Virus record (IMG/VR): IMGVR_UViG_3300032243_000867
Span: 1-64,000 of that record
Source: a virus
Taxonomy: Duplodnaviria > Caudoviricetes
Strand: one strand, 5' to 3'
Length of the DNA: 64,000 nucleotides
A program made the translations under genes and the position numbers. How positions within the stretch are numbered: position 1 is the stretch's first letter; each line of letters begins with the position of its first letter. Below the pieces are notes generated by a model. That model saw only the letters and a list, made by a program, of their open reading frames with translations, did no database searches and was not told where the DNA came from. Positions 1-64,000 of the stretch are shown here, piece by piece.

Positions 1-294
1 CGTCGCCTCGCCGCGTGCCCACCGTCGTGCCGTCTCGATCGCTGCACGAGGGCGATCCTCGCCCGCGGGGACGTGACGGAGCGCCGTCTCGGCGCACGCG
101 CACGCCGCGAGCACCAGCGTCTGCCGGTCGAGCAAGCCGCGAACGTGCAGTTCGCCCAGCAGCCACATGAGCCAGTCAGGCCGCGGGCACGACGCCCACG
201 CAGCCGCAGCGTCGGGCTGCGTCGCGACCCACGCACGGGCCTCGGCGCAAGCGTCGAGCGCCTTGAGTTGGCGCAGCAGCGTTTCGGTGTTCAT
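1..294 (-). CDS. Imm5-like domain protein (truncated at window edge)
   Basis: Hand translation from ATG at 294: MNTETLLRQLKALDACAEARAWVATQPDAAAAWASCPRPDWLMWLL...LVLAACACAETALRHVPAGEDRPRAAIETARRWARGEA; AAGGAG RBS upstream; resembles the Imm5-like helical family. Confidence 0.6.
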   Translation of the reverse strand, partial: MNTETLLRQLKALDACAEARAWVATQPDAAAAWASCPRPDWLMWLLGELHVRGLLDRQTLVLAACACAETALRHVPAGEDRPRAAIETARRWARGEAT

Positions 295-316
295 CAGGTC
301 GATCTCCTTCTGCCCC

Positions 317-346
317 CTAACCGGACGGGAGGGGGGTCCATTAGCG
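317..346 (-). promoter_or_regulatory. 30-bp leader motif copy 1 (NNCTAA-NNGA-CCCCCC-N6-CCGGTTAG)
   Basis: cgctaatggacccccctcccgtccggttag on minus strand just upstream of the RBS of 1..294. Confidence 0.7.
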
Positions 347-403
347 CCCCGGCGCGGAATCGAACCGCGCTGACCCGCCCCCGGCGAACCGGGGGCGCGG
401 GGC
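342..403 (-). ncRNA. tRNA-like minihelix element 1
   Basis: Acceptor-like GCCCCGC/CCGGGGC (6 of 7 bp), central CCCCCGG-TTCG-CCGGGGG hairpin, T-arm CGCGG-TTCGATT-CCGCG, then G + CTA. Confidence 0.5.
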
Positions 404-412
404 GATGCCGCA

Positions 413-1084
413 TCACGCGGCGGGGATCACCGTCGTCCCCTTGGCACTCACCAGGGGGAGGCCCGCGAAGCAGCCGCGCACCGCCGCCCAGAGCGCGGTG
501 AGCTGGTCGGCGGGCACGGTCCACACCTTCGCGTCGGCGTCCCAGCGCCGCCCCGGCAGGGCGCGGACGGCGGCGATGAACCGCTCGTCGCGGGGGCTGG
601 TCACCGCGAGCACCTCGCGGCTGTACTCCTTCCCCTTGAAGGTCCAGCGGTCGGTGCGGGAGGCGATGCGAACCTCCCCGGCGACCGGGGCGGTCACCGC
701 GCCCAGCTTCACGCGGGCGCGCTTGGCGCAACGCGCGCCGAGCTTGTCGTACCCGAGGGCGTGGAGCGCGTCGGGGATCCAACGGGCGGTCTTGAAGTTC
801 GCCGCGAAGCGGTGAACGAGCACGTTCGCCACCCGGTGCGCCGTGGCGGCGCTCTCGTCGGTGATGAGAGACTCGGGAGCGCCGAGCTCGCTCCCGAAGT
901 TCGCGAGGATCGTGCGGGCGGCGGTCCAGTCGGGGGTGCAGGTCTGCACGTCCCGACCGTGCATCGCACGGCAGTCCGGCCCGACGCCCGCCTGGACGCT
1001 GTCGGCGTCCACGAGGGGCTTGCCGCAGCAAGCACAGTGGGTGGCGAGGAGCTTGGTGGCGGCGGCGTTCACGTAGTTGTTCAT
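413..1084 (-). CDS. Zn-binding DUF6011-like N-terminus plus HARP-like C-terminal domain protein
   Basis: Start MNNYVNAAA with GGGAG RBS; CACCGKPLVDADSVQAGVGPDC motif; C-terminal FIAAVRALPGRRWDADAKVWTVP. Confidence 0.65.
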   Translation of the reverse strand: MNNYVNAAATKLLATHCACCGKPLVDADSVQAGVGPDCRAMHGRDVQTCTPDWTAARTILANFGSELGAPESLITDESAATAHRVANVLVHRFAANFKTARWIPDALHALGYDKLGARCAKRARVKLGAVTAPVAGEVRIASRTDRWTFKGKEYSREVLAVTSPRDERFIAAVRALPGRRWDADAKVWTVPADQLTALWAAVRGCFAGLPLVSAKGTTVIPAA

Positions 1085-1142
1085 GTGATCTCCCTGGGGC
1101 CTTGTTGGCCACTCGGTTTCGGTTTCGTTCCCCCTACACTCC

Positions 1143-1172
1143 CTAACCGGAGCGCAGGGGGGTCCCTTAGCG
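1143..1172 (-). promoter_or_regulatory. 30-bp leader motif copy 2
   Basis: cgctaagggacccccctgcgctccggttag. Confidence 0.7.
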
Positions 1173-1220
1173 GGAATCGTAGGGGGCGTTCGCTTTCGCG
1201 CCGCCGTCCCCCCGCAACTC

Positions 1221-1250
1221 CTAACCGGAGGGGAGGGGGGTCGCTTAGTG
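1221..1250 (-). promoter_or_regulatory. 30-bp leader motif copy 3 (variant A)
   Basis: cactaagcgacccccctcccctccggttag. Confidence 0.7.
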
Positions 1251-1414
1251 GGAATCGTACGAATCCCGTAAGTACGCGAAACCATTAGGGAATCGGTCGG
1301 CACGGATTGTGCTACGCGCGGGCGCGGTCCTATTACTACGGGGGGCGGGGGATTGCCCTACGTTACCCTACGTTACGTTACGTTCAGAGAATTGAACGGG
1401 GCCGTTTCGATTTC
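1251..1414. repeat. Divergent control cassette core, copy 1 (direct repeat of 11891-12055)
   Basis: 48-nt block 1267-1314 is identical to 11907-11954 and 36-nt block 1357-1392 is identical to 11998-12033; contains TACGT tandem repeats. Confidence 0.85.
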
Positions 1415-1444
1415 CACTAATGGACCCCCCCGGCTTCCGGTTAG
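1415..1444 (+). promoter_or_regulatory. 30-bp leader motif copy 4 (variant B)
   Basis: cactaatggacccccccggcttccggttag. Confidence 0.7.
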
Positions 1445-1513
1445 GGGTTGCGGGGGGACGACGGGGCGAACGGTTCGCCCCGAACCCAACGGCTTTCAAA
1501 GGAGACGACGACC

Positions 1514-1867
1514 ATGACGACCATCCTCATCAACCTCACCCCCCACGCTATCTGCCTCCGCTCCGCCGACGGGGCCGACACGGTGATCCCGCCGAGCGGC
1601 ACCGTCGCGCGGGTGAGCTCCACCCCCGGCGCTCTGGAGGCCGTTGCGGGCATCCCCGTGCCCGTGGCCGGGGCCCAGACCTTCGGGGGCGTCGAAGGGC
1701 TCCCCGAGCCCACCCCGGGCACGATGTTCATCGTGTCCGCGCTCGTCCTCTCGGCCCTGCGCGGCTCGCGCCCGGACGTGGTGGGCCCCGGCACCGGCCC
1801 CAACGACGGGGCCGTGCGGAACGACAGGGGACACATCATCGCCGTCACCCGCCTCGTGCGGGGCTGA
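1514..1867 (+). CDS. Conserved phage hypothetical protein (INLTPH motif)
   Basis: AAGGAG RBS; MTTILINLTPHAI...PSGTVARV...FIVSALV. Confidence 0.7.
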   Translation: MTTILINLTPHAICLRSADGADTVIPPSGTVARVSSTPGALEAVAGIPVPVAGAQTFGGVEGLPEPTPGTMFIVSALVLSALRGSRPDVVGPGTGPNDGAVRNDRGHIIAVTRLVRG

Positions 1868-1903
1868 CGGGGCGACGACAACATCCCGTTCTGATCCGCC
1901 CCC

Positions 1904-1948
1904 CCTGCGAAGGTCACACGCTGGGTTCGATTCCCGGCGGCAGGGCCA
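1904..1948 (+). ncRNA. tRNA-like minihelix element 2
   Basis: CCTGC/GCAGG acceptor-like pairing (5 of 7), T-arm CTGGG-TTCGATT-CCCGG, then 7 nt + discriminator G + CCA. Confidence 0.55.
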
Positions 1949-1988
1949 ACCGACAACCGAGCGGCATCGCGCCGACAAGGAGACCACC

Positions 1989-2339
1989 ATGGAAATCGAG
2001 AAGTACGTCATCACCACCCTCACCACCCTCAACGGCTTCCGCCCCGAGCTCGCCGCCGCCCTGCGCGACGGCGCGACGGGCTACGAGGAGGGGGGCGAGA
2101 TCGAGCTCGCAGTCGATTTCGACTGCGATTACTCACCCGCCCGGGCGGGCGGGTGGGACGGGCCTGACGAGCCCGCCACCGTGGACTTCACGGTGCGGGC
2201 GGGCAACGTCCGCCTCACCGACCACGAGGTCGCGGCCCTGTGGCCCGACGACGCGGCCCTGAACCGCGACGTGCTCGCGGAGGTCGAAGGGGCCCTCGCG
2301 GACAGCGAGTGGGACTTCGACCCCTGCGACCTGTACTAA
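1989..2339 (+). CDS. Hypothetical protein (acidic)
   Basis: AAGGAG RBS, MEIEKYVITTL..., coding-like codon usage. Confidence 0.7.
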   Translation: MEIEKYVITTLTTLNGFRPELAAALRDGATGYEEGGEIELAVDFDCDYSPARAGGWDGPDEPATVDFTVRAGNVRLTDHEVAALWPDDAALNRDVLAEVEGALADSEWDFDPCDLY

Positions 2340-2364
2340 TGGACCCCCCCTCCCCCCCGGTTAG
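2334..2364 (+). promoter_or_regulatory. 30-bp leader motif copy 5 (31 nt)
   Basis: tactaatggaccccccctcccccccggttag; overlaps the TAA stop of 1989..2339. Confidence 0.65.
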
Positions 2365-2405
2365 GGGGGGCGGCGGTGCGAAGGGTTTGCCCCGCCCGCC
2401 AACCT

Positions 2406-2456
2406 AGCCACCGTCAATCGGGACACCTCGCGGTTCGACTCCGTGGGTGGCTACCA
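2406..2456 (+). ncRNA. tRNA-like minihelix element 3
   Basis: Perfect 7-bp acceptor AGCCACC/GGTGGCT, T-arm CGCGG-TTCGACT-CCGTG, discriminator A, CCA; only a 16-nt connector instead of D and anticodon arms. Confidence 0.65.
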
Positions 2457-2491
2457 AACCAACCGGGCCTGACGGCCCAGAGGAGAGTTCG

Positions 2492-2827
2492 ATGATGATT
2501 GATTTGGGTCTCACGACCCCGGGCGAGATCGCCCGCCTCCGCACCGACACCTTCGAGGTGGCCGCTGAGGACTACCTCGCGGTGGTTCACGTCGCCGCGT
2601 CCGCGGACGGCAACCCCGCCGGGGGTATGCCCTTCCGTACCGCCGTGACCGTCGCCGCCGAAGTGTGGCGCGACGGCATGGACGACGACGGTGACGGTGA
2701 GCCCGTCACCGACGCGGCGGGCATCGCCGCGCTGCTGGGCTGCTCGCCCGAAGGGCTCGCGGCCCATCTCGTCGAGATGGTCTGCGACCGTGCGCTCGCC
2801 GCGTACGAAGCCCGCTACGACTACTGA
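2492..2827 (+). CDS. Hypothetical protein
   Basis: AGGAG RBS; MMIDLGLTTPGEIARLR... Confidence 0.7.
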   Translation: MMIDLGLTTPGEIARLRTDTFEVAAEDYLAVVHVAASADGNPAGGMPFRTAVTVAAEVWRDGMDDDGDGEPVTDAAGIAALLGCSPEGLAAHLVEMVCDRALAAYEARYDY

Positions 2828-2841
2828 CCCCTACAGGAGAG

Positions 2842-3417
2842 ATGACCATGACCAAGTTCGCCGTTTCCAACGTCTGTTCAGCGTTCACCCCCTCCCCCGT
2901 CGGCACCAAGGTGACCGACGCGGGTGCCTTCACCGCAGCCCTCGCCCTCGCCGTCGAGGCGCACGACACGGCGGGGGACCGCACCCCCGGCCAGCACTTC
3001 GTGACCCTGCCGGGTGACGCCCTCGCGACCGTCTCGGCGGGCGTCGCCCGTCGCGCGGACGTGCCCGAGGACGGGTACGTTGTGCGCGTCCACCGGGGCC
3101 GCGCCGAGTGCTTCGCCGCGCGCCGCTGGCGCGCCCCTACCGCGGGCCTCGCCGCCGTCGTCTACACCCGCGCGGCCTACGCGGCGGACCCGCAGGTGAC
3201 CGCCGCCGAGGCGGCCTCCATCCCCGGTGACGCGACGCACGTCATCGTGGCGGTGCTGGCCTTCGCGGGGCCGCGCGCCCCCCTGTCCCCGCACCGCTTC
3301 GTCGCGAACCTCGCGGGCGGCAACAAAGACGCCGCGACGTACACGGCGGACGAGATGCGGGCGATGGCCCGCGAGATCATCGCCTACGACGACGAGTGGA
3401 TCGTCGTCGCGGGCTGA
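2842..3417 (+). CDS. Hypothetical protein, possibly DUF3228-like
   Basis: AGGAG RBS; VVYTRAAY...THVIVAVLA...PLSPHRFVANLAGGN; family assignment tentative. Confidence 0.65.
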   Translation: MTMTKFAVSNVCSAFTPSPVGTKVTDAGAFTAALALAVEAHDTAGDRTPGQHFVTLPGDALATVSAGVARRADVPEDGYVVRVHRGRAECFAARRWRAPTAGLAAVVYTRAAYAADPQVTAAEAASIPGDATHVIVAVLAFAGPRAPLSPHRFVANLAGGNKDAATYTADEMRAMAREIIAYDDEWIVVAG

Positions 3418-3429
3418 AAGGAGACCGCC

Positions 3430-3795
3430 ATGCGAACCAAGACCCTTGAGGAAAACATCAAGGCGGAGCTCACCGCTTCCGCCCCCGTGACCGTGCTGGA
3501 GTACCAGCCGGGGAACGGCACCCGGTACCTCCTGCACATCACCGACCTTCGGGCGCTTTCCGAAGCGCCCCCGCAGGTCACAGCGTACGCGGGTCACGGC
3601 GCGTACTACGTGGCCCTGTACACCCAAGGCCACGGGACGTGCATGACCATCGCGGACACGGGCGGGTACCTGTCCCCCGTCTACGTCGCCAGCAAGCTGG
3701 GGGTGGGCGAGGGCGATGCGCTCGTCCTCGCGGAGATCATCGCCCGGTACACGGGCCGCACGGCGCTGGACGCCAGCGTGGACGTGGCGTCGTGA
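3430..3795 (+). CDS. Hypothetical protein
   Basis: AAGGAG RBS; 121-aa ORF in operon. Confidence 0.7.
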   Translation: MRTKTLEENIKAELTASAPVTVLEYQPGNGTRYLLHITDLRALSEAPPQVTAYAGHGAYYVALYTQGHGTCMTIADTGGYLSPVYVASKLGVGEGDALVLAEIIARYTGRTALDASVDVAS

Positions 3796-4142
3796 ACCGC
3801 AAACTCGTTCGTAACGAGGGCGAGATCGTCGCCCTTGTGGTATCTGTCCTTGGGGAAGGGAACCCCAAGGCCCTCGAAGACATGCTGGGCATCGAGTTCG
3901 CCTACTCGGACGGTCGCTACCCCAGTGACCTCGAAGACGCCACCCCCTACGATGGGGACTGGTCGTGGGAGGACCAGCCCGTGGACTTCACCACCTACCG
4001 CCACGGCGAGGAGCCATACTTCCCGGCGACGTACCCCGCCTTGGCCCTGTACCTGTTCGACGATGACTTCGACCGGGGCGGGTCGGTGCGTACGCGGGTG
4101 CTGCTCTACGTCGAGCGCCACGAACTGGAGGGGGCGTCGTGA
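3792..4142 (+). CDS. Hypothetical protein
   Basis: GTGA overlap with previous stop; acidic/aromatic composition. Confidence 0.65.
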   Translation: MNRKLVRNEGEIVALVVSVLGEGNPKALEDMLGIEFAYSDGRYPSDLEDATPYDGDWSWEDQPVDFTTYRHGEEPYFPATYPALALYLFDDDFDRGGSVRTRVLLYVERHELEGAS

Positions 4143-4507
4143 GGGTCGCGATCAGCTACGAAACAGCCCTCGCGCGGCACCCCGCCGCCGTCGCGGAGGT
4201 GCTGGCAATACTCGCCAAGTCCCGGTCCAAGGACTCGGACTGCGACCCCACTCACTTCGCGTGGGCCTACTCGTGGGGCCTCTCCTTCCAGTGCGCCACG
4301 CTGGGCGAACTCCTCGCGGGGCGCAAACTCTCCGAGACCCGCTCGCTGGAAGAGCGCGTCGGGAGCATCTCCCTCTACGCCGACAAGGGCCGGAAGTACG
4401 CCTACTCCCACGGCACCTACGACTACGCCCGCGACGGGGCTGAAGCCCTTCCGCCCGAAGTGCGGGCCTATCACTGCGCGGAGCGCCCCGAACTCGAAGG
4501 TTCGTAG
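4139..4507 (+). CDS. Hypothetical protein
   Basis: GTGA overlap; 122 aa. Confidence 0.65.
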   Translation: MRVAISYETALARHPAAVAEVLAILAKSRSKDSDCDPTHFAWAYSWGLSFQCATLGELLAGRKLSETRSLEERVGSISLYADKGRKYAYSHGTYDYARDGAEALPPEVRAYHCAERPELEGS

Positions 4508-4608
4508 CGTAACCGGGCCTTCGGTCGGTATCCCGCTAGGGCGAAAAGTTACCCGACCGCTTCGGGGGGGGTCGGGCGACGGGGGTTTTCGCTACGAAGT
4601 TTCGATTC

Positions 4609-4648
4609 GCCGGGGCGACTCCCCTCGAAGGGAGTCGCCCCGGCCTTT
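4609..4648 (+). terminator. Intrinsic terminator
   Basis: Perfect 15-bp stem GCCGGGGCGACTCCC/GGGAGTCGCCCCGGC followed by CTTTT. Confidence 0.7.
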
Positions 4649-4699
4649 TCGCGTTCCGAAAGTTCTTCGGTCCGGGGGGCGTAACGGAAGGAGAGGACG

Positions 4700-4993
4700 A
4701 TGGATCGTGACCATGGCTTGAACGGGTGCGACTGCTGCGGATGCTCTCAAGGCTCCCACGAGGGCGAGGGCCTTGAGGCGTATGTGATCCGGGGGCGTTG
4801 CGAAACCTCCCGCCGCATCCGTGCAGGGGAGCGTCTCCCTTGCGCCGCGTGCGGGGAGGGAGACGTGGGGATGACCCCTTGCACCGCGTGCAAAACAAAC
4901 GCCGCTGACAGCGGCATGGTCCCTTACTCGGTGCTGGGGCTCACACCTCCCCGACCTCTCTTCAAGGAGTGGTGCGGGTTCCTCAACGACTGA
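4700..4993 (+). CDS. Cys-rich hypothetical protein
   Basis: AGGAGAGG RBS; CDCCGC, CAAC, CTAC motifs; GGGCGTAAC at 4677-4685. Confidence 0.6.
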   Translation: MDRDHGLNGCDCCGCSQGSHEGEGLEAYVIRGRCETSRRIRAGERLPCAACGEGDVGMTPCTACKTNAADSGMVPYSVLGLTPPRPLFKEWCGFLND

Positions 4994-5005
4994 AGGGTGT
5001 TGGTG

Positions 5006-5152
5006 ATGGAATGGGTAGTGGTCCGTGGGGGTTCCTACCGCTACCGCTACGGGGTGATGGTTCGGGCGGCGAAGGTCTGCAAAGAGCCTCCCGAGTCGCT
5101 CGACCGGGAGCCCGGGTTCCGCACCCGCCTACCTGTGAGGCAACCGAGATGA
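5006..5152 (+). CDS. VR-like micro-ORF 1 (FGE/CLec C-terminal segment only)
   Basis: Hand translation MEWVVVRGGSYRYRYGVMVRAAKVCKEPPESLDREPGFRTRLPVRQPR; stop overlaps next ATG. Confidence 0.65.
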   Translation: MEWVVVRGGSYRYRYGVMVRAAKVCKEPPESLDREPGFRTRLPVRQPR

Positions 5153-5319
5153 CCAAGAACGGCAACGAGTCACCGATCTTGGGCGTTCGCGGCGGCAACT
5201 GGGACAACGACCGTAGGTTCTATGTGCGGGTGTCGTTGGAGGAGATTCAGTTTGGCTCCCAGCTTCGGGGCACGGACACGGGTTTCCGCACCTCCCTCTC
5301 TGCGAGGCAACCGAGATGA
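5149..5319 (+). CDS. VR-like micro-ORF 2
   Basis: MTKNGNESPILGVRGGNWDNDRRFYVRVSLEEIQFGSQLRGTDTGFRTSLSARQPR; ATGA overlaps at both ends. Confidence 0.7.
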   Translation: MTKNGNESPILGVRGGNWDNDRRFYVRVSLEEIQFGSQLRGTDTGFRTSLSARQPR

Positions 5320-5471
5320 ACACCCCGTACTTCCGCATCCGAGGGGGATGTTGGATCGCCCGCGATCCGTGGTGGGTTCGCCCTGCGCTCGACACCCCAC
5401 AGAAAGCTGACGTGAACATCAACAGTCTCGGGTTCCGCACCTCCCTCCCTGCAAGGATGCACCGCGTATGA
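5316..5471 (+). CDS. VR-like micro-ORF 3
   Basis: MNTPYFRIRGGCWIARDPWWVRPALDTPQKADVNINSLGFRTSLPARMHRV; ATGA overlaps. Confidence 0.7.
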   Translation: MNTPYFRIRGGCWIARDPWWVRPALDTPQKADVNINSLGFRTSLPARMHRV

Positions 5472-5641
5472 GCGCCACCAAACTTCGAGAAGAATCCCAC
5501 CTTGTTCTTCGTGGGGGTTCTTGGAACCGCACGGGTACCCGCACCTTGCGTACCTATTTCAAAGGGGGGGAGCGACCCGCGCATTTCGACGACTGTCTGG
5601 GATTCCGCACGATGCTGCTGGGGCGTAAGGCACGGGCATGA
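5468..5641 (+). CDS. VR-like micro-ORF 4
   Basis: MSATKLREESHLVLRGGSWNRTGTRTLRTYFKGGERPAHFDDCLGFRTMLLGRKARA; stop overlaps the kinase ATG. Confidence 0.7.
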   Translation: MSATKLREESHLVLRGGSWNRTGTRTLRTYFKGGERPAHFDDCLGFRTMLLGRKARA

Positions 5642-6174
5642 AGCTCATCGTTTTGGAAGGCTGCGACGGCACGGGTACGAGCACCAACGCGAAGAAGTTG
5701 GGGGAGGCCCTCCAGCGCGAGGGCTACAAGACCCTCGTCTACCACCACCCGCCACATCGTCCGGGTGGGGGTGACTGGGAGCGGTCCCTGCACTACGCGA
5801 GGGAGCGGGCCGAGATGGCCACCCGCACGGCGGACGACACGGTGGTGGTGGCGGACCGCTGGGTGTACAGCACGGATGCGATTGCCAAGACCCTCGACGG
5901 CGAGGTTCGTGGGAGGCTGCTGGCCCTCACGGCACTGGAGAGGCAGTCTCTCCCGACCCCCACGCTCATCGTCCTGCTCGACGCCCCCGACGCGGTGCTG
6001 GACGAGAGGCTCACGGCCCGTGGCGAGTCTCTCCCTCCGCACCGTGGCGAGCTTCGTCGTGTGTACCGCGAGAGCATCGCCATGACGTGCGACGTGACGG
6101 TGAACACGGCGGGAGATAGCGGTCGGGTGTCTGACCGTCTGTTGTCCTTGGCCAAGGCTGCACTGGAGGACTGA
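5638..6174 (+). CDS. tmk: Thymidylate kinase-like (dNMP kinase)
   Basis: LIVLEGCDGTGTST P-loop, VVVADRWVYS, TLIVLLDAP. Confidence 0.8.
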   Translation: MKLIVLEGCDGTGTSTNAKKLGEALQREGYKTLVYHHPPHRPGGGDWERSLHYARERAEMATRTADDTVVVADRWVYSTDAIAKTLDGEVRGRLLALTALERQSLPTPTLIVLLDAPDAVLDERLTARGESLPPHRGELRRVYRESIAMTCDVTVNTAGDSGRVSDRLLSLAKAALED

Positions 6175-6175
6175 C

Positions 6176-6340
6176 ATGAGCAAGGGTCTACCGAGGGTCT
6201 GGAAGGCGACGGTCACGTACGAGGTGTACGTTCTCTCACACCGCGCCGACGAAGCAGCGGACTGCGCCAAGCTGAACCGGGACTGCTACGCGGACATCGA
6301 GCAATGGCTGGAGCGCATCAAGAAGGAGGGGGGCAAGTGA
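6176..6340 (+). CDS. Small hypothetical protein
   Basis: GGAGG RBS; MSKGLPRVWKATVTYEVYVLSHRADEAAD...; resembles the N-terminus of the next ORF. Confidence 0.55.
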   Translation: MSKGLPRVWKATVTYEVYVLSHRADEAADCAKLNRDCYADIEQWLERIKKEGGK

Positions 6341-6672
6341 GCGAACCCAAGCTGTACCGGGTAAGAATCGAAGCCGACGTGTACGTCGTCGCGGCCAGCG
6401 AGCGCGACGCCGAGGACTACGCCCTGCGGGAGAGTGACGTGGTGAACGACGCGATGGACAACGCCGACGCCACGGCTTCCGTCGTCACGGCGAAGAGTCT
6501 GAGCGGCGCGGAGGAGAACTGCCTCCCGTGGGTGGACGACGACTTGGAAGACGGCGAGGTTGACCGGGACCGCACGGTGAAGGCATGGGCGGAACTGAAC
6601 GACGCCTCCACGGCCCAAGCCAAGCGCGAGCGTGAGTTCAACGCCAAGCAACTGAACATCCCGGGGACGTGA
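6337..6672 (+). CDS. Hypothetical protein
   Basis: GTGA overlap with GGAGG RBS; VSEPKLYRVRIEADVYVVAAS... Confidence 0.65.
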   Translation: MSEPKLYRVRIEADVYVVAASERDAEDYALRESDVVNDAMDNADATASVVTAKSLSGAEENCLPWVDDDLEDGEVDRDRTVKAWAELNDASTAQAKREREFNAKQLNIPGT

Positions 6673-6887
6673 TGCGAACCTACCACATTCGCATGAGGGA
6701 CGACTACGGGTGGACCTTGGGGAAGGTATCCCCCGACGCGCCCAACAACAGCGCCGTTCTCACCGTCGAGCGGGACGGCACCCGCTGGGTCAGCCGGGTC
6801 AACGTGGACCGCCTGTCCATCGCAGACCTTTCCTCCCTCGCGGAGTTCTGCGCGCACGCGAAGCTCGACACCGGGCGCGGGACGTGA
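6672..6887 (+). CDS. Hypothetical protein
   Basis: Overlaps previous stop; 71 aa. Confidence 0.55.
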   Translation: MRTYHIRMRDDYGWTLGKVSPDAPNNSAVLTVERDGTRWVSRVNVDRLSIADLSSLAEFCAHAKLDTGRGT

Positions 6888-7052
6888 CCGTGGACGCGAC
6901 CCTACGGCAGACGAGCGGGTCATCCGCAACGGTTACCGTGGTTACCTTGCGGGGAGCATGGAGGCCATCGTAGACACCGCAGCCCCCTGCGAGGCGGTGG
7001 GGGCACGGTTGCTTGAGCTCTCCCCAGCGGCCCTTCGGGCGTAAGGTAGACC

Positions 7053-7712
7053 ATGAAGACATACACGTCGGGTGATCTCAAGGAAATCGTTCGACTCCAC
7101 GGACTGTGGCTTGGAGATCCCGCCACGGGTTCTCGGGCGACCTTGACCGGGGCGAACTTGTACAGGGCGTACTTGACCGGGGCGAACTTGACCGGGGCGA
7201 ACTTGACCGGGGCGAACTTGTACAGGGCGTACTTGACCGGGGCGAACTTGACCGGGGCGACCTTGGCCGGGGCGAACTTGACCGGGGCGACCTTGGCCGG
7301 GGCGAACTTGACCGGGGCGAACTTGACCGGGGCGTACTTGGCCGGGGCGACCTTGGCCGGGGCGTACTTGACCGGGGCGACCCTCCCCCCCTTCCAGATC
7401 GTTCCCGAGGTGGGCCAGTTCCGGGCCTTCAAGAAGGTTCAGGGGAACGTAGTACTGGAGCTTCTGATCCCCCGGTCGGCCCAACGGACTTCGACCCTCG
7501 TGGGTCGGAAGTGTCGGGCTTCCAAGGTCAAGGTTGTCGGTGTCGCTAGCGGGACCACCACGGAGACCGTTTTCCGGTCTCCCCACGATGAGGTTTTCAC
7601 CTACGAGGTGGGCAAGTGGGCAAGCGTTTCCGACTACGATGGGGACATCCGGGTGGAATGCACCAAGGGGATTCACTTCTTCCCGACCCTCAAGGAAGCT
7701 CAGGATTATTGA
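7053..7712 (+). CDS. Pentapeptide-repeat protein with DUF5758-like C-terminus
   Basis: About 17 A(N/T/Y)L-type pentapeptides; C-terminal KCRASKVKVV...YEVGK...ECTKGIHFF. Confidence 0.85.
   Translation: MKTYTSGDLKEIVRLHGLWLGDPATGSRATLTGANLYRAYLTGANLTGANLTGANLYRAYLTGANLTGATLAGANLTGATLAGANLTGANLTGAYLAGATLAGAYLTGATLPPFQIVPEVGQFRAFKKVQGNVVLELLIPRSAQRTSTLVGRKCRASKVKVVGVASGTTTETVFRSPHDEVFTYEVGKWASVSDYDGDIRVECTKGIHFFPTLKEAQDY
7134..7384 (+). repeat. 15-nt tandem repeat encoding the pentapeptides
   Basis: Units such as ACCGGGGCGAACTTG / GCCGGGGCGACCTTG / TACAGGGCGTACTTG. Confidence 0.9.
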
Positions 7713-7729
7713 TGACCACCGAGGACGCC

Positions 7730-7963
7730 ATGACCGTGGACGCGACCGTAGAAGACCTCCGAACGCTGATCGGGGACGTGCTGTTCCAACGGGGTTATGG
7801 TTCGGGGTCCTTCGACCCGTACACGCGGGATCACGAACCCGGTTGGCACTACGTCCAAGTGGACGCCCGTTCCTACGACGTTCGTAGGCTGACGGTCAAC
7901 GAGCGGGGTCGTACGGAAGCCGAAGCCTTGCGGGGTGTATTGGACGCCCTTGGAGTACCGTGA
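7730..7963 (+). CDS. Hypothetical protein
   Basis: GAGGA RBS; MTVDATVEDLRTLIGDVLFQRG...; alternative start 7712. Confidence 0.55.
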   Translation: MTVDATVEDLRTLIGDVLFQRGYGSGSFDPYTRDHEPGWHYVQVDARSYDVRRLTVNERGRTEAEALRGVLDALGVP

Positions 7964-8138
7964 ACCTAGATCAAGCCCGAGCTCTGACCGCACGGTTCCC
8001 CGCCTATTCCCCGCCCCCCGTAGCGGGCCCCCGGTAGCGGTGGTTTCTGCCGCTTCCCACCGCGCACCGTCCCCTGAAGCCGAGCGGCGACAGGGGGGTG
8101 GGCTGGGAGCCCGCCCCTACGGAGAACGGGGACAGCCA

Positions 8139-8636
8139 ATGAAGAAGAAGTCCAGCGAGCACGGTGCCGGGTCTGACGGCAACTACATGACGAAGCAGAA
8201 CCTGTGGCTCGCCCACCGCGTGAGCCAGATGCTCTACAACGGCATCCCCGACGGGGTTCTTCTCCCCGATTGGGCCGAGAGCAAGATCAACAGCGCCGCC
8301 CAGCACCTGAAGGAGGTCGCCGGGTGGGCGATGCACGAGTCTCACGGCGATAACCTTCACCCCGCCCCCGAGGCGAACCCCATTCACCTTGCGGGTGAGG
8401 GGGAGCTAAGGTCGAAGCTGGTCCGTCTGGCTCACGAGAACCCCGATCTCCGCCCCCACCTCCTCCCGCTGCTGACCAAGACGGCGGCGGGGGACAAGTG
8501 CGTGGTGTGCGGCAAGCCGGGGGAGGAGATCCGTTACAACGTCCGGGGGTCCGACGGGACGGAGCTCGCGGGGCGCGTGTTCATCAAGGGCTCGGTGCTT
8601 TGCGACAAGCACCAGGAGATGCTCGAAGGCACCTGA
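8139..8636 (+). CDS. Putative head-associated protein carrying the LRSKxxRLAH tag
   Basis: LPDWAESKINSAAQHL helical segment; internal LRSKLVRLAHENPDLRPHLLPLLTKTAA; C-terminal CVVC. Confidence 0.7.
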   Translation: MKKKSSEHGAGSDGNYMTKQNLWLAHRVSQMLYNGIPDGVLLPDWAESKINSAAQHLKEVAGWAMHESHGDNLHPAPEANPIHLAGEGELRSKLVRLAHENPDLRPHLLPLLTKTAAGDKCVVCGKPGEEIRYNVRGSDGTELAGRVFIKGSVLCDKHQEMLEGT

Positions 8637-8672
8637 CCGCCCGGGAGCGAAGAATAACACCAACGAGAAAAG

Positions 8673-8715
8673 CCGCCCCCCGTACCCCGGCGCGATGCCG
8701 GGGTACGGGGGGCGG
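8673..8715. terminator. Bidirectional terminator between convergent genes
   Basis: Perfect 19-bp stem CCGCCCCCCGTACCCCGGC/GCCGGGGTACGGGGGGCGG, A-run before and T-run after. Confidence 0.75.
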
Positions 8716-8720
8716 TTTCG

Positions 8721-9176
8721 TTACGCGGGGGAGACGCCGGGGAGGGACTTGAGAGACACCCGCGGGGTGTTCGGCACCAGGTCCGCCACGCTCGCGACGT
8801 GCGCTTGCACCGCGGGCGGGAAGCAAGCCAGGAAAGTCGGGTCCGCCTTCCGAAGCGAGAGCTTCACCTCGTAGATGGCGTTGAACAGGTCTCCCAACGC
8901 AGCCCTCTCGCCGTCCACCGTCGCGGCGGGGGTGAGCTTCAGCGACGGTCCGGGCACGACCACCTTGGCTTGGGTGAGCCCGTCACCGTCGAAGGTGACG
9001 GTGGATTTGCCAGAGGCGACCGCGAGGGCGCGCACCTCGCGCTTAAAGGGCTCCAGTGCCTCCTGGCACGCCTCGATGGCGTTCCAGAGCGCGGAGGCAG
9101 CGGCCACCTTCGAGGCGAGAGGGGCGGCGGGGTCGTTGATGAGGGCGGTGTGGGCGCTGATGTCGAGGGCTTTCAT
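8721..9176 (-). CDS. Hypothetical protein
   Basis: AAAGGA RBS; MKALDISAHTALIND...; ends at the terminator. Confidence 0.7.
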   Translation of the reverse strand: MKALDISAHTALINDPAAPLASKVAAASALWNAIEACQEALEPFKREVRALAVASGKSTVTFDGDGLTQAKVVVPGPSLKLTPAATVDGERAALGDLFNAIYEVKLSLRKADPTFLACFPPAVQAHVASVADLVPNTPRVSLKSLPGVSPA

Positions 9177-9238
9177 GATCGTGGTCCTTTCGTAGCGGCT
9201 GAGCCGCACCGGGTTGGATTCGGAATATTCGTACGGGT

Positions 9239-9308
9239 CGGTGACCGCCGCAGGACTCGAACCTGCGTCCCGACCGAGGCGCGATGACGGTAGCGCCGTC
9301 GGGCGGTT
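9239..9308 (-). ncRNA. tRNA-like minihelix element 4
   Basis: Acceptor-like AACCGCC/GGCGGTC (6 of 7), central GGCGC/GCGCC hairpin, perfect T-arm GCAGG-TTCGAGT-CCTGC, discriminator A, then CCG. Confidence 0.55.
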
Positions 9309-9394
9309 TCCATAGGCTCGCGGGGGAGGTTCCCGCAAGCACGGTCGTAAGGGGGAAGCGCCCGCCCCCCGGCAACGGGGGGCGGGCCGGTCCG

Positions 9395-10333
9395 TCACTT
9401 CGCGACCGTGCTGGAGGGAGGGGTTTCGTCGGCGTGGTACAGGCCGAAACCCGGCAGGTACCGAATCGAGTCCCCCGCCTTGATCGGGCGACCCGAGGCC
9501 GCGCAGATGCCGTCCACGCGGGCCTTCAGGGTCATGCCCGCGTCGGGCGCGGCCTTGGCCGCGGAGGGGGCGTTCGCCGCGCCCACCGCCGCGTCGAGCT
9601 TGGCGACCGACGCGGTCACCGGGGAGGGCGCGGCGGGCGTCTCGGTGGAGAGCTTGCTGGCCAGGAGCGTCAGCGTCGCCGCCTTGGCGTTCCGGCACCA
9701 CCCAGCGAGGGGGCACTTGCCGCACTCGCCGGACTTCGCCGCCCACGCGCCGAAGCACTCGGTGGAGGCCACCGCGAGGGCGCGGATGTCGTCGTCGTTC
9801 AGCCACGCGGGCACGTCCGCCGCGGGCGCGTTCGCCGCGGGCGCGTTCGCCACCTTCAGGCGGCGCTTCGCCGCCACCGGGGCGGGCGCTTCCGGGGCGG
9901 GCGCTTCCGGGGCGGGCGCTTCCGGGGCGGCGGCGGGCTCCTCAGCCCGAGCCATCGCGGGGGGCTCCGCCGCGGGGGTCGCGGCGGGCTCGTCGGGGGT
10001 GGGGGCCGTTCCCGCTTTGCGGGGCTTGGGAGCCCCGAGGTACTTGTCCCGGTCCTGCGGCGGGAGCGTCCCGCTCGCGAGGGCCTCGCGGCCCAGGTCC
10101 GTGATGGCCCACGTTCCGCGCGTGGGGTCGGACACGATCCCGCGTGCCTTGAGGTCCCACTTCCCGTTGCCCACCGCAGTGCGGTGGGCCTTGTCGGCGG
10201 GGTCGCCGCCGAGCTCCTTGAGGGCCGCGTCCACGGCGGCGTCCACGGCGAGCTCGCCGTTGGGGGCACCCGCCAGGGCGCGGAGCAGGGGGAACTGGGT
10301 GGTGGACTGGCTGATTTTGTTCGTCATCGTCAT
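9395..10333 (-). CDS. Mrr-N-like winged-helix protein with Ala/Pro linker and Cys clusters
   Basis: PLLRALA...LKARGIVSDPTRGTWAITDLGREAL resembles the Mrr N-terminal domain; EAPAP x3 linker; ECFG...ECGKCPLAGWC and C-terminal CAASG...H. Confidence 0.7.
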   Translation of the reverse strand: MTMTNKISQSTTQFPLLRALAGAPNGELAVDAAVDAALKELGGDPADKAHRTAVGNGKWDLKARGIVSDPTRGTWAITDLGREALASGTLPPQDRDKYLGAPKPRKAGTAPTPDEPAATPAAEPPAMARAEEPAAAPEAPAPEAPAPEAPAPVAAKRRLKVANAPAANAPAADVPAWLNDDDIRALAVASTECFGAWAAKSGECGKCPLAGWCRNAKAATLTLLASKLSTETPAAPSPVTASVAKLDAAVGAANAPSAAKAAPDAGMTLKARVDGICAASGRPIKAGDSIRYLPGFGLYHADETPPSSTVAK

Positions 10334-10349
10334 CGTCTCCTTCTGCCCC

Positions 10350-10379
10350 CTAACCGGAAGCCGGGGGGGTCCATTAGTG
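10350..10379 (-). promoter_or_regulatory. 30-bp leader motif copy 6
   Basis: cactaatggacccccccggcttccggttag, directly before the AAGGAG of 9395..10333. Confidence 0.7.
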
Positions 10380-10395
10380 CGAATCAACCGGGCAT

Positions 10396-10451
10396 CGGTC
10401 GATTCCTCAGCCCCTCCGGGGTTACGCCCGGAGGGGCTGAGGAATCGACCG
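10396..10451. repeat. Perfect 25-bp inverted repeat (hairpin)
   Basis: CGGTCGATTCCTCAGCCCCTCCGGG-GTTACG-CCCGGAGGGGCTGAGGAATCGACCG. Confidence 0.9.
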
Positions 10452-10484
10452 GAGCGTTGCACTCCGGTCGCAGCGGGGGGGCCG

Positions 10485-11684
10485 TCAGACGGCGGGGGCG
10501 GCGAGGGGGTCGGCGGACACGTGGGAGGTGTCGCCCTCCTCCACCGCCCCGCCCTTCAGGTGCGGATCGACCAGGCGCTTGAGGGCCTCGCGGGTGTCCT
10601 CATTGGGAGCGCCCGCGAGGATGTCCTGGAGGCCCGAGCGGATGACGCGGGAGGCGGCGATGCCCGTGTAAAAGGTTGCCTCGACGGCCACGGCATCCAT
10701 CCAGTTGGACACCGTGCGGTGTCCGAAGTCGAGGAACAGTTCCTCCTTCTCGACGGCGTCGCGGATCGCCGTGGTCGCCCGCATCACGGCGGGGATCAGG
10801 TCGGGGAAGCGCGCCGCGAGCGCCGGGTACTTCGCGCGGAGCAGGGGCTCCTCATCGCGAGGGTCCATGTTGCTGAACGTCACCTTGAAGGTGAAGCGAT
10901 CCAACACGGACGTGTCCACCGGGGTCGCGGTGTAGCGCCCGGAGGTGTCGCCGCCACCCGCGGTGTTCGCGGTGGCGACGATGAGCGTACCGGGGAGCAC
11001 CTTGTGCATCCCGTTCGCGGCGGGCACGCGCCCGCCGAGGCTGTCGAGGATGGCGCGCAGGGGCTCCATCTGAGCCCGCGTTGCGCGGTCGATGTCGCTG
11101 AGGACGATCAGGTACGGGATCACCCGCCCGTCGGCGGTCTTGTAGCCGTCCCGCAGCGCGCGGAGGAGGTCGCCCTCCTCCCAGTACGTGCCCTGCGGCC
11201 CGAGCGCGCGGGTCGCCAACCACCCCTGGATGTCGGCATCCGGGGTGATGTTGAACACTCGCGCGGGGAGGCGCATCCGGGCGCTCAAGGCGCTGAAGAC
11301 CGCGTCCTTGCCCGTTCCGGGCGGTCCCCAAACCCAGAGGGGCTTGCTGTTGCCCGCCGCGACGCGGGCGGCGACGCGGCGCACCGCGTCGGCCAGCTTC
11401 CCGAAGCCCGGAACCGCGTACGCGGCGGGCAGGGGCAGACAGGCGTCCGCCGGAACGTCGAGGTTGACGGGCATCGGGATGCCCGCGAAGCGCGCGGTCA
11501 CCCCGCCAGCGGGGTTGAAGGCCGCGCGCCGACGCCCCTTGACGTGCGCGTCGTGCGCGGCTTCGAGGGCGGGGGAGGCGGTCTCCCCGTCGTACTCACC
11601 CTCCCCGAGCCCGTGGGCTTCGAGGAGGTGGGGGACCAGATAGTGCGCCTCGAAGGCGCACAGGTTGCACTTGAGCTTCGTCAT
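10485..11684 (-). CDS. MoxR/CobS-like AAA+ ATPase with N-terminal C2H2 zinc finger
   Basis: CNLC...HLLEAH; Walker A GPPGTGKD; Walker B-like IVLSDIDRA; ATANT; VLDRF; alternative start 11690. Confidence 0.85.
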   Translation of the reverse strand: MTKLKCNLCAFEAHYLVPHLLEAHGLGEGEYDGETASPALEAAHDAHVKGRRRAAFNPAGGVTARFAGIPMPVNLDVPADACLPLPAAYAVPGFGKLADAVRRVAARVAAGNSKPLWVWGPPGTGKDAVFSALSARMRLPARVFNITPDADIQGWLATRALGPQGTYWEEGDLLRALRDGYKTADGRVIPYLIVLSDIDRATRAQMEPLRAILDSLGGRVPAANGMHKVLPGTLIVATANTAGGGDTSGRYTATPVDTSVLDRFTFKVTFSNMDPRDEEPLLRAKYPALAARFPDLIPAVMRATTAIRDAVEKEELFLDFGHRTVSNWMDAVAVEATFYTGIAASRVIRSGLQDILAGAPNEDTREALKRLVDPHLKGGAVEEGDTSHVSADPLAAPAV

Positions 11685-11772
11685 CGTCATCCTCCGAATC
11701 GAGCAGGGACCGTTACGCCCGCGCTGCGCCACCGTGGCGCTGCACCCGCGTCCATCCGTCCCCCTCCGTTGC

Positions 11773-11802
11773 CTAACCGGAGGGGAGGGGGGTCCCTTAG
11801 TA
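11773..11802 (-). promoter_or_regulatory. 30-bp leader motif copy 7
   Basis: tactaagggacccccctcccctccggttag. Confidence 0.7.
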
Positions 11803-11860
11803 GGAATCAACCGCCCATCGGTCGATTCCGTCCGCCTCCCCCGCCGTCCCCCCGCAACCC

Positions 11861-11890
11861 CTAACCGGAAGCCGGGGGGGTCCATTAGTG
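11861..11890 (-). promoter_or_regulatory. 30-bp leader motif copy 8 (variant B)
   Basis: cactaatggacccccccggcttccggttag. Confidence 0.7.
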
Positions 11891-12055
11891 GGAATCGAAC
11901 GAATCGCGTAAGTACGCGAAACCATTAGGGAATCGGTCGGCACGGATTGTGCTAATCGTACGCGCGCGATCCGGTAAAATGGGGGCGCGGGGATTGACCT
12001 ACGTTACCCTACGTTACGTTACGTTCAGAGAATCGAGGGGGGCCGTTTCGATTTT
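11891..12055. repeat. Divergent control cassette core, copy 2
   Basis: Direct repeat of 1251-1414 (identical 48-nt and 36-nt blocks). Confidence 0.85.
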
Positions 12056-12085
12056 CACTAAGCGACCCCCCTCCCCTCCGGTTAG
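12056..12085 (+). promoter_or_regulatory. 30-bp leader motif copy 9 (variant A)
   Basis: cactaagcgacccccctcccctccggttag. Confidence 0.7.
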
Positions 12086-12143
12086 GCGTCGGAAGGGGAA
12101 CGGGAACGGTCGAACGGAATCGACCGCATGGCGTAACGAATTT

Positions 12144-12173
12144 CACTAATGGACCCCCCGGCGTTCCGGTTAG
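12144..12173 (+). promoter_or_regulatory. 30-bp leader motif copy 10
   Basis: cactaatggaccccccggcgttccggttag, just before the AAGGAG of the vWA gene. Confidence 0.7.
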
Positions 12174-12186
12174 GGGTCGGAAGGAG

Positions 12187-14394
12187 ATGACGATGACGAA
12201 AATGACGGATGAGCTCGCGATGCCCGGTAGCCGCGTGCGGGAAACGCACGCCGCGACGGTCCTCTCGATTGTTGGCCGGGAGCGGATGCTCCCGGTCGTG
12301 ACGCGGGGCACGGGGTTCGCCATGCGCGGACCCTTCGGATGGCGGGCGGTTGCGCCCGCCCTGTGCCGGGGCGAGCGCGACCCGCGCATCCTCGCGGAAC
12401 ACACGCGCTACGGATCGAACACTCCCGCGTCGATCCAGATCGCGGAGTGCGGCGATGACGTGCCCCGCCGCACCTACTTGGCCCTCATCGGTGGCGCGAG
12501 CCACGAGGCGTTCCATCGCCTCTATTCCCAGCAGGGCGTCCTCACGCCCGCCGTGATCGGCGCGGCTATCGCGCCCGTGAGGGCCAACCCGACCGTTGAC
12601 TGGTCGCGGCGCGCGAAGTTGGTCCTCGACCTCCAGAACGTGGTCGAGGACATCTACATCGAGCGGCTCGGGTGCGAGGAGTTCCCCGGGGTCGCCACAA
12701 AAATGGCGGACCTCGCGGACTACATCGTCCGCATGGAGGCGGACTCCCGCGAGAAGGCGGGCAACCCTCCCGCGACGGTCGTTCAGACCGTGTTCGTCGC
12801 GTGGCGCGACCTGGGCCTGGGGTACAACACCCCGACCCTGCGCGACAACCTCGCGCGGCTCGCCCGCGAGTGCCCGGAAGGGCTCGCGATGCTGCGCCCT
12901 GGCGGCGCGCTGCACGGCGTGTTCACGCGAAGCGTTCCCGACGTGCGGACCCCCGCCGCGCGGGAGCGGGCGAAGCAGGCCCTGCTCGACGGGATCGCCC
13001 TGACCCTCGCCCTCGAAGCGGTCGCGCACCTTGAGGGTGCGGCGAACGCCGAGGAGCCCCAGCCGTCGCAGGGCGGCGAGGGGAAGGGCAAGCCCCAGCC
13101 CGGTAAGGGCGGCGAACCCGCGAAGGGCGAACCTTCCGAGGGCGAACCCGCGAAGGGCGAACCTTCCGAGGGCGAACCTTCCGAGGGCGAACCCGCGAAG
13201 GGCGAACCCGCGAAGGGTGAGGGGCCGGGCGACCAGCCCGGTGACCCTTCCGACGCGGACGGCACCACCCACGACGGCACCAACGGCGTTGACGAGGCCG
13301 AAGGCTCCGCGAACGGCGCGGGCGGCGGCGAGGGCACGTCCACGGCGACCGCCAAGGACTTCCTCGACCAGCACGCCAAGGACGGCACGGGCACGCTGGA
13401 CTCGAACAGCGCACTCGAAGCGGGCGTCAAGGCCGACATGGAGGAGGGAACCCCCGACCCCAAAGACTACACCTCGCCCATGCCGTACCGCCCGTACAGC
13501 ACGGCGGCGGATGAAGTCGTCGGCGTGCGAGCCCACGCGGGAAACGCGGGCTCGTTCGCGGTCATCGCCCGCGAGGCCCGCAAGGGCACGGCGTACCTGC
13601 GGACGCGCCTCGCGGTGCTGTTCCGCGCGCTGGAAAACTCGGGCACCGAGCACGGTGTCCGCAAAGGCTCCGCGCTCTCCCCCCGGATGCTCGTGGACTC
13701 GTACTGCGAGATGCGGGGCGGCGTGATGCCCACGCGGGCCTACATGGACCGCACCCCGGCGATTGATATGTCCATCGCGGCGGCGCTGGTGATTGACGAG
13801 TCGAGCTCGATGAGAGACAAGCTCCGCGAGACGTGCGCGATTGCGTACACGCTCCTGGACGCCCTCGACGGCATCGGCGCGAAGTCGATGGCAATGGGCT
13901 TCCGCACCAAGTCGTACGATGCCGCGTACGACAACCGGGACTACACGGGCGCGAACGGTTGCCACCGCACGCACGCCATGTACTACGACGTGTTCAAGTC
14001 GTGGGGCGAGACCTTCAAGGCTTCCGCGCCGCGCTTGCGCGAGATCAAAGCCTCGGGCGGCACGCCCATGGCGGACGGCATTGAGTTCGCCCTGCGGGAA
14101 CTCAGCGCCCGCCCCGAAGGGCACCGCATCCTGTTCGTACTCACCGACGGCGAGCCCGACGGGGAGCACGCACGGGTCATCCCCACCCAGCTCCAGCGCG
14201 CCGCGGAAGCCGGTGTGCTGGTGATCGGTGTCGGTCTCGGGTCCGGGTCGGAAGGCGTCAAGACCCGGTTCCCCGACCATGTGTACGCTCGCGACCTCGA
14301 CGCCCTCCCGGCGGCACTGGTCCGCAAGCTGGAGGAGCTCGTACGCTCCCGCCACGCGGGCGCGAAGCGTGGCCGCACGGTCAAGGCCGCGTGA
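12187..14394 (+). CDS. CobT-like vWA domain protein (partner of the AAA ATPase)
   Basis: N-terminal SHEAFH (HExxH); MIDAS LVIDESSSM, GGTPM, VLTDGEP; start may be 12193. Confidence 0.85.
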   Translation: MTMTKMTDELAMPGSRVRETHAATVLSIVGRERMLPVVTRGTGFAMRGPFGWRAVAPALCRGERDPRILAEHTRYGSNTPASIQIAECGDDVPRRTYLALIGGASHEAFHRLYSQQGVLTPAVIGAAIAPVRANPTVDWSRRAKLVLDLQNVVEDIYIERLGCEEFPGVATKMADLADYIVRMEADSREKAGNPPATVVQTVFVAWRDLGLGYNTPTLRDNLARLARECPEGLAMLRPGGALHGVFTRSVPDVRTPAARERAKQALLDGIALTLALEAVAHLEGAANAEEPQPSQGGEGKGKPQPGKGGEPAKGEPSEGEPAKGEPSEGEPSEGEPAKGEPAKGEGPGDQPGDPSDADGTTHDGTNGVDEAEGSANGAGGGEGTSTATAKDFLDQHAKDGTGTLDSNSALEAGVKADMEEGTPDPKDYTSPMPYRPYSTAADEVVGVRAHAGNAGSFAVIAREARKGTAYLRTRLAVLFRALENSGTEHGVRKGSALSPRMLVDSYCEMRGGVMPTRAYMDRTPAIDMSIAAALVIDESSSMRDKLRETCAIAYTLLDALDGIGAKSMAMGFRTKSYDAAYDNRDYTGANGCHRTHAMYYDVFKSWGETFKASAPRLREIKASGGTPMADGIEFALRELSARPEGHRILFVLTDGEPDGEHARVIPTQLQRAAEAGVLVIGVGLGSGSEGVKTRFPDHVYARDLDALPAALVRKLEELVRSRHAGAKRGRTVKAA
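13111..13215 (+). repeat. 7 x 15-nt tandem repeat (GEPAK/GEPSE linker)
   Basis: GGCGAACCCGCGAAG and GGCGAACCTTCCGAG units. Confidence 0.9.
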
Positions 14395-14401
14395 CCCCCT
14401 A

Positions 14402-14464
14402 GCCTGAACGGTTCGCCCCGGTGATCACCGGGGCGGCGAGGTTCGATTCCCCGCCCAGGCTCCA
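14402..14464 (+). ncRNA. tRNA-like minihelix element 5
   Basis: GCCTG/CAGGC acceptor-like pairing (5 of 7), perfect 10-bp central hairpin CGCCCCGGTG/CACCGGGGCG, T-arm CGAGG-TTCGATT-CCCCG, discriminator T, CCA. Confidence 0.55.
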
Positions 14465-14518
14465 ACGCACATCCCCTCAACCAAGGGCCACCATGGCCCC
14501 GCGAACTGAAAGGACACC

Positions 14519-14857
14519 ATGCACGCTCACATCAACATCGACGAACTCCGCGCCGTGTACGCAGACGCCCGCTTCCACGGGCGCGACGTGGAAGCGGCCA
14601 TCAACGCCGCTTGGCGGTACGCCCGCGCCCACTACCTCCCCCGTGCCCGTGCCCCGTACGGGGTCGAAGCCATCGGCCCGCTGAACACGGGGCGGCGGCG
14701 GAACTACCGCAGCCCGCTGGGCGAAGTGCTGGGGGTGGTGACCTCCCCCTACGGGCAGCACTGCGCCCTGTGGCGACGCACGGAGACTTCCTACCGCGAG
14801 CGAGCGGCGGTGGTGCGAACCCTCGCCGCTGCGCTGGGCGAGAAGGGGGTGGCGTGA
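14519..14857 (+). CDS. Hypothetical protein
   Basis: AAAGGA RBS; 112 aa. Confidence 0.65.
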   Translation: MHAHINIDELRAVYADARFHGRDVEAAINAAWRYARAHYLPRARAPYGVEAIGPLNTGRRRNYRSPLGEVLGVVTSPYGQHCALWRRTETSYRERAAVVRTLAAALGEKGVA

Positions 14858-15123
14858 TGAAGACCGCGGCCCCCGACGCCCTCCCCGGCAACGGGGTTCA
14901 CTACCTCGTCACGGTGACGTGGCGGGGACGGATGCACGTAGACCCCCTCCGGGTGTTCGCCCGCGAGGGGGACGCCCGCGCCCTCGTGGGCGGGACCGCC
15001 CCCAAGCCGTCCCCCGCCCGCCGCCCCGGCTGGCACCCCTGCGGCTACCCGGGGTGCTCCCCGCACTACTGCGACGAGTGCGATGGCAAGGGCCGTGGCC
15101 TTCGCAGCTACGGGGAGTGGTGA
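14857..15123 (+). CDS. Hypothetical protein with C-terminal Cys cluster
   Basis: TGATG overlap; HPCGYPGCSPHYCDECDG. Confidence 0.55.
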   Translation: MKTAAPDALPGNGVHYLVTVTWRGRMHVDPLRVFAREGDARALVGGTAPKPSPARRPGWHPCGYPGCSPHYCDECDGKGRGLRSYGEW

Positions 15124-15361
15124 TCGAAGGCCCCCCGCGGTCCCCCCCAAGGGGCCGGAACCTCCCGGCTCCGACCCCCGAAGAACTTGGGACGCCCCCG
15201 GCCCGGGGGCTCCCCGAAGCCCGATTCCCCGAAACCGTATAGTAAACTTCGGGGCGGGCACGGGGGGGTCGAAATAGCCGTATTGAAGCCGCACCGAAAA
15301 CGGGGGTCAAAAATGTGAATGGGGTTCGCAATCGCAGTTTCTATGCGGTAGCGCCCGGGGC

Positions 15362-15661
15362 ATGGGGGCAACGCGGACGGTCTCCACTTACGAGAGGGTA
15401 GCGGCGCGGGTGCCCACCTGTCAGAGCTACTACGAGCTTGCGGTGGCCCTTGGGATGGGGCGGGTGAGCACGGGGAGAACCCAGCCGCAGGTGAAGAACC
15501 TTTTGGTGAAACTGCGGAAGCACGGCCCCAAGCTGGACGTGTCGCACTTCAAGAAGTCCTCGCCGGGGTTCGTGTACCCTCCCGTGCCCCGTCCCTGCAC
15601 CCGCCCCGGGTTCGTCTGCCTCCTCCGTCCCGTGAGGTGTCGGAGCCCCTTTGCAACGTAG
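15362..15661 (+). CDS. Hypothetical protein (possible HTH)
   Basis: 99-aa ORF; SYYELAVALG segment; TTCTAT upstream. Confidence 0.45.
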   Translation: MGATRTVSTYERVAARVPTCQSYYELAVALGMGRVSTGRTQPQVKNLLVKLRKHGPKLDVSHFKKSSPGFVYPPVPRPCTRPGFVCLLRPVRCRSPFAT

Positions 15662-15773
15662 GTCATAGGTTTTCCCCGCGCGACCCCCCTTCGGTGAGAC
15701 AAGGGGTTCTTCTGCACGGACCCCCCCCTTCGGTGAGACAAGCCCCCCCTTCCGCGGGCGTAACGTAGGTCAT
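15655..15773 (+). promoter_or_regulatory. Nested direct-repeat pairs upstream of the S24/sigma operon
   Basis: AACGTAGGTCAT at 15655 and 15762; CCCCCCTTCGGTGAGACAAG at 15684 and 15723. Confidence 0.55.
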
Positions 15774-16086
15774 GTCCGTCCCAAACTACAAAATCGAAGC
15801 TCTCCAGCGAGGCGAGACAGTGGTGTCTCGCGAGCCGGGTAACTCCATGATCCCGCTCATTCAATCTCGTCAGCCCGTGCGTATCGCGCCGTGTCGGTGG
15901 GAGGACCTCGTCCCCGGTGACATCGCGTACTGCCGGGTACGCGGGAACGTCTACACGCACTTGGTGAAGGCCGTGAACCCTGACCGAGGGGTTCTCATCG
16001 GGAACAATCACGGGCACGACAACGGCTGGACGACCACCGTGTACGGGAAGGTGGTGGAGGTTCTGCCCGTGGGGTGGAAGGAGTGA
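15772..16086 (+). CDS. S24/S26-like peptidase domain protein (no HTH)
   Basis: GNSMIPLI, LVPGDIAYCRV, YTHLVKAV, IGNNHG. Confidence 0.75.
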   Translation: MSVPNYKIEALQRGETVVSREPGNSMIPLIQSRQPVRIAPCRWEDLVPGDIAYCRVRGNVYTHLVKAVNPDRGVLIGNNHGHDNGWTTTVYGKVVEVLPVGWKE

Positions 16087-16533
16087 CGGCGGCGGCGGTG
16101 GGGGGGGGGGGAATTCCTTCACGACTGCTCGGAGTGCGTCTCGTTGGGCGATGACCTGTACGTGTGCCCGAAGGCGGGATACTCGCACGCGACGGGTCCG
16201 TCGTTGGTTGCGCGGTACGGGGATGCTCCGTCGGCGTACCTATCCGTTCCGTGGTCCGTGTTACAGGAGGCGGGCGGCGACCCTCGCTTGGGGGAGGCTG
16301 CGAACCGTGCGATTGCGCGGGTGGTGGGGGACGGTTCCGTGCTTCGTGCCGTGTTCTCTCGGTACGTCGGTGAGCACGGGAGTAGGTTGGACGCCTTGGG
16401 GGTGGAGGCGACGACTGCCGTGCGGGTTGCGAACGGGGACGTTCCGTGGGGGCGGGTGCTAGAGGTCTTGCACCTTGCGGCGGTGATGGACGTTTCGGGC
16501 AACGTGACGGTATCCGTGCGGGGCGGGGCGTAA
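16083..16533 (+). pseudogene. Hypothetical gene interrupted by a G12 tract (frameshifted; ORF track start 16144)
   Basis: GTG at 16083 overlaps the previous stop; G12 at 16100-16111; a G11 tract would fuse it to EFLHDCSECVSLGDDLYVCPK... Confidence 0.55.
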
Positions 16534-16543
16534 CCTTCAGAAG

Positions 16544-17326
16544 ATGACCTACTACGCTTACCGTGACGTATCGAAGCTGGGCCCGTACCGGGTGGACCCG
16601 AGGGACCATTACGGGTTGGCGAGGGAACTCTCCCAGGAGTTTTCCTGCCGTCACCTAGAGCGTGCGGACATTGAGCAAGAGGCGATGGCGGCGTTGTGCG
16701 CGGCGGCGCGTACGTTCGATCCTACTTTCGGATTTCGGTTCAGCACATGGGCAGGGCGGTTGATTCGCAACCACCTATCGGGCGTTGTACATTTGTACCG
16801 CCGGGTGGGGAACCTAGGTAATAGCAAAAACCGCATATTGCCGAAGGCGTTGCGCGTCCATCTACGGGACGGGGGTTCGACGGAAGTGTCCGTGGTCCGT
16901 ACGTTCTTGCGGGAAGACCGCAATTGGGGGGTTGCTTCGGAATGGGACTGCTTCGCGGCGGCGTCCCTGTACCTGTACGGGGAGGAATCCCTTGACGATA
17001 CGTGGAATCACCGGGAGGGGGAGGACTCGCCCGGGGCGAAGATCCCGCGTCACGAGACGGTGGAAGACCCGGGGTTGTTGCAGGACATCGAGGACGGGGT
17101 GCGGGCGCGGGAGATCGAGCGGGCGGTGAGCGCCGTGGTGGGGCGGCTGCGCCCAAGGGAGAGGGAGATCACGGTTCTGAGGATTCTCCCCGACCTGATG
17201 GGTGCGGGGGAGGACGCCCCGACCCTTCAAGACGTAGCCGACAAGTGGGGGGTCACCCGTCAGCGGGCGCAGCAGATCGAATCCGACGCGATGGGGAAGC
17301 TCCGACGGATGTTATCCCGGGCGTAA
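16544..17326 (+). CDS. Sigma-70 family RNA polymerase sigma factor
   Basis: Region 2 DIEQEAMAALCAAARTFDPTFGFRFSTWA; region 4 LRPREREI...TLQDVADKWGVTRQRAQQIESDAMGKLR. Confidence 0.9.
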   Translation: MTYYAYRDVSKLGPYRVDPRDHYGLARELSQEFSCRHLERADIEQEAMAALCAAARTFDPTFGFRFSTWAGRLIRNHLSGVVHLYRRVGNLGNSKNRILPKALRVHLRDGGSTEVSVVRTFLREDRNWGVASEWDCFAAASLYLYGEESLDDTWNHREGEDSPGAKIPRHETVEDPGLLQDIEDGVRAREIERAVSAVVGRLRPREREITVLRILPDLMGAGEDAPTLQDVADKWGVTRQRAQQIESDAMGKLRRMLSRA

Positions 17327-17334
17327 CGATTCGC

Positions 17335-18084
17335 ATGGACATCCCGCGCCGTACCAAGGAGAGCTTGAAGCAGCTGGTCCGTGATTACATCGCGAACCAG
17401 GTGTTGTTTTCGTCGTCCGTTCCCGACAACCTCGTCCACATGGTGTTCCTGCCCTTGGCGATGGGCGGGTTGCGGTACCCCGTGGACGAGCCCGAGGTAT
17501 CCAAGGAGCCCGCGAAGCCCGTGCGGGGTTTCACCCGCCCGAAGCGCCCGGAGCCCGACGTGGGTGCGGCGCGCGAGGGTCTGAAGGCGGCGGTGGCGGA
17601 AGCCCGCGAGGCTCTCGCCCGTGCCGAGTTCCGTGCCCGCTGGGGCGAGGTGGAGGACAGTGAGGTAGAAGCTGCCCGTGAGGCTCTCACCCGTGCCGAG
17701 GATGCCCTGCGGGATGCCGAGGCTGCTGCGAACCGTGCTGCGGACGCTGCCCATGAGGCGGCACTCACCGAGCACCGTGCGGCACTGGCGGGTCACCGTG
17801 CGAAGCTGGCCGAGTGGCGCGGGCGGATGAAGGTGTGGCGGGAGGAGTGCGACGCCCTCCAGACCAAGGTGAAGGAGTGGGAGGCGGGGCGGGACGCCCA
17901 CTTCGACAAGCTGAAGTCCGACCTTGGTGTGGTCTACGGCTACTACAAGGACTCCATGGGGGGACGTGCGATCAACGGCTTCCCGATGCTGGCGTCGTGC
18001 GCCCTCCTCCACCGTGAGGATTGGGCGTTGGTGAGGGCGGCGATTGGCCGGGAGCTCGACCGACAGAAGGAGATCGAACTGTGA
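17335..18084 (+). CDS. Hypothetical coiled-coil protein
   Basis: MDIPRRTKESLKQLVRDYI...; GGGCGTAAC 7 nt upstream. Confidence 0.75.
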   Translation: MDIPRRTKESLKQLVRDYIANQVLFSSSVPDNLVHMVFLPLAMGGLRYPVDEPEVSKEPAKPVRGFTRPKRPEPDVGAAREGLKAAVAEAREALARAEFRARWGEVEDSEVEAAREALTRAEDALRDAEAAANRAADAAHEAALTEHRAALAGHRAKLAEWRGRMKVWREECDALQTKVKEWEAGRDAHFDKLKSDLGVVYGYYKDSMGGRAINGFPMLASCALLHREDWALVRAAIGRELDRQKEIEL

Positions 18085-18094
18085 GGGAAAATCC

Positions 18095-18250
18095 ATGAGG
18101 GGCATCGTCGGAAAAGTTCGGTATGGGGTGGCGCTGGGCGTGTTGGGGGTGTCTGCGACCCTGTGGGGGATTGCCACGGCGGCGGCGGTTCTGGGCGTGT
18201 TGACCGCGACGGCGATTTCGTCCGATGCCGTGTTCGACCAGATGGGCTGA
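18095..18250 (+). CDS. Small membrane protein
   Basis: Hydrophobic GVALGVLGVSATLWGIATAAAVLGVL. Confidence 0.55.
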   Translation: MRGIVGKVRYGVALGVLGVSATLWGIATAAAVLGVLTATAISSDAVFDQMG

Positions 18251-18262
18251 GGAGGGTGTGCG

Positions 18263-18715
18263 ATGGATGAACTGAAGAGCGTGTTGGAGGTGTGCCTCTC
18301 TCTGCAAGAGCGGTTGGAGGTGAGGGACGCTGCCCTCAAGTCGCAGAACGACAAGGTTCTGGCCCTGTGCGAGGAGATCGACGAGCTCCACGCACAGGTA
18401 GACCGTCAGCGGGCGATCCTCACGGGCGTCGCGAACGCCCTTCGCGGAGACCCCGGCCCGCTCGCATCGCACAGCCACCACGACCTCGCGGAGCGGGCTA
18501 CGGGGTTGGTTACGGGGGCGCGGGGGATGCGGGATGCCATTCGCGAGTGGTTCATTGCCGAGGAGGCCCTCCGCATGACCCCCACCCAAGACCAGAGCTC
18601 GGAGCGGGAGGCGGCGGAACGGAACACGCGAGCCCTTCATGCGCTTCAAGAGGTCGCCCGCCGTATCAACGAGGGCATGGAGCGCGAAATCGCAAAGGCT
18701 TTCGGGGTACTGTGA
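18263..18715 (+). CDS. Hypothetical coiled-coil protein
   Basis: GAGGAGG RBS; heptad pattern. Confidence 0.7.
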   Translation: MDELKSVLEVCLSLQERLEVRDAALKSQNDKVLALCEEIDELHAQVDRQRAILTGVANALRGDPGPLASHSHHDLAERATGLVTGARGMRDAIREWFIAEEALRMTPTQDQSSEREAAERNTRALHALQEVARRINEGMEREIAKAFGVL

Positions 18716-19167
18716 GGGCCCCGTGCCGGGATTGCCGTCCGGGTTTCGTGTGCGACCCGTGCGTCCGTAGGTTCCCCCGCGTGTACCTCCCACCGGGGGA
18801 GGAACGGGAGCGAGCCCTTCGTGAACTGGAGAGGGAGAAAACGGTGGATAACCTGATCGAACGTGTGCAGGGGGTGCTGTCCGACCTCGAACGCTTGCAA
18901 GAGGCCGAGGTGCTTCTGCGGCGCGTGGCGGTCCACCTCCCTTTCCGCAGGTATGAGCTTCTGGGCTACCCGGAACGGCAACACCCCGACGCTCTGTCGG
19001 GCGTGATCGACTCCTTTGAACGGGCGGTGGAGATGCACCGTCGTCTAGAGTCGCTGTACGCCTACAGCGGCGCTTACGAGTACCCCGACGAATACGAGCG
19101 GACGCCCGAGAGCGAACGGGTGTGGTCTGACGTGAAGCGGTACTTTCGGTTCGATGACAGCGAGTGA
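18712..19167 (+). CDS. Hypothetical protein with N-terminal CxxC-CxxC
   Basis: GTGA overlap; CRDC...CDPC. Confidence 0.6.
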   Translation: MRAPCRDCRPGFVCDPCVRRFPRVYLPPGEERERALRELEREKTVDNLIERVQGVLSDLERLQEAEVLLRRVAVHLPFRRYELLGYPERQHPDALSGVIDSFERAVEMHRRLESLYAYSGAYEYPDEYERTPESERVWSDVKRYFRFDDSE

Positions 19168-19393
19168 GTTGGACTTCGGCGCGGCGTGCCGGGAGATCAC
19201 GGACCTCGTGGCCCGCGATTACCCCGGCGCGTCGCCTTCGCAGTTCCGCGTGGTGCTGGAGTGGGAGGACGGGGCGTGGTGCGCCTTCGTTCGCACCCGG
19301 TCCTCCAACACCCGCATCTACCCCGTGGGGCACCCCACGGCACAGGGCGCGCTTGACCGGCTTCGGGACTACTACCGAAAACGCCTACGGTAG
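19154..19393 (+). CDS. Hypothetical protein
   Basis: 79 aa; overlaps previous gene end. Confidence 0.55.
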   Translation: MTASELDFGAACREITDLVARDYPGASPSQFRVVLEWEDGAWCAFVRTRSSNTRIYPVGHPTAQGALDRLRDYYRKRLR

Positions 19394-19416
19394 ATGCCCT
19401 ATGCCCCGTGCGGGGC

Positions 19417-19779
19417 ATGAGCGACCTACGTTCCAAAATCATTCGGCTGGCTCACCAGCAGCCGCATCTCCGTCCGCAGCTTCTCCCTCTCCTCAAGGCG
19501 GCGGGCAATCTGGGCGAAGAGCTCAACCCGTACCTTCTGGAGTTCGACAAAGTGCCCGCGTCCGAGGAGGACATGGAAGAGGCCCAAGAGAACCTCGACA
19601 ACGCGAGCAACGACCTCCAAGGGATCGTGGAGGACACGTCGCGAAATGTCGCGGCCTTGGTAAAGAAGGCCCTTCGGGAGAGCGGCAAGTTCAACAAGTT
19701 CTTCAGCGGGGGGAGCGCCGAACTGTTCCACGACGATCTCGTCGCTTCGGTGATCTCGGCGGTCCACAACGCCAAGTGA
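19417..19779 (+). CDS. Protein with N-terminal LRSKIIRLAH tag
   Basis: MSDLRSKIIRLAHQQPHLRPQLLPLLKAA + acidic helical domain. Confidence 0.75.
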   Translation: MSDLRSKIIRLAHQQPHLRPQLLPLLKAAGNLGEELNPYLLEFDKVPASEEDMEEAQENLDNASNDLQGIVEDTSRNVAALVKKALRESGKFNKFFSGGSAELFHDDLVASVISAVHNAK

Positions 19780-19813
19780 CGGGCGCTAGGGTATTTATGT
19801 TCGCGTGCGGGAA

Positions 19814-20089
19814 ATGAACCCGCTAGCGACCGCCCTTCTGAACCTACTGAGCTCCGTTCCCGACGCCGCCGTGGCGGTGGTCCACCCCGAGGACTACCGA
19901 GATCAACTGCGGCCTTCGTTCGTCGGGGCGTTCATCCCGGCAACCAACCAAGCCACGTTGACCGCCGGGTGCGTCGGGCACTTCCCCCGCGCGGGGGGGA
20001 AGGTCACCGCCCTGTACGTCCGTACGTCAGTCCCCCGTGGGGAGGTTCGTATCGGTACGGTAGCTTTGTTGAAGGAGCACCATAGGTAG
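19814..20089 (+). CDS. Hypothetical protein
   Basis: MNPLATALLNLL...; 91 aa. Confidence 0.55.
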   Translation: MNPLATALLNLLSSVPDAAVAVVHPEDYRDQLRPSFVGAFIPATNQATLTAGCVGHFPRAGGKVTALYVRTSVPRGEVRIGTVALLKEHHR

Positions 20090-20091
20090 GG

Positions 20092-20277
20092 ATGCCTGAG
20101 ATCAAATTTTCCAACGAGAAGGCCGAACGCTGGTTGGACCGCATCGAGAAGCGGTTGGGGTCCCTCGCACCCGAGGACCGTCTCCAGTACCAAGGACTTC
20201 GAGAGGCTATGACCGGGGGGCGCAAGCTCGACCCCCGGCAATCCAAGGCTCTACACGTCCTCGGAAAGAAGCTATGA
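20092..20277 (+). CDS. Hypothetical protein
   Basis: 61 aa; ATGA overlap with the SET gene. Confidence 0.55.
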   Translation: MPEIKFSNEKAERWLDRIEKRLGSLAPEDRLQYQGLREAMTGGRKLDPRQSKALHVLGKKL

Positions 20278-20771
20278 CTGACCCTATCTGTCCCGACTGC
20301 GGTCTGAAGCTCCCCGCTCCCTCGAACGATTGGCAGAAGAAGGGCGCTCTCGTATGTACCGATTGCCTCAAGGCGGCGGTTCCCGAGCCTTCGGGCGGGT
20401 GGCCCATCCTCGCCCGCTGGATCAGCCGTGAGAGGGGCCGTGGGGTGTTCGCACGCGAGGACATCGACCGTGGCGTTACGGTGGAACGATGCTGGGTCAT
20501 GCCGTTGAGCGGGGAGGAATCCCTGCAATCGCTCTCGATGCCCATTATCAACCGCTACCTGTTCCCGTGGGTGAACGGTCGGCGGTGCCTTCTTTCGGGC
20601 GAGGGGTTGCTCTACAACTTCGACCGCTTCGATTCCACGGGGCGCGAACCCAACACCCAGTGCGTGATTCGACCCGGCATCTCGGCTATTGAGTTCCGTA
20701 CCCTCCGCCCCGTGGTGTCGGGCGAGGAGCTCACCTGGGATTACTCCCGCGCCGTGACAAAACTCCGCTAG
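20274..20771 (+). CDS. SET-domain protein with N-terminal Zn finger
   Basis: GRGVFAREDI, GLLYNF...PN, FRTLRPVVSGEELTWDY; CPDC/CTDC at the N-terminus. Confidence 0.8.
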   Translation: MTDPICPDCGLKLPAPSNDWQKKGALVCTDCLKAAVPEPSGGWPILARWISRERGRGVFAREDIDRGVTVERCWVMPLSGEESLQSLSMPIINRYLFPWVNGRRCLLSGEGLLYNFDRFDSTGREPNTQCVIRPGISAIEFRTLRPVVSGEELTWDYSRAVTKLR

Positions 20772-20795
20772 CGGTTCTATCCCCGCGACGGGGGT

Positions 20796-21920
20796 ATGCC
20801 GTCCCTGCGTTCGCGGGTCATTCGTCTCGCCCACCAGCAACCCGGTCTCCGTCCGCACCTGTTGCCCCTGCTCAAGTCGGCGGCGCTCCCCCCGGCGCAG
20901 ACGTGGCTGGAGATGCAGCTTGGCAAGGTGTTCCACTCGGAGGCGGCGGGACACGAGTTCTGGTTCATTCCGCAAATGCCTACAAAGAGCGGCACCGCCA
21001 AGGGCTTGCTCGTGGCTTGGTCGATTGTGGATCAGCGCAAGCCCCCGAAGGCCAAGCAGTCGAGCCTTCCCGAAAGGGACCTGTCGGGTCCCCGCTGGAA
21101 GGTGGTCACGGCGAAGGACCTCCCCGACGATGTGGTTGACCGCTTCCGAGACGCGGGCGTCCGGGTGGCTTCCGTGCGGGAGGCGGGGGACGTGATCCCG
21201 TTTGCGGGTCGCGCTCCTCGCAACTCGCACACGGTGACCCTCGCGGGAGACAAGTACGTCCTGTCCACCCATTCGGGCGGGATGATGGGCGACCTCATGG
21301 AGCTCCCCGAGGAAGCCGAGGAAGGGGCGCGCATCATCCACGTTCGCCCCGAAGACCCGTGGAAGTTCCTCTGGGCCTACGACACGGACCATCAGGTTCT
21401 GGCCATGTGGCGGGTGTCGGACGGCAACGAGAAGGAGTACGGGTCTGCTAGGTCACTGACGGCGCTGTTGGTGAAGCTCGACAAGAAGGGCGAGCTCAAC
21501 CGTGTGTCGGGTGCCCAGTTCCGGGCCATCGAGACGGCGATGCGCGCCCAAGACGAAGCCCACACCCGTGCGTTGGAGCAGTGGGTCGAGGAGACCAAGA
21601 CCACCTCCCAGCGGGACGCGGACGCCCTCGTGCGGGAGTACTTCGACACGAAGGTCCGCCCCGCGATGGACCGTGCCGTCCGTGACGTTGAGCAGGGTGT
21701 GATCCCGCTGGGCTTCAAGGCCAACCCCGGTGGTTTTCCGGTCGATAGGCAGATGAAGTCCTACGTCACGGGGAAGCTGTACGAGAAGCTCCTCGACCTC
21801 GACGTGATCGACGCCTACGTCCGGTCGCAGGGCGGGGACCTCGACGCGATTGACAGCCAAGCAACCCAGTGGGCGCGGGACGACGTGTGGTTCGACTACC
21901 TCAAGTCCGTCCTGCGCTGA
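20796..21920 (+). CDS. Protein with N-terminal LRSRVIRLAH tag
   Basis: MPSLRSRVIRLAHQQPGLRPHLLPLLKSAA; 374 aa. Confidence 0.75.
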   Translation: MPSLRSRVIRLAHQQPGLRPHLLPLLKSAALPPAQTWLEMQLGKVFHSEAAGHEFWFIPQMPTKSGTAKGLLVAWSIVDQRKPPKAKQSSLPERDLSGPRWKVVTAKDLPDDVVDRFRDAGVRVASVREAGDVIPFAGRAPRNSHTVTLAGDKYVLSTHSGGMMGDLMELPEEAEEGARIIHVRPEDPWKFLWAYDTDHQVLAMWRVSDGNEKEYGSARSLTALLVKLDKKGELNRVSGAQFRAIETAMRAQDEAHTRALEQWVEETKTTSQRDADALVREYFDTKVRPAMDRAVRDVEQGVIPLGFKANPGGFPVDRQMKSYVTGKLYEKLLDLDVIDAYVRSQGGDLDAIDSQATQWARDDVWFDYLKSVLR

Positions 21921-21935
21921 TAAGAAAACCAACAC

Positions 21936-22217
21936 ATGAGCACTCTTCGTTCCAAGGTCATCCGGCTCGCGCACCAGCGTCCAGAGTTCCGCCCCCACCT
22001 TCTCCCTCTCCTGAAGGAAGCGGCTATGCCCCCTGCGGACCGAAAGAAGAAGGTTGCCGAGATCTTCAAGAGGTTCAAAGGGATCGGTGATGGGATGGTC
22101 CGTGGCGGGAAACACACGATTCGGATCGCCGTCGAGGGTCACAACACCGTAGTGCTGGAAGACGCCACCGACGAGGAGATCGACCGCATTTACGCGAAGT
22201 ACATCCGCAAGCTCTGA
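21936..22217 (+). CDS. Small protein with N-terminal LRSKVIRLAH tag
   Basis: MSTLRSKVIRLAHQRPEFRPHLLPLLKEAA. Confidence 0.75.
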   Translation: MSTLRSKVIRLAHQRPEFRPHLLPLLKEAAMPPADRKKKVAEIFKRFKGIGDGMVRGGKHTIRIAVEGHNTVVLEDATDEEIDRIYAKYIRKL

Positions 22218-22232
22218 AGGAACCTCTCACCC

Positions 22233-23330
22233 ATGAATCTCCTGCTGCAACTTCTCGCAATCCTCCGAGCTCTTCAGTGGTCGCACCAGACCGCCCACTG
22301 GAAAGTGAGAGGGGAAAATTCGTATCAGGACCACCTCTTGTTCCAGAAGCTCTACCTGGCCATTGCCGAGGAGATCGACACGCTGGCCGAGAAGATCGTC
22401 GGGGTGTACGGCCCCGGCGCGCTCACGAACCTGTCGGTGCTCTCGGACACCCACCAGTTCATCGCGAACCACGCGGCGACCGGGGCGGGTGACAGTTCGT
22501 ACCACTGCGCCCTTCAGATGGAGGAGCATCTTCAGCGCGCCCTTCGCGCCGCGTACGACGGGCTCAAGGCCAGCGGTGAGATGTCCCTGGGCCTCGACGA
22601 CTTCCTGATGGCGACGGCGAACGCCCACGAGACGGCGCTGTACCTGCTCCGTCAACGGCTGCGTTCCCGCATCGCGAGCCGTACGGCGGCGGTTTCGTAC
22701 TCAAAGCAGAAGATCAACCTTGCCCTTTCCGGCGGAAAATCCGAGGAAGTCCTCGCGGACGTGTACGGGCCGTGGGCGATCCACAAGAGCCTGGGCGGTT
22801 CCGGGTGGACGATCACTTTCGCTCCGCTGGGTCTAGCCATTGCCCGTCCGAAGACGCAGATGGACTCGCGGGCGCTGCTCGAAGCCATCCTCGAAAAAGC
22901 CCCCACGCTAGCCGACGCCCGCACCGAAGCGGATGTGAAGGCCCACTACGGGGACATCAAAGACATCCTCCGCAACCCGCCGAAGGCTTCCGGCACGGCG
23001 AAGCGGGCACCTTCCGTGAGCCTCGCAGAGAAGCGCGAGCAGGTGATCGGATGGTTGATGGCCGCGGGGATGCGTCCGAAGGGTAGCCGTTACGGCAAGG
23101 CTGGTGACTTCTTCTACCCGCCCGTTGGGTATGGGGAGACGCCGACGCTGGCAATCTCGGTCGGTGCCCGCGACCTGCTGTTGAACTCGTACCTGATGTC
23201 GGGGCGAGACGAACGCTGGGTGATGGAAGATTCCGAGCTTCTGTCCAAGGTGGACGAAGACCTCGTGAAGCGTTGGGTGGGATTGACGAAGGCCGCGCCC
23301 ACCCGTTCGGAAGTTCGCAAGAGCTTCTAG
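22233..23330 (+). CDS. Ferritin/Dps-like domain fused to an unknown C-terminal domain
   Basis: HQTAHWKVRG...HLLFQKLY...EIDTLAEKI Dps-like motif; linker RIASRTAA. Confidence 0.75.
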   Translation: MNLLLQLLAILRALQWSHQTAHWKVRGENSYQDHLLFQKLYLAIAEEIDTLAEKIVGVYGPGALTNLSVLSDTHQFIANHAATGAGDSSYHCALQMEEHLQRALRAAYDGLKASGEMSLGLDDFLMATANAHETALYLLRQRLRSRIASRTAAVSYSKQKINLALSGGKSEEVLADVYGPWAIHKSLGGSGWTITFAPLGLAIARPKTQMDSRALLEAILEKAPTLADARTEADVKAHYGDIKDILRNPPKASGTAKRAPSVSLAEKREQVIGWLMAAGMRPKGSRYGKAGDFFYPPVGYGETPTLAISVGARDLLLNSYLMSGRDERWVMEDSELLSKVDEDLVKRWVGLTKAAPTRSEVRKSF

Positions 23331-24013
23331 CCCTTCGCGGCCTTTCGCTTCTCTTCGATCCTGCCTGTGTTTCTCAAGTATCCCCGGTCGTTTCGCTCTC
23401 GGTATTCCAACCGAAAGGGTGCGACGCCGGGGGGCAGACCGTACTGGGCGAGGGCGTACTTGTGTACGTCTACCCAGAACTCCCACCCGTCGCGGTTTCG
23501 CGGGTCGCACTCTAGCACGGCGCGACGGACCCGGTTCATCTCCCGGCCATAGCGTACGGGGTCGCGGTAGTAGTCCCGAGGGGCGGGGGGTTCGGTTTTT
23601 CCCCAGCCTTTCGTCGCGGACTCCATCACGCGGGCCATCGCGAGGACGGCGGTTTCGACGTAGGGGTCATTGGGCGATAGCGGGTCGCTTCCGTACTTGC
23701 GCGAGAACGCCTTGACGTAAGCAGACGCGCGGAACAGCTCATCCGGGAGGGTGGACGCCCAGACGAGGCACTGCCTACCTCTCTCGGACAGGAAGCCCTC
23801 CGTGTCTAGGTGTTTCTCCATGATGTGGGAGAACAACCTTCCCCGGTACACACGGTCGCCTCGGTAGATACCGGGGAAGGGGTTGTTCGACAGGTAGTTC
23901 ACCCCGTGGAAGAGCCAGAAATCGTGCCCGATTCCCCGGTCGTTCGCGGCGAAAGCCTCGAACGTCCGCATTGACCTTTGGAACGGGCCTCGTTTGTGTA
24001 CTCCTTTAGGCAC
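23327..24013 (-). CDS. Hypothetical protein
   Basis: 228 aa; convergent with the Dps-like gene. Confidence 0.6.
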   Translation of the reverse strand: MPKGVHKRGPFQRSMRTFEAFAANDRGIGHDFWLFHGVNYLSNNPFPGIYRGDRVYRGRLFSHIMEKHLDTEGFLSERGRQCLVWASTLPDELFRASAYVKAFSRKYGSDPLSPNDPYVETAVLAMARVMESATKGWGKTEPPAPRDYYRDPVRYGREMNRVRRAVLECDPRNRDGWEFWVDVHKYALAQYGLPPGVAPFRLEYRERNDRGYLRNTGRIEEKRKAAKG

Positions 24014-24031
24014 AGGGGACTATACGGGTCC

Positions 24032-24511
24032 TCAGTCCACGCGCCGACCTCCACGGCGGCGACCCCAGGCGTACTCCGTCGAAGTCGGGGCGAGAGGTGC
24101 CCCAGCGATGCGGGCTTCCCGGTTGTAGATACTGAGCATTCGGCGCACCGTGCCCGCTTCTTGGATCGAGTACAGATCTGGGCGGCACCCGTTGCCGTGG
24201 TGGTAGTGCCCGAGAAGCATGGGCACCTGTCGGCACATGGCGCGAGATCGCCGCAGGATGCGTAGGGAAGCCTGGGCGTCGTCGAGCATCGTGCGGTGGC
24301 TGCTGCGGTTGACGGACGAGATACCGAAGGGGATGCCCCTTCGTCCGAAGCCCGTCTCGTATAGGGACACCGTGAGCAACAGGGCTTGTTCCTGCGGGTC
24401 AGAGGTGGCCGAGATGACCGTACGGGCAACCGTCTCTAGCCGTTCGTGCGGCTCCCTCCGGGCGAAGGACAGCATCACTTGAAGCCAAAGAGACACAAGA
24501 ATCTCAGTCAT
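24032..24511 (-). CDS. Putative lysozyme-like/transglycosylase protein with N-terminal hydrophobic segment
   Basis: LLTVSLYETGF (candidate catalytic Glu)...LRILRRS...LGHYHHG; N-terminal ILVSLWLQVMLSFA. Confidence 0.5.
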   Translation of the reverse strand: MTEILVSLWLQVMLSFARREPHERLETVARTVISATSDPQEQALLLTVSLYETGFGRRGIPFGISSVNRSSHRTMLDDAQASLRILRRSRAMCRQVPMLLGHYHHGNGCRPDLYSIQEAGTVRRMLSIYNREARIAGAPLAPTSTEYAWGRRRGGRRVD

Positions 24512-24569
24512 GAAGGTACGTCTTTCTCGCGCCTCCCGCGAACCCCCCCGCGGCGGTAAAATCCGCACG

Positions 24570-26144
24570 ATGAAGGTGATCGAAGGCAAGCGCGCGTTGT
24601 TGACCCTCACGCGCGGAATGTCGGAACTAGCAGAGCTGGTGTCGGTCACCTATGGCCCTCACGGGGCCAAGGTCGCAGTAGGCAAGCAAGGAAGGGTGCG
24701 AATGACGACCGATGGGTCGTCGTTGGCGCGCGAGGTTCAGTTTCAAGGTCGCGAGAGGCTGGGGGTTTCTCTAGTTCGTGCTGCTACCTCCGTGGTAGAC
24801 GGGGCGGCGGGTGATGGTACAAGCACAACGATTCTTCTGGCGAACGCGCTCGTACAAGCCGCACTGGATCATTACTCTCCCCGGACGTGGAACCCGAGGG
24901 TCCTCGTCCGGGAGGTAAGAGAATACCTACCCCTCATCAAAAGGCTACTTACCGGCATCGCCCGCGAGCCCGACGAGGGGGTACTCCGTCGCGTGGCCCA
25001 CATGGCATCGCACGGGGAAGACACGGTGGTGGAAGCCGTGGTGCCCGCGGTTCTGCGCGTGGGTGAGACGGGCACGGTGCTGATTCAACCGGGCGAGGGT
25101 GTGGGGATCGAACCCGACTACCGGGACGGGTTGGTTCTCGAAGCGGGCTGGGCCTCGCACTCCATGGGCAAAGGGGACGGTGTGGACCGGGCGTTCGAGG
25201 GACCGTTGGTAGCCGTGGTGAACCGTCCGTTGTACTCGTTCGAGGACGTGCGAAGTGTGCTGGAGGAAGCCTCCCAGTGGCCGGGGCGCGGGCTAGTGCT
25301 GTTCTGCCCGAAACTCACGGGGGACGCCCTCACCACCTTGGTGATGAACGACGCGCAGGGGGTTCTACCTTGCATCGCCGTGACGTACACCAACCCGTCT
25401 CTGTACGAGGTTCACGACTGGATGGATGACGTTGCCGCCGTCACCAACGCGGTGAATATCTCCTCCGACCGAGGGGACGATCACCGAGCGTTCAAGACCG
25501 AATGGTTGGGCAGCGCCCGAAGGATCACCGTAGGAAAGCACCGCACGGAGATTCTTTCGTACCCCGACGCGGGCGACCGCATAGGGGTGAGGGTGGAAGA
25601 GCTCATTCGCCGCGCGAACAACACCTCGTCGGACTTCGACCGGGACCGCTACCGAGCGCGGGCGGCGGCGATGGACGGCGGGTTGTGTATCTTGAAGGTC
25701 GGCGGGTACACGAATGCGGAAGCCGTGGAGCGCCGGTCCCGTGTCGAGGACGCCCTCCATGCCGTTCGGGAAACCCTCACCACGGGAGTGGTGCCGGGTG
25801 CGGGAAGGGCGCTGCACTTCGCGGCGACACGGGCAGAACTTCAAGAAGCACTGGGCGGGCGGGTGCTCTCCCGTGCGCTGAAGGAACCTTTGCGGGTGTT
25901 GTGCGCCCGTGCGGGGGTGTCCCTCGACGCGCTTCCCGAGCTTCCCGGTGATGACCCTTGGACCGGGTGGTGCCCGGTGAGGGGGGGGATCAAAGACTTC
26001 GGGGAAGCCCCCGCGGTAATCGACCCGTTGGGCGTGGTGTTGGGTTCGCTTCAGGCAGCGGTGTCCGTGGCGTGCGAAGTGCTGCTGACCGAGGTTGTCC
26101 TAACTTCTAGGTTATCGAACGGAGCGGGTAAATGCGTGGGCTAA
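24570..26144 (+). CDS. groEL: Phage-encoded GroEL-like chaperonin
   Basis: VTYGPHG, TTDGSSLARE, AGDGTSTT, GWASH, LKVGG...ERRSRVEDAL, GVVPGAG, VIDP. Confidence 0.9.
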   Translation: MKVIEGKRALLTLTRGMSELAELVSVTYGPHGAKVAVGKQGRVRMTTDGSSLAREVQFQGRERLGVSLVRAATSVVDGAAGDGTSTTILLANALVQAALDHYSPRTWNPRVLVREVREYLPLIKRLLTGIAREPDEGVLRRVAHMASHGEDTVVEAVVPAVLRVGETGTVLIQPGEGVGIEPDYRDGLVLEAGWASHSMGKGDGVDRAFEGPLVAVVNRPLYSFEDVRSVLEEASQWPGRGLVLFCPKLTGDALTTLVMNDAQGVLPCIAVTYTNPSLYEVHDWMDDVAAVTNAVNISSDRGDDHRAFKTEWLGSARRITVGKHRTEILSYPDAGDRIGVRVEELIRRANNTSSDFDRDRYRARAAAMDGGLCILKVGGYTNAEAVERRSRVEDALHAVRETLTTGVVPGAGRALHFAATRAELQEALGGRVLSRALKEPLRVLCARAGVSLDALPELPGDDPWTGWCPVRGGIKDFGEAPAVIDPLGVVLGSLQAAVSVACEVLLTEVVLTSRLSNGAGKCVG

Positions 26145-27115
26145 CACTGCGTCTGACCAACCTCTCAGCGTCGCCCTTGGCGCTGGCGGACCTTCCCGAC
26201 CAAACGATCTTGGGGCCGGGGGTGACGCGGGAGCTCCTTTACACCAGCGAGGTGCAGGTATCGCTGGAGTACGGTTCGATCAATGGGTACCTCCTAGCGG
26301 GGAGGATCTCGGCCCAGTTCGTCTCGGGCACCGTTCTCAACCAAGCGCCCGTTGGCCGTACCTACATCGGGGCGACGCCTTCGACGGAAGGGGGGCGAGG
26401 GCTCGTACCCCCCGCCGCCATCGCTGACCGAGAAGGCTACCTCAAAGCCGACGGGACGTGGACGAAGATCACCCCCGCCGCCATCGGGGCAATTCCGCAG
26501 TCCCTTCTCACGGCGCAAGGTGACACCCTGTTCCGGGGGGTGACGACGACGGAGCGGTTGCCCCTCGGCACGCCGGGGCAGGTGTACCGGGCGGGGGTGG
26601 TGAACCCGGAATGGTTGGACGCCGCGAAGGCGGGGTTGCTGTCCGCCCGCCCGCTTCCCGGCCCCACGCTGGCGGGGGTTCTGTACTGGGCGACGGACCA
26701 GCCCATAGGAAGTCAGCTTTCCGTCTGCTACTTCAACGGCGGCGGATACGGGTGGCTGAACCTCGGGACGGGCGGCGGCGGTGGGGGTGGGAACACCAAC
26801 ACCGTAGCGGTCGAGTTCGACACCACCACGACCTCCCCGTTGGTCGTTGGGACGGTCACGGCGGGGCAGTACCTCGACCGGGCGGTGATCGTGACGGGAA
26901 CGGCTTGGGATGGAAGCGCGCCTACCGTGGAATTCGGCACGGCAACTTCGCCTTCTCTTCTATTGACCACCCTAGATGTAGACCTCACTTCGCCGGGTCA
27001 GTACGAGTCGGGTGAGGTTCGCAAGTTCCTCGTGGGCGACGACCTTGTCCTCACGATCACACCGTCCGGGTCAACCGTCGGTACGGGGACCCTGCTTTTC
27101 ACCCTCGTGAGCTAA
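26132..27115 (+). CDS. Virion fibre/appendage-like protein (paralog of 29958..31064)
   Basis: Thr/Gly-rich; N-terminal ~210 aa closely similar to 29958 protein. Confidence 0.65.
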   Translation: MRGLTLRLTNLSASPLALADLPDQTILGPGVTRELLYTSEVQVSLEYGSINGYLLAGRISAQFVSGTVLNQAPVGRTYIGATPSTEGGRGLVPPAAIADREGYLKADGTWTKITPAAIGAIPQSLLTAQGDTLFRGVTTTERLPLGTPGQVYRAGVVNPEWLDAAKAGLLSARPLPGPTLAGVLYWATDQPIGSQLSVCYFNGGGYGWLNLGTGGGGGGGNTNTVAVEFDTTTTSPLVVGTVTAGQYLDRAVIVTGTAWDGSAPTVEFGTATSPSLLLTTLDVDLTSPGQYESGEVRKFLVGDDLVLTITPSGSTVGTGTLLFTLVS

Positions 27116-27139
27116 AGTCCAACACAGGAGACACGGATC

Positions 27140-28030
27140 ATGGCTAGCAACTACAGCAAGCTCGCCGGAAACATCGGCGCGGATTTCCAGATCGACAAGA
27201 CGGGCGTAGGCGCTCTCCCGGGTAGCTCGGGCCCCGGCCCCCAACTCGGTCACATCAGCGGCGACCTCGTCGTCGCCACGGATCTGACCACGCTTCCGGG
27301 CAGTCTCAGCCAGATCATCGCGCAGCACGTTTCGTCGGCGTCGCAGAACAGCAACACCCTCACGACGTTCCAGATGTACCAGACGAGGTTCGTCCTCGCT
27401 GGCAGCTTCAGCGGCGGGTCCGTTCCCAACAACACCGCCGCGATGCGGTTCCTCGTCTGCCACACGGCGGGCGGGTCTTGGGCTGTGGGGGACATCGCCT
27501 TCGACAACGGTCTGAACGACAGCACCTCCGTCATCCGCATTCCGGTTGCGAACGGCTACATCGTCTCGATCCACGGGTCGAACATCACGGGAGGCTCGCT
27601 CCCGACCCTCACGGCGAACTCGGCGTACATCTGGGACGGTTCGACCTTCCAGAAGTTCATCTCGGGTTACACGGGCATCTCCAAGGTCATCCGCATTCCC
27701 TTCGCTACCGCCGACTTTGCCGGTGGCACCCTGTCGTCCACGGCCACCATCCCTGCCAACGCCACCATCCTTCGTTCGCGCGTTCGCGTCTACAACGGGG
27801 GCACTTTCAGCGGGGGTACCGTCACGGTGGGTTACACGGGTCAAGCGTCGCGGCTCATGGGCACCACGGACAGCGACCTCACCACGGCGGGCAACTTCAT
27901 TGTCGAAGGCACCACGGGCAACGAGGACTGGTCGGGTACTGCCGCTGCGGTTCTGGTGACCCTCGCGGGTTCCCCGGATCCCGGCGGCGCTGGCGAAGTC
28001 ATTGTCGAGTACGTTGTCGCTGATGTCTGA
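27140..28030 (+). CDS. Putative virion structural protein
   Basis: AGGAG RBS; Thr/Ser/Gly-rich; shares GDxxFDNGLND...AYIWDGST module with 28097. Confidence 0.6.
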   Translation: MASNYSKLAGNIGADFQIDKTGVGALPGSSGPGPQLGHISGDLVVATDLTTLPGSLSQIIAQHVSSASQNSNTLTTFQMYQTRFVLAGSFSGGSVPNNTAAMRFLVCHTAGGSWAVGDIAFDNGLNDSTSVIRIPVANGYIVSIHGSNITGGSLPTLTANSAYIWDGSTFQKFISGYTGISKVIRIPFATADFAGGTLSSTATIPANATILRSRVRVYNGGTFSGGTVTVGYTGQASRLMGTTDSDLTTAGNFIVEGTTGNEDWSGTAAAVLVTLAGSPDPGGAGEVIVEYVVADV

Positions 28031-28056
28031 TCCTCGCTGCCCCTAACGGCCCTATC

Positions 28057-28087
28057 GCGCCCCCGTGTGTAACCCACACGGGGGCGC
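28057..28087. repeat. 13-bp hairpin in leader of 28097 gene
   Basis: GCGCCCCCGTGTG-TAACC-CACACGGGGGCGC. Confidence 0.7.
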
Positions 28088-28096
28088 GGTGCATTT

Positions 28097-28897
28097 ATGA
28101 GCGGAACTTACGAGAAGCAGGACGGAACCACCTCGGATGACTTCCACATCGGTGGTCCGCAGGGTCCGCAAATCGACAACGCCTCGGGCGTGGTCGAGGT
28201 CAAGAACTCCTCGGGGTCGGAGTACGCACAGGTAGAAGTGTCCCCGCCCAAGGACGCGGACGCCAATGCCGCCGTGACGGCGGCGATGTTCAACACCCGG
28301 CTGCGGGTGGTGGGAACCTTCGACGCCAGCACCACGCACAACAACAGCGCGACGCTGGGCTACAAGCTGTGCGTGGTCCAAGGAGGTAGCTTCGTCTACG
28401 GGGACCTCGGGTTCGACAACGGACTGAACGACGGGACGCCGTTGGTCCGGGTGCCCATCGCCACGGGCATGGTGATTTCCACCACCACGGCGGTCAGCAC
28501 GCACTTCACCCTGCTGGAACACTCGACGTACATCTGGGACGGGTCCACCTACCAACTGGCCGTGCCCGTGGGGACCACCTCGGGCACCGTCGCGGCGGGC
28601 GACGACTCCCGCTTCATCGTGTACAGCACCGCCTCGGTCAGCACGACCCCGTACACGGCGAGCGCATGGCAACAGCTTGAGGTGAACACGGGGACGGGCG
28701 GTATCACCGTGAACCTCCCGGCCCCGGCCAGCGCCGTGAACACGGAGGTCATCGTCTCAAAAGTGTCCTCGGACGACAACGTGGTGACCGTCGCAACGCC
28801 TAGCGGGACGATCAACGGGGCGGCGACGCTCACGATCAGCTTCCAGTGGAGCTCGGCAACGCTGCACTCCACGGGTACGAATTGGAGAATCGTATGA
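28097..28897 (+). CDS. Putative tail-fibre-like structural protein
   Basis: C-terminal ITVNLPAPAS...VIVSKV...GTINGAATLTI...WRIV fibre-type module. Confidence 0.6.
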   Translation: MSGTYEKQDGTTSDDFHIGGPQGPQIDNASGVVEVKNSSGSEYAQVEVSPPKDADANAAVTAAMFNTRLRVVGTFDASTTHNNSATLGYKLCVVQGGSFVYGDLGFDNGLNDGTPLVRVPIATGMVISTTTAVSTHFTLLEHSTYIWDGSTYQLAVPVGTTSGTVAAGDDSRFIVYSTASVSTTPYTASAWQQLEVNTGTGGITVNLPAPASAVNTEVIVSKVSSDDNVVTVATPSGTINGAATLTISFQWSSATLHSTGTNWRIV

Positions 28898-29922
28898 GCT
28901 ACTTCGAGAAGGTCATTCAAGGAACGGCGGGAGCCGACACGGACCCTTGGGGCACGAACCTGCGGGACCCCCGTGCGACGGGCTTCGGCCAGCGGGTGAA
29001 CCAAGTGGGCGAGGCGCAGGTGCAGCAGCCCATCGTCCTCGTGAACGGCCCGTTCCTCGGGAACGCCCTCGACCCCCAGTTCTGGACCTCGACCACCACG
29101 GGTTCCGGGTCGGTGTCGGTTTCCCAATCGGTGGCGACCCTTGCCACGGGCACGACCACCCTTTCCACGGCCCAAATCCAGACCACGCTCATCGGACGCG
29201 CCGCGCCGACGCACCCCAACGCCCTTCGCACCAACATCTACACGCCCGACTCGGGCACGGCGAACAACGTCCGCCGCGTCGGCGTGGACAACGGCACGGA
29301 CGGCCTCGGCTTCGTCATCAACGGTGCGGGCTCGGGCAACCTCGGCATCTACACCCGTAAGGCGGGCGGGGCCATCTCCGACACCTACACCCTCAACGGC
29401 AACGCGGGGGCGTCCATCAACTGGGCGGCGGGGAAGCACACGCTGGAGATCGAGTACCTCACCAGCGCCCAATACTTCTTCTTGGACAAGGTGCTGATCC
29501 ACACGATCACCCCGTCCACCACCCCCACCACGGCGAACCTCAACCTCCCGATTCGCTTCACGAACGGGAACTTCGACGGGTCCACCACGAACGTCACGAT
29601 GGACGTGTGGACCGCCGCGATTCGCAAGCTCGGGAACAGCACCGCTCGTCCCACCTACAAGCACATCGCGGGTGCGGCCACCACCGTCCTCAAGATCAGC
29701 CCCGGCACCCTCTACTCCATCGTTGCTGGCAAGACGGCGGGCACCGTGTCCATCTACGACAACGGCGCGGGCACGACGGCGAACCCCATCACCATCATGG
29801 ACCTGTCCGGGACCAGCCCCGCAGCGGTGTTGAACTTCGGATCGCTCGGCGTGGACTTCTTGAACGGGCTCACCGTTGTCACGTCCTCGGGCAGCGTGGA
29901 CATCACGATCATCTACGAGTGA
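28894..29922 (+). CDS. Putative virion structural protein (beta-sandwich)
   Basis: ATGA overlap; Thr-rich beta-strand pattern. Confidence 0.6.
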   Translation: MSYFEKVIQGTAGADTDPWGTNLRDPRATGFGQRVNQVGEAQVQQPIVLVNGPFLGNALDPQFWTSTTTGSGSVSVSQSVATLATGTTTLSTAQIQTTLIGRAAPTHPNALRTNIYTPDSGTANNVRRVGVDNGTDGLGFVINGAGSGNLGIYTRKAGGAISDTYTLNGNAGASINWAAGKHTLEIEYLTSAQYFFLDKVLIHTITPSTTPTTANLNLPIRFTNGNFDGSTTNVTMDVWTAAIRKLGNSTARPTYKHIAGAATTVLKISPGTLYSIVAGKTAGTVSIYDNGAGTTANPITIMDLSGTSPAAVLNFGSLGVDFLNGLTVVTSSGSVDITIIYE

Positions 29923-29957
29923 ACCCCGTAGCCCCCCTATAAGATCTCACCAAGTAG

Positions 29958-31064
29958 ATGCGCGGGCTAACCCTTCGACTCACGAACGCGACGAACGCCT
30001 CGGTGGCAATCTCCGACTTGCCGGGGGTGGCTCCGCTTTCGCCGGGAGAGTCCCGAGAGCTCTTGTACGTCAACGACGTGCAGAACTCGCTGGAGTACGG
30101 GTCGATCAACACCCTGCTCATCGCGGGCAAACTCACGGCCCAGTTCGTCTCGGGCACGGTTCTGAACCAAGCGCCCGTGGGTCGCTCCTTCACGGGTGCG
30201 AGCCCTACGACGGCAGGGGAGCGGGGCCTCGTACCTACCGCCCCCGTCGCGAGCCGGGGGAACTACCTCAAGGGCGACGGAACGTGGAGCCCGGTGACGC
30301 CCCTCACCGTTGGGGCGATCCCGCAGTCTGTTCTCACCACACAGGGGGACACCCTGTACCGTGGGGTGACCACGACGGAAAAACTCCCCCTCGGTACGCC
30401 GGGGCAGTCCTACCGGGCCGGGTTGGTCAACCCGGAGTGGCGCGACCCGACGCTATCGGGCCTGCTCACGGCTCGCCCGTCTCCCAGTGCCTACTACCAA
30501 GGGGTGTTCTTCTGGGCGACGGACACGTCGGAAGTCACCCTCTGTTACTACGACGGAAGCGCCTACGTCTGGGGCAGCACAGGGGGTTCCCCGTTGTCCA
30601 ATGCGGTGCCGCAACCCTTGGGGTCGGCCACCGCTGGGGCGGGCGTCGCGGCTTCTCGGGACGACCACGTCCATGCGATGCCCGCGTTCCCGCCCGCGAT
30701 GATCCCGCTGGGCGGGTACGCGACGGTGGACGGGACGCTGGGCACGGTGGCCATCGGCGGTTCCCCCTACGCCATCATCGACACGGACTACGACCGCACG
30801 GGGCTCACGGCGACGTGGGAGTTCGTGCTGGGCGCGAGCGTCACGGCCCCCGACGTGGGCACGGTGGTTCTCTGGGACGTGGGCGCGGCGGCAGCGGCGG
30901 GAACGATCTCAGTCACGTCGGCAACGCCCGTCACGTCGCACTCCACCGCCCTCACGGCCCCGGTTATCCCCACCACCTACGAGCTCCGTGCGTCGGTCAC
31001 GGGTGGTGGGGTGGGCAACTACGTCGTCATCAACTCGGCGGCGATCCGCATCACTTGGGCATGA
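29958..31064 (+). CDS. Virion fibre/appendage-like protein (paralog of 26132..27115)
   Basis: MRGLTLRLTN start shared; ASRDDHVHAMP fibre-like motif. Confidence 0.65.
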   Translation: MRGLTLRLTNATNASVAISDLPGVAPLSPGESRELLYVNDVQNSLEYGSINTLLIAGKLTAQFVSGTVLNQAPVGRSFTGASPTTAGERGLVPTAPVASRGNYLKGDGTWSPVTPLTVGAIPQSVLTTQGDTLYRGVTTTEKLPLGTPGQSYRAGLVNPEWRDPTLSGLLTARPSPSAYYQGVFFWATDTSEVTLCYYDGSAYVWGSTGGSPLSNAVPQPLGSATAGAGVAASRDDHVHAMPAFPPAMIPLGGYATVDGTLGTVAIGGSPYAIIDTDYDRTGLTATWEFVLGASVTAPDVGTVVLWDVGAAAAAGTISVTSATPVTSHSTALTAPVIPTTYELRASVTGGGVGNYVVINSAAIRITWA

Positions 31065-31074
31065 GGAACGGACG

Positions 31075-32010
31075 ATGACTTTCGCTGGCAACTGCAACTA
31101 CTCGACGCCCGCTGACGGTGCCGCGGCGAGGGTCACCCTTCTCGCCCAACTCGTCTCGGCAGGGTGGACCATCACCAACCAGAGTGACGGAGGCACGTTG
31201 GGCAACGCCTTCAACGGATCTCTGTCGTCTTGGTTCGCGGTGCAGAACCCCAACGGACAGGGCTGGTGCGTACAGGCGGACTCGGGCGGCGACGTGACCA
31301 AGTGGCGCGTGAAATACGCCAACGCCCCGTTCATCGGGATCGTCTCCCCCTCGGCCACACAGGTGCCGGGATGCCTGTCGGGCGTAGAGGTGGTGCTCAT
31401 CGGCGGCGGGACGGACGCGGCCCCGACGTTCAACCAGCTTCTCGCCGCGGACGGGACGTACCGCTGGCTGGTGGCGTGCGACGATGCGGCCCCCTACGGC
31501 TGGCACGCGATGGCCTTCTTGAGCGGCGGGTTCGGAAGTCGAACCCTGATGATGTTCGACCCCCTGCTGGCCAACAGCTACGCCCCGGCAGACGCGAACC
31601 CCTACGTCGTCGCGGCCCGTTACGGCAACGGGATTCTCGGGGATACTCAATCGTTCACGGCCCCTTCGGGAAACTTCAGTTCCAACACGGGGGTTCCGGC
31701 GAAGCTGCAAGGCCCGACTTGGGTGAACCTCGGGTACCTCGGAGCGAACCTACCCGGCTATGGGTACCAACTGGGAAACGGCGGGGAGGTCGGGCCGAAT
31801 GTCTACACGGGGTTTGAGCAGCGGGTGCTCATCGGGTACGCCCGAATCAGTGGGCAAGGGTTCTCGGGATACTCGTCTCTCATCACCGCCGGGACGTGCG
31901 TGACATCTCCCGCAAGAACCACGGGGGATGTCCTTCAAGTCGGCACCGACTACTTCGTGCGCCTCGACTACCTCTACCTCCCGTGGGACTCGACAGCCGT
32001 GGTGATCTGA
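31075..32010 (+). CDS. Putative virion structural protein
   Basis: GAGGA RBS; Gly/aromatic-rich; in the structural cluster. Confidence 0.6.
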   Translation: MTFAGNCNYSTPADGAAARVTLLAQLVSAGWTITNQSDGGTLGNAFNGSLSSWFAVQNPNGQGWCVQADSGGDVTKWRVKYANAPFIGIVSPSATQVPGCLSGVEVVLIGGGTDAAPTFNQLLAADGTYRWLVACDDAAPYGWHAMAFLSGGFGSRTLMMFDPLLANSYAPADANPYVVAARYGNGILGDTQSFTAPSGNFSSNTGVPAKLQGPTWVNLGYLGANLPGYGYQLGNGGEVGPNVYTGFEQRVLIGYARISGQGFSGYSSLITAGTCVTSPARTTGDVLQVGTDYFVRLDYLYLPWDSTAVVI

Positions 32011-32011
32011 C

Positions 32012-32236
32012 ATGGCCGCGTACACAGGGACGGAAAGCATCCCGGCGATTCCTCCGGGCATCGCGACCGCCACGGGCCTTGTGACCGCCGTCCAAGGCAC
32101 GCCGTCCATTCCCTCGGGCGGCGGCGGGATCGTGACCACCTACTACTACCGCACGGCTCTCGGTGTGCGGGGCAACACCACGAGCCTAGGGTCGATCCCC
32201 GCGGGGTCGGTGATCGAGCGCATCGTCACGTCGTAG
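32012..32236 (+). CDS. Small putative structural protein
   Basis: 74 aa Thr/Gly-rich. Confidence 0.55.
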   Translation: MAAYTGTESIPAIPPGIATATGLVTAVQGTPSIPSGGGGIVTTYYYRTALGVRGNTTSLGSIPAGSVIERIVTS

Positions 32237-32282
32237 ACGGTCCGCGCCCCCCGTTCCCTAGCCTATACGGCACGGCTTTGTG

Positions 32283-34664
32283 ATGCCCGCCAAGATCGCT
32301 AAAATCGCCAAAGCCAACGTAGCCCTGCTTCGGCAAGAGACGCAGTTCTCCTGCTGTGCCGCCTCTATCGCATCCGCCTTGAAGGCCCACGGGAAGGACA
32401 TGACCGAGGCCGGGGTCAACAAGGTGCTCGGTGCCAGCCCGATGGGCGGGGCGACGTGGGAGGCGATGCTGGCGACGGTGCAGTATTTCGGCCTTCGGGG
32501 AACCCTCGTTGTCCCGTCCACCCTCGCCCAACTGAAGGCGTGGACCGACGCGGGCATCCCGGTCGTCATCGCTTGGAATCCCGAGGGTCGCCCGTGGTCG
32601 CACGCCTCGTGCGTGTTTCATGTGGACGACGAGCAGAACGTCCACGTCATGGACCCCAACATCCCCGACCCCAGCGAGACGGTGAGAATCGTCCCCAAGT
32701 CCGAGTTCTACCGGAAGTGGGCTGAGGCGGTGGGGGACAACCTCATCGTTCGCCGCCCCGCGATGGCGATTGAGCGCGAGGTCACGGCAGACGGTCGTCA
32801 GGTCATGGCCAGCGGCAAAGAGGCGATTTTCTTTCAAGGCGTCACCCGAGAGATGGACCGCCTACGCCGCGAGAAGCTGGCACCCCCTTCTCGCAGCCCT
32901 TCTCACCCGGCCCCCCCTAGCTGGAGGAAGTTGAAGGAGGAGGAAGAAGCCCCCAAGGTGAAGTCTTGGGTGGGCCGTCTGTTCGACAAAACCGGGGAAT
33001 CCGAGGAGGGCATCATGGCAGGCAAAAAGGAGCGCCGGTCGCTCAAGGACAAGAGCATGGCTCGGTTCCTTGAGCGCGGACCCGTGCGCCCCGCGGATAA
33101 GTCCGACGCCGCCAAGGCGATGTCCAAGGCCCAGTGGGAGCTCCGCAAAGAAGAGGGCCGCGCGGGCCTCCCGGGTGCGGGCCTCGGCGCGGGCTACCAC
33201 AAGGACAAGTCTCAGTACAACCGCGGGAATGGCAAAGGTATCGAGCGCGAGGCGGAAAGCCTCACCCAGCCCCTCATGACCCGCCGAGACTACGGCGCGG
33301 TCACGGCCAGCGACTACGCTAGCATCCTCAAGTACGCCGTGGACCTCCCCGCCGACGTGGAGCGGTACGTCGAAGAGGGCACCGATGCGGGGATGCCTGA
33401 AGACAAGGCGTGGGCCGTCGCATGGTCGCGGTACTGCAAGTACAAGAACCCCGAAAGCGAGCACTGTCAGATGAACAAGTCAGAGTATTTCCCCGGTCGC
33501 AAGGCCAAGTTCGAGCGCGGCGTGTCCATGACCGTGGACGAGGTGGCCGAAGTCGTCGGCCCCGAGTTCAAGGAGATGAACGAAGACCCGCCCGAGTCCG
33601 TGAAGAAAGTGATGGAGGGGATGCAGGGAAAGACGGCCCGCCGTTCGCCCCTCCTCGCGATGGAGCAGTTCGCGGATATGCTCCGGGACGGCAAGTTCGA
33701 GGAGGGAGTTCCCGCCGACCCCACCGAGAACATGAGCCCCGAGGACGCCGCCGAGTGGGAGCGTCAGACCGAGGAGCACAAGCACGAGTTCAAGGGGGCG
33801 TCTCTCGAAGCGGTGCTCCACCGCGACGACGACGGCACCGTGCCCTTCGACCTGTTCTTCAACCGCACCGCCGCCCCGAAGCTGGTGTGGAAGGTGAACC
33901 GAGTGCTGGGAGCCCAGTATGCCGAGACCCCTGTCGGTACCTACTGGATTCACCCAGAGGGGAGGAACTACGAGATCCGGCTCGACAACACCCCAGTGGG
34001 CTTCTCGGGGCAAGACCAGTACGCGGAAGACCCCTCGGCAGATGCCAAGAAGATGGTAGAGGCCCACTACGCCAAGGCTCTGCGGGGCAAGACTGCCGCT
34101 GTAACGGCGGGCGGCAAATGGGGCTTCACCAAGGGCACCGAGAGTGCGTGTACGGCGGGGGTGAACAAGCTCTCGAAGTCGGCGTCTCGCATCGCCAAGG
34201 CTCTGTACGCGAAGGACGAAGGCTCGGTGGGCTTCCTCCAGAAGCACTCGGCGAAGGCGGGCAGCAAGACGGCTTCGATGCTTCTCAAGGCGATGGAAGA
34301 CATCGGCCCGATGGCGGCTCTCGCCAAGAACGGCAAAACCGCTGGCAAGTCGGGCAACGGCCTGTACGGCTTCAGCGAGAAGACCGCCAAGCTGGGCCTC
34401 GACGCTTGCAGCGCCCTTCACCACGAGGCGGGCGTGATCGCCGCTGACCTGTTCGCCCGCAAGGGTGCCGACCCCGTGAAGGTGGCGGGCTACCTCACGG
34501 CGAACGCCAAGAAGGGCAAGTGCGCGTTCAGCGACTTGCTCGCAGAAGTCGCCCCGGACGTGGCCGTGGAAGTCACGGGCTCGGTCAAGAAGAAGGCCAC
34601 GGACTTCCTCGCGGCGGACGAGAACGCCGACGACGAAGTGGCCGACATCATCAGCAAGTGCTGA
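32283..34664 (+). CDS. C39-like cysteine peptidase domain protein with long C-terminal region
   Basis: RQETQFSCCAASIA, WSHASCV, VMDPN; multiple K/R-T-A sites in the C-terminal part. Confidence 0.8.
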   Translation: MPAKIAKIAKANVALLRQETQFSCCAASIASALKAHGKDMTEAGVNKVLGASPMGGATWEAMLATVQYFGLRGTLVVPSTLAQLKAWTDAGIPVVIAWNPEGRPWSHASCVFHVDDEQNVHVMDPNIPDPSETVRIVPKSEFYRKWAEAVGDNLIVRRPAMAIEREVTADGRQVMASGKEAIFFQGVTREMDRLRREKLAPPSRSPSHPAPPSWRKLKEEEEAPKVKSWVGRLFDKTGESEEGIMAGKKERRSLKDKSMARFLERGPVRPADKSDAAKAMSKAQWELRKEEGRAGLPGAGLGAGYHKDKSQYNRGNGKGIEREAESLTQPLMTRRDYGAVTASDYASILKYAVDLPADVERYVEEGTDAGMPEDKAWAVAWSRYCKYKNPESEHCQMNKSEYFPGRKAKFERGVSMTVDEVAEVVGPEFKEMNEDPPESVKKVMEGMQGKTARRSPLLAMEQFADMLRDGKFEEGVPADPTENMSPEDAAEWERQTEEHKHEFKGASLEAVLHRDDDGTVPFDLFFNRTAAPKLVWKVNRVLGAQYAETPVGTYWIHPEGRNYEIRLDNTPVGFSGQDQYAEDPSADAKKMVEAHYAKALRGKTAAVTAGGKWGFTKGTESACTAGVNKLSKSASRIAKALYAKDEGSVGFLQKHSAKAGSKTASMLLKAMEDIGPMAALAKNGKTAGKSGNGLYGFSEKTAKLGLDACSALHHEAGVIAADLFARKGADPVKVAGYLTANAKKGKCAFSDLLAEVAPDVAVEVTGSVKKKATDFLAADENADDEVADIISKC

Positions 34665-34676
34665 AGGGGTCGCACC

Positions 34677-36083
34677 GTGGACCTGATCGCCCGCGTTGAG
34701 ACCCCCGAGTCCCGCGCGTTTGCACGGGACGAAGCCGCACGGGCGAAGCACGCCCAGGGTGCCGTGCGGGCGTTTCGGGCGCTGGCGGTGGCTTCCGCCC
34801 CGATGGCGGAAGAGGCGAAAGCTGCGTTCCCCGGTAGGGATCAGCAGTCCCTCGACCGACGGTTGCGGGCGTTCACCAAACTGGCGAAGGAAAACGACGC
34901 CGTCCAGAAGTACCTCGACCAGTGGATCGGCACGGAGGACGTAGACCCGTCCGCGTACTCCTGGCGGTCGAAGATCACCTACGCCCTGCGGGACTACCTA
35001 CTGGGCGGGCTGAAACTCTCTGATACCGTGGCGGTGGTCGAGAAGTACGCGCTGGTGAGCTTTCAGGCCATCACCATGCACGCGGTACAGGCCCCCATCC
35101 GTGAAGCCCTGCCCGCGGAGGTGATGGCGTACCTCCCGAAGACGGTGGTGGTGAAGGTGGACCCGAAGGGGAAGATCACCGAGGTCACCGACCGTTTCAA
35201 GAACGAGTACTTCACGTTGGCCCTGAAGGCCAAGCAGATGCGGAAGATCCTCGCGGGCTACAACCGCATCGCCCGTGAGGTGAAGAAGGATCTCAAGAGC
35301 CCGGACGAGACGACCCGCCTATCGGCCATCGTCACGTCGATCATCATGGAAACGGGCATTCGTCCCGGCAAAATCGGCAACGGCAAGGTGGTGTTGAAGG
35401 GCGGGTCGGAGGAGTTCGTCGAAACCTTCGGCGCGGCGACGCTGGGACCTTCGCACGTCAAGTTCGTGCGGGACAACTTCGCGGAACTGGAGTTCGCGGG
35501 CAAGAAGGGCGGCATCAACACGGCCCGGTTGTCCGACGCCGACATTGTGAAGGTGCTGAAGGACTATGTCGCCAAGGCGCTGAAGTCGGGCTCCCCCTAC
35601 ATCTTCGTGACGAAGGGCGGCACCCCTTACGACTACAACGACCTCGACAGGTACTTCCGGCAGAAGATGGAAGGCATCAACCCCACGGACTTCCGAAAGC
35701 TCCGAGCAACCGAGGAAGTGCTGAACGCCATCGTTGAGGAGCAAGAGGGCCTGTACGGGCGCATTCGCAAGCTCAAGTCTCTCAAGAAGGATGCCCTCAA
35801 GCAAGCCATCGTGTCCGAGGTGGTAGCCACCCTTCAGCGGGCCATCGAGCGGTCCCAATCCGCCCTATCGCACGAGAGCGATACGACCACGGTGGAGAGC
35901 TACATCCACCCCGGCGTTCTGTTTCGGTTCCTGTCTACGGGGCGGCTCGAAAAGAATCTGGACGACCTGCTGGCGACGGGCAAGACGGAACTGAAGTTCG
36001 ACCCCGAAGCGTTCCTCTCCCAAGCGATGGGTAAGAAGGCTTCGGCCTCTCGCGTCGCCGCGCAGTACCTCAGTTCGCGGTAA
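34677..36083 (+). CDS. DNA topoisomerase IB
   Basis: ETGIRPG, ATLGPSHV, LEFAGKKG, TDFRKLRAT, LSHE...ESYIHP catalytic pentad pattern. Confidence 0.85.
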   Translation: MDLIARVETPESRAFARDEAARAKHAQGAVRAFRALAVASAPMAEEAKAAFPGRDQQSLDRRLRAFTKLAKENDAVQKYLDQWIGTEDVDPSAYSWRSKITYALRDYLLGGLKLSDTVAVVEKYALVSFQAITMHAVQAPIREALPAEVMAYLPKTVVVKVDPKGKITEVTDRFKNEYFTLALKAKQMRKILAGYNRIAREVKKDLKSPDETTRLSAIVTSIIMETGIRPGKIGNGKVVLKGGSEEFVETFGAATLGPSHVKFVRDNFAELEFAGKKGGINTARLSDADIVKVLKDYVAKALKSGSPYIFVTKGGTPYDYNDLDRYFRQKMEGINPTDFRKLRATEEVLNAIVEEQEGLYGRIRKLKSLKKDALKQAIVSEVVATLQRAIERSQSALSHESDTTTVESYIHPGVLFRFLSTGRLEKNLDDLLATGKTELKFDPEAFLSQAMGKKASASRVAAQYLSSR

Positions 36084-36393
36084 ACCTGTGAAAATCCCAA
36101 TCCGGGCGGGTGCCCGTGACGGATACCTCGACTCCCATCTCGTAACCCGCGTCGTAAGCGCAGTTGTCGCCCTCTCTCAAAGAGGGGTCGCGGCCCATTC
36201 CTTCACGGCCCATAACGTAGCCCGCGGCGAACGAACCCCGGTCACCGAAGGGTGCCGGAACTTCGCCCCAGCGTAGGCGGTTGACCTCCATCGTGAGGAG
36301 GGTGTCTTGCTTTTTACCGCCGAGGAAGTTGGGGTCGTTCCTAGCGGCTAGATGGAACAGAACGGCGTACGGGTTCACAGTCTTTTCCCCCAT
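36070..36393 (-). CDS. Hypothetical protein
   Basis: 107 aa; downstream of the MTase in the same orientation. Confidence 0.5.
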   Translation of the reverse strand: MGEKTVNPYAVLFHLAARNDPNFLGGKKQDTLLTMEVNRLRWGEVPAPFGDRGSFAAGYVMGREGMGRDPSLREGDNCAYDAGYEMGVEVSVTGTRPDWDFHRFTAN

Positions 36394-36941
36394 GTCGTGG
36401 CGTCGAGCCTGTCAGGGTTGGGGTTGTAGGGGTGTTGTTCAGAATTCGCTATTCCCGCAAGCTCTTCATGGTGCAGCGTGCGGTCCGGGCGGGGGTCGTT
36501 ACCGTAGTGAATCATTACGTTCCATCGGCAGGGTAGGCACTTCACGGTGCCCCTCAACACGAGGTGGGAGAACAGGTCGGGCGTCCCGCAAGCGGTCCCG
36601 TCCGTGTTCTTGCCGACGTAGAGGACGTGGGGGATGGAGCGGAGAATCCCCGTCAATCCCATCAGCGTGTAGTTCTGGGGCCAGCACAGGACGGCCACCT
36701 CTACGCCCTCCGGGCACTTCCAATGCGCGAAGTAGCTCTGATGTACCTCGACCTTGGGGTGCTCCACGGGACACGGTCCCTTGTCCACGGCGTGGACGAG
36801 CGTAGCCCCCATGTCGGCCATCGTGCGGGAGAGCTCGCCGCTACCGCATCCTAAGTCCGCGACCGCGCGCCCTTCGACCACAGTGCGGAGGTAGGCCAAC
36901 TGTTCCTCTGACAGCGTGTAGTAGGTGCCCGTCCTGCTCAT
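36375..36941 (-). CDS. Class I SAM-dependent methyltransferase
   Basis: VADLGCGSG motif I; HAVDK. Confidence 0.75.
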   Translation of the reverse strand: MSRTGTYYTLSEEQLAYLRTVVEGRAVADLGCGSGELSRTMADMGATLVHAVDKGPCPVEHPKVEVHQSYFAHWKCPEGVEVAVLCWPQNYTLMGLTGILRSIPHVLYVGKNTDGTACGTPDLFSHLVLRGTVKCLPCRWNVMIHYGNDPRPDRTLHHEELAGIANSEQHPYNPNPDRLDATTWGKRL

Positions 36942-37111
36942 CGGGGTTCCTTTCCCCGCAGCGCGCACCGAAACCCCAGGTTGAGGATCCGGTACGCAGG
37001 CACGCTCGTGTGGCGAGACGCCGCGCTCACCCACGACGGTACGTTGAGGCCCCAACTGCCGCCGCGGATGACGAGGTAACGGGTGTCGGTGGGCTTTGTG
37101 GGGGGTTTCAC
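36938..37111 (-). CDS. VR-like micro-ORF 5
   Basis: Hand translation VKPPTKPTDTRYLVIRGGSWGLNVPSWVSAASRHTSVPAYRILNLGFRCALRGKEPR; GTGA/ATGA overlaps at both ends. Confidence 0.75.
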   Translation of the reverse strand: MKPPTKPTDTRYLVIRGGSWGLNVPSWVSAASRHTSVPAYRILNLGFRCALRGKEPR

Positions 37112-37251
37112 GGCTCACCCCGGAACAGGATGTAGAAGAGGAGGCACAGCGCGGCCACGGTGAACGGGGATACCTGTAGATCGAACCGCTCTGAGAGCGT
37201 GAGGTCTTCCCAGCTTGGGATGCGGCAGTCGTCGTCGGGTTCGCGGGGCAT
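37108..37251 (-). CDS. Small membrane protein
   Basis: MPREPDDDCRIPSWEDL...FTVAALCLLFYILFRGEP; GGGCGTAAA 8 nt upstream. Confidence 0.55.
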   Translation of the reverse strand: MPREPDDDCRIPSWEDLTLSERFDLQVSPFTVAALCLLFYILFRGEP

Positions 37252-37387
37252 ATCCCGCTTTTACGCCCGTTCAATCCGTTAGCTAGGCTACGCACAAGCC
37301 CGCGACGTGAACGCGGCCCTCAACCTACGAGGTTGGGGAATGAGACGGACCCGTAAGTATCGGAGTTCACGCCCGTAGGGTACGAGC

Positions 37388-39817
37388 ATGACCAAAGTTC
37401 CCGACCATCAAATGCGCGCGGCGATGAACACCGTCGCGGCGTCGAACCCTTCCGTCAACTGGGCGTCCCTCGCCGTGGGAATCGCGCGGGTGAAGGAGGT
37501 TCAGTACGAGGAGATGAAGGTCACCTTGGTGGTCCTCACGGGGGAGTCTCAGGTGGCCGAGTACACCGGGGTGGACATCACCCTTCCCGGTGGGGGCAAA
37601 CGTCATTTTTTTGGTGCTATTCCCGAGCGCGGGGACATCTGTTACGTCACATGGGGGGCGCGAGAAAGCGCCGGAACGGCCAGTGCGAAGGCCCCGGTGA
37701 TTCTAGGGTGGGTCCCAGCCGCTCAGTGGATGGGGCACGAGTGGATTCCGTTTCAGGCGATGGAACGGGGGGAGAACATGGACACCCCCAGCGACCGTGC
37801 GGTGACCTCGGGCACGTTCGAGCGGGTGCGCTTCAAGATGCGCCACCTCGCCCCCGGCAACGTGTTCGCAAGTTCCTCCCAGGGCAGTGACTTGGTGATG
37901 GACGAAGGGGTGTCGATCTCGAACCGCCGCGGAAACGAGATTCGTCTCCGCGACAGCGATCAAGCACTGGTCACACGGTCGCTTCAGCAGTATCACGCGA
38001 TGGCGGGGGCTCGAATCTACTCCGGGATGGTCCACCGCGAGTCCCGGCTACTACCCAGCACGCTATTCAGCGACGGGGTGTACTGGGATAACAGCCCTCA
38101 GACGGTCGGAGACAACGCCCCGCGTAGCGCCCTCGGTTCTTCCCCCTTCCCCGAGAGGTACTTGACGCCGGGGGAGATTTTCGAGCGAAACGTCGGGGCG
38201 TCGTCTTCGGGCTTCGCTCTAGCTAACGGGACTTTCCCCGCACGCCTGGACCCCTTCGTATTCCTCCAGTGGGGGGGATTGATCGACGCGAACGGGTACC
38301 GAATCGACAACTCCTTTCCCAGCGGGGGTGGAGGGGTATCCAACACCACCTACGGCGGGAAACCTCTGTATCGGATCGGACTGCGCCCGAACGGAGGGGT
38401 GGACAATGCCGTCGCGCGGACGGATCAGCAGAACACGACCCCGGTTGATTCCCTGACCGAGTACCGAGTTGAGGTAACGCACACCAGCAACGGGCTTCTT
38501 CCGGTCACGGAACAGACGGACGGTTTCGACGCGGAGAGACTCCCGGCCTCCGTACCCACGGCGGGTTCCCCCACGGGTCAGGGCCGTCTACCGTTCATCG
38601 AATGGGTCCTCGGGTCTGTCGTCGGCAACGATCCGTTCTCCCTCCAGGGTCGCCCTCTCTACGGGTTGCCTCTGAAGGCGCAGATACAAGACCCGTCGGG
38701 AAATGTGTCTCCCGCGATGATCTCCGCCCTTACGTCTCCTCTTGGTGACCACGCGGCGACTTTGTTCCGCCTCGTATCCCCAGTTCCAGGCCCGAACGGA
38801 TCGACCCAGAGCAGTTTCACCAGCTTCACGAAGGACGGAAGGTTCCGCGCGTACCTAGCTGGCGGGCCTGTCAGCGCGGAAGTAGCCACGGAACGGGACC
38901 TATCCCTCACCGTGGGCGGGGTTCTCAACCTCAAGCTAGCGGGCGGAATCAACATCAACGGCGCGACGGGTCCGGGGAACGTCGGTCTGAACCTCGGAAG
39001 CGCCACGGGTGCAGTGGTGATCTCGGGCGGGGGAGCCCTCAACGCGAACGTCGCAGCCCAGGCCACAGCCCCGAACTCCCTCGGGAACGTCACCCCTTCG
39101 GTGGTGGTGGACGGCGCTCAGGGCGTCCAAGTGCAGTCCGACGCGCAGGTGAACATCAGCGCCTCGCAGTCGGTGAACATCGCCAACACGGGCAACATCA
39201 ACTTTAGAGCCCAGAACCAAATCAGCATCCGTTCCGGCGGAAACGTCAGCCTGTCCGCGCAAACGCACAGCGTCGTCATCACCGGCAACGAAACCGTCAA
39301 CTACAGCGGCCCCGAAGGCGCGAACCCCGCGAACGGCCCCACCCGCTCTGTGCGCCTCGCTAGCACGCCGGGAACGGGGAACCTCGGCGGCACCGTGGAC
39401 CGCTACCGGATGGTGTACGGCGACCGCGAGGAAGTGTTCGAGACAAGGGGCAACCACAGCACCAGCATCATCGGGCAGGGGAACCTCACCTACGAGACCA
39501 ACCTCGGTAGGTTCCGGGCGCGGGCGGGCACCAACCAAATAGACGTTGACAGCACCAGCGGCATCACGGCCACGGTCGCGGTCGGGAACGTATCCGTCAC
39601 CGCCAGCGTCGGGGGCGTTTCTATCACCGGGCAGACGGATGCCACCCTCCGGGCCATCACGGGGACGGCCACGGTAGCGGGCGCGACGGGCGTGCGGCTC
39701 GTCAGTCCCGGCCCCGCCAATGGAGGAATCTTGGCTGGGAGCGACCTCGACCCGCTCACGGGTATCCCCTACGCGACGTTCATCGCGCCCCGTAACCAGA
39801 CCCTCGCCCCGGCCTAG
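37388..39817 (+). CDS. Baseplate hub/spike (gp5/gpV-like) protein
   Basis: N-terminal OB-fold-like segment (IARVKEVQYEEMKVTL...GAIPERGDICYV); C-terminal Val/Ser/Asn beta-helix-like repeats. Confidence 0.7.
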   Translation: MTKVPDHQMRAAMNTVAASNPSVNWASLAVGIARVKEVQYEEMKVTLVVLTGESQVAEYTGVDITLPGGGKRHFFGAIPERGDICYVTWGARESAGTASAKAPVILGWVPAAQWMGHEWIPFQAMERGENMDTPSDRAVTSGTFERVRFKMRHLAPGNVFASSSQGSDLVMDEGVSISNRRGNEIRLRDSDQALVTRSLQQYHAMAGARIYSGMVHRESRLLPSTLFSDGVYWDNSPQTVGDNAPRSALGSSPFPERYLTPGEIFERNVGASSSGFALANGTFPARLDPFVFLQWGGLIDANGYRIDNSFPSGGGGVSNTTYGGKPLYRIGLRPNGGVDNAVARTDQQNTTPVDSLTEYRVEVTHTSNGLLPVTEQTDGFDAERLPASVPTAGSPTGQGRLPFIEWVLGSVVGNDPFSLQGRPLYGLPLKAQIQDPSGNVSPAMISALTSPLGDHAATLFRLVSPVPGPNGSTQSSFTSFTKDGRFRAYLAGGPVSAEVATERDLSLTVGGVLNLKLAGGININGATGPGNVGLNLGSATGAVVISGGGALNANVAAQATAPNSLGNVTPSVVVDGAQGVQVQSDAQVNISASQSVNIANTGNINFRAQNQISIRSGGNVSLSAQTHSVVITGNETVNYSGPEGANPANGPTRSVRLASTPGTGNLGGTVDRYRMVYGDREEVFETRGNHSTSIIGQGNLTYETNLGRFRARAGTNQIDVDSTSGITATVAVGNVSVTASVGGVSITGQTDATLRAITGTATVAGATGVRLVSPGPANGGILAGSDLDPLTGIPYATFIAPRNQTLAPA

Positions 39818-39852
39818 CCCGCCTATAGGGTTGCACCTGTAGAGGTGCCCGT

Positions 39853-40650
39853 ATGTCCATCGTGCTGAACGGCGAGAAGATCGCCACCCCCGGCCTTGAA
39901 ACCTTCTCGTGGCTCGACGACCACAACGTCCCCAAGACCACGGACGTGAACCCGCGCACGCAGTGGCTTCGGGCCATCGTGATGCACACGGTATCGGGCA
40001 AGGTCGGGGGCTTGAAGCCCGGTCTGTCCGCGCCGTCGTCGCGCGCGGAGTCCTACGCCAAGTACCAAGCGAACACCAGCCGCGACGTGTCGTGGGACTA
40101 CACCATCGACACGGACGGAACCATCATCGCTAGCAACGACCCGCTCAAGTTCTACACCTGGCAAGCCACGTCGGTGAACCCCTTCACCCTCGGGATCGAA
40201 CTCGTGCAGGAGGACAACGGCGACCTGTACGAAGGCCAAATGGACGTGGCCGTGCGGTTCCTCGACCTACTCACCCGCGAGCTCGCGGACCGGGGTCACC
40301 CGATCCAGCGACAGGTGCCGATGACGATGGACGGGAAGCCCGTGAAGGGGATCGTGAAGCGCATCGAGGACTCGTCCCAAGCCAAGAACTTCTCTGGTGT
40401 GGTGGGCCATCGCAATCAGACCACGAACCGTGGACCCGGCGATCCCGGCGATCATATCTTCAACGCGCTGTTGAAGGCGGGGTACAAGGGATTCAACCTC
40501 GACGCGAACGACGACGTAAGGTTCTGGAAGGACATTCAGACCCGTCTGAACCTGTCCCCGGCGGACGGCATTCCCGGTCGCGGCACGCAGCAAGCCCTCA
40601 TCGCGGCGGGCTACAAACACGGGCTGATGGTCACCCGCCCCGGTGACTGA
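39853..40650 (+). CDS. N-acetylmuramoyl-L-alanine amidase (endolysin) with C-terminal PG-binding motif
   Basis: IVMHT, SWDYTIDTDGTI, TLGIEL, VVGHRN; ADGIPGRGTQQAL. Confidence 0.8.
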   Translation: MSIVLNGEKIATPGLETFSWLDDHNVPKTTDVNPRTQWLRAIVMHTVSGKVGGLKPGLSAPSSRAESYAKYQANTSRDVSWDYTIDTDGTIIASNDPLKFYTWQATSVNPFTLGIELVQEDNGDLYEGQMDVAVRFLDLLTRELADRGHPIQRQVPMTMDGKPVKGIVKRIEDSSQAKNFSGVVGHRNQTTNRGPGDPGDHIFNALLKAGYKGFNLDANDDVRFWKDIQTRLNLSPADGIPGRGTQQALIAAGYKHGLMVTRPGD

Positions 40651-40656
40651 TCCCGG

Positions 40657-41235
40657 TCAGTCGTCTTCGCGGCTGTAATCGGTCGGCGTCCCTCGGGCGG
40701 CGAGCGCACGGTAGAACACCTCGCGGCAGTCGAGGGCGTCTTGGAGGGCCGTGTGGGCACCCTCCCGCGACAGGCCCAGATGATCTCGAAGGCTGTCCAG
40801 CGAGAGCTTGAGGTTCCCGTCCAGCCCCCACGCCATGTACGCCACCGTGGTGGTGTCGATGGTGCGGTGTGAAATCCGGGCGTCCACCCCCGCGCGCTTC
40901 AGTTCCGCCGCGATGAACCCCGTGTCGAACTTCGGGTTGTGACCGATGATCGTTCCACCCTTCAGGTGCTCGACCAGTTCCCCGGCGATGGCGCTGAAGG
41001 GTGGGGCGTTCGCCCACGCTTCGGGCGTGTACCCGTTGACCTTCAACGCGACGGGTTCAGCCGTCTCGATGTGCTGCGGGGCGACCTTCCGTGACCACAT
41101 GAGAGTGATCTTCCCCGGCCCCGTGTACGGGTACTCGACCTCTTCGCGCACGATGGCGACCTCGATCACCTCGTTGACGGTGGGGTCGAGCCCGGTGGTC
41201 TCGGTGTCGAGGTAGATGCGAACGATGGTTTCCAT
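40657..41235 (-). CDS. DEDDh 3'-5' exonuclease (DnaQ-like)
   Basis: LDTETTGL, GHNPKFD, HTALQD. Confidence 0.9.
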   Translation of the reverse strand: METIVRIYLDTETTGLDPTVNEVIEVAIVREEVEYPYTGPGKITLMWSRKVAPQHIETAEPVALKVNGYTPEAWANAPPFSAIAGELVEHLKGGTIIGHNPKFDTGFIAAELKRAGVDARISHRTIDTTTVAYMAWGLDGNLKLSLDSLRDHLGLSREGAHTALQDALDCREVFYRALAARGTPTDYSREDD

Positions 41236-41276
41236 AGGGTAGGTTTCCTATCGGCCCGCAAGGGTGAGGAGTCTAC

Positions 41277-41633
41277 ATGACCGCCAGCGCCCGTAGGGTT
41301 GTTGCACGCTACCTATCCGCCGCCCCCCTTCGCCTAGACCCAGCGGTGACGAGAACGGTGGACCTAGCCTTGGTGAAGGCGGGGATGGACGGGAACAGCC
41401 CGTTCCGAAGCACCTCCCTCGCGGTCAACCGCATCGGAGAGGTTCTGTCGTCTCACTCCCTGGGTCTCTCGGGGCTGAACGCGGCATCGGTGCGGGGAAG
41501 CGAAGGAGAGGCTTCCGCGAGGTTGGTGTCCCGGAACGCCGAGGGGATGGCGATGCTGACCACCTCGAAGCTGACCCTTCAGTGGGTCACGGCGGACGAC
41601 GGAACCGTGAAGGTCGTTGCCTACCTGACCTAG
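41277..41633 (+). CDS. Hypothetical protein with N-terminal RRVVARYL motif
   Basis: GAGGAG RBS; MTASARRVVARYLSAA. Confidence 0.7.
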   Translation: MTASARRVVARYLSAAPLRLDPAVTRTVDLALVKAGMDGNSPFRSTSLAVNRIGEVLSSHSLGLSGLNAASVRGSEGEASARLVSRNAEGMAMLTTSKLTLQWVTADDGTVKVVAYLT

Positions 41634-41742
41634 ACGACCTCGACGACCCGGAAAGTTTTGAAGATGTCCGGGCCGTGCGGGTGGACCGGAAGGTAGTCGT
41701 CTACCGTCCCGCCGCGGAGCTTTACCAAGTTTTTGGCGTGCG

Positions 41743-41928
41743 TCAGCGGAGTATCGTTCGCGGTTCCCTTCCCCGAAGGGCGCACCGAAACCCGGCATCG
41801 TCGAGACGGCACGCAGGCACGTCCGCGCCGCGAGACGCGGCGCGCACCCTCGACGGTACGTTGCTGTACCAACAGCCGCCGCGTTGGACGCGAAGGCGGG
41901 TGTCAGTGGGCTTGGTGGTGGGGTTCAT
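41743..41928 (-). CDS. VR-like micro-ORF 6
   Basis: MNPTTKPTDTRLRVQRGGCWYSNVPSRVRAASRGADVPACRLDDAGFRCALRGREPRTILR. Confidence 0.75.
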   Translation of the reverse strand: MNPTTKPTDTRLRVQRGGCWYSNVPSRVRAASRGADVPACRLDDAGFRCALRGREPRTILR

Positions 41929-42083
41929 ACTCGGGGGCTCCTTCCCGGCAGGTGGGTTCGGAACCCGTGGTCGCGGAAAAAAATTGTGGGCTTGTACTCT
42001 TGAAACGACGCGGCGGGTAGGAAGGCCGCGAGGTGGTACCAAGACCCGCCACGAATCACGCGAAGCCGGTTGTCGATCCTCAC
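41925..42083 (-). CDS. VR-like micro-ORF 7
   Basis: GAGGTG RBS; VRIDNRLRVIRGGSWYHLAAFLPAASFQEYKPTIFFRDHGFRTHLPGRSPRV; ATGA overlap. Confidence 0.7.
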   Translation of the reverse strand: MRIDNRLRVIRGGSWYHLAAFLPAASFQEYKPTIFFRDHGFRTHLPGRSPRV

Positions 42084-42253
42084 AGCGTCACCTCGTAGGG
42101 GTGGACCAGGACGTAATCGTAGTCGTCGATTCGACCGCGCGAGTCCACGCGGAGGGTTTGGACGTAGGCGTTCGCCCCCTCCTCCGTGGCGAACACGCCA
42201 CGGATGAAACGGTCCCCGTGGACCCAACCCGCCGTTACGATCCAGACGGTCAT
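42080..42253 (-). CDS. Small hypothetical protein
   Basis: MTVWIVTAGWVHGDRFIRGVFATEEGANAY...; GGGCGTAAC 7 nt upstream. Confidence 0.6.
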   Translation of the reverse strand: MTVWIVTAGWVHGDRFIRGVFATEEGANAYVQTLRVDSRGRIDDYDYVLVHPYEVTL

Positions 42254-42261
42254 GCGGGATG

Positions 42262-43110
42262 TTACGCCCGCAGGTCGCGCAGAACGGCGGTGAGTTTAGC
42301 CGCGATGCCGCCGGGGAGATCCGCCACCGCGCCGCCGTTCAGGACGTGTTCGACGGCGGACGCGAGGTGGGGTTGCCCGATACGGGTGAGGTGCCTACGC
42401 ACCATGTCCACCCGCGATTTGCGGGCGAGAGCGTCTTCGGGAGAAGGGGCCGCAGGATCGTGAAGGTCCGGGGTGGAGAGGGTGTCTTCACGGTCCCGCA
42501 CTACTTCCCGTGCGGTGTCGGCGGACTGAACCACCCGCCACGCCTTCCCAGCTTGCACCTCACGGGCGGTCTTCGCCCCACGGGTCATACGGGTGGAAGC
42601 GTCTACGCCCCAGCGGCGAAGCTCAGTGCTGGCGCTCTGGTAGGCCCAGACGCGCAACACCGACAACTTCACTTCTTTGCCGTCGCGGAGAAACGGGGCG
42701 AGAGTGTCCCGCTCAACGAAGCGGGCAAGAACCGTCTGGACATGATCCTCGACGACGGAGAGCTCCCGCGACAAGGGCATCTTCGACGCCAGATGCGCCA
42801 CCAGAGCGGGATATACCTTCGCGTAGTTGTCCCGCACCCAGCGTGCGGTCAAGCTAACCTTCGTTTCCGTGCGGGGGAGGGGTTCCTCGCCTCGAACTAC
42901 GGCGAGGGTAGTGCGGCACGCCCCGGGCTTCTGAGCGACGGTACCTTCCGCGAAGTCCCCACGCGCGACCGCGAGGGCGGCGAGAGCCAACGGGCTGCGG
43001 CAACCCCCGAAAGCTCGCACGGCGCGATCAGCTACTTCCACCTCGCGGGCGGCGACGATTACAGCAGATCCCCCAACAGCGAACGGCGAAACGGTGGTGT
43101 ACAAGGACAT
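42262..43110 (-). CDS. Hypothetical protein, possibly a divergent sigma-like factor
   Basis: Helical; VEDHVQTVLARF...VLRVWAYQSASTELRR loosely resembles ECF region 2; tentative. Confidence 0.55.
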   Translation of the reverse strand: MSLYTTVSPFAVGGSAVIVAAREVEVADRAVRAFGGCRSPLALAALAVARGDFAEGTVAQKPGACRTTLAVVRGEEPLPRTETKVSLTARWVRDNYAKVYPALVAHLASKMPLSRELSVVEDHVQTVLARFVERDTLAPFLRDGKEVKLSVLRVWAYQSASTELRRWGVDASTRMTRGAKTAREVQAGKAWRVVQSADTAREVVRDREDTLSTPDLHDPAAPSPEDALARKSRVDMVRRHLTRIGQPHLASAVEHVLNGGAVADLPGGIAAKLTAVLRDLRA

Positions 43111-43256
43111 TAGAGTCTCCGTTGGTTAGTCCCGGGGGTCAAGACCCTTGGGGTTACAGGGGGGAGATCTTAACGTAGGGTGGTCCGGGGGTCTACTAAA
43201 TTCGTACGACCGCTCGGGCGGCCAACGCCGTTAGGCGTTCTATTACGCGCGAAGGG

Positions 43257-44924
43257 TTGACCTCCCCTGCCTACGGGGGCGGAACCCCCGAAGTGAAGGA
43301 ACTCTCTGCCATGGATCGTATCGCCGCTCGGAACATCGTTCGCAGGGTGCTGTTCGCCATGATCGCGAAGCATCAGGCGAATCAAGCCCCCCTCCCCAAG
43401 AAGGCGTCTCTCCCGACGGGGAACGTGCTGACGGGGTTGGATATGCTGGCACGCGCCCAGTTCCTGGAGGGTCTGGCGGGTAAGCCTTTCGGTTCAATCT
43501 CCTCCAAGGCGGGGGGCGGGAGGCCGGTGGCCAAGAAGGTCATCGGGAAGTTGCTTCTCCTTCTCGATCCGACTCTCAACCCTGCGGACCTCGAACCGAA
43601 GCACGAGAAAGAAGTCGAAAAAATTCCGGCGGGTCCCGGAATGACGGGCAGCAAGCTGAACGAATGGGTCAGCGACGCCGGGGCTTCCGGCCTCTACCGT
43701 TCCGCATGGCTCGGGGCGAACCGCGCACTGGCCCGTACTCGCGGGCCGACGGGCTCGGGTCTTGAGGCGACGGATGTCCTCACGGCGAATATGCTTCGCT
43801 TCATCGACCCTTCTTCGGGGGAGCCCGCGATGGACGAGGCTGCTCTCGAAGAGTTCGCCCAATCCGCGAGCATGGGGGAGAAGCAAGAGGTTCTTGAGAA
43901 CCAAGAGAAGGCCCTTCGGGACGGCGTTCTGGAAGAAGCCGCCAACATGGGCAACTTCTTCTGGATGGCCGGAAAGAAGATGCAAGCGGCCAAGGCGAAG
44001 ATCCTCTCCGAGGATATCGGCATCGACCGTCTCGGTGGAATCGTCGCCCGGTACGCCTTCAACGACGCGAGCAAGCTCGTGGAGAAGCTGGAGACGGAAT
44101 CCCGCGCACTGGCCCGCGCGCTGAAGTTGGATATGCTCCCCGGCGCTAACGAGGAGCGGGCCGACTTCGACCTGGGAGAGCTCACCCCCACGGGTTGGGG
44201 TTACGTCATCCAGGCCGTCCTCGGGGACCCGAACAGCCACTTCTCGCAGGAAGTGTTCGACTGGATGCTGGACGACGTGAAGTTCCACCCTTCCCTCAAC
44301 GACAAAGAGAAGCAGGTGATGACCGCGTACGTCCAGGCCGTGATCGACGGGCGGCTGTCGGGCTTCATGAGCGCCGAGGGGGCGAGCGCGGGTCGTGGCG
44401 CTGACCGGGGCTTCATCGAGGACTACAACCGCCGGAACCCCGACGCCACCCTCACCCCCAACTACTTCGGCGTCGTCAAAAACAAGTATTTTGGAAAGGA
44501 CGGGGCGGAAGTTGCGAAGCGTCTTCACGACGAAGCCCCCGAGTGGAAGCTGGACGCAGAGGACCAGTTGTTCCTGATGAACGCGCAGAAGGGTCGCGGG
44601 AAGTTCGCCGCTCAGAAGGTCGCCGCCGAGGAGCGCGCCCTGCGCTCCAAAATCATCCGTCTGGCGCACCAGAACCCGGCGATGCGCCCGCACCTTCTCC
44701 CGCTGCTGGTTCGCACGGCGGCGGGGGAAGAAGGAACGCTGGCGGGGCGGACGTGGGGCGGTCCGGGCGCGGGCCGTGACTGGGACTGGAACAAGCCCGA
44801 GTATGCTTCGCACGAGGATTCCCCCCCCGCGGGTTCCAACGGCAGCACCGAGCGCGCGGAGTACAACAAGTGGTACCGCGAGAACGTCTGCCCTTCCAAG
44901 CACGGCACGGGTTGCGGTCTGTAA
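43257..44924 (+). CDS. Large protein with LRSKIIRLAH tag near the C-terminus
   Basis: 555 aa; ALRSKIIRLAHQNPAMRPHLLPLLVRTAA at 44640-44723. Confidence 0.75.
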   Translation: MTSPAYGGGTPEVKELSAMDRIAARNIVRRVLFAMIAKHQANQAPLPKKASLPTGNVLTGLDMLARAQFLEGLAGKPFGSISSKAGGGRPVAKKVIGKLLLLLDPTLNPADLEPKHEKEVEKIPAGPGMTGSKLNEWVSDAGASGLYRSAWLGANRALARTRGPTGSGLEATDVLTANMLRFIDPSSGEPAMDEAALEEFAQSASMGEKQEVLENQEKALRDGVLEEAANMGNFFWMAGKKMQAAKAKILSEDIGIDRLGGIVARYAFNDASKLVEKLETESRALARALKLDMLPGANEERADFDLGELTPTGWGYVIQAVLGDPNSHFSQEVFDWMLDDVKFHPSLNDKEKQVMTAYVQAVIDGRLSGFMSAEGASAGRGADRGFIEDYNRRNPDATLTPNYFGVVKNKYFGKDGAEVAKRLHDEAPEWKLDAEDQLFLMNAQKGRGKFAAQKVAAEERALRSKIIRLAHQNPAMRPHLLPLLVRTAAGEEGTLAGRTWGGPGAGRDWDWNKPEYASHEDSPPAGSNGSTERAEYNKWYRENVCPSKHGTGCGL

Positions 44925-44928
44925 ACCG

Positions 44929-45162
44929 CTACCCCGGCCTACGCCCGCCGCACACGAAGTAGTGCCAATCGGTGTAAAGGTAGATCGGCAGGAACTCCTC
45001 GCCGCACCCCGCACACACCGACCGCTTCACTTCCATCCGGTCCCGTCCCCGCTCCCACGTCACGGTCCCCACGGTGATCTTCGTTCCCCCGCACCGGGGG
45101 CACGGCTTCACCTTGGCCACGTCGGGCACGAACACGGTGGAGGTGGTTTTGGGATCGGACAT
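44929..45162 (-). CDS. Zn-ribbon protein
   Basis: CPRC...CAGC. Confidence 0.55.
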   Translation of the reverse strand: MSDPKTTSTVFVPDVAKVKPCPRCGGTKITVGTVTWERGRDRMEVKRSVCAGCGEEFLPIYLYTDWHYFVCGGRRPG

Positions 45163-45196
45163 CGTGAGCGCACCTTACGCGGGCGTAACGGTGGGC

Positions 45197-46468
45197 ATGG
45201 GTCACTTCAGCCAGACTTGCATGATCTCCCGCCTCCCCATCACCGGGGGCACGCCGATTCGCGTCTGCCTCCTTTCCGGCCCTCCCTACAAGGACGGCAG
45301 GGGGTTCCGATTCGGGGACGAGTGGTCGTTCCGGTCCATCCCGTTTCGGGCCGTATACAACGACTACGGTTCCATCGAGGACGTGCCCCCCGAGGACCGG
45401 GTGCTCGTGGACCTCGCTCTCGCCCAGTTCGACCGCGATGCCGTGGAGCTCCCCTTGGGGGAGAACCAGTACCACGACCCGCCCGTTACGAAGGGGATGC
45501 CAGCGGAAAGGTGGTGGGAGGCGCTGACGGAGGGACGCCTTCGCGTCCGTTCGTCGGATACCTACGAGAAGGTGAAGGTCCCGGCGGGCGTGCCGACATG
45601 GCGGCGGGTGTTGAAGGCCCTCCTCCGTGCGGAAGCAAAGGGGGAGCTCCCGCCGGGGGGAACGGCGACGCGCCTCGCCTACGGGGTGGTCAAGGTCGTA
45701 TTCAACGGCCAGTGGGAGAAGAAGACCGAGTGGTGCGAGAAGCTCCGTCCGATTCTGGAGCGGAAGTACCGGGTCGAGGTGCGGCACCGCTACGGACTTG
45801 AGTGGCACCGGGAGCACATGGAGAAGAGCCCCGATCCGAGCCCGTACACGGACGTCGAGTACATCCTCGCACCGAAGGAGGGACCCTTCCCCCCGACGAA
45901 CCCCCACCGGGAACGGCGTGAGCAGCGGTTCTTGAAGTCCCTCGAAGGACCCGTGCGGCACGATCCCCACGCCCCCATTCCCGTCGCTTGGGCGTTCGTC
46001 CGCGAGGACGTGTGGCAAGCGACGCTCTCCCTCGGGGGCCGGGAGCTGGACTGGTTCCCCACCCCTTCCGTGAAGCAGACGAAGGCCCGGTTGAAGGCGG
46101 GGATCGAAAAGGCGATCAAGAGCCCCGTGGGTCAGATCATCGGCGTCGGGTACCTCCTCGAAAACGACCTCCACGATCTCAAGACCACGCCGCCCTTCGT
46201 CCAAGGGATCGCGGACGAGGTCGCGGAGCTCGCGAAGCAGACGCGGGACGGGAAGGTGACGGCGAAAACCTACGGGCACGCCCTCACGAAGCTGTCCGAG
46301 TTCATCGTCGTGCGCTACGTGATGCTCGGTGCGTGCATCCCCCCGGTCCCGACCTACGGGGGGCCGCAGGACGGCGCGTGGGATACGCAAGCGGCGCTTC
46401 ACGCCGCGTTGGCCCCCGTGGTGGCGGGGGCCGTGAAAAAACAATCTTGGGAGGAGGACGAGCCGTAG
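45197..46468 (+). CDS. Hypothetical protein
   Basis: MGHFSQTCMISRLPI...; GGGCGTAAC 7 nt upstream; divergent from the Zn-ribbon gene. Confidence 0.75.
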   Translation: MGHFSQTCMISRLPITGGTPIRVCLLSGPPYKDGRGFRFGDEWSFRSIPFRAVYNDYGSIEDVPPEDRVLVDLALAQFDRDAVELPLGENQYHDPPVTKGMPAERWWEALTEGRLRVRSSDTYEKVKVPAGVPTWRRVLKALLRAEAKGELPPGGTATRLAYGVVKVVFNGQWEKKTEWCEKLRPILERKYRVEVRHRYGLEWHREHMEKSPDPSPYTDVEYILAPKEGPFPPTNPHRERREQRFLKSLEGPVRHDPHAPIPVAWAFVREDVWQATLSLGGRELDWFPTPSVKQTKARLKAGIEKAIKSPVGQIIGVGYLLENDLHDLKTTPPFVQGIADEVAELAKQTRDGKVTAKTYGHALTKLSEFIVVRYVMLGACIPPVPTYGGPQDGAWDTQAALHAALAPVVAGAVKKQSWEEDEP

Positions 46469-46476
46469 GGTGCCTC

Positions 46477-47262
46477 ATGACCTACGTTCTCCCCTGCACC
46501 GCTGACGCCCTTCTCGACCGAATCCCCGACGGCACCGTTCACCTGCTCCTCACGGACCCCCCGTACTACGGCATCGTAGAAAACGCATGGGACCGACAGT
46601 GGTCGAACGACCGTGAGTTTGCAGATTGGCTGTCGGGCATCCTCCTCCGCGCCCTCCCGAAACTCACCCCCACGGGCTCCCTCGTGTTCTTCGGCGGGCT
46701 GGGTCGGCACGGGAGCCACCCGCTGTTCCGGGTGGTGACGGCCCTCGAAGACGGGGGCTACACGTTCCGAAACTGGCTGACGTGGCGGAAGCGCCGCGCC
46801 TACGGCAAATCTCACGATTACCTGTACGTCCGCGAGGAGATCCTCTGGTTCTCCAAGTCGCCGGAACGTACGGGGGTGACGTTCAACAAGCCGTACACCG
46901 AAGAGCGAAGGGGCTACGAGGGGTTCAACTTGAAGTACCCCGCCCTGTCCGAGTTCAAGCGCGTGGGGAACGTGTGGACGGACATCGACCCGGTGATCGA
47001 CGATTGCCCGGAGCTCATGCGCCCCGAGCGGTCGTGCCAGAAGCCCCAACGGCTCATGGACCGCTTGGTGGCGGCGCACAGCAACGAGGGTGACTTGGTG
47101 GTGGACCCGTTCTCCGGGTGGGGCAGCACGGGGGTGAGCGCCGTCGCCCTCGGTCGGCGCTTTATCGGCTGCGAGGCCATCGAGGCAGACGCCCGGGCGG
47201 CGGACGAGAGAGTTCGTAACGCCGCGCCTATTGCCGCGCCTATCTTCGAGGTACTACGGTGA
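46477..47262 (+). CDS. N6-adenine/N4-cytosine DNA methyltransferase (beta class)
   Basis: LLLTDPPY, QKPQRLMDRLV, VVDPFSGWGSTG. Confidence 0.9.
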   Translation: MTYVLPCTADALLDRIPDGTVHLLLTDPPYYGIVENAWDRQWSNDREFADWLSGILLRALPKLTPTGSLVFFGGLGRHGSHPLFRVVTALEDGGYTFRNWLTWRKRRAYGKSHDYLYVREEILWFSKSPERTGVTFNKPYTEERRGYEGFNLKYPALSEFKRVGNVWTDIDPVIDDCPELMRPERSCQKPQRLMDRLVAAHSNEGDLVVDPFSGWGSTGVSAVALGRRFIGCEAIEADARAADERVRNAAPIAAPIFEVLR

Positions 47263-47930
47263 AGGTACTAGGAATTTCCACCACGACACACGCCTACGGG
47301 GAGTCCGCCAGCGGCGTGATGCTGGAAGCGGTGTTGCGGGTAGCGGCGGCGCGCGGCCACACGGCGACGGTCATCGACGCGGCCAAGCTCCATGTGGTCC
47401 AGAACCTGTCCTGCTACGCGGGCGGGGGTCGCAATTGTGCCCACCCCGACGCGGGTCCGTACCGCTGCTGGGCGCACAAGAACTCCGCGGACGACTCGGA
47501 CAAGTACGGGGGCGTGGACGAGATGCCCGTGTTGTACGACGGAATCGCAGACGCCGACGTGGTGGTGTGGGCGACGAGCGTCCGGTGGATGTCTCACTCA
47601 TCCCTCCTCCAGCGCGTAATCGAGCGCATGAACACGTTGGAGAACCGCGCATCCGTGTACGGCGAGCCCAACCCTCTCACCGGGAAGCTGGCGGGGGTGC
47701 TGGTGGCGGGCCAGCACTACGAGGGGCAGAAGGTCGCGATCTGTCTTCAAGAGGTGTTCATCCGCCTTGGGTTCACCGTCCCGCTCGACGCCCAGATGGT
47801 GTGGCAACGCACCCTCGACCTCACCGTCGAACAGGGCGACGGGTCGAACCGCCCGCACGTCGCCGCGCACTTGGTGTCCCCCACGGGCCGGGGGCAGATC
47901 ACCCGGTACCTCCAAGCTCTCGGGCTGTGA
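47259..47930 (+). CDS. Flavodoxin-like / NAD(P)H-dependent FMN reductase family protein
   Basis: KVLGISTT, SCYAG...C...C, ADADVVVWATSVRW, GKLAGVLVAG. Confidence 0.8.
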   Translation: MKVLGISTTTHAYGESASGVMLEAVLRVAAARGHTATVIDAAKLHVVQNLSCYAGGGRNCAHPDAGPYRCWAHKNSADDSDKYGGVDEMPVLYDGIADADVVVWATSVRWMSHSSLLQRVIERMNTLENRASVYGEPNPLTGKLAGVLVAGQHYEGQKVAICLQEVFIRLGFTVPLDAQMVWQRTLDLTVEQGDGSNRPHVAAHLVSPTGRGQITRYLQALGL

Positions 47931-47934
47931 CACC

Positions 47935-48570
47935 GTGAGGATCGCACACGTTTCTGACATTCACGGTCACTACAGCACCCTCGACCGGCTGGGGGGGGAC
48001 GCGCCCGACCTTTGGGTAATCACGGGTGACTTCTTCCCCAACAAGACCCGTGGCCACGTCCCGACCGAAACCCGCTGGCAGACCAACTGGTTCGGCTACA
48101 AGTCGTTCAGCATCCGGCGGCGGTTGCTGGGCGCTCCCGTGCTCTTGGTACCCGGCAACCACGACTACGCCAACCTCGCGGGGCTCCTGCGCCGCGACGG
48201 GGTGGACGCCCGTGAGGTCGCCCCCGAGGGCTGCACCTTCGGGGGGTTGAGGTTCGCGGGCTTCGGGCACATCCCGATCATCGCGGGCGAGTGGAACCGA
48301 GAGAGCACCACGCAGGAGCTCTACGACCTCACGCACCGCACCCTCGACTGCGACCCGGACGTGCTGCTCACCCACGCCCCGCCCGACGGCATCCTCAACG
48401 GGCGCTACCCCGGCATCGGGCCGCTCACCACCGCCCTCACCTACCGCCCGCATCGGGTGACCCATCACTTCTTCGGGCACAGCCACGAAGACGGCGGCAA
48501 GAGCGTCGAGCACATGGGCATCACCTTCGTGAACAGCGCCACGACCCTTCAGCGGGTCGATCTACCGTAA
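47935..48570 (+). CDS. Metallophosphoesterase (calcineurin-like)
   Basis: SDIH, ITGD, PGNHD, LTHAPP, FGHSHE. Confidence 0.9.
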   Translation: MRIAHVSDIHGHYSTLDRLGGDAPDLWVITGDFFPNKTRGHVPTETRWQTNWFGYKSFSIRRRLLGAPVLLVPGNHDYANLAGLLRRDGVDAREVAPEGCTFGGLRFAGFGHIPIIAGEWNRESTTQELYDLTHRTLDCDPDVLLTHAPPDGILNGRYPGIGPLTTALTYRPHRVTHHFFGHSHEDGGKSVEHMGITFVNSATTLQRVDLP

Positions 48571-48709
48571 CACCCCCGCCGTCGAACGGGGGGGCCGCTT
48601 CTGGCCCCTCTACGGGGCCGGGTAGAGGTAACGTACCCCCCGGAGGGCGCGCGGCCCTAGAATCGCCTCGTAGCGGTTTTCCGAAACGTCTTATCGTTCT
48701 CGGTAGGGC

Positions 48710-49096
48710 ATGAACCTCGAAGACTCGCCGCTTCCCCCTCCCCCCGCGATCCCCCGGGCGAGCTTTCACTGGGTGCCGCGCCCTACGGGTGCGAACGGGT
48801 TGGAGGAGTGGTGCCAGTGGTTGAACTTCCTCGACGGGATACTCACCGCCCACGCCCTCACCGGGGGGCGGTCTACCGAGCTCAACTTCTTGATGCGGAA
48901 GGCTTGGGATGCGTCACCGTTGATCTACGGGACGCTGAAGTTCTGGTTGTTCTGGTTCGGGCTGAAGTGCCTGGAGCGCGTCGCGGTCCTCAGCAAAGGA
49001 TCCCAGAACGTCCGGGAAACGATCTTGAAGGGGATCTTCATGGTGTTTCTCACGGTGTTCCTCTGGCACCTGTTCGTGCTCTCTCTTTTAAACTAG
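48710..49096 (+). CDS. Membrane protein, DUF5658-like
   Basis: LNFLDGILT...ELNFLM...KFW; hydrophobic helices. Confidence 0.65.
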   Translation: MNLEDSPLPPPPAIPRASFHWVPRPTGANGLEEWCQWLNFLDGILTAHALTGGRSTELNFLMRKAWDASPLIYGTLKFWLFWFGLKCLERVAVLSKGSQNVRETILKGIFMVFLTVFLWHLFVLSLLN

Positions 49097-49599
49097 ACTT
49101 CCCCCCCGTCTCGTAGTACCCGTCACCCGGATCGTCGCCCGTCTTCTCCTCTGTAGGTGGGGATCGGGACGTGGAAAACCCTCCCGGTCTGGACCTCGCG
49201 AACGCTTCTCCCGTGGAACGGAGCGGCCTCTCGAACAATAGCCCGGGGAAATACGGACCCCCTACCCCAACAGGGGGGTTCGACGGATTCCAGACCGAAA
49301 GGTCGCAGAAGTGGGGGCTAATCACCCCTCGAAGGTGGACGCTGCCGACGACATCCTCGGATACGAAGTCCTCCCGTAGACGCCGACGAGGTAGACCCGC
49401 AAGCCCCTGAGAAGGCTGGAACAGGTCTGACAGTCCCCCCTCCCGGCGAGTAAGGGTTTCAACTTCATCCCGAAGGATTCTCAAAGGTTCCACAGCTAGG
49501 TGCCTACGCAAGAGGCCCCGGAGAGAGGTACGAAAGACTCGCTCTCCACTTCCTTCAAGCCTCCCGGTTCCCGTTGGTCTTCCCCTACAAGGGGAGAGA

Positions 49600-49850
49600 G
49601 GGAACGAACCCTAGACCCGTAAGGGAAGGGTAGTAAAAGGGATAGAGGGTGAAGGTAGTTAGATCCAACAATAATAGAAACACTTCTCGAACCCGTACTT
49701 CTCGAACTCCTACTCCTACTACTTCTCGAACTCCTACTCCTACTTCTCCTACTACTCTCTGTACTCGTACTAGTAGAACTACTCGTAGTAGAACCGATAC
49801 GAACTCGAAGACTGATCGCGAAGGATTGAAGCCTTGTAGCTGAGAATCTG
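49600..49850. repeat. A/T-richer, strand-skewed repeat region; candidate replication origin
   Basis: 24-bp tandem ACTTCTCGAACTCCTACTCCTACT at 49697 and 49721, third ACTTCTCGAAC at 49682, purine-rich flank on the left. Confidence 0.55.
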
Positions 49851-49885
49851 ATCCCTATGAAGGGATCGGAAGGGCGAAGCCTTGC

Positions 49886-50257
49886 TTGGGAACCGTGAAA
49901 CGGTTTCCTTTCTTATCGGCGGGGAAGAGAGTGAGTGCTCTCTTACAAGCTCTGATTCCTTTTCAGCCTCTGGTAGATCAGTGCTGGGGACTCTTGAAGC
50001 GGACTTCCTACCTAGCCTTCCCCTCGACCTCTCGGTCGAATCCCTCTGAGTGGGTACGGGTAGGACGGGGCGAGGGATCTTATCCGGGAGACTTCTGGCA
50101 GGGGGTAGCGGTTCCGACTCTCTCGGAACTGATCGGGGTGTCGCCGTCCTACTCGGGGGGTTGGGCGAACCCGATGGCGAGGGCTCTCGTAGAGTCCTAC
50201 CTACGGAAGAACCTCAAGACCTCCCCTTGGGAGGTCTGGATCGACTTCGCCCGTTGA
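49886..50257 (+). CDS. Hypothetical protein (uncertain)
   Basis: 123-aa ORF with atypical codon usage ahead of holB-like gene. Confidence 0.35.
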   Translation: MGTVKRFPFLSAGKRVSALLQALIPFQPLVDQCWGLLKRTSYLAFPSTSRSNPSEWVRVGRGEGSYPGDFWQGVAVPTLSELIGVSPSYSGGWANPMARALVESYLRKNLKTSPWEVWIDFAR

Positions 50258-50287
50258 CCTTTCTCTGGGGGCGTAACGTCTCCGCCG

Positions 50288-50944
50288 ATGAAACCCCCTT
50301 CCTACGAAATCACCTCCTGTATCTTGTTTCACGGACCGGGAGCGGAAGCGGAGGGCTACGCCTCCGCGAAGGCTTACGGCAGGCTCCTCCCCTTCACGGG
50401 CTCGGAGTTGAAGAAGGAGGGGGCTCGGGAGCTCGTATCGCTTCTCTCTCACCGTCCCGTAGGCGGGGGTCGGGCGGCTGTCTTCGTCGGACCCGTAGAT
50501 GAGGTGAACCCCGCTACCAGCGACGTACTCCTCAAGACCATCGAGGAGTTCGACCCGGATGGCACCCGTCCGTTTCTCTGGGCGTGGGACCTCGGGGGCG
50601 TCTCCCTCACCTTGCGTTCCCGGTGCATCTTGAAGTTCTGCGCGGGCACGGACCTTCGCGGCGAAGCTCACGAGTCCACCGCCCGGGCGCTTCTCTCCGC
50701 CTATGAGGGCGGGGACTGGGTGACGGTGACCGAAGAGGCGAAGGGGTACGAGGACCTCGCATCTCTGATGCGATCCGTTGCGGACCTTCTCCCCCCGAAG
50801 CTTCGGGTGATGAACCCGGAGCCCCGGTACGCGAACCTTTGGGAGTGTTTGCGGGACCTGTTCGACGGGACGACGCTGACCCCGGCGCGGGTTGTCTCGG
50901 CGTTTCTTCTCGCTGAACACCGAACCGTAGTTGGGGAGCGATGA
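50288..50944 (+). CDS. holB: DNA polymerase III delta-prime-like clamp loader subunit
   Basis: Degenerate ILFHGPG, VDEVNPATSDVLLKTIEE, TLRSRC. Confidence 0.7.
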   Translation: MKPPSYEITSCILFHGPGAEAEGYASAKAYGRLLPFTGSELKKEGARELVSLLSHRPVGGGRAAVFVGPVDEVNPATSDVLLKTIEEFDPDGTRPFLWAWDLGGVSLTLRSRCILKFCAGTDLRGEAHESTARALLSAYEGGDWVTVTEEAKGYEDLASLMRSVADLLPPKLRVMNPEPRYANLWECLRDLFDGTTLTPARVVSAFLLAEHRTVVGER

Positions 50945-51903
50945 AGCTCCCGCCCGCGCTTTTGGTCGCCGGGTCGGACGCCCATCGACGGAGGGTGTTC
51001 CTCCGGGACTTCCTCTCCAAGTGCTCCGCCAACGGGTACGTGATCCAGCCCATGGACGGGGCAGACCGGGGGGCTTTGCAGAACCTCCTCAGCACGGTGG
51101 GGGTTCTGTTTCCGAACCCGACGGTGGCGTTGATTTCCCGCCCGGAGAAGGTCCACCCCCAGGACGTGGGGGATCACTTTCGCGATCCCGACCCCCTTCT
51201 CACCCTCCTTCTCGTGTCCGAGGAAGACAAGCCCGCAGGGGGGGTGCTAGACGGGTTCCCCCCGGCTCACACCAAGACTTTCTCCCTCCCCCCGTTCTAC
51301 AAGCTGGACGAGTACGCGGCGGACTTCGCGCGGGAGTGCGCGAAGTCCCGAGGCGTAGACCTTCCCGACGCGCTCGCGCGGGCGATGGTGAAGCGGGTGG
51401 GTAACGATCTGGGGGTGATCTCGTACGAAGCCGAGAAAGCCTCTCGGCTTGCCCTAGCCCTGGGGGTGAAGGTACTGGAGCCCGTACATCTCAAGGGAAC
51501 TCTCGCGCCGTTGACCGAGCTCGACGGGAGCACTGTGGTAGAGGCTCTTGGGACCCGCAACGCGAGAACCCTCGCGGACGATCTCGCCCGGTACAAGAAC
51601 TCCAAGAAGGGCGACCCTACCATCGAGCTTTGCGGGAGGACCCTCACCCCCGCGGTGTTTCGTTGGCTCCAAGCGGCTACGCTGCACGCGCGCGGGTGGT
51701 CGATCACCGCCGCTGCCGGTAGGGTCGGAGCATCGCCGTGGTACTGGGAGAACAAAATACTTCCGGCGGCGAGGGCGTGGGGAGTAGATGGTTGCCGGGG
51801 TATTCTCTCCGTGGTCGCCCGTTCTCAGAGCGCCGTGTTTGAGGGGTATGTACGCCCATGGGTAATCCTAGAGTCGGGATTGCTTCGCCTCGTTCAACGG
51901 TGA
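50941..51903 (+). CDS. holA: DNA polymerase III delta-like clamp loader subunit
   Basis: ATGA-coupled to the holB-like gene; VGNDLGVISYEAEKA segment typical of delta. Confidence 0.6.
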   Translation: MKLPPALLVAGSDAHRRRVFLRDFLSKCSANGYVIQPMDGADRGALQNLLSTVGVLFPNPTVALISRPEKVHPQDVGDHFRDPDPLLTLLLVSEEDKPAGGVLDGFPPAHTKTFSLPPFYKLDEYAADFARECAKSRGVDLPDALARAMVKRVGNDLGVISYEAEKASRLALALGVKVLEPVHLKGTLAPLTELDGSTVVEALGTRNARTLADDLARYKNSKKGDPTIELCGRTLTPAVFRWLQAATLHARGWSITAAAGRVGASPWYWENKILPAARAWGVDGCRGILSVVARSQSAVFEGYVRPWVILESGLLRLVQR

Positions 51904-52014
51904 CGGCCCCCCCCGTTTGCTTTTCGATAGCCCCCGCCCCTTACCCCCGGACGGGGGCTAACGTCCGGGAACCCCCGAAACCCTAGCGCCTTGATGACGA
52001 GTGAGGAGTCAACC

Positions 52015-54999
52015 ATGCTCGACGGGAACCATTTCCCCAATTTGCTCAGTGAGTTCGTGTACACGCGCACCTACGCGCGATGGCTGGAGGACGCCAAGCG
52101 CCGCGAAACGTGGCCCGAGACCGTCCACCGTTACGTCAGCTACATTTTCAAGGACAAGCCCGCGCCCCACGGGTTGCGCGAGAGCACTGAGAAGCTCATC
52201 CTCAACTTCGACGTGCTCGGTTCGATGCGGGCGCTGTGGTGCGCGGGTCCCGCGATGGACCGCGATAACGTGTGCGGCTACAACTGCTCGTTCTTGCCCG
52301 TGGACAACCTCCGGGCGTTCAGCGAGGCTTTGGCGATTCTCATGGCAGGGACGGGCGTGGGGTTCAGCGTCGAGCGCACGTTCACCGACAACCTCCCGGT
52401 GATCGCGCACCCCACGGGCGACGCCATCGACTACATCATCCAAGACTCGACCGAAGGCTGGGCGGACGCCGTGTACTTCGGGATGGTGCAATACCACCTC
52501 GGGCACCGTGTGAACTGGAACTACTCCCTCATCCGCGCGAAGGGCGAAAGGCTCCACACCAAGGGCGGTCGGGCTAGCGGGCCGGAACCCCTCAAGCGCG
52601 TGCTGGACTTCGCCGGGGAGACCATCGCCGGGGCGGCGGGCCGGAAGCTCAAGCCCATCGAAGCGCATGACATCATGTGCATGATCGCGGAGATCGTGAT
52701 GGTGGGTGGGTTCCGTCGGGCGAGCCTCATCTCGTTCAGCGACGTAGAAGACACAGAGATGCGCGACGCCAAGGACTGGTCGAAGGGCACGTTCCCTTCC
52801 ATCCGTTACATGGCGAACAACAGCGCCGTGTACACGGACCGCCCCACGGAGGAGGTGTTCTGGCGCGAGTGGAACTCCCTCGCCAAGTCGGGCTCGGGCG
52901 AGCGGGGTTTCTACATCGTCAGCCCCAGCAACGTCGCCAAGCGCGGCGGAGAGTTTCGCAGTAACCCCTGCGTCACCGGGGACACCCGCGTGATGACCGA
53001 CCGTGGCATGGTCCAAATCCGCGACCTCGTCGGCAAGCCCACCAAGCTCCTGCTCGACCAGCGGTTTGGCACGGGCGGCTTCGGACACACCACGGAGGCT
53101 GGGGCGTTCAAGACGGGCACCAAGGAGGTGTACCGCCTCACCACGGAGGAGGGGTACACCCTGCGCCTCACGGCTGACCACCGGGTGATGACTTCTCGCG
53201 GGTGGGTCGAGGCCCGTCACCTCACCCCCGCCGACCGCATTCACGTCACCAACAATGGCGGCGGTTTCGGCACCAAGGGGGACGAGAATCTCGGGATGCT
53301 GGCCGGATGGCTCGCCGGGGACGGCTGCGTCCTCGACAACGGGGTCCCCCGCTTCTACTTCTACGGCGAGAAGCGTGAGCTCACGGCTCGCATGGCCGTG
53401 GCAGCGCAAGCCGTCACCGGAGGACCGCTCCCGGTGGCTCACACCTACGCCCCGGCTGATCGGGACACCTTCCAGAGCGCGGACCTTCGCGAGTACCTCG
53501 GGGGGATGACCAAGGGGCGCGTGCCAGAGTTCGTCTGGCAGGGCTCCAAAGACTGCCAGCGGAGCTACCTCTCGGCGCTGTTCAGCGCCGATGGTTCCGT
53601 GCAGGGCACTCGTGAGACGGGTGCCTCGGTGCGTCTATCGTCCGTGGAGGCCGACCTTCTCCGTGACGTGCAGATGCTCCTGCTGAACTTCGGCGTGGCG
53701 TCGAAGCTCTACCTTGACCGTCGCGAGGCGGGGACCCGTCTACTGCCCGATGGCAATGGTGGTCTGTCCCCGTACCCCTGCCAAGCCGACCATGAGCTCA
53801 TGGTGAGCAAGGCTAGCCTCGTCGTGTTCCACCGCAACGTGGGTTTCATGCTGGCGTCCAAGGACGCCAAGCTGAAGTCCGTCGTGGACGGTTTCGTTCG
53901 CGGCCCCTACGCTGAGAAGTTTGTCGCTCGGGTGGCTTCGGTCGAGTCCTGCGGCACCGAAGACGTGTACGACCTCACGGAGCCGACGACTCACTCGTTC
54001 GTCGCGAACGGGATGGTGGTCCACAACTGCGGCGAGATTTTGCTCCGCTTCAAGCGCGCGACCGACCCGTGGACGGGCGCGGGCGGCGGTGGGCAGTTCT
54101 GCAACCTCACGGCGGCGGTGATGCGCCCGCACGACACCCTTGAAACGATGGCCGAGAAGGTTCACGCGGCGACGTGGCTGGGGGTGATTCAGTCCTCTTA
54201 CACGCACTTCCCCTACCTTCGCCCCGCGTGGAAGGAGCTTTGCGACGAGGACCGCCTCGTGGGCGTGGACATCACGGGCCAGTGCGACAACCCGGCGCTC
54301 TCGGGCGACGAGGAAGCGATGACGTACCTGAACGCCCTCGCACGTTCGACGGCGATCATCGCGGCGGCAACCCTCAAGGTTAACCGCCCTGCGGCGATCA
54401 CCTGCGGCAAGCCCAGCGGGAACTCGTCGCAGTTCGTGGACTGCGCCAGCGGGTTTCACACCCGGTACGCGAAGTATTACCACCGTCACGTTCGCATCTC
54501 GTCCAAGGACCCGCTGTACCACCTCGTCCGCGACCAAGGCGTGCCGCTGTTCAAGGAGAACGGGCAAGAACACCTCGACGACGACAAGGTGGACGTGTGG
54601 GTGGCACGGTTCCCGGTGAAGTCTCCCGACGGGGCGAAGCTCCGCGACCACGAGCGCGCCCTCCAGCAGTTGGAGCGGTACCGACAGATCATGCGGACGT
54701 GGTGCGGGACGAAGGGCCACAACCAGAGCGCAACCGTCTACGTCCGCGACGAAGAATGGCAGGAGGTGGGCGAGTGGCTCTGGAAGCACTTCGACGAGGT
54801 GACCGGGCTGTCGTTCCTGAACTACGACGGCGGGGCGTACCGTCTCGCCCCCTACGTCGAGATCACCGAAGAGGAGTATCTCAAGTCCTCGGCGGAGATG
54901 CCGCGCGTGCGGTTCGACCTCCTCCACCGTTACGAGACGGGCGACATGGGCGACGGTGCCCGTGAAGCCGCGTGCGTGGGTGGGGCGTGCGAGGTTTGA
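52015..54999 (+). CDS. nrdJ: Class II (B12-dependent) ribonucleotide reductase with intein
   Basis: VYTRTYARW, YNCSF, GGRASGP, NP|CGEI after splicing, TCGKPSGNSS, C-terminal CVGGACEV; GAGGAG RBS. Confidence 0.9.
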   Translation: MLDGNHFPNLLSEFVYTRTYARWLEDAKRRETWPETVHRYVSYIFKDKPAPHGLRESTEKLILNFDVLGSMRALWCAGPAMDRDNVCGYNCSFLPVDNLRAFSEALAILMAGTGVGFSVERTFTDNLPVIAHPTGDAIDYIIQDSTEGWADAVYFGMVQYHLGHRVNWNYSLIRAKGERLHTKGGRASGPEPLKRVLDFAGETIAGAAGRKLKPIEAHDIMCMIAEIVMVGGFRRASLISFSDVEDTEMRDAKDWSKGTFPSIRYMANNSAVYTDRPTEEVFWREWNSLAKSGSGERGFYIVSPSNVAKRGGEFRSNPCVTGDTRVMTDRGMVQIRDLVGKPTKLLLDQRFGTGGFGHTTEAGAFKTGTKEVYRLTTEEGYTLRLTADHRVMTSRGWVEARHLTPADRIHVTNNGGGFGTKGDENLGMLAGWLAGDGCVLDNGVPRFYFYGEKRELTARMAVAAQAVTGGPLPVAHTYAPADRDTFQSADLREYLGGMTKGRVPEFVWQGSKDCQRSYLSALFSADGSVQGTRETGASVRLSSVEADLLRDVQMLLLNFGVASKLYLDRREAGTRLLPDGNGGLSPYPCQADHELMVSKASLVVFHRNVGFMLASKDAKLKSVVDGFVRGPYAEKFVARVASVESCGTEDVYDLTEPTTHSFVANGMVVHNCGEILLRFKRATDPWTGAGGGGQFCNLTAAVMRPHDTLETMAEKVHAATWLGVIQSSYTHFPYLRPAWKELCDEDRLVGVDITGQCDNPALSGDEEAMTYLNALARSTAIIAAATLKVNRPAAITCGKPSGNSSQFVDCASGFHTRYAKYYHRHVRISSKDPLYHLVRDQGVPLFKENGQEHLDDDKVDVWVARFPVKSPDGAKLRDHERALQQLERYRQIMRTWCGTKGHNQSATVYVRDEEWQEVGEWLWKHFDEVTGLSFLNYDGGAYRLAPYVEITEEEYLKSSAEMPRVRFDLLHRYETGDMGDGAREAACVGGACEV
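52969..54027 (+). mobile_element. Intein (353 aa) with LAGLIDADG homing endonuclease
   Basis: Starts CVTGDTRV, ends FVANGMVVHN|C; LAGWLAGDG and LSALFSADGSV blocks. Confidence 0.9.
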
Positions 55000-55038
55000 C
55001 CCCGTGAAAGGGTGCCGGGGGCGTAACGTATCGACGTT

Positions 55039-57369
55039 ATGCCCCCCATCCCCAAGTCTCCCTCTGCCTACTACTCAGGGCGGGTTCACTCGGTCAACTT
55101 CTCGGACGAGTCCAAGGCGTTCTACGTTCTGCGCGTCGCGCTGGACGCGGAGAACTTGACCGGCAACCTCCCCTCCAACATCGTTACCGCGCGCGGGGAA
55201 ATCCCCGGCGTGAAGATCGCCGTGGGGACTTGGTTCGGTTTCGAGGCCGCGTGGGACGATCACCCCAAGTACGGGCGGCAACTGAAGATCACCCGCGCCC
55301 CCGTCCTCAAGAACGGGTGGGATGACGACACCTGTGAGAAGATCCTCACCTCCCACGGTATCGGTTCCGCCATCGCCGTAAAGCTCCGCGAGGCTTTCAA
55401 GGGAGATATGCCCGCCGCTCTGGCAGACCCGGAGCGATTGAAGGCCGTTCCGGGTATCACCTCGTTCGTTGCGGAGCACATCGCTCACAAGTGGAAGGTC
55501 GCCCGCAGCCAATTCCTCACCCTGGATTTCCTCGGGGACCTCGGGTTGCCGCAAGGGAAGATCCGTCAGGTGTGGTCCACCTTCGGGGATCGTGCTCAGG
55601 ATGTACTGGCGACGGACCCGTGGTCCCTTCTGGAGATCGACGGAATCGCTTTCTCGGACTGCGACCTTGTCGCCCAGCGCCTCGGTCTGGACTGCTCCCC
55701 GTCGAACCTCAACCGCGTGAAAGGGGCGGTTCTTCACGCCTCGAAGTTCTCGAAGCGCCTCGGCCACCTGTACCTCTCTTCGGGTGAGCTCCTCGGTTCC
55801 GTCCGACCCCTCGATCCTCTGATGACCGACCGGGACATCGCCACGGGCTTGAAGGCCCTGATGGACGAGAAGCGGGTGGCGGTGGACCGGGTGACGGCAC
55901 CGGGCATCACGGCTATCTACGACCCGTGGTCCTACGAGACGGAGAACGGCTCGGCGGCGCTCCTTCGGGAACGGCTCACGACGGCGGCGATTCCGACCGA
56001 CCGCGCTGCTCGGTACGCGAAGTCTATTCTGGGCGAGGAAGTTCCGGGCACCCTGCGCGAAGCCGGGGAGAAGTACCTATCGCGGGTGGGGTCCAACCTG
56101 GGCATCGCCCTCTCCACCAAGCAGACAGAAGCCGTGCTGAACGCGCTCACCGAGAGCGTGTCTATCATCACGGGTCTTCCGGGCTCGGGCAAGACGACCT
56201 CTCTCCGCATGGCCCTGACCCTTTTGCACGAGGCGGGCGTGCAACCTTTGGTGGTGGCCCCCACGGGAATCGCGGCGAAACGGGTCGCTTCCGTCACTGG
56301 GGTCACCGCCAGTACGATCCACCGCGCCTTCAAGGCCAAGGGGATCGAGAGCGAGGGGGGGCGAGAATCTACCTACGCGGGCGTCGTCGGTGAACGGGGG
56401 GACGGGTCGCTCTCGGACGGTTCGGATGAGGAGTGGGGCTACGGGCCGGGAAAGCCTCACCCTGCTGAAGTAGTAGTGATCGACGAGTCCAGCATGGTAG
56501 ACCAAGCCGTGCTGTACCGGGTGCTGTCGTGTACCCGCCCGGACTGCCGAATCGTGTTCGTCGGAGACGCCGCTCAGTTACCGTCCGTGGGGGCGGGCAA
56601 CGTCCTGCGCGACCTCATCGAATCGGGCCGTTTCCCTACCGTGTCCTTGACGGAGATTTTTCGTCAAGCCGACACCAGCCCCATCGTTACGGCTGCACAC
56701 GACATTTTTCACGGTCGAGTGCCCGAGGCCCCGGTGAAGTCCGACTTCTCCCTGCTTTCGCTAGCGGACGATGAAGAGGTACTGAAAACGATCCTGTCCG
56801 TGTCGGAGAAGCTGTACGGGCAGCGGGCGAATTTTCAGGTGCTCTCCCCCCGGCACGCGGGCACGCTGGGCGTTACCAACCTCAACACCCGGTTGCGTGC
56901 GATCCTCAACCCGGCGCAGCCCGGTCTGAACGAGGTCACTCTCGGAGGGGAGACGCTTCGGGAAGGGGACCGTGTGATCGTCTGCAAGAACGACTACAAG
57001 CTGGGGGTGTTCAACGGCGACGTGGCCAAGGTGAACTTCATCGACAAGAACGCCAAAGAGATCGAAATCAAGATCCACGGCCCGCCCGTCGTGCTTGTGC
57101 GTATCCCCCGAGCTTCAGCCGGAACCCTTCTCCGTCTCGCCTACGCCGTGACGGTCCACCGCTGCCAAGGACTGGAGTACGACGCGGTGGTGATGCCGAT
57201 TGTAGACGGGTTCGCTCACCAGCTACAGCGCAACCTGTTCTACACGGCCATCACCCGCGCCAAGAAGAAGGTCCTGCTGGTAGGAACCCACCGCGCTATG
57301 GAACGGGCGGTGAGCAACAATCGAGAGGACGCGCGGAACACTCTGTTCGCAGCGCGCCTGAGGGCGTAA
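55039..57369 (+). CDS. recD2: RecD2-like SF1B helicase
   Basis: ITGLPGSGKTT, VIDESSM, VGDAAQLPSVGAG, FRQA, AYAVTVHRCQGLE, YTAITRAK. Confidence 0.9.
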   Translation: MPPIPKSPSAYYSGRVHSVNFSDESKAFYVLRVALDAENLTGNLPSNIVTARGEIPGVKIAVGTWFGFEAAWDDHPKYGRQLKITRAPVLKNGWDDDTCEKILTSHGIGSAIAVKLREAFKGDMPAALADPERLKAVPGITSFVAEHIAHKWKVARSQFLTLDFLGDLGLPQGKIRQVWSTFGDRAQDVLATDPWSLLEIDGIAFSDCDLVAQRLGLDCSPSNLNRVKGAVLHASKFSKRLGHLYLSSGELLGSVRPLDPLMTDRDIATGLKALMDEKRVAVDRVTAPGITAIYDPWSYETENGSAALLRERLTTAAIPTDRAARYAKSILGEEVPGTLREAGEKYLSRVGSNLGIALSTKQTEAVLNALTESVSIITGLPGSGKTTSLRMALTLLHEAGVQPLVVAPTGIAAKRVASVTGVTASTIHRAFKAKGIESEGGRESTYAGVVGERGDGSLSDGSDEEWGYGPGKPHPAEVVVIDESSMVDQAVLYRVLSCTRPDCRIVFVGDAAQLPSVGAGNVLRDLIESGRFPTVSLTEIFRQADTSPIVTAAHDIFHGRVPEAPVKSDFSLLSLADDEEVLKTILSVSEKLYGQRANFQVLSPRHAGTLGVTNLNTRLRAILNPAQPGLNEVTLGGETLREGDRVIVCKNDYKLGVFNGDVAKVNFIDKNAKEIEIKIHGPPVVLVRIPRASAGTLLRLAYAVTVHRCQGLEYDAVVMPIVDGFAHQLQRNLFYTAITRAKKKVLLVGTHRAMERAVSNNREDARNTLFAARLRA

Positions 57370-57395
57370 AGGTTCGGGAAGGGACACACACGGAC

Positions 57396-57797
57396 ATGAG
57401 CAACGACGAACTTCGGGCGCTGGTTCAACGGGTCAAGGCGGGTCTGAAGATCACCAAGGTGGTCGCGACCCGTTCGGTAAAGGGCCGGGGCGGAGACACC
57501 TTCGTAGGTTTCTCCGCCGCGTGGAACAGCGTTCAGGAGGACGGCGGGCAGGGAGTCATTACCGCTGGGGAGGACTCCGACGAGGGGAACAACCTCAACG
57601 GTATGACCATGCAAGAGGCCCTCGTCGCCAGCATCCTTATTGCCCGCGAAGCCGACACCGCCGCCTACCGCAACGCGGCGGCGGGGGGAAACATCTCCCA
57701 GTCTCAAGCGGACGGGGCCATCACGGCAATCAAGTCGAACTACAGCAAGCTTCTGGTGAGCGCCCTCGGAGCGGGGAACAATGGTTCTGACAAGTGA
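57396..57797 (+). CDS. Hypothetical protein
   Basis: 133 aa in the replication operon. Confidence 0.7.
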   Translation: MSNDELRALVQRVKAGLKITKVVATRSVKGRGGDTFVGFSAAWNSVQEDGGQGVITAGEDSDEGNNLNGMTMQEALVASILIAREADTAAYRNAAAGGNISQSQADGAITAIKSNYSKLLVSALGAGNNGSDK

Positions 57798-58494
57798 CCC
57801 GATGCTCGACCCCTCGCACATTGAGGGGTTGTACAACTCGCTCGGAGCGATGCAGGTTGATCTGGACGCAGACCCTCTGGAGCTCGGCCCGAAGCGTCTG
57901 AACGGGAAGATCGCTGAGTGCCGGGGGATGCTCTCCCGGTGCGAGAAGATTTTTCTCGACGTGTCGCAGTCCCTTCACCGCTACAAGCGCCTTCACCGGG
58001 CGGCGAGCGCGGACTTCAAGCTCCGTATGCGGGATATGTTCACCAACGACCCGGAAGTTCGTATGGGTCGCAATGTGACGGACCGTGAAGCTATCGCGGC
58101 GAACAAGATGCGCCCGGAAGCTGAAGAAATCGACCGTTTGACGGCGAACGTCGAAGACCTCGAAGCGGTTCTTACCGTGGTGCGAACGAAGCGCGCGGAC
58201 CTGAAGGATATTCAGGGACGCCTCAAGGATCAGCTCAAGGTGTGCCAAGAGGAAATCTCCCTCGGCGGGCGCTGGGGGAAGTCTCTGATCGCCACCGGGC
58301 GTATCCTCGACCCGGCGGGCGATAGCGTGACCGACCTCATCGAGAACGTGTTGGTCCGCCCCCCGGCGAAGGCACTTGTTGGTGATGAGGACATTCCCTT
58401 GGAGCCCGTTCCTGACGAGGTTCCCTCTGTCCGTCACCCGGATGAGGGTATCTTCACCGACGAAGGGATCGACGAAATTCTCTCTTCGCTCTGA
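57781..58494 (+). CDS. Hypothetical coiled-coil protein with acidic tail
   Basis: Heptad pattern; start may be 57802. Confidence 0.7.
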   Translation: MVLTSDPMLDPSHIEGLYNSLGAMQVDLDADPLELGPKRLNGKIAECRGMLSRCEKIFLDVSQSLHRYKRLHRAASADFKLRMRDMFTNDPEVRMGRNVTDREAIAANKMRPEAEEIDRLTANVEDLEAVLTVVRTKRADLKDIQGRLKDQLKVCQEEISLGGRWGKSLIATGRILDPAGDSVTDLIENVLVRPPAKALVGDEDIPLEPVPDEVPSVRHPDEGIFTDEGIDEILSSL

Positions 58495-58587
58495 AAAATT
58501 TCCCGCCTCCCGTTGGGGGCGGGCGTAATAACCCCCGCGAACACTGTCCCAATCAATCGACCCGTTCGCAACAAAGGAAAGACCAAG

Positions 58588-59307
58588 ATGAGCAACGGAT
58601 ACCTGGAATTCGGTTTCGGTCAGGATGACGGCAACATCGGCGCGAAGGGCAAGCGTTTCAAGGCCAAGGAGGGCGAGACGTACCGCGTCTCGTTCGTCTG
58701 GTGGCCGGGGATCGAGGAGGGCAAGCCCAACCTCGACGCGCAAACCCCTCGCTTCCTCGGCTGCAAGCGCCTGTACCTCGCGGGCGTCGGGTACTTCACG
58801 GACAAGGGTCCCGAGTACGTCAAGATCGCGGGCGGCGGTCCCGCGAAGATGTACGCCGCCACGATCATCTGCAAGTGGCCCACGGACTCGCGTGGCAACC
58901 TCGACAAGTCCCGCTTCGCGGCGGGGGAGTTCGAGATCAACTCGTGGGTGATGTCGGTGGACAAGTACCGCTCCATCGAGGCGCGTCACAAGGAGTTCCC
59001 CCTCGGTCAGCACGACGTGACCCTGTCCTGCACCGACACCCAGTACCAGAAGATCGACATCAGCCCGTGCCGCGAGTCCCTGTTCCGCAAGATCCTGGAG
59101 AAGGACCAGGAACGCGCCCGTTCGATCATCGAAGCCATCCAGGCGGCGGCGAAGGAGGTCCCCCGCGACCTCGCGCAAGACCTCACCCTCGACCAGATCC
59201 GTGAGAAGCTCGGCAAGGGCGGCGGTCCGTCCCCGGTATCGAACAGCGGCCCCGTTTCCAACAACAGCTCCGACTTCGACGGGATGCTCGACGACATCCT
59301 CAAGTGA
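58588..59307 (+). CDS. Putative single-stranded DNA-binding protein (gp32-like)
   Basis: AAGGA RBS; aromatic beta-strands; acidic tail SDFDGMLDDILK; replication context. Confidence 0.55.
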   Translation: MSNGYLEFGFGQDDGNIGAKGKRFKAKEGETYRVSFVWWPGIEEGKPNLDAQTPRFLGCKRLYLAGVGYFTDKGPEYVKIAGGGPAKMYAATIICKWPTDSRGNLDKSRFAAGEFEINSWVMSVDKYRSIEARHKEFPLGQHDVTLSCTDTQYQKIDISPCRESLFRKILEKDQERARSIIEAIQAAAKEVPRDLAQDLTLDQIREKLGKGGGPSPVSNSGPVSNNSSDFDGMLDDILK

Positions 59308-59450
59308 GGGTATCGTAAATCACGGCGCGGACAGGCACCTCGGGGTGATTCCCCCCTCACCACCGACCCAAGCCGCCCGCGCCTACTAGAGGGGCACACC
59401 GGGATCTCCCCCCACCCGGTGTGCCCCTCGCCTATTTCGGAGACCCCTCC

Positions 59451-60113
59451 ATGAAGGTCATCGGACTCGACCCCTCACTTTCTAATTTCGGATGGGCACT
59501 TCACGACACCACGGCCACGGGCGCGGCCCGGTGCATCGCGCGCGGTAGGCATTCCACCCCCGCCGACATGACCTTCGTGGACCGCTACACGTTCATGCGG
59601 GATTCGTTGCGGGAGCTCATTCAGAGGCACCAACCCGACAAGGTGGGGATCGAGAGCCCGTTCTTCGGGGGGACGTTCAGCGAGGGGATGTACGCGCTGT
59701 TCGTCTACTCCAACGAGGCTCTCAAGCTGGAGCGCCGCGACGTGGTGTACTTCTCGCCGTTGCAGGTGAAGGCGCACGCGCGGGAGTCTCTCGGTCGCCC
59801 CGACAAGTGGAAGATGCAGAAGCCCGACATGGTCGCGGCGATGAAGCACGACCTCGGCGGTGGCGGCAAGAACGTCAACCACAACGAGGCCGACGCCTAC
59901 TTGGTGGGGAGGCTAGCGGGGCGGTTCTGGCGCTACCTCGACGGCGAGCTCACGGACGCGGACCTCACCCCGGAGGAGCGTAAGCTCTTCGCAGAGGTTC
60001 ACACCTACCAGCGGGGCAAGAAGGCTGGGAAAACAGAGAGAAAGGGATTGGTCTACCGTGAAGAAGACAGGTTCTTCCGCTGGTCGCAGGATGGTTCAAG
60101 TGAGGCCCCCTGA
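59451..60113 (+). CDS. ruvC: RuvC-like Holliday junction resolvase
   Basis: VIGLDPS, VGIESPF, HNEADA. Confidence 0.8.
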   Translation: MKVIGLDPSLSNFGWALHDTTATGAARCIARGRHSTPADMTFVDRYTFMRDSLRELIQRHQPDKVGIESPFFGGTFSEGMYALFVYSNEALKLERRDVVYFSPLQVKAHARESLGRPDKWKMQKPDMVAAMKHDLGGGGKNVNHNEADAYLVGRLAGRFWRYLDGELTDADLTPEERKLFAEVHTYQRGKKAGKTERKGLVYREEDRFFRWSQDGSSEAP

Positions 60114-60393
60114 CCTTCAGATCCTCCTGCACTCCACGATGCGGTACTCCCTCGGGCGCATGACCTATATGCCCGCGATGGTGCAGGACCTCATCAAGCA
60201 GCACCGTGAGGTGTTCACCAACGAGATGCTCGGGCAACTCGCGGACGAGATTCAGAGCGAGCACGACGCTCGCGGCGGGAAACTCGGCATGGACTTCGAT
60301 ACCAAGGGCTGGTTGGATTTCCGTGATTGGCTACGCGCTACCGCCGCAGCGGGCGTAATACCCTCGCCTCTATCTCTCAACTCCAAGGAGTAA
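60100..60393 (+). CDS. Conserved phage hypothetical protein (RYSLGRMTY motif)
   Basis: MRYSLGRMTYMP...WLDFRDWL; start 60091 or 60100. Confidence 0.6.
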   Translation: MRPPDLQILLHSTMRYSLGRMTYMPAMVQDLIKQHREVFTNEMLGQLADEIQSEHDARGGKLGMDFDTKGWLDFRDWLRATAAAGVIPSPLSLNSKE

Positions 60394-60398
60394 GCCGA

Positions 60399-61622
60399 AT
60401 GGCCCCAAAGAAAACCGCCGCCCCCGCCCCCAAGGTGTCCGCCCTCACCCGCGCCCGTACGGCGATCACCACCGTCCTGAAAGAAGACCACGTCGTCCCC
60501 CTGTCCGAAGACCTCCTCAAGCAGTCCACCCCGCACATCCCCACGGGCTCGATCATCGTGGACTACGCCATCGGCGGGAAGGTCAACAAGTACGGGATCG
60601 CCCCGTGCCCCGGCATCCCCCGTGGGCGCATCACTCAGCTCTACGGGCAGAACAGCGCCGGGAAGACCACCCTCGCCCTGACCATTGCCGCCAGCGTGTG
60701 CGCGGCGGGGGGGACGGTCGCGTACATCGACTGGGAACACGAGGTCGAGCCCCGCTACGCCAGCACCCTTGGCGTGCCCATCGGCGACGAATCTCGCTTC
60801 ATCCTCATGCAGCCCAACACGCTGGAGGAAGGGATGAAGGCGATGGCCGTGTTCATCTCCGAAGGCGTGGACCTCGTGGTTCTCGACTCGGTGGGGGCGG
60901 GCAAGCCCGAGGTTCAGGTGAACCGGGACGTGAGCGAAATCGGTGACCAGACCCGTGTGGGCATCATCGCCCAGAAGTGGTCTGAGTTCCTTCCTACAGT
61001 GAAGTCGATGATCTCGAAGTCGGGCACGACCATCCTCGCCATCTCGCAGCTTCGCAAGACCATCTCGGCCATGACGGGCGGGCCGGATAGCGCCCCGCAG
61101 GGCGGCGAGGCGTGGAAGTTCTACACCAGCGTCCGTATGTCGCTGCGCGTGATGCAGAAGGAGAAGGCCCGCCAGTTCGACGCCCTCACGGGCAAGCTGG
61201 AGGAGAAGGTGGTGGGAACCATCGTCGTCCTCAAGCTCGACAAGTGCAAGGTCAGCGACTCGGTGAACAACGAGTTCAAGTTCTACCTCAAGTCGGGCTA
61301 CGGCATCGACAACACCCGCTCGGTTCTCGACCTCGCCATCGCGTACAAGATCGTGAACAAGTCCGGGGCGTGGCTCCTGTGGGGCAACAGTCCCAAGGGC
61401 GAAATCAAGGTGCAGGGCACCGACGCAATGCTCAAGGCGCTGAACGAGGACCCGAAACTTCTCACCGCCCTCTTCTCACAGGTCACCCCGAAGCTCATGC
61501 AGACTCCCGCCACGCCCGCGGAGACGGAAACAGAAGAGGCTTCATCGGATGATCTGGATGAGATTCTTTCCGCCGTTCCCGGCGTAAAGTCGGCGGTCGC
61601 AGCCGTCGAAGACGAAGGCTGA
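60399..61622 (+). CDS. recA: RecA/UvsX recombinase
   Basis: GQNSAGKTT, YIDWEH, VVLDSV, ISQLR, GGEAWKFYTSVR; AAGGAG RBS. Confidence 0.9.
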   Translation: MAPKKTAAPAPKVSALTRARTAITTVLKEDHVVPLSEDLLKQSTPHIPTGSIIVDYAIGGKVNKYGIAPCPGIPRGRITQLYGQNSAGKTTLALTIAASVCAAGGTVAYIDWEHEVEPRYASTLGVPIGDESRFILMQPNTLEEGMKAMAVFISEGVDLVVLDSVGAGKPEVQVNRDVSEIGDQTRVGIIAQKWSEFLPTVKSMISKSGTTILAISQLRKTISAMTGGPDSAPQGGEAWKFYTSVRMSLRVMQKEKARQFDALTGKLEEKVVGTIVVLKLDKCKVSDSVNNEFKFYLKSGYGIDNTRSVLDLAIAYKIVNKSGAWLLWGNSPKGEIKVQGTDAMLKALNEDPKLLTALFSQVTPKLMQTPATPAETETEEASSDDLDEILSAVPGVKSAVAAVEDEG

Positions 61623-61635
61623 CCGGGAGCCCCGA

Positions 61636-62832
61636 ATGACGGTCAAGATTCGAGTCCGAGATTACCAGTCCATCGAGGATGCGGAGATCGAAGTCTCGGG
61701 TCTGACCGTCATCACGGGTGCGAACAACACCGGAAAGTCCGCCATGCTCCGGGCCGTCTACGGGGCGTTCACCAACGCGCGCGGCACCAAGTACGTCCGC
61801 CACGGGAAAGATCAGTGCGCCGTCACCGTCACGTTCGGTGACGGGCGCACGGTCACATGGGAGAAGGGCGAGAAGGTCAACCGCTACACCGTGGACGGGA
61901 AGGTTCTCGACAAGGTGGGCGCGGGCGTCCCCGTCGAGGTGGAAGCCCTCGGGGTGGTCCAGATCACGGCAGCGGGCCGGGAGCTCTGGCCGCAGTTCGC
62001 CCAGCAGTTCACCGGGCAGGTGTTCCTTCTCGACCAGCCGGGGTCGGTGCTCGCGGAGTCTATCGCGGATGTGTCCCGCGTTGGGGTGCTGAACGAGGCC
62101 CTGCGGAACACCCAGTCCGACAAACGATCCCTCTCCTCGGAACTCAAGGTGCGACTCGGTGACGTGTCCAGGTACGAGGCGCAAGAAGCCTTTTTCACGG
62201 GTCTGGACGCCGTGGAAGCCCTCGCCCAAGAGGCTGAAGACCTGAAGTCTTCTTGCGACGACCTGTCATCGGAGCGTAGCGACCTCGGACTTCTTCGGGA
62301 CGCCCTGTCCTCCTACGAGTCTCTCGTTTTGGGGCTTCTACCAGTTCGGAACCTCGCCCTTCCGGGCGACGGTTCGGAAGTACGCGAGGGGCTAACCGAG
62401 CTAGCATCACTGAGGGAGCTCTCTGAAGAGCTCTCGGGGGCCGTCGCCGCTCGCGAGGCCCTTTCCCCCGTATCCTCTCTCATCATCCCCAGCGAGGCCG
62501 ATACGGCGCGGGCAGCGAAGGTTCTAGAAGCCCTCTCGCTGGTCCGGGGGATGCGGGATCAGAGGACCCCGTTGCTGGGGATTCTCGGGGACTCGGAGGG
62601 GATCAGGGCTTCCGCATCGTCTTCTTTTCCCGAAGCCGTGGACCTTCTGGAACAAGCGAAACAGGCGGAAGCCTATCGTCAGATTCAGAAGGAGTTGTCC
62701 TCCCGCGACACCGCCCTCGCGGACCTCCGTCGGGAACTCGGGGAAACCTCCGGGGCTCTGGACCTAGCCTCCCACGAAGTTCAGGAGATCATCGGGGACG
62801 CGGGTAGCTGCCCTATATGCGGTCACCCCTAG
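61636..62832 (+). CDS. sbcC: SbcC/Rad50-like ATPase, N-terminal half only (ends at zinc hook)
   Basis: IRVRDYQSI, ITGANNTGKSA, coiled coil, terminal CPICGHP. Confidence 0.75.
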   Translation: MTVKIRVRDYQSIEDAEIEVSGLTVITGANNTGKSAMLRAVYGAFTNARGTKYVRHGKDQCAVTVTFGDGRTVTWEKGEKVNRYTVDGKVLDKVGAGVPVEVEALGVVQITAAGRELWPQFAQQFTGQVFLLDQPGSVLAESIADVSRVGVLNEALRNTQSDKRSLSSELKVRLGDVSRYEAQEAFFTGLDAVEALAQEAEDLKSSCDDLSSERSDLGLLRDALSSYESLVLGLLPVRNLALPGDGSEVREGLTELASLRELSEELSGAVAAREALSPVSSLIIPSEADTARAAKVLEALSLVRGMRDQRTPLLGILGDSEGIRASASSSFPEAVDLLEQAKQAEAYRQIQKELSSRDTALADLRRELGETSGALDLASHEVQEIIGDAGSCPICGHP

Positions 62833-62843
62833 AGGTGCCCGCT

Positions 62844-63110
62844 ATGCGAAGGCTGTTTCCGCTGTTCGTGTTCTTGACCCTCGTCTCGTCGTGCAAGTGC
62901 CGACAGACGGGCGTCGTCTACCCCACCAACGCTTGCACCAACGGCTCTACCACCTGCATCGGTGGCCACCCCTACGCCTGTGGGGGAGGGGTGTGGCGTC
63001 CGGTGGGAGACGTGCGCTGCACGCAAGTGTGCTGCCCCAGCGCCGAGACGGGCGTTCATGCGTGCCTTCCGCAAGACCGCTGCGCCGCCACCTCGTCGGG
63101 AGGTAACTGA
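62844..63110 (+). CDS. Cys-rich putative lipoprotein
   Basis: MRRLFPLFVFLTLVSSC signal peptide/lipobox; numerous Cys. Confidence 0.65.
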   Translation: MRRLFPLFVFLTLVSSCKCRQTGVVYPTNACTNGSTTCIGGHPYACGGGVWRPVGDVRCTQVCCPSAETGVHACLPQDRCAATSSGGN

Positions 63111-63112
63111 TC

Positions 63113-63715
63113 ATGAGCGACCTAGCTACCGCCGCACAGGCCCTTCAGGCTCACCTCGCCGCCCAGTTCGGTCTCACTGTCCACGACAAGGAAACATCGA
63201 CGCTGATGAAGGCCATCGCGTTCGGGATGGACGTGGGATCGGCGTTCTCGTCCGGGCTTCCCAAGGGGGGTGACTTCATGACCCGGTTCGCGACGACCGC
63301 GGGGAAGGACGTGTTCCTCCCTCAGTCCATCCGGGACAACCCCCTGTCGGTGCTGGAAGTGGTCACGCACGAAGCCCAGCACGTCGTGCAGTTCGACGCC
63401 ACGAATGTCGAGTTCGCGTGGTTCTACCTGACGGATGCGTCGGCGCGTGCGCAGTTCGAGGCCGACGCCTACGCCAGCGGGATCGCCGTGCGGTGCTGGC
63501 TCACGGGCGAGAAGCCCGAGGGCAACATCTCGTGGGTGCTGGAGTCGCTGGTGAAGGGCTACCACCTTCGCCCGGAGGACAAGACCTACGCGGAGGCCGC
63601 GCTGAAGTCCCACGTCGCCAGCCTCAACTCGGGTATCTACATGACCCGTTCGGCCCGCACGGCCATCGAGTTCCTCTCGCAGAACTTCCCCGACCTCAAG
63701 GGTGCCATTCGATGA
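63113..63715 (+). CDS. Zincin-like (HExxH) protein
   Basis: VVTHEAQH...FEADAY. Confidence 0.65.
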   Translation: MSDLATAAQALQAHLAAQFGLTVHDKETSTLMKAIAFGMDVGSAFSSGLPKGGDFMTRFATTAGKDVFLPQSIRDNPLSVLEVVTHEAQHVVQFDATNVEFAWFYLTDASARAQFEADAYASGIAVRCWLTGEKPEGNISWVLESLVKGYHLRPEDKTYAEAALKSHVASLNSGIYMTRSARTAIEFLSQNFPDLKGAIR

Positions 63716-64000
63716 CTACCACTATCCGCAAGCTCGGTCGCAAGCGTCCCGTTGCCCACGCCCCCGTCCTCCGTCTGTCCCGGTACATGGCGGCTCTGCC
63801 CGCCCCCCCGGCGTCGGTGGACTACGCCCACGCCGCTGCCACGGCGCTCTCCAAGATGTACCTCAACGATCAACTGGGCGACTGCGTGATCGCGGGCATG
63901 GCCCACTTGGTCGGTCTGTTCACGGGCAACGCGGGACAGACCCCGGTGACCTTCACGGACGCCCAGATCACGGCGCTCTATTCGGCCATCGGCGGCTACG
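63712..64000 (+). CDS. Papain-like cysteine peptidase family protein (truncated at window edge)
   Basis: Hand translation MTTTIRKLGRKRP...MYLNDQLGDCVIAGMAH...; ATGA overlap. Confidence 0.55.
   Translation, partial: MTTTIRKLGRKRPVAHAPVLRLSRYMAALPAPPASVDYAHAAATALSKMYLNDQLGDCVIAGMAHLVGLFTGNAGQTPVTFTDAQITALYSAIGGY

Follow-up and report, generated by a model that had tools for sequence, protein, structure and literature searches.

Targeted protein diversification in phages and bacteria is known mainly from variable proteins of the C-type-lectin (CLec) fold. To our knowledge, the variable segment has hitherto always been described as a part of the protein itself and as diversified by a retroelement. 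The closest described examples are the DGR proteins such as Mtd of Bordetella phage BPP-1 and TvpA of Treponema denticola (2Y3C), which belong to the same fold family as the proteins reported here and likewise vary in a C-terminal RGGxW...GFR segment, and which share with them the phage setting and the presumed purpose, many ligand specificities on a constant scaffold. The best structural and sequence matches are found among the FGE-sulfatase relatives (SUMF1/SUMF2, bacterial FGE, the EgtB C-domain, PvdO, PorK/GldK). The locus analysed here, an array of four micro-ORFs, lies in the window (the whole stretch of 64,000 nucleotides under analysis), which is the start of a 266-kb huge-phage fragment (265,895 b) representing an estimated 59% of a genome of ~450 kb. 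A sequence-only reading had taken each micro-ORF for a stand-alone variable segment and had not recognised this architecture from described systems; our literature search, whose coverage was incomplete, likewise yielded no account of split FGE domains or of micro-ORF arrays consisting of variable regions only.

Results

The micro-ORFs are chained by ATGA overlaps and run into the thymidylate kinase gene (Table 1), with coordinates and sequences exactly as the sequence-only reading had claimed. All four contain the proposed motif, (V/I/L)RGGx(W/Y) followed by 25-26 variable residues and GFRTxLxxR, and a repeat search recovered both the 16 nt common to the ends of ORF1 and ORF2 (GAGGCAACCGAGATGA) and the GGTTCCGCACC-like anchors of ORFs 1-3 (families D1 and D2). 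We built a family HMM from 39 other units, leaving out the four of the window and their close relatives, and among 4,676 six-frame ORFs this profile found all four in frame, with E values of 7e-13 for ORF1, 7e-10 for ORF2, 3e-18 for ORF3 and 8.5e-13 for ORF4. As judged by sequence comparison, the resemblance exceeds chance. ORF4 is the sole window ORF that matches Pfam FGE-sulfatase (PF03781) by itself (E 0.0028, below the gathering score, profile positions 210-253 of 255), and ORFs 1-3 are linked to the family through the leave-out HMM. Furthermore, the nearest ESM Atlas clusters of ORF3 are 50-58-aa proteins with PF03781, and 57-aa homologues of ORF4 occur in other metagenomes at 91% and 75% identity. 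None of the four matched PHROGs, and BLAST of positions 4000-9000 against deposited phages gave no match. An SD-like core is located 5-16 nt 5' of every start codon of the array, for instance AAGGG for ORF1 and GAGG, 9 nt before the ATG, for ORF2. In ORFs 1-3 and nearly all family members, GC content peaks at codon position 3 of the proposed frame; in ORF4 it is flat across codon positions.

Ahead of the array stands a terminator-like hairpin, which probably ends the upstream transcription unit and which a terminator consensus scan missed because its T-run is short. Related loci were reached via homologues of ORF4, tmk and the scaffold described below. The Cys-rich ORF directly 5' of the array, for which Pfam and PHROG searches gave no match, is absent from two of them (L011 and L012), where ORF1 itself starts with MDRDH, and is replaced by a different 90-aa ORF in a third (L092). 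ORF1 is kept in all three, with an N-terminal 6-nt indel that stays in frame, and ORF2 of L011/L012 has a 3-nt indel, also in frame. Moreover, in L011/L012 a 39-nt segment of ORF4 is inverted: its reverse complement and L011:1643-1681 agree at 37 of 39 positions, and the inversion keeps the frame open (GGERPAHFDDCL becomes TIVEMRGSLPTL). Frame-disrupting changes, named beforehand as a finding that would speak against functional units, were absent from the four related strains, which showed just in-frame indels and this in-frame inversion.

Table 1. Coordinates of the micro-ORF array, its neighbours, further units of the window and the scaffold gene. Window and record share the same first nucleotide.
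Feature	Position	Strand	Description
Terminator-like hairpin	4610..4649	+	perfect 14-bp GC-rich stem CCGGGGCGACTCCC / GGGAGTCGCCCCGG, 6-nt loop, CCTTTT; putative, read from sequence
Cys-rich 97-aa ORF	4700..4993	+	directly 5' of array; strain-specific
Micro-ORF 1	5006..5152	+	48 aa, T-type: VRGGSY, variable loops, GFRTRLPVRQPR; stop/ORF2-start overlap ATGA
Micro-ORF 2	5149..5319	+	56 aa, T-type: VRGGNW ... GFRTSLSARQPR; ATGA overlap at both ends
Micro-ORF 3	5316..5471	+	51 aa, T-type: IRGGCW ... GFRTSLPARMHRV; ATGA overlap at both ends
Micro-ORF 4	5468..5641	+	57 aa, T-type: LRGGSW ... GFRTMLLGRKARA; stop overlaps tmk start
Inverted 39-nt segment	5562..5600	.	inside second or third variable loop of ORF4; inverted in L011/L012
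tmk, thymidylate kinase	5638..6174	+	Thymidylate_kin E 1.2e-8; phrog_761 E 3e-15; ATGA-coupled to micro-ORF 4
Methyltransferase-like ORF	36375-36941	-	PrmA/FtsJ-like, E 1e-4
Single C-type unit	36938..37111	-	57 aa, GFRCALRGKEPR; stop overlaps (ATGA) start of methyltransferase-like ORF
C-type unit, second in two-unit array	41743..41928	-	61 aa, MNPTTKPTDTRLRVQRGGCW ... GFRCALRGREPR; ATG overlaps stop of preceding unit
T-type unit, first in two-unit array	41925..42083	-	52 aa, GFRTHLPGRSPRV
FGE scaffold ORF	record 263,930-264,799	-	289 aa; PF03781 positions 12-193 of 255, E 9e-32

A count of motif copies had been suggested as a check, and it bore out the notion of a library of stand-alone variable segments: the record holds at least 25 units, seven of them in the window, and three related phage fragments hold 5, 16 and 12. 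Most units of the record are arranged in tandem and joined by 4-nt start/stop overlaps. Within each array all units are in direct orientation. The 56 units compared, from seven sources, all keep frame, framework motif, start codon and a positionally conserved stop; in 47 of them the stop and the start of the next ORF overlap by 4 nt, and in 41 the start codon overlaps a stop codon, in any frame. An SD-like core was present in 15 of 24 record units against a background of 14% (p 7e-8). PF03781 is matched at positions ~200-254 of 255 by 32 of 45 units (best E 3e-7) and the unit profile matches the extreme C-termini of solved FGE-fold chains, in agreement with the earlier reading of the units as C-terminal FGE/CLec segments. 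In addition, three scanned C-type units weakly matched the C-terminal end of phrog_18508, a family whose N-terminal part matches the scaffold. Units stop at equivalent positions whether the codon is TGA, TAA or TAG; an alternative code with TGA readthrough was ruled out, as the end point is equivalent in those scaffolds and units that use TAA or TAG, and assembly or sequencing frameshifts were ruled out by identical frame offsets that recur in independent assemblies.

The search for an FGE/CLec scaffold lacking its C-terminus, also suggested from the sequence, was successful: the record encodes one, and six micro-ORFs follow it. The scaffold (C-terminus ...GNVWEWTSTVHK) stops exactly where the micro-ORF segment would start, with its stop codon overlapping the ATG of the adjacent first micro-ORF. 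This end point is common to 24 of 24 aligned members from ~45 phage-clade scaffold clusters (P0161-P0205, 43-94% identity), whereas cellular FGE proteins run on past it into RV.RGG...G.RCA. A complete PF03781 domain (~255 positions) is not present in one polypeptide here, as the units cover positions ~200-254 and the scaffold 12-193. Four other contigs have 2 to 7 micro-ORFs after the scaffold (L013 two, L014 and L015 three each), and independently assembled sequences of IMG/VR, ENA and Logan show the arrangement again. L015-type phages carry an in-frame fusion with a unit ahead of the scaffold (P0202, P0203), which is plausible only if both form one fold. Bacterial and archaeal species genomes scanned with the scaffold gave no cellular copy of the truncated form; the cellular matches were just complete FGE domains that are distantly related (28-54% identity across part of the query) and provide no clue to the host. 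ESM Atlas hits, by contrast, offer a hint of Planctomycetota.

Programmed frameshifting or bypassing could join units to the scaffold or to one another, yielding a multi-module polypeptide like P0003 and P0005, and nearly every successive unit does lie in the -1 frame of its predecessor, and proteins from other metagenomes combine an FGE N-terminal part with about ten modules in frame. We nevertheless regard such joining as very unlikely, since the conserved junction contains no X XXY YYZ slippery heptamer, SD-like sites lie ahead of the starts, and the junction of scaffold and first unit varies between relatives, from the ATGA overlap of the window's record to a TAG with 1-nt overlap in L014 and a 4-nt spacer, +1 frame and own AGGTGA site in L015.

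Complex modelling, which among the units covered ORF4 alone, gave an ipSAE of 0.92 for scaffold and window ORF4 in three runs, against 0.12 for the best control; at least 97% of contacts were common to the runs and partner pLDDT was at least 82. In the calibration, 58 of 80 solved complexes attained that ipSAE mark, as did 2 of 110 mismatched pairs; these counts hold only roughly because our own alignments were used, and the pass may simply come from resemblance to FGE folds solved as single chains. In the modelled complex, it is the framework residues retained by all units that pack against the scaffold. P0202, a natural fusion of unit and scaffold, folded from its single sequence at pLDDT 35, and with a scaffold-only alignment its FGE core reached 84-94 and its N-terminal unit remained below 50; the predicted fold speaks neither for nor against docking. 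Among the three functions proposed from the sequence alone, the one best supported by computation is completion of a scaffold in trans, through the truncation point, the adjacency and the contrast of 0.92 with 0.12.

The peptides could also act without a phage scaffold, as decoys or poisons that insert into host proteins of the FGE/CLec fold or compete with them, or as small binders themselves. The decoy targets could include the lectin-fold sensor domains of defence systems; bacterial conflict systems are reported to use FGE/CLec domains as sensors or effectors (PMC7159879, PMC10907252). Such independence would suit the single scaffold found for 25 peptides (in a record covering part of the genome), as well as the position of the window array, which has no scaffold alongside, and of several other arrays, all of them far from any scaffold in operons with unrelated genes (tmk and the methyltransferase-like gene); other contigs, e.g. 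L094, also carry arrays without a scaffold. Moreover, tandem repeats of the module occur in frame elsewhere, with or without an FGE N-terminal part (P0003, P0004, P0005, P0010), and some tandem proteins consist of modules only (P0004, P0010, P0016, P0022), so the module may work in ways that need no separate scaffold. Against this stand the conserved truncation of the scaffold with units always following it and the packing, in the model, of the residues kept in every unit on the scaffold; a strand-loop-strand piece of 45 residues would also hardly fold alone. We consider scaffold-free action unlikely.

The variability of the units is unevenly distributed. Among 52 units, pN/pS was 0.49 in framework columns versus 1.55 in three hypervariable patches, the high-entropy stretches between RGGxW and GFR. 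In the window array of close strains, non-synonymous changes per site about equal the synonymous ones (hand count), and the scaffold-adjacent unit has an omega of 0.4-0.7 from few substitutions; the case for purifying selection on single units is therefore not a strong one. The omega of ~1 among very close strains would be expected if the units were decaying or selfish copies of an FGE 3'-end repeat without a function of their own, as would the multi-copy, dispersed nature of the repeat, and with a probability of 0.42 for an open 55-codon frame at a random place in this GC-rich DNA, an open frame alone is weak evidence. Yet the framework is constrained relative to the loops, all 56 units of the seven sources have frame, motif, start and conserved stop, the scaffold is cut at one residue across 43-94% identity, and the arrangement recurs in the independent IMG/VR, ENA and Logan assemblies, which makes decay extremely unlikely. 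The concern that they might be random decay of one long gene was not borne out.

With their variable residues in the C-terminal segment of a CLec-fold protein, the units share a trait of DGR targets. The suggested search for a DGR reverse transcriptase (RT), Avd and template repeat was negative: RVT_1 had no match at E<=10 in the 265,895 b of the record or at E<=1 in the three related fragments (328 kb in total, all fragmentary), Avd (PF05635) had none at E<=1 in the record, and the 80 pairs of at least 72% identity, whose mismatches fell over A, C, G and T, included no adenine-biased template/variable pair. Hence there is no detectable DGR, and within the limits of fragmentary genomes we rejected it on the RT, Avd and adenine-bias tests. 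It is highly improbable that the units are DGR variable regions whose RT and template repeat are located in the ~41% of the genome outside the record, even though four of four phage records are fragments, the segment takes the variable-region position of FGE-type DGR targets, the scaffold model has TvpA (2Y3C) among its structural matches and some units are Asn-rich in the variable patches; neither the record nor the relatives gave an RVT_1 match, no Avd-family match was found, no unit pair differs mainly at adenines, and the window units are too diverged from all others for current variable-region copies of one template.

Exchange between units is evident in unit 263,408, a clean mosaic whose first half is identical to 263,578 and whose second half is identical to 263,235. 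The earlier suggestion of donor cassettes gains from this mosaic and loses from the start codon and ribosome-binding site that each cassette keeps. If the arrays were recombination cassettes that serve as donors for the scaffold-adjacent slot, like silent pilS or vls, the high DNA conservation of unit boundaries, the inversion polymorphism within ORF4 and the flank 5' of the window array, different in every strain, would find an explanation as well. We give a slim chance to this reading, in which gene conversion or unequal crossing-over moves the sequences and translation of distant copies is incidental. Distant, highly diverged units too keep start codon and intact frame, and SD-like sites are enriched. 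The window units have less than 72% DNA identity to any other unit and would thus be poor substrates for homologous exchange, and since even the unit next to the scaffold is an ORF of its own, trans-assembly would be required after conversion into that slot as well. The family may simply evolve by recombination.

Discussion

We favour, with some reserve, the reading that the variable segments form a germline library, are translated independently of one another and complete a truncated scaffold in trans, which we judge rather probable. Each ~55-residue unit is the last strand-loop-strand segment of the FGE-sulfatase/C-type-lectin fold (its last ~45 positions), and the phage scaffold gene ends in a surface loop just ahead of that segment. 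Every unit is predicted to be translated from its own start codon, aided by a ribosome-binding site that the preceding unit carries in its conserved 3' end and, through termination-reinitiation, by the 4-nt stop/start overlap. The peptide may dock non-covalently on the truncated scaffold, where the framework residues (RGGxW, VRAA, P, R, LGFR) would restore the fold's core and an exposed ligand-binding face would be made up of the three hypervariable patches, with a host surface or host defence protein as candidate ligand. Many alternative peptides would compete for one scaffold and so provide a genome-hard-wired repertoire of binding specificities, renewed presumably by duplication, unequal crossing-over and small rearrangements and not by DGR mutagenic retrohoming. 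A more far-reaching version, to which we give somewhat less than an even chance, is that this huge-phage clade has swapped DGR-style somatic hypermutation for a genome-encoded combinatorial system, with the scaffold completed post-translationally by scattered micro-proteins; dozens of these could be expressed from separate operons and perhaps at various stages of infection.

Should trans-completion hold, a fold split at its variable segment, with dozens of micro-genes as alternatives, would be a different route to binding diversity, in which one scaffold may take many binding surfaces without a reverse transcriptase and a single virus displays or deploys a panel of specificities. It would represent natural protein-fragment complementation used for receptor diversity, and would assign a function to a large class of huge-phage "hypothetical proteins" of ~50-60 residues that pipelines call or miss. 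One scaffold with many peptides is, furthermore, a directly testable system and a possible template for engineered split lectin-fold binders.

The comparison with known systems sets the locus apart from each of them. The FGE-sulfatase relatives are single polypeptides, whereas here PF03781 is split into scaffold (12-193) and unit (~200-254). The catalytic Cys pair of FGE presumably lies in the C-terminal segment, going by its position in human FGE; no conserved Cys pair is present in the unit alignments, and an enzymatic role is thus unlikely. The G-segment of Mu Gin/P1 Cin and the R64 shufflon PilV likewise combine a constant N-terminal part with alternative adjacent C-terminal segments, but there a site-specific recombinase joins inverted cassettes in DNA to give one fused protein per genome state, while here the cassettes are in direct orientation, have their own start codons, show no apparent link to a recombinase and are in many cases far from the scaffold; the only inversion seen among the units is the 39-nt segment inside ORF4. 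Neisseria pilS/pilE and Borrelia vls share with our arrays the tandem partial gene copies, the conserved framework with variable patches and the mosaic exchange, yet their silent cassettes are without translation signals, in contrast to the start codons, SD-like sites and coupled stops found here. The metagenomic tandem proteins contain the same ~45-residue module in 3-10 copies (P0004, P0010, P0016, P0022), in two cases after or around an FGE N-terminal part (P0003, P0005); their clusters comprise 1-5 sequences each, none with an informative name, and unlike the separate units here they form one polypeptide in one frame. Compared with DGR variable proteins, finally, no RT, Avd, template repeat or adenine-specific variation was found in these fragmentary records, the variable segment is a separate gene in at least 25 fixed copies and not part of the scaffold polypeptide, and its diversity would be germline and combinatorial where that of DGRs is somatic and mutational.

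Results and discussion

We regard a split lectin-fold binding protein, with moderate confidence, as the best-supported explanation for the micro-ORFs (units) of about 55 residues that hold only the RGGxW...GFR C-terminal variable segment of the FGE/C-type-lectin fold. A conserved truncated scaffold would be completed in trans by any peptide of a variable-segment library, the library peptides would be translated separately, and the four window units (ORF1 to ORF4) would be diverged library members co-expressed with the thymidylate kinase gene (tmk). Rival explanations are ranked below in descending likelihood.

The sequence-only reading had suggested that the peptides might complete a scaffold in trans, and an FGE scaffold without its C-terminus is present in the same record, where scanning its full length with Pfam turned up one N-terminal FGE-sulfatase domain part and no second. 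The scaffold ends in ...GNVWEWTSTVHK, its stop overlapping the ATG of a micro-ORF that is followed by five more. Units match positions of about 200-254 of the PF03781 profile (32 of 45 units) and also the very C-terminal ends of FGE-fold chains with solved structures (PorK/GldK, SUMF1/2 and bacterial FGE). The two profile ranges thus mark scaffold and unit as complementary parts of a single domain, divided in the loop that joins the WEW strand to the RGG strand. Homologous scaffolds form about 45 clusters that match the query as far as its end (identity 43-94%; length mostly 268-277 aa; contigs of up to 392 kb). All 24 clade scaffolds in the alignment end at one shared point, while complete cellular FGE proteins in that alignment continue into RV.RGG...G.RCA. 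Four further contigs were examined, and in each the scaffold precedes 2 to 7 micro-ORFs (L013 has two, L014 and L015 three apiece). Judged from these alignments, the truncation is evidently not an accident of one genome. No close scaffold homologue was found in 185,579 species-representative genomes.

At the junction, scaffold and first unit overlap by ATGA in this record; in L014 the scaffold ends in a TAG that overlaps the unit by 1 nt, and in L015 a 4-nt spacer separates the two, the unit lying in the +1 frame behind an AGGTGA site of its own. Such variation among relatives favours independent initiation and disfavours a conserved frameshift fusion, and it weighs against the third-ranked rival, in which the units are parts of frameshift-fused multi-module proteins. 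In L015-type phages (L015:3680-4717; protein clusters P0202 and P0203, with 13 and 5 member sequences) a unit is fused in frame ahead of the truncated scaffold, a circular-permutation-like arrangement that makes sense only if the two belong to a single fold. In the P0202 model the scaffold portion matched structures of FGE, EgtB, PvdO and the DGR target TvpA, and the fused unit was placed without confidence.

Modelling of the scaffold with ORF4 gave ipSAE values of 0.92, 0.92 and 0.91, versus 0.12 for the best control. Among solved complexes 58 of 80 attained the modelling tool's mark, as did 2 of 110 mismatched pairs; these counts hold only roughly here because the alignments were self-built (41 rows for the scaffold, 45 for ORF4). 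The runs had at least 97% of contacts in common, with a partner pLDDT of 82-84, and the GFR strand of the peptide packs on scaffold residues 151-156, 192-203 and 280-284. Since many single-chain FGE structures have been solved, caution is due: the pass may reflect only the likeness of the two pieces to halves of the FGE fold. First among the rivals is that the units act independently of the scaffold, as decoys or inhibitors.

The scaffold gene differs from those of L013 and L014 (dS about 0.6, 73-74% amino-acid identity) in otherwise near-identical phages, its neighbours being far less diverged (adjacent micro-ORF dS about 0.05; tmk 97% identical in amino acids). On visual inspection most of the divergence falls in the 5' half, a pattern that suggests replacement of the allele through recombination within the gene.

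The source record (265,895 b, GC about 65%, 59% complete by CheckV, hence a phage of roughly 450 kb), whose first 64 kb make up the window, carries 25 units according to a six-frame regular-expression scan followed by a profile scan. Seven lie in the window: ORF1 to ORF4, one at 36938-37111 (-) and two at 41743-42083 (-). Most units stand in tandem arrays whose period is 143-180 nt and always 2 modulo 3, so each unit lies one frame back from the preceding one. Among 56 units from seven sources, 48 stop at TGA, and in 47 the stop overlaps the start of the next ORF by 4 nt; the eight that use TAA or TAG end at the equivalent position, which rules out a read-through genetic code. A T-type subfamily ends in GFRTxLxxRxPR and takes in the window array and the scaffold-adjacent unit; C-type units start with MNPPTKPSDTRLRV and end with GFRCALRGREPRT. 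At the 36375-37111 (-) locus the single unit is linked by ATGA to the SAM-methyltransferase-like ORF that follows it (PrmA/FtsJ, E about 1e-4). Coupled to this ORF in one place and to tmk in another, units serve as leader ORFs for unrelated genes. Between two arrays lies a 72-aa ORF whose end resembles a unit's first strand, cut short, and which may be a truncated unit.

Features of the window and the source record
Feature	Position	Strand	Length	Remarks
Hairpin	4610-4649			perfect 14-bp GC-rich stem, then CCTTTT; just 5' of array
Cys-rich ORF	4700-4993		97 aa	strain-specific; between hairpin and array
ORF1	5006-5152		48 codons	TGA stop overlaps next ATG (ATGA)
ORF2	5149-5319		56 codons	TGA stop overlaps next ATG (ATGA)
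ORF3	5316-5471		51 codons	TGA stop overlaps next ATG (ATGA)
ORF4	5468-5641		57 codons	TGA stop overlaps tmk start (ATGA)
tmk	5638-6174			thymidylate kinase; start overlapped by ORF4 stop
Pentapeptide-repeat gene	7053-7712	+		C-terminal DUF5758; Pfam Pentapeptide E 5e-34; repeat leaves long ORFs open in several frames, both strands
72-aa ORF	record about 262,649-262,867 (L001:229-447)	-	72 aa	between two arrays; ends ...VVLKGGNWYTRTV
Scaffold	record 263,930-264,799	-	289 aa	PF03781 positions 12-193 of 255, E 9e-32

The array itself, with its coordinates and its ATGA chaining into tmk, is exactly as first read from the sequence, and the repeated 3' ends (GGTTCCGCACC..., GAGGCAACCGAGATGA) proved genuine, being recovered in a repeat search; a GAGG or AAGG core lies within every one of them, about 9 nt ahead of the following start codon. 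ORF1 to ORF4 each have a hydrophobic residue and RGGx(W/Y), then a mostly variable stretch of 25-26 residues that includes (V/L)R, and then GFRTxLxxR, and a unit profile built without them recognised all four (E 3e-18 to 7e-10).

Third codon positions form the GC peak in the proposed frame of nearly all units (typically 0.60/0.58/0.78; genome reference 0.63/0.47/0.81), the exception being ORF4, where GC is flat. SD-like cores precede 15 of 24 unit starts, against a background of 14% (p 7e-8). All four ORFs are kept in four related strains (L010, L011, L012 and L092; 96-97% nucleotide identity), which differ in the array by in-frame 6-nt and 3-nt indels and one in-frame 39-nt inversion, with nothing frame-breaking. 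When 52 units are compared, entropy is low and pN/pS is 0.49 in the framework columns (RGGxW, P, VRAA, R, P, R, LGFR, L, R..PR); three variable patches (after W, after AA.R and after P..R) exceed 3 bits, with a pN/pS of 1.55 that is inflated by the choice of columns by entropy. Very close strains carry too few substitutions to reveal purifying selection, the scaffold-adjacent unit giving an omega of 0.4-0.7. That the units are non-functional repeats ranks fifth among the rivals.

The upstream flank (window 4700-5015; L011:1080; L092:2103-2375) differs from strain to strain. L092 has an unrelated 90-aa ORF (2103-2375) in place of the Cys-rich ORF; L011 and L012 have neither, and their ORF1 opens with MDRDH, the beginning of the Cys-rich ORF. 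These comparisons mark the flank as an insertion/deletion hot spot.

As to how units change, one combines its two neighbours in a clean mosaic. In ORF4, 39 nt of a variable loop (window 5562-5600) are reverse-complemented in L011 (1643-1681) and L012, 37 of 39 being identical; the frame remains open with 12 residues altered, and the flanks show no clear inverted repeat. Recombination donor cassettes are the second-ranked rival. The fourth-ranked holds that the units are DGR targets whose reverse transcriptase lies in unsampled sequence. Against it, the DGR search proposed in the sequence-only reading found no reverse transcriptase in the 265,895-b record or in three relatives (328 kb in all), no Avd in the record, and no unit pairs differing mainly at adenines; no DGR is thus detectable in this sequence, which consists throughout of fragments.

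Searched against 1.84 billion representative proteins, the unit profile gave 11,823 matches at E<=1e-3, including about 20 clusters of single 49-66-aa proteins. Other matches carry 3-10 in-frame tandem copies of the same module of about 45 residues, without an FGE N-part (P0004, P0010, P0016, P0022), directly after one (P0005) or flanking a complete FGE domain on either side (P0003). P0014 is also among these uncharacterised module-repeat proteins. The ESM Atlas holds clusters of 57-79 members with 40-58-aa proteins, three of the four clusters shown carrying PF03781 and a few members being assigned to Planctomycetota. We found no paper on a split FGE scaffold with micro-ORFs.

Compared with known systems, the units gave negative results in the tests that define a shufflon and silent cassettes. 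Those defining a DGR were likewise negative. The units, which are fragments of the FGE-sulfatase fold family, would work like the variable region of DGR targets.

Follow-up and report, generated by a model that had tools for sequence, protein, structure and literature searches.

A short, portable peptide tag on unrelated proteins of an uncultured huge phage may label them for loading into the head

Five otherwise unrelated proteins encoded in the window (the whole 64,000-nucleotide stretch of DNA that was analysed) carry copies of one short peptide tag, whose 23-residue core has a helix-proline-helix pattern and is bordered by Lys/Arg-x-Ala. The contig comes from an uncultured huge phage, of which it is a fragment, and its major capsid protein belongs to the gp27 type of Bacillus phage G. 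The tag is selected at the protein level, is portable between proteins and positions, is restricted to a phage clade and is flanked by enriched [KR]-x-A sites. Judging from these sequence features, we favour, at about evenly balanced confidence, a reading in which the tag is a portable head-loading label that a maturation protease would excise. We infer on this reading that tagged proteins are destined for the head, cleaved and ejected.

The core consensus is LRSKxIRLAHxxPxLRPHLLPLL. An initial annotation had placed five copies in the window, one internal in ORF 8139..8636, three N-terminal and one towards the end of 43257..44924, with tails TKTAA, KAA, KSAA, KEAA and RTAA. Translations and a six-frame pattern scan recover all five at the same positions, in the same ORFs and with the same tails, as zero-mismatch matches to LRS[KR]..RLAH..P..RP.LLPLL, all on the + strand (Table 1). 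A profile search, which the annotation had recommended, was run both within and beyond the genome. Across the 265,895-bp contig, the profile of the copies picks out nine ORFs at 52-67 bits, the next best scoring 8.9 bits, so the copies do not arise by chance. The four copies outside the window lie at 136691, 200648, 225205 and 230308 (contig coordinates), and a broken remnant lies near 255,650, in addition to the nine copies. Beyond the contig, 3,320 protein clusters carry the tag (cluster representatives, E<1e-3).

Table 1. Tag copies, their carriers and associated features in the window
Feature	Position	Strand	Description
Tag copy 1 LRSKLVRLAHENPDLRPHLLPLL	8406..8474	+	internal, residue 90 of 165-aa ORF 8139..8636; then TKTAAG; 65 bits
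Tag copy 2	19426..19494	+	N-terminal (residue 4), ORF 19417..19779; then KAAG; 61 bits
Tag copy 3	20805..20873	+	N-terminal (residue 4), ORF 20796..21920; then KSAAL; 57 bits
Tag copy 4	21945..22013	+	N-terminal (residue 4), ORF 21936..22217; then KEAAM; 67 bits
Tag copy 5	44640..44708	+	residue 462 of 555, ORF 43257..44924; then VRTAAG; 62 bits
Carrier 1	8139..8636	+	165 aa; tag between N-terminal segment and C-terminal Cys-rich (CxxC...C..H) segment; no match in Pfam or PHROG
Carrier 2	19417..19779	+	120 aa, acidic, helical; no family match
Carrier 3	20796..21920	+	374 aa; no family match, no usable ESM Atlas hit
Carrier 4	21936..22217	+	93 aa, directly 3' of carrier 3
Carrier 5	43257..44924	+	555 aa
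CTATCCC promoter-like motif	20777..20783	+	19 nt upstream of carrier 3
CTATTCC variant	8004-8010		upstream of carrier 1
CTATGCC variant	19399-19405		upstream of carrier 2
CTATTAC variant	43240-43246		upstream of carrier 5
C39-like peptidase protein	32280..34664	+	794 aa, N-terminal C39-like domain, four K-T-A sites

Between copies, identity is 41% at codon position 3 and 84% at positions 1 and 2; where contig copies share a residue, 58% of codon pairs use different codons; and the 60-nt flanks are ~30% identical. The tag is thus under protein-level selection, as the initial annotation had concluded from the differing codons, and is not a DNA repeat. Its description of the carriers as otherwise unrelated also holds up, with pairwise BLASTP of the nine carriers, tag masked, finding no similarity (best E-value 0.10). 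So does its claim of position independence: the tag is a portable module that can be N-terminal, internal or C-terminal (121, 161 and 56 of 338 copies, respectively), and it is often present two to six times within one protein. A 432-aa relative of carrier 5 (L034) also bears the tag near its C-terminus, and genes 22233..23330 and 106959..107795, untagged here, have tagged homologues elsewhere.

Neither Pfam nor PHROG has a family for the tag, and we found no published description of it in the literature. Cellular genomes are almost entirely without it. Cultured phages lack it: the GenBank phage set yielded one matching record only, uncultured, and the cultured relatives Bacillus phage G and Tunturiibacter phage Tunturi_5, searched over their whole records, have no copy. 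A 485-kb relative, G001, has 11 copies. Base composition within the clade is very diverse, from Lys-rich low-GC relatives to this contig at 64% GC, and the hosts presumably differ too; the core is nearly invariant despite this diversity. Such constancy fits poorly with a tag that serves after infection as an effector-targeting motif by binding nucleic acid, such as DNA, or a component of the host, such as a conserved hub protein. In keeping with such a role, the conserved core is strongly basic (R2, R7 and R16 at 80-97%, with K4, H10 and H18 also frequent), and host nucleotides or nucleic acids are the expected targets of the tagged enzymes. Yet the invariant Ala9 and the prolines suggest that the tag packs into a specific hairpin, unlike a generic basic binder of DNA, and the flanking sites would be left unexplained; we consider host or nucleic acid binding quite improbable.

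An AF2 model (145-row alignment) has helices at residues 2-14 and 16-30 with pLDDT 81, and the predicted fold is a basic helix-Pro-helix alpha-hairpin with a net charge of ~+5. A similar helix-Pro-helix pattern, sub-threshold LRV_2 and DUF6193 matches over tag copies, and a carrier (P0073) with a genuine LRV domain between two tags would be consistent with a mere structural unit, one LRV/HEAT-like helical repeat that domain shuffling has spread and that has no addressing function. This we hold to be highly improbable. We rejected membership in Pfam LRV (PF01816) or LRV_2 (PF25591), as tag copies score 13-16.5 bits, far under the gathering cut-off of 27, and the five window proteins gave no hit at E<=0.1. 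Moreover, a lone 23-residue repeat is unable to form a solenoid, copies are spaced by long disordered linkers rather than stacked, and strict terminal placement together with the flanking sites argues for a signal. We also rejected a Sec/Tat signal peptide, which would have an unbroken hydrophobic core and then A-x-A, as the core is broken by R7, H10, R16 and H18, position -3 of the putative site is K/R rather than a small residue, and copies occur internally and C-terminally. The same placement, and flanks that read K-x-A-A or K-x-A-G rather than GG, led us to reject a double-glycine leader of the kind cut by C39 peptidases, which is N-terminal on exported peptides and ends in GG, GA or GS.

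The K/R-x-A tail pointed out in the initial annotation is real and significant: [KR]xA follows the tag in 9/9 contig copies (p ~3e-11; background 6.7% per scanned window), and in 11/11 copies of G001. In the 338-copy set, [KR]-x-A is 18- to 27-fold over background on both sides of the tag. Upstream, in a flank outside the search profile, it occupies -4..-2 in 73 of the 226 copies that are not N-terminal (background 1.2%); downstream, 195 of 294 copies have it somewhere in +1..+5 (background 3.6%), a frequency that may be inflated because this flank lies partly inside the profile. The commonest border is K-x-A-S upstream and K-x-A-A downstream, and many downstream flanks run A-(A)-G. As K-x-A-A after the tag falls inside the second helix predicted by the AF2 model, it could be a binding surface rather than a cleavage site.

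Flank sites at fixed spacing on either side would also suit a tag that is mainly a peptidase recognition element (an exosite or leader), positioning [KR]-x-A cleavage by the C39-like protein or by the prohead protease for activation or domain separation and not for addressing. The C39-like protein is another candidate processing peptidase: it occurs in the window and in tag-bearing G001 but not in phages G and Tunturi_5, which lack the tag, it has a short module ('FEEGV..MSPED') in common with at least seven tag-bearing proteins of other phages, and the A-(A)-G flanks loosely resemble double-glycine-type leaders. Yet this co-occurrence amounts to two genomes against two, C-terminal copies mostly stop 1-2 residues past L23 with nothing left to release, and small proteins with a single N-terminal tag need no domain separation. 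We judge peptidase recognition improbable as the tag's main role; it would be compatible with head targeting and not exclusive of it. A C39-like gene is thus encoded, but nothing ties it to export.

The proteins that carry the tag include RelA_SpoT, ParBc_2, 2H-SAK, ART-PolyVal, GNAT, pentapeptide and WGR domains. Phage 'polyvalent' proteins, which are packaged and injected and are thought to be delivered with the DNA, have an overlapping repertoire (Iyer, Burroughs, Anand, de Souza and Aravind, 2017, PMC5512222); the carrier domains are of a sort typical for injected phage proteins. Both sets hold the same effectors (RelA/SpoT, 2H, ParB-like, ART, GNAT, peptidase), but polyvalent proteins string their domains together in one giant protein with internal peptidase processing (PMC5512222), whereas the tagged set consists of separate small proteins, each with its own tag.

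Tagged genes of the contig mostly sit among non-structural genes, in the window beside a chaperonin and a DNA-binding protein; the copy at 136682 is inside the structural region. Placement mostly outside structural modules favours a different docking function, in which the tag is a 'sticker' for a non-virion hub (a phage-encoded partner, or other tags). In the infected cell such a hub would draw tagged clients, along with Lys/Glu-rich scaffolds that bear several tags, into an assembly or condensate in the cytoplasm, for instance a replication or takeover factory. Multi-tag proteins do have a sticker-and-spacer layout, with 2-6 tags and K/E/D-rich linkers of median length 168 residues. At the variable tag positions, copies on the same protein also agree with each other more than copies on different proteins do (0.38 versus 0.19 at position 18, for instance), a pattern that co-evolution with a lineage-specific partner, whatever its kind, would produce. 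Tag-to-tag association itself is unlikely without an acidic partner, given the net charge. Assembly on a non-virion hub would leave the [KR]xA borders unexplained, along with two features of the head module described below, and we think it unlikely. The head-loading reading gains from the promoter-like motif CTAT[CT]CC, which occurs <=150 nt upstream of 14/279 genes, four of them tagged and the rest mostly in the structural region.

The first of these head-module features concerns the related motif [KR]xA[SA]: of 228 proteins, the one with the strongest excess of it (12 observed against 2.55 expected, z 6.2) is 100840..102366, a scaffold-like protein whose gene stands between those for the protease and the capsid. 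Neither this protein, nor the head-operon protein 96804..97526, nor 120 homologues of the latter carry the tag; it is therefore not the scaffold's own capsid-binding motif. Second, the prohead protease C-terminus carries a tag-like helix, ARTLIRLA, a similarity that spans 8 residues only and needs a one-residue gap. Its tail, EARTLIRLAKL, is conserved in G001 and five close relatives; of nine occurrences of [LIV]IRLA in the called proteome (78,000 aa), eight are in tags and the ninth is in this tail. The C-terminus of the HK97 protease is reportedly its capsid-targeting signal, a finding said to be that of Duda, Oh and Hendrix in 2013. The small, minimal HK97-fold capsid protein is the most conserved in the head module (93.5% identity between the contig and G001, against 51-81% for its neighbours), with homologues at least 88% identical in all 120 matches listed, and on this basis is a candidate receptor for the tag. 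G001 has one tagged gene (134 aa) between its scaffold and decoration/capsid genes and a second just 3' of the capsid gene, and a relative's late operon encodes a 1,780-aa GNAT protein with five tags just 5' of TerL and portal.

Under the head-loading reading, the tag (~23-28 residues), grafted onto unrelated proteins, would anchor them, within the prohead as it assembles, to one highly conserved component that serves them all. This receptor is probably the capsid shell's inner face or the scaffold/core. The maturation protease would then cut the [K/R]-x-A sites bordering the tag, and the freed cargo (RelA/SpoT-like, ParB-like, 2H, ART and GNAT enzymes) would be ejected along with the DNA. Multi-tag proteins on Lys/Glu-rich linkers may bind a repeating lattice multivalently, as internal scaffold-like or core proteins.

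Capsid-targeting and cargo-loading peptides are already established as an idea, and it is such a function that we infer for the tag. In T4, the CTS brings IPI-III and Alt, which are internal proteins, into the prohead, can carry foreign proteins and is removed by the prohead protease; it is N-terminal only, ~10-19 residues long and followed by L/I-x-E, the gp21 site. The N-terminal targeting signal of phage P1 DarB is likewise a peptide that directs proteins into the prohead and can carry foreign proteins (PMC9024508). Both resemble the tag in being short peptides common to unrelated proteins, and their own carriers are enzymes injected with the DNA. The comparison with T4 in the initial annotation stands as an analogy of function, but not of sequence or layout: the tag has no similarity to the T4 CTS and is a 23-residue helix-Pro-helix that can stand at either end, between domains or in tandem, often several per protein. 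We rejected a T4-type CTS both on its strict N-terminal position (here 161 of 338 copies are internal and 56 C-terminal, and 2/5 window copies are not N-terminal) and on its L/I-x-E site, which is absent, the flank consensus being K-x-A-A.

The herpesvirus scaffold ends in an amphipathic helix that binds the major capsid protein, its M site is cut by assemblin at Ala|Ser, and the assemblin fold is common to phage prohead proteases. That small-residue border (x-A|S) resembles K-x-A-S upstream and K-x-A-A downstream of the tag, but herpesviruses have one tail on one scaffold protein, whereas the tag is on many cargo proteins and its cleavage is putative. The C-terminal helix-turn-helix of P22 scaffolding protein binds coat protein and docks to the inner face of an HK97-fold shell; foreign proteins need only be fused to it to be encapsidated. 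The tag is also a small basic two-helix motif in the AF2 model, a resemblance of shape only, with no sequence similarity; the P22 domain belongs to the scaffold itself and no protease removes it, whereas scaffold-like proteins here lack the tag. Encapsulin cargo-loading peptides are ~10 residues, extended, Gly/Ser/Leu-rich, mostly C-terminal and uncleaved. They too put one short peptide on diverse cargo enzymes and bind the interior of an HK97-fold shell, but are unrelated to the tag in sequence and predicted structure; we rejected this class because the tag core is predicted as two helices rather than a short extended Gly/Ser/Leu-rich peptide.

A bolder version, which we regard as doubtful, would make the tag and its two [K/R]-x-A borders a cut-out address cassette read by an assemblin-type prohead protease with a half-tag C-terminal tail. 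Multivalent 'sticker-spacer' core proteins with 2-6 cassettes on Lys/Glu-rich spacers would fill the very large, phage-G-type capsid and recruit single-tag enzymes, the 'polyvalent protein' being unbundled into dozens of addressed cargos; a 28-residue peptide would then be enough to load any protein into such capsids. If the head-loading reading is correct, a large, widespread clade of uncultured huge phages would select the proteins it packs and injects by one simple code, a second solution to multi-effector delivery beside the single giant polyvalent protein. A sequence search would then list each phage's injected arsenal, mostly of unknown function, and the tag would offer a short, position-independent handle for bringing foreign proteins into very large HK97-type capsids.

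As to the carriers themselves, carriers 3 and 4 probably share one transcription unit, and carrier 5 may start instead at the ATG at 43311.

A ~28-aa tag ending in K/R-x-A-A, whose 23-residue core has the pattern LRS[KR]..RLAH..P..RP.LLPLL, had been described in the initial annotation in five ORFs of the window, internally in one, N-terminally in three and near the C-terminus of the last. A six-frame pattern scan and ORF translations returned exactly five matches with zero mismatches, at the places within the proteins that had been assigned to them. The window makes up the first 64 kb of one contig, 265,895 bp long with 64% GC, across which nine ORFs scored 52-67 bits with a profile of the tag copies, the runner-up ORF reaching 8.9 bits. 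A broken copy, ending in GVIRLAHANPALRPHLLPLLTRW at contig ~255,636-255,704 (outside the window), has stop codons just before and after it, and appears to be what is left of a decayed tagged gene.

Conservation of the tag had been claimed for the protein level. Among the nine copies, codon positions 1 and 2 are 84% identical vs 41% at position 3, codons differ in 58% of same-residue pairs, and the 60 nt flanking each side are ~30% identical; the tag is therefore conserved as protein and not as a DNA repeat. A DNA-level repeat or recombination site is excluded by the random flanks and the randomised third codon positions. Since tag-masked BLASTP between the nine carriers gave a best pairwise E-value of only 0.10, the carriers are indeed otherwise unrelated.

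The contig is a piece of an uncultured huge phage (see table). A 508-aa Lys/Glu/Ala-rich protein encoded between the protease and capsid genes is poorly ordered in a stored ESM model from the ESM Atlas (pLDDT 0.42) and is taken here as scaffold-like. An assignment of the prohead protease to 96804 proved wrong, the protease-like gene being the one at 98071..100827, with an intein inside. That intein, which adjoins the motif LSMG↓C, and another in a B12-dependent class II ribonucleotide reductase (window 51991-54999) are of LAGLIDADG type. The window further encodes a GroEL-like chaperonin, a type IB topoisomerase, RecD2-like and RecA-like proteins, an amidase and a C39-like peptidase protein.

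Coordinates of tag copies, head genes and recurrent motifs in the window and the whole contig
Feature	Coordinates	Strand	Basis or remark
Tag copies, window (ORFs 8139..8636, 19417..19779, 20796..21920, 21936..22217, 43257..44924)	window 8406, 19426, 20805, 21945, 44640	all +	six-frame pattern scan
Four additional tag copies	contig 136691, 200648, 225205, 230308		profile search
Large terminase (TerL)	contig 86743..88590		PHROGs
Portal	contig 89174..90862		PHROGs
Head-maturation (prohead) protease	contig 98071..100827		PHROGs; intein-interrupted
508-aa Lys/Glu/Ala-rich protein	contig 100840..102366		taken as scaffold-like
Major capsid protein, 293 aa	contig 103265..104146 (outside window)		match to the solved capsid protein of Bacillus phage G, gp27 (PDB 6wkk), at E = 1.5e-60
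Promoter-like (T)CTAT[CT]CC(C)	window 8004, 19399, 20777, 43240; contig 92314, 114224, 121640, 136664, 163553, 169212, 189125, 200594
Motif [RK]VAxR[YFH]L	window 36051-36071; contig 93302, 93832, 96760, 97857, 110002, 134119, 192871		window copy at C-terminus of TopIB gene 34677..36083
Module FEEGV.ADPT.NMSPED	window 33630-33830		residues 453-515 of ORF 32280..34664

The bulk of the information in the tag lies in its 23-residue core, where A9 is conserved in 100% of copies, R16 in 97%, P13 in 96%, L8, L20 and P21 in 92% each, and L1, R2, I6 and R7 in 80-88%. AlphaFold2, given 36-residue windows and a 145-row alignment, predicts helices at 2-14 and 16-30 (mean pLDDT 81) with the break between them at a conserved proline, so that the predicted fold is helix-Pro-helix. 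Foldseek found no significant match to this model in the PDB; the non-significant rows were all helical hairpins. The outline resembles a single repeat of the LRV/HEAT type, and the tag might be a mere structural repeat; its scores fall far below the Pfam cut-offs, those for LRV included, and we consider this reading most improbable.

N-terminal copies start 2-5 residues past the protein start, and C-terminal copies mostly end 1-2 residues past L23. The charged core, together with the internal and C-terminal copies, excludes a signal peptide. On the upstream side, [KR]-x-A stands at -4 to -2 in 73 of 226 non-N-terminal copies vs 1.2% per position in the same proteins, an enrichment independent of how the copies were retrieved because the search profile covered just -2 and -1 upstream, positions at which the seed sequences show no consistent residues. 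Within five residues past the core it is found in 195 of 294 copies vs a background of 3.6%, a figure that the search profile may have inflated somewhat. The most frequent borders are K-x-A-S upstream and K-x-A-A downstream. A K/R-x-A tail on every copy, as originally reported, is present in nine of nine contig copies within eight residues past the core (6.7% expected per window, p ~3e-11), and [KR]-x-A also follows the core in all 11 copies of the 485-kb relative, the uncultured phage LR745208.1. Lying inside the predicted second helix, the downstream K-x-A-A may belong to the binding surface rather than to a cleavage site.

Neither the tag nor the five carriers match Pfam or PHROG families, an ESM Atlas search with the carriers at 20796..21920 and 43257..44924 returned nothing useful, and GenBank phages gave no match by megablast (12 kb) or by tblastn with the former carrier; tblastn of a three-tag protein against the same phages matched LR745208.1 alone. 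A word-indexed protein search with the tag region yielded 8 matches. Profile searching of the genome and of public phages, proposed in the initial annotation, was productive for the contig (nine ORFs) and for 1.84 billion cluster representatives, where a profile of the nine copies recovered 3,320 proteins (E<=0.001), 394 of them with E<=1e-10. Whole-record searches counted 11 copies in the 485-kb relative and zero in the cultured relatives phage G and Tunturi_5, and none of the cultured phages in the collections searched carries the tag. A degenerate DNA pattern of the core found 3 matches in 596 Gb of bacterial and archaeal genomes, all in short MAG contigs. With just these three matches in cellular genomes, the tag is phage-specific. 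Contigs with distant, Lys-rich carriers of low GC are syntenic with this contig (TerL 66% and portal 63% identical, gene order kept), and the tag is thus confined to one broad clade. No description of it turned up in full-text literature searches that covered its peptide strings and capsid targeting in huge phages. The three MAG contigs are binned in freshwater Actinomycetota, Acidobacteria and Terriglobia, and, judged by the capsid protein, the nearest cultured relative is a phage of an acidobacterium (Tunturiibacter), which together give a weak hint at Acidobacteriota or Actinomycetota as hosts.

The best 150 proteins of the profile search hold 338 tag copies: 121 are N-terminal and 56 C-terminal, in each case no more than 15 residues from the end, and 161 are internal. 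Two to five copies per protein occur in 143 of these 150, a list biased to multi-copy proteins because the scores of copies add up; among closer IMG/VR relatives (74 loci, contigs <=485 kb) the tag typically occurs singly, 1-5 residues past the start of a small protein. Homologous proteins may carry the tag in one phage and lack it, or bear it at the opposite end, in another. Such behaviour of a portable element would be expected from an address label and not from a functional part of the fold. The few carriers with recognisable domains include RelA/SpoT, ParB-like, 2H-SAK, ART-PolyVal, GNAT, pentapeptide-repeat and WGR proteins; for the carrier 225196..226713 the RelA/SpoT score is 25 bits vs a cut-off of 27, and two clear RelA/SpoT cases exist elsewhere. 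This repertoire overlaps that of the phage polyvalent proteins, which are presumed to be packaged and injected with the DNA (PMC5512222). That the tag is a motif for binding the host or nucleic acid we regard as very unlikely.

Seven lines of indirect evidence, the carrier domains and the varying placement of the tag among homologues included, point to the head as the destination of the tag. Measured against composition-preserving shuffles of 228 contig proteins, the excess of [KR]xA[SA] is strongest in the scaffold-like protein (12 vs 2.55 expected, z 6.2), where they take forms like EKKA↓SLRR and EKKA↓AHFK. Four sites, vs 1.3 expected, lie in the head-operon protein 96804..97526, and the count in the second-ranked large protein, 83157..85325, is due to another motif, R-[FL]-A-[SA]. 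Maturation proteases typically cleave scaffolds to pieces, and [KR]-x-A, judged by where it accumulates, would fit a maturation-protease site.

The string [LIV]IRLA occurs nine times in the called proteome of 77,949 residues, eight times in tags and once in the prohead protease, 20 residues from its C-terminus (EARTLIRLAKL; contig 100768-100827, outside the window). The 485-kb relative and five closer relatives conserve this tail, and its amphipathic helix persists in two distant ones. In HK97, the protease is reportedly targeted to the capsid by its C-terminal tail. Given how short the match is and the gap of one residue that it requires, we take the tag-like tail as a suggestive pointer to the head. 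The protease of Tunturi_5 ends in ..LRASFDRLLRK.

No other protein of the head module approaches the capsid protein in conservation: it is 93.5% identical between this contig and the 485-kb phage (tblastn), where TerL and portal reach 77%, decoration 72% and protease 51-59%; identity to Tunturiibacter phage Tunturi_5 is 47.6% and to phage G 38%. The 120 homologues among the matches listed are cluster representatives drawn from many samples, and each shares 88-100% identity with the capsid protein of this contig. A nearly invariant tag requires a nearly invariant reader, and we therefore count this conservation in favour of the head. A joint fold of the capsid protein with a 36-residue tag, run without controls, scored 0.00 and counts neither way. 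Head proteins neighbouring the capsid protein fall to 50-60% identity, which makes the latter unusual. We rejected the idea that the tag is simply the motif by which the scaffold itself binds the capsid, since scaffold-like proteins are untagged, as are all 120 homologues of 96804..97526. A set of 160 tag-bearing proteins included no homologue of the capsid, portal, protease, TerL or scaffold proteins.

The 485-kb relative has two tagged genes close to its capsid gene, one of 134 aa placed after the scaffold gene and before the decoration/capsid genes, the other of 351 aa just downstream of the capsid gene; a low-GC relative encodes a 1,780-aa GNAT protein with five tags in a late operon just upstream of TerL and portal, and the contig copy at 136682 lies within the structural region. 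Most tagged genes are surrounded by non-structural genes, which counts against the head, and the tag might instead serve a docking hub outside the virion; we think this unlikely. Of 279 genes, 14 have CTAT[CT]CC in the 150 nt upstream; four of these are tagged and the remainder lie mostly in the 73-190 kb structural region, one in the head operon, and variants precede two more tagged units in the window. This distribution suggests that tagged genes are co-regulated with virion genes. The longer promoter-like form, upstream of tagged and structural-region genes, is often followed 5-10 nt later by GTAGG. CTATCCC also precedes the gene of a 1,060-aa protein (contig 189184-192366, outside the window) with weak similarity to SNF2 helicases in PDB chains (E ~1e-3); in polyvalent proteins that are injected, the SNF2 domain acts as a hub.

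We infer that tagged proteins enter the head, are cleaved and are ejected. The tag, a basic alpha-hairpin, would dock its carrier at a conserved, many-copy site inside the prohead, either the inner face of the capsid protein or the core; the maturation protease would cut the bordering [KR]-x-A sites, freeing within the head a cargo to be ejected together with the DNA, and multi-tag proteins would bind multivalently as core or scaffold-like components. To this reading as a whole we give an even chance. Compatible with it is a distinctly unlikely alternative, that the tag is a peptidase-recognition element. Another candidate protease would be the C39-like protein 32280..34664, which has four K-T-A sites, occurs in a tag-bearing relative and is absent from phage G and Tunturi_5.

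By analogy, the systems closest to the tag in function would be the capsid-targeting sequence of T4 and the DarB signal of P1, and likenesses may be drawn to the tail of the herpesvirus scaffold, which has an Ala↓Ser maturational site, to the helix-turn-helix of the P22 scaffold and to the cargo-loading peptides of encapsulins. However, none of these signals is similar to it in sequence. It lacks the T4 site L/I-x-E, it is not restricted to one end, unlike terminus-bound signals, and the P22 and herpesvirus motifs belong to a scaffold, in which the tag has no place. The tag belongs to none of these systems; it is an undescribed, very widespread element whose putative head-loading function would place it within a known mechanism class.

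Multi-tag proteins have K/E/D-rich linkers (median 168 residues) and share two further short modules with proteins of this contig, 'DEPYMxGxFT..E' with the head-operon protein 96804..97526 (contig 97134-97157) and 'FEEGV..MSPED' with the C39-like protein, both modules occurring in multi-tag proteins of other phages. These module-sharing proteins are mosaics of several short modules. Tagged proteins are not orthologues of 96804..97526, with which they have just the ~50-residue 'DEPYMxGxFT' module in common and whose 120 homologues are untagged. The motif [RK]VAxR[YFH]L is found repeatedly where proteins end or domains meet, in many cases within the head operon, and looks like a separate tag system.

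Follow-up and report, generated by a model that had tools for sequence, protein, structure and literature searches.

Micro-ORFs 5 and 6 of the phage DNA studied here are well supported as genuine targets of a diversity-generating retroelement (DGR), and the template repeat from which their variable regions (VRs) differ mainly at adenines was found in a bacterial metagenome-assembled genome (MAG). The two genes lie in the window, i.e., the whole stretch of 64,000 nucleotides that was analysed, which is part of a phage record of 265,895 bp. The VR of ORF5 (36962..37073, minus strand) could be aligned to the MAG template without gaps, and mismatches were seen at 14 of 26 adenines and at 4/86 to 5/88 other sites. 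The VR of ORF6 (41780..41892, minus strand) also gave a gap-free alignment, with mismatches at 17 of 26 adenines and at 4/87 to 5/88 other sites. The best copy of the phage, at 261512-261661 of the record, deviated at 11/26 adenines and at 0/88 other sites. Its mismatch pattern was indistinguishable from that of the MAG's own remote VR, which differs from the template at 14-15 adenine sites and at no non-adenine site. For 15 copies of the record taken together, 214 of 384 adenine sites (56%) were mismatched, versus 114 of 1314 other sites (8.7%), and for 39 phage-type copies from several contigs the values were 58% at adenines and 9.6% elsewhere.

Both genes are short. ORF5 (36938..37111, minus strand) is a "variable-region-only" mini-gene of type A; it starts with GTG and encodes 57 aa. 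ORF6 (41743..41928, minus strand), also of type A, has 61 aa and an ATG start. The Pfam family PF03781 (FGE-sulfatase) was matched by both at positions 207-254/255 (E 1.7e-4 for ORF5 and 5.4e-7 for ORF6), so that the label "VR-like" of the first-pass annotation was accurate; an HMM of the mini-gene family was matched with E values of 4e-26 and 3e-26, respectively. The GTG of ORF5 overlaps the stop codon of an upstream ORF of 47 aa (GTGA; 37108..37251, minus strand), the C-terminal half of which is hydrophobic and which had no match to any family. The stop codon of ORF5 overlaps the ATG of the translationally coupled downstream gene (ATGA; 36375..36941, minus strand), which encodes a SAM-methyltransferase-like protein of 188 aa with two marginal matches (PrmA, E 1e-4; FtsJ, E 3e-4). 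The ATG of ORF6 overlaps the stop codon of a preceding type-B mini-gene (41925..42095, minus strand; ..RVIRGGSW...GFRTHLPGRSPRV; start not fixed), which belongs to the family (HMM E 2e-21) and is devoid of the NNC signature. Its ortholog on a related contig (L016) has a template-like scaffold, with mismatches at 19/26 adenines and 12/81 other sites. The annotation had counted 23 nucleotide differences between ORF5 and ORF6 from RGG to GFR, and the recount gave the same number, with 12, 7 and 4 at codon positions 1, 2 and 3, 13 replacement and 2 silent codon changes, and a conserved third base in 11 of the 13. Sixteen of the 23 differences fall on 24 template adenines and seven on 57 other sites (Fisher P = 2e-6).

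The template is located on contig CAISKJ010000074.1 (L023) of the MAG, where an RT gene is followed by the template and then by a full-length FGE target in converging orientation, which has a VR of its own. The RT ORF (71-1138; RVT_1 E 3e-14, YMDD, LGNLTSQ) lies directly upstream of the template repeat (~1163-1297), which reads RVNRGGSWNNNEPSWVRAASRNTNEPANRNNNIGFRCA and is translated to RGGSW NNN E PSWVRAASR N T N E PA N R NNN I GFRCA. The first-pass annotation had predicted such a template from the two micro-ORFs (RGGSW-NNN-...SR-N-T-N-..PA-N-R-..NN-GFR), and its match lies directly after a DGR-type RT. The MAG is labelled as a delta proteobacterium, and the contig with RT and template is only 2.5 kb long and stems from a metagenome bin. 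An RT with 98% identity is present on independent Logan contigs from other samples, again with bAvd upstream and the same template start downstream. The bAvd family PF22296 was detected on L044, upstream of the 98%-identical RT, and likewise upstream of related RTs on L046, L042, L043 and L047, and a DGR-type RT with Avd thus adjoins the template. The relatives of the MAG RT belong to Polyangiales/Polyangiaceae/Sandaracinaceae, they reside on bacterial contigs that are 140-606 kb long and show the layout bAvd-RT-template-target, and the targets of the matching Polyangia loci are Pkinase+FGE or FGE proteins. The templates of other Polyangia DGRs differ from the MAG template at 23/103 and 29/97 non-adenine sites, and the FGE scaffold of the phage shares only 39% protein identity with the MAG FGE target. 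This combination of lineage specificity and low scaffold identity argues that the VRs were refreshed from the MAG template and not co-inherited with the scaffold.

The 3' ends of the VRs are also consistent with those of homing targets. In ORF5, direct reading revealed a GC-rich anchor, GGGTTTCGGTGCGCGC, followed by the VR-type GCGGGG (36942..36976, minus strand). The anchor is common to the phage VRs, the MAG's own VRs and the template, and thereafter the VRs of phage and MAG read ..GCGGGG, while the template reads ..GCGAGG. Direct reading and folds showed a 5-bp hairpin 3' of the VR of ORF5 (CGGGG-AAAGGAA-CCCCG), the loop of which is a Shine-Dalgarno-like site for the next cistron, and the phage copies have CGGGG-(7 nt)-CCCCG at this place. 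To judge from the sequence, anchor and hairpin of ORF5 represent a putative IMH/hairpin, which would be consistent with an IMH distinct from the IMH* of the template.

ORF5 and ORF6 are members of a family in the phage record that comprises about 25 mini-genes with products of about 55 aa, and each member encodes only the last 48 residues of an FGE-sulfatase/C-type-lectin fold. A mini-gene consists of its own ribosome-binding site and start codon, a Pro/Thr-rich N-terminus of about ten residues, a core of 38 codons that is the variable C-terminal segment of the fold, and the 3' anchor with the short hairpin. Fifteen copies are of type A and have ten NNC codons within a nearly fixed nucleotide scaffold. 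Members of type B include a tandem array of four genes (4997..5641, plus strand; 51-57 aa), which forms a chain of ATGA overlaps, runs into a thymidylate kinase gene and does not have the adenine signature. No homolog of the mini-genes was found in GenBank phages, and a PHROGs search yielded only weak matches (E >= 0.016).

Taken together, the reading that we consider probable, with some reserve, is that ORF5 and ORF6 are stand-alone VR mini-genes with a host-type template, that a host retroelement acts on them in trans, and that their products dock onto a scaffold. The source of the VR sequences would be a template repeat like the one found behind bAvd and RT in a freshwater Polyangia-like (myxobacterium-like) bacterium, with its adenines randomised and all other sites copied. 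The first-pass annotation had proposed that a single DGR serves several tiny dispersed genes in trans, and the match of the MAG template, with adenine-specific deviations in the 15 type-A copies of the record, supports this proposal. The phage carries no RT, Avd or template, and therefore the most likely route would be that the retroelement of an infected host modifies the replicating phage DNA in trans; host-encoded diversification in trans is, we infer, likely. The MAG lineage is a candidate host, on the basis of the template match, the Polyangiales-type relatives of the RT and common habitat types. Among the matches listed, phage and DGR locus had one study and no run in common.

An unlikely alternative is that the retroelement resides on the phage lineage, a satellite or a co-infecting element outside the record, which would make it an ordinary phage DGR with many remote targets. 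In the window, no RT or template had been noticed, and this absence was verified and extended to the whole record: searches for RVT_1, bAvd and a template-like copy were all negative, i.e., RT and template were not found in the record that carries the VRs. The same RT search does find the MAG RT. Within the record, only 38% of the mismatches of the best template candidate fell on adenines of that candidate, and the closest partial template match proved to be a VR in which several AAC codons are unmutated; both were rejected. Template-specific patterns retrieved only chance or unrelated matches from IMG/VR (L012; L013, a different DGR) and only another mini-gene from the JGI metagenomes (L021). 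The alternative gains from the CheckV completeness of 59%, from the linear form of the record, which ends in a GC-rich low-complexity repeat, and from the length of a deposited relative, 485 kb. A test of circularity through terminal repeats showed no overlap between the ends of the record. However, two relatives have the start and end regions of the record joined within about 0.8-1.5 kb, and because they put its ends side by side, little of it is likely missing; judged by synteny alone, the record is probably near complete, although CheckV says 59%. In addition, no RT was found in four related contigs or in the 167, 105 and 56 kb of close relatives that were searched beside the record, and the 485-kb relative (LR745208.1) has neither an RT nor FGE genes. 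The relatives of the matching RT reside on the long bacterial contigs described above, and the 20-kb piece of the phage that was searched for is absent from the MAG bin.

It is just as improbable that no cDNA ever reaches the phage and that its VRs were captured from host-diversified alleles by recombination or gene conversion and then shuffled among the copies. Mosaic copies speak for an exchange of this kind: ORF6 and the copy at 252263-252418 differ only in the middle of the VR, and the copies at 263238 and 263411 have identical 3' halves. The central block of difference goes beyond a single 3'-anchored homing event, and therefore recombination between copies also acts. The copy number of the arrays also differs among relatives and samples. 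However, the homology beside the VR comprises only about 15-25 nt per side, the phage copies keep their own flanks, which are absent from the host targets, and their 3' ends have the VR-type GCGGGG anchor and the hairpin, which would fit homing targets. Moreover, many independent captures would be required to account for dozens of distinct alleles.

Considerably less probable still is the view that the VRs are frozen relics of a past DGR episode and that only ordinary mutation, duplication and recombination act on them now. The annotation had left open whether the genes are DGR targets or relics of such targets. The first part stood; as to the second, 4-5 non-adenine deviations each show that ORF5 and ORF6 are not the freshest copies, yet ORF5 alleles vary between samples. 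Several of these deviations recur among the copies (AGG, GCG, CGG, CTG) and would need slightly different template alleles or later ordinary mutation. The gradation of non-adenine mismatches from 0 to 30 among the copies and the type-B genes without adenine signature also fit relics. However, several copies are perfect or nearly perfect at the 88 non-adenine sites, about one third of which are third codon positions, while the flanks of relatives are 75-95% identical. Near-identical phage sequence was found in 20 runs from 15 studies, and one of the runs may be the source sample. At the ORF5 locus, other samples had other letters at 37045, 37048 and 37050, which are codon positions 1 or 2 of three AAC-derived codons, and the phage flanks of these samples were about 99% identical. 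The X2/X3 allele reads GAC TAC TTC GAA, and at two non-adenine sites where the window deviates from the template, this allele has the template letter. These alleles would count toward recent diversification, and one of them appears to have been reset to the template state at the two sites. In the VR of ORF6, one other sample had 20 other letters in 97 nt versus 1.5-1.9% in the flanks, and in two other samples no alignment of the tract was obtained at 88% likeness. Contigs from four other samples, which are assembled contigs and not raw reads, break at or diverge in both VRs.

The codon usage of the 15 type-A copies was used to evaluate ordinary diversifying selection on paralogs. At the hypervariable codons, 135 of 147 end in C and none in G, while third positions of the whole genome are 46% C and 37% G. 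Where an amino acid can be encoded with either C or G at the third base, 38 of 40 codons end in C (17.9 expected). Glu, Lys, Gln, Met and Trp account for only 3 of 147 codons versus 15% expected (P = 8e-8; the copies are paralogs and not fully independent). Leu and Val are encoded by CTC and GTC at variable sites and by CTG and GTG in the scaffold, the codons of which mostly end in G. The NNC pattern goes beyond chance or codon bias, and selection with third bases kept by the codon bias of a genome with 64% GC, in which C is the commonest third base, is refuted by these codon statistics, by the existence of a template in which the variable sites are precisely those with A and by the clustering of the differences at adenine sites, leaving it hardly any probability.

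The host-in-trans reading includes a role for the mini-gene products. The targets of a DGR are expected to have the VR at the C-terminus of a complete C-type-lectin/FGE-fold protein, and an FGE-sulfatase/SUMF1 protein has a complete domain of about 255 residues with catalytic residues; the mini-genes cover positions 207-254/255, the last 48, only. In the record, a single FGE body is present, encoded by a separate gene of 289 aa, which matches PF03781 at positions 12-193, ends with ..GNVWEWTSTVHK and stops just before the segment of the fold that the mini-genes encode. A fold model of scaffold residues 118-289 with ORF6 gave a docking score of 0.94 (best control 0.01), a mark that 51 of 78 solved complexes attained, compared with 2 of 108 mismatched pairs, but the score may reflect only that the model recognises a split FGE fold. 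Complementation in trans is thus predicted, in which each of the approximately 25 mini-genes would provide the C-terminal part that the truncated FGE scaffold lacks. The products of 57-61 aa would probably dock onto this single scaffold and complete the fold, and many binding surfaces would be displayed on it. By analogy with other DGR targets, the fold would serve as a binding scaffold, and no enzymatic role is proposed.

DGRs are, to our knowledge, usually portrayed as self-contained cassettes, and the proteins that they diversify are encoded by the same genome as the cassette. TvpA of Treponema denticola belongs to a multi-target DGR, and its FGE-subtype lectin fold has the VR in the last ~40-50 residues. 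As in the present case, one template serves several dispersed targets with the VR at the C-terminus, but the TvpA targets are complete lipoproteins in the RT-bearing bacterial genome, while the phage targets are split. The prototype phage DGR is that of Bordetella phage BPP-1 (mtd-avd-TR-brt). It shares with the present system the adenine-specific rewriting of AAC codons in the tip of a C-type-lectin fold, the location in a phage genome and the GC-rich 3' anchor followed by a hairpin, which in the present phage is a putative IMH/hairpin. However, BPP-1 encodes RT, Avd and template itself, next to a single target that forms the end of a full-length tail-fibre protein, whereas the present phage has none of the three and at least 15 template-matching targets. 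Recognition of the target by the BPP-1 DGR has been described (PMC3240598). Cellular DGRs with remote targets diversified in trans, e.g., in Thiohalocapsa PB-PSB1 (PMC10907252), and kinase-FGE targets in cyanobacteria (PMC7517822) are similar in that the VRs are template-identical at all or nearly all non-adenine sites and far from the RT, with FGE-type C-type-lectin targets and the layout bAvd-RT-template-target. They differ in that a single genome carries template and targets and that a full-length protein ends with the VR, while here the VRs are on a phage without RT or template, each as a separate gene of about 57 aa. In the literature covered, a partial set, trans DGRs within one genome are reported, while no RT-less phage matched to a cellular template and no VR-only mini-genes are.

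With a chance that we put slightly below even, a large lytic-type phage without RT or template parasitises the chromosomal DGR of its host, and dozens of homing-competent mini-genes are rewritten by bAvd, RT and template of the host during infection and yield combinatorial, constantly renewed binders on one truncated lectin-fold scaffold. Related host DGR targets have been proposed to be antigen sensors (PMC10907252), and therefore the phage modules could alternatively be mimics or decoys of sensors.

The VRs reside on a widespread freshwater phage, and the only matching RT and template found are in a bacterial genome. If the host element rewrites the phage genes, targeted hypermutation can pass from one replicon to another, and a virus can leave its diversification to the machinery of another genome. 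If the pieces assemble, one scaffold and about 25 separately translated variable tips would form a natural protein-fragment-complementation library. In addition, an exact template match would offer a new sequence-based way to link uncultured phages with their hosts.

Two closely related micro-ORFs on the minus strand, ORF5 (36938-37111, 57 aa) and ORF6 (41743-41928, 61 aa), had been proposed by the first-pass annotation to be targets of a diversity-generating retroelement (DGR). Both ORFs exist as described, and a codon alignment reproduced the 23 differences between the RGG and GFR motifs (12 at first, 7 at second and 4 at third codon positions) as well as the 13 replacement and two silent codon changes, with the third base kept in 11 of the 13. 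Both match the Pfam FGE-sulfatase profile only at positions 207-254/255 (E values 1.7e-4 and 5.4e-7), and positions 207-254 are the segment that carries the variable region (VR) in FGE-type DGR targets. It is very probable that ORF5 and ORF6 are VRs written by a DGR.

They belong to a family of about 25 mini-genes, ORFs of about 55 aa that encode only the last part of the FGE-sulfatase fold. The family was detected with an HMM in the full record (265,895 bp, IMG/VR virus, 64% GC), whose first 64 kb form the window. The window contains ORF5, ORF6, one copy directly upstream of ORF6 (about 41925-42095) and a tandem of four; most of the remaining copies lie at 70.9-71.6 kb, 252-255 kb and 261.3-263.9 kb of the record. 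Type A, with 15 copies including ORF5 and ORF6, starts with MNPPTKP(S/T)DTR and ends with GFRCALRGREPR. Type B ends with GFRTxLxxRxPR, is much more diverged and uses all amino acids. The tandem in the window (4997-5641, plus strand) consists of four type B mini-genes of 51-57 aa, which are connected by ATGA overlaps and run into a thymidylate kinase gene (5638-6174). It belongs to the same FGE C-terminal family, lacks the NNC/adenine signature and uses K, E, Q, M and W freely.

The only FGE-domain body of the record is a scaffold protein of 289 aa, encoded on the minus strand at record 263929-264798 (17931-18800 of the record stretch L001). It covers Pfam positions 12-193 and terminates with ..GNVWEWTSTVHK, right before the missing variable segment. 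Its stop codon overlaps the start of the first mini-gene, which is of type B, and five type A mini-genes follow in tandem; the array reaches about 261.3 kb, with additional copies about 1 kb downstream of the tandem. The copy number differs among relatives and among samples. A 20-kb contig from one of four other samples skips 170 nt at window 41865-42036, i.e., it has one mini-gene unit fewer, and related contigs carry 2 to 7 units in place of the 4 of the record; copy gain and loss in the arrays is rapid. Two tandem phage-type mini-genes were also seen on RGPS01000530.1, a contig of 1,349 bp assigned to a Terriglobia MAG; the contig is probably a mis-binned phage fragment and not evidence for a Terriglobia host.

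The codon alignment of the type A copies contains ten hypervariable NNC columns, and others vary at one position (nGT, Gnn, nGG, nCG, GnG). The nucleotides around the variable columns form a scaffold conserved down to its silent sites, and the scaffold codons mostly end with G. Of the third bases in the 147 hypervariable codons, 135 are C, eight T, four A and none G; across the genome, C makes up 46% and G 37% of third positions. For amino acids with a choice between C and G, 38 of 40 hypervariable codons end with C, versus 17.9 expected. The residues E, K, Q, M and W, which cannot be encoded by NNC, are present at 3 of 147 positions versus 15% expected (P = 8e-8), and asparagine is the commonest residue. 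By these third-base and amino acid counts, neither codon bias nor ordinary diversifying selection accounts for the pattern. A search of the record revealed no copy able to act as template for the other type A copies.

The invariant scaffold CCGTCGNGGGTGCGCGCNGCGTCTCGC was used as query in a scan of one genome per prokaryote species. It matched contig CAISKJ010000074.1 (L023, 2,470 bp) of a MAG named 'uncultured delta proteobacterium'. This contig encodes a reverse transcriptase (RT) at 71-1138 (RVT_1, E 3e-14; YMDD and LGNLTSQ motifs), directly followed by a repeat that translates to RVNRGGSWNNNEPSWVRAASRNTNEPANRNNNIGFRCA and matches nearly exactly the template predicted in the first-pass annotation. 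Past the template lies a converging full-length FGE gene, the C-terminus of which is a variable copy of the repeat. A 98%-identical RT was found on independent Logan contigs from other runs, with bAvd upstream and an identical template start downstream. Relatives of the RT are present in MAGs of Polyangiales, Polyangiaceae and Sandaracinaceae, on contigs of up to 606 kb, with the layout bAvd-RT-template-target and FGE or kinase+FGE targets. Layout and relatives therefore assign the L023 RT to a cellular DGR lineage. Because a 20-kb piece of the phage could not be found in the MAG bin, mis-binned DNA of this phage is an unlikely source of the RT contig. A related bAvd-RT-template locus was seen on a 12-kb contig (L047, JGI 3300056850), where the target call spans just 145 aa; a DDE transposase and another FGE gene lie close by. 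The template of this locus reads ..NNNDPSRVRASDRNRNEPANRNDNV.., and therefore template alleles with AGG (Arg) at the W/R position exist in related bacteria.

With the template as reference, mismatches were split into template-adenine sites and other sites. ORF5 differs at 14/26 adenines and 4/86 other sites (5/88 in the codon alignment), ORF6 at 17/26 and 4/87 (5/88). The mismatches of both ORFs are thus mainly at template adenines, which supports the proposed DGR targeting, and 16 of the 23 differences between the two fall on the 24 template adenines (Fisher P = 2e-6). The respective values are 11/26 and 0/88 for the phage copy at 261512-261661, 12/26 and 2/88 for that at 263062-263226, 56% and 8.7% for all 15 type A copies of the record, and 58% and 9.6% for 39 copies of phage type collected from several contigs. 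For the remote VR of the MAG itself, the counts are 14/26 adenines and 0/88 other sites (15/27 and 0/95 in a second comparison). Two other Polyangia DGR templates differ from the L023 template at 23/103 and 29/97 non-adenine sites, and the match of the phage VRs is specific to the L023 lineage. Between the phage scaffold and the MAG target, protein identity is only 39%, yet both contain the junction GNVWEWTSTV. Because the VR is nearly identical even at silent sites beside a scaffold of 39% identity, the sequence comparison indicates that it must have been written from the L023 template or a very close allele, and was not inherited with the scaffold. Recurrent non-adenine variants (AGG, GCG, CGG, CTG) mark subgroups of phage copies and could be accounted for by host populations whose template alleles differ slightly.

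GGGTTTCGGTGCGCGC occurs in the template as well as in the VRs of the MAG and of the phage. After this tract the VRs of MAG and phage have GCGGGG versus GCGAGG in the template. In the phage copies a 5-bp hairpin follows, CGGGG-AAGGGAA-CCCCG, the loop of which is a Shine-Dalgarno-like site of the next cistron; the stop overlaps the next start, and ORF5 is followed by a methyltransferase-like gene. By inspection only, the phage 3' end resembles an IMH plus hairpin. In the window, a 468-aa ORF (34677-36083, plus strand) matches the catalytic core of eukaryotic-type topoisomerase IB (PF01028, E 6e-11), an unusual cargo for a phage.

The absence of an RT from the window extends to the whole 265,895-bp record, in which six-frame searches for RVT_1 and bAvd were empty. 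RVT_1 was also not found in four related viral contigs (167, 105, 56 and 16 kb) or in LR745208.1 (485 kb), the closest relative among deposited sequences, which has no FGE genes; the same search detected the MAG RT as positive control. A host retroelement that acts across replicons on the phage mini-genes is regarded as the best explanation, and as a fairly probable one. An RT that is carried by the phage or a satellite and escaped sampling is unlikely. CheckV assigns a completeness of 59% to the record, but in each of two related contigs the counterparts of its start and end lie side by side, about 0.8 and 1.5 kb apart; little should thus be missing from the record, which suggests that the CheckV value is too low. 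The assembly break was probably caused by a GC-rich GGC/GCG low-complexity repeat at the record's end (265700-265895; start side, window 1-120).

Capture of the copies by recombination from host VRs is also unlikely. Recombination does also shape the mini-gene family: the sole difference between ORF6 and the copy at 252263-252418 is a central block, and identical 3' halves are found in two copies of an array.

Near-identical phage sequence was found in 20 runs from 15 studies among the matches listed (lake, freshwater, drinking-water and soil metagenomes), one of the runs possibly being the source sample. Contigs of four other samples were compared over 36500-42500; as these are assembled contigs and paralogs inflate the depth at both VRs, the evidence is between populations and not read-level. 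The flanks are about 98-100% alike, and the contigs break or diverge at both VRs. At the ORF5 locus other letters are found at 37045, 37048 and 37050, which are positions 1 or 2 of three AAC-derived codons. Two samples have GAC TAC TTC GAA CCG TCG TGG GTG CGC GCC versus GGC CTC AAC GTA CCG TCG TGG GTG AGC GCG in the window, i.e., new bases at adenine sites and the template state regained at two non-adenine sites. ORF6 has 20 other letters in 97 nt in one sample, versus 1.5-1.9% in the flanks. Frozen relics of a past DGR episode are a very improbable source of the copies. At 40320-40455 (plus strand), in the C-terminal part of an Amidase_2 gene (39853-40650), all four samples depart from the window in the same way, by about 25 densely spaced substitutions plus two indels, within kilobases of almost identical sequence; the stretch resembles a recombination tract.

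The searchable literature yielded neither VR-only mini-genes nor a phage that lacks an RT and matches a cellular template, and the GenBank phages searched contained no VR-only mini-genes. A complex prediction for scaffold residues 118-289 with ORF6 yielded 0.94, versus 0.01 for the best of three controls; 0.94 was reached by 51/78 solved complexes and 2/108 mismatched pairs. The predicted interface comprises ORF6 residues 7, 11-23, 25-31, 33-36 and 38-54 and the last 13 residues of the scaffold. Since one known fold is cut in two, this result indicates complementary pieces and not binding in the cell. The mini-gene products may act by fragment complementation, with one scaffold and many tips. 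Cellular DGRs of this kind have been discussed as diversifying putative antigen sensors (PMC10907252), and, more speculatively, the mini-gene products could alternatively serve as decoys versus host FGE-type sensors.
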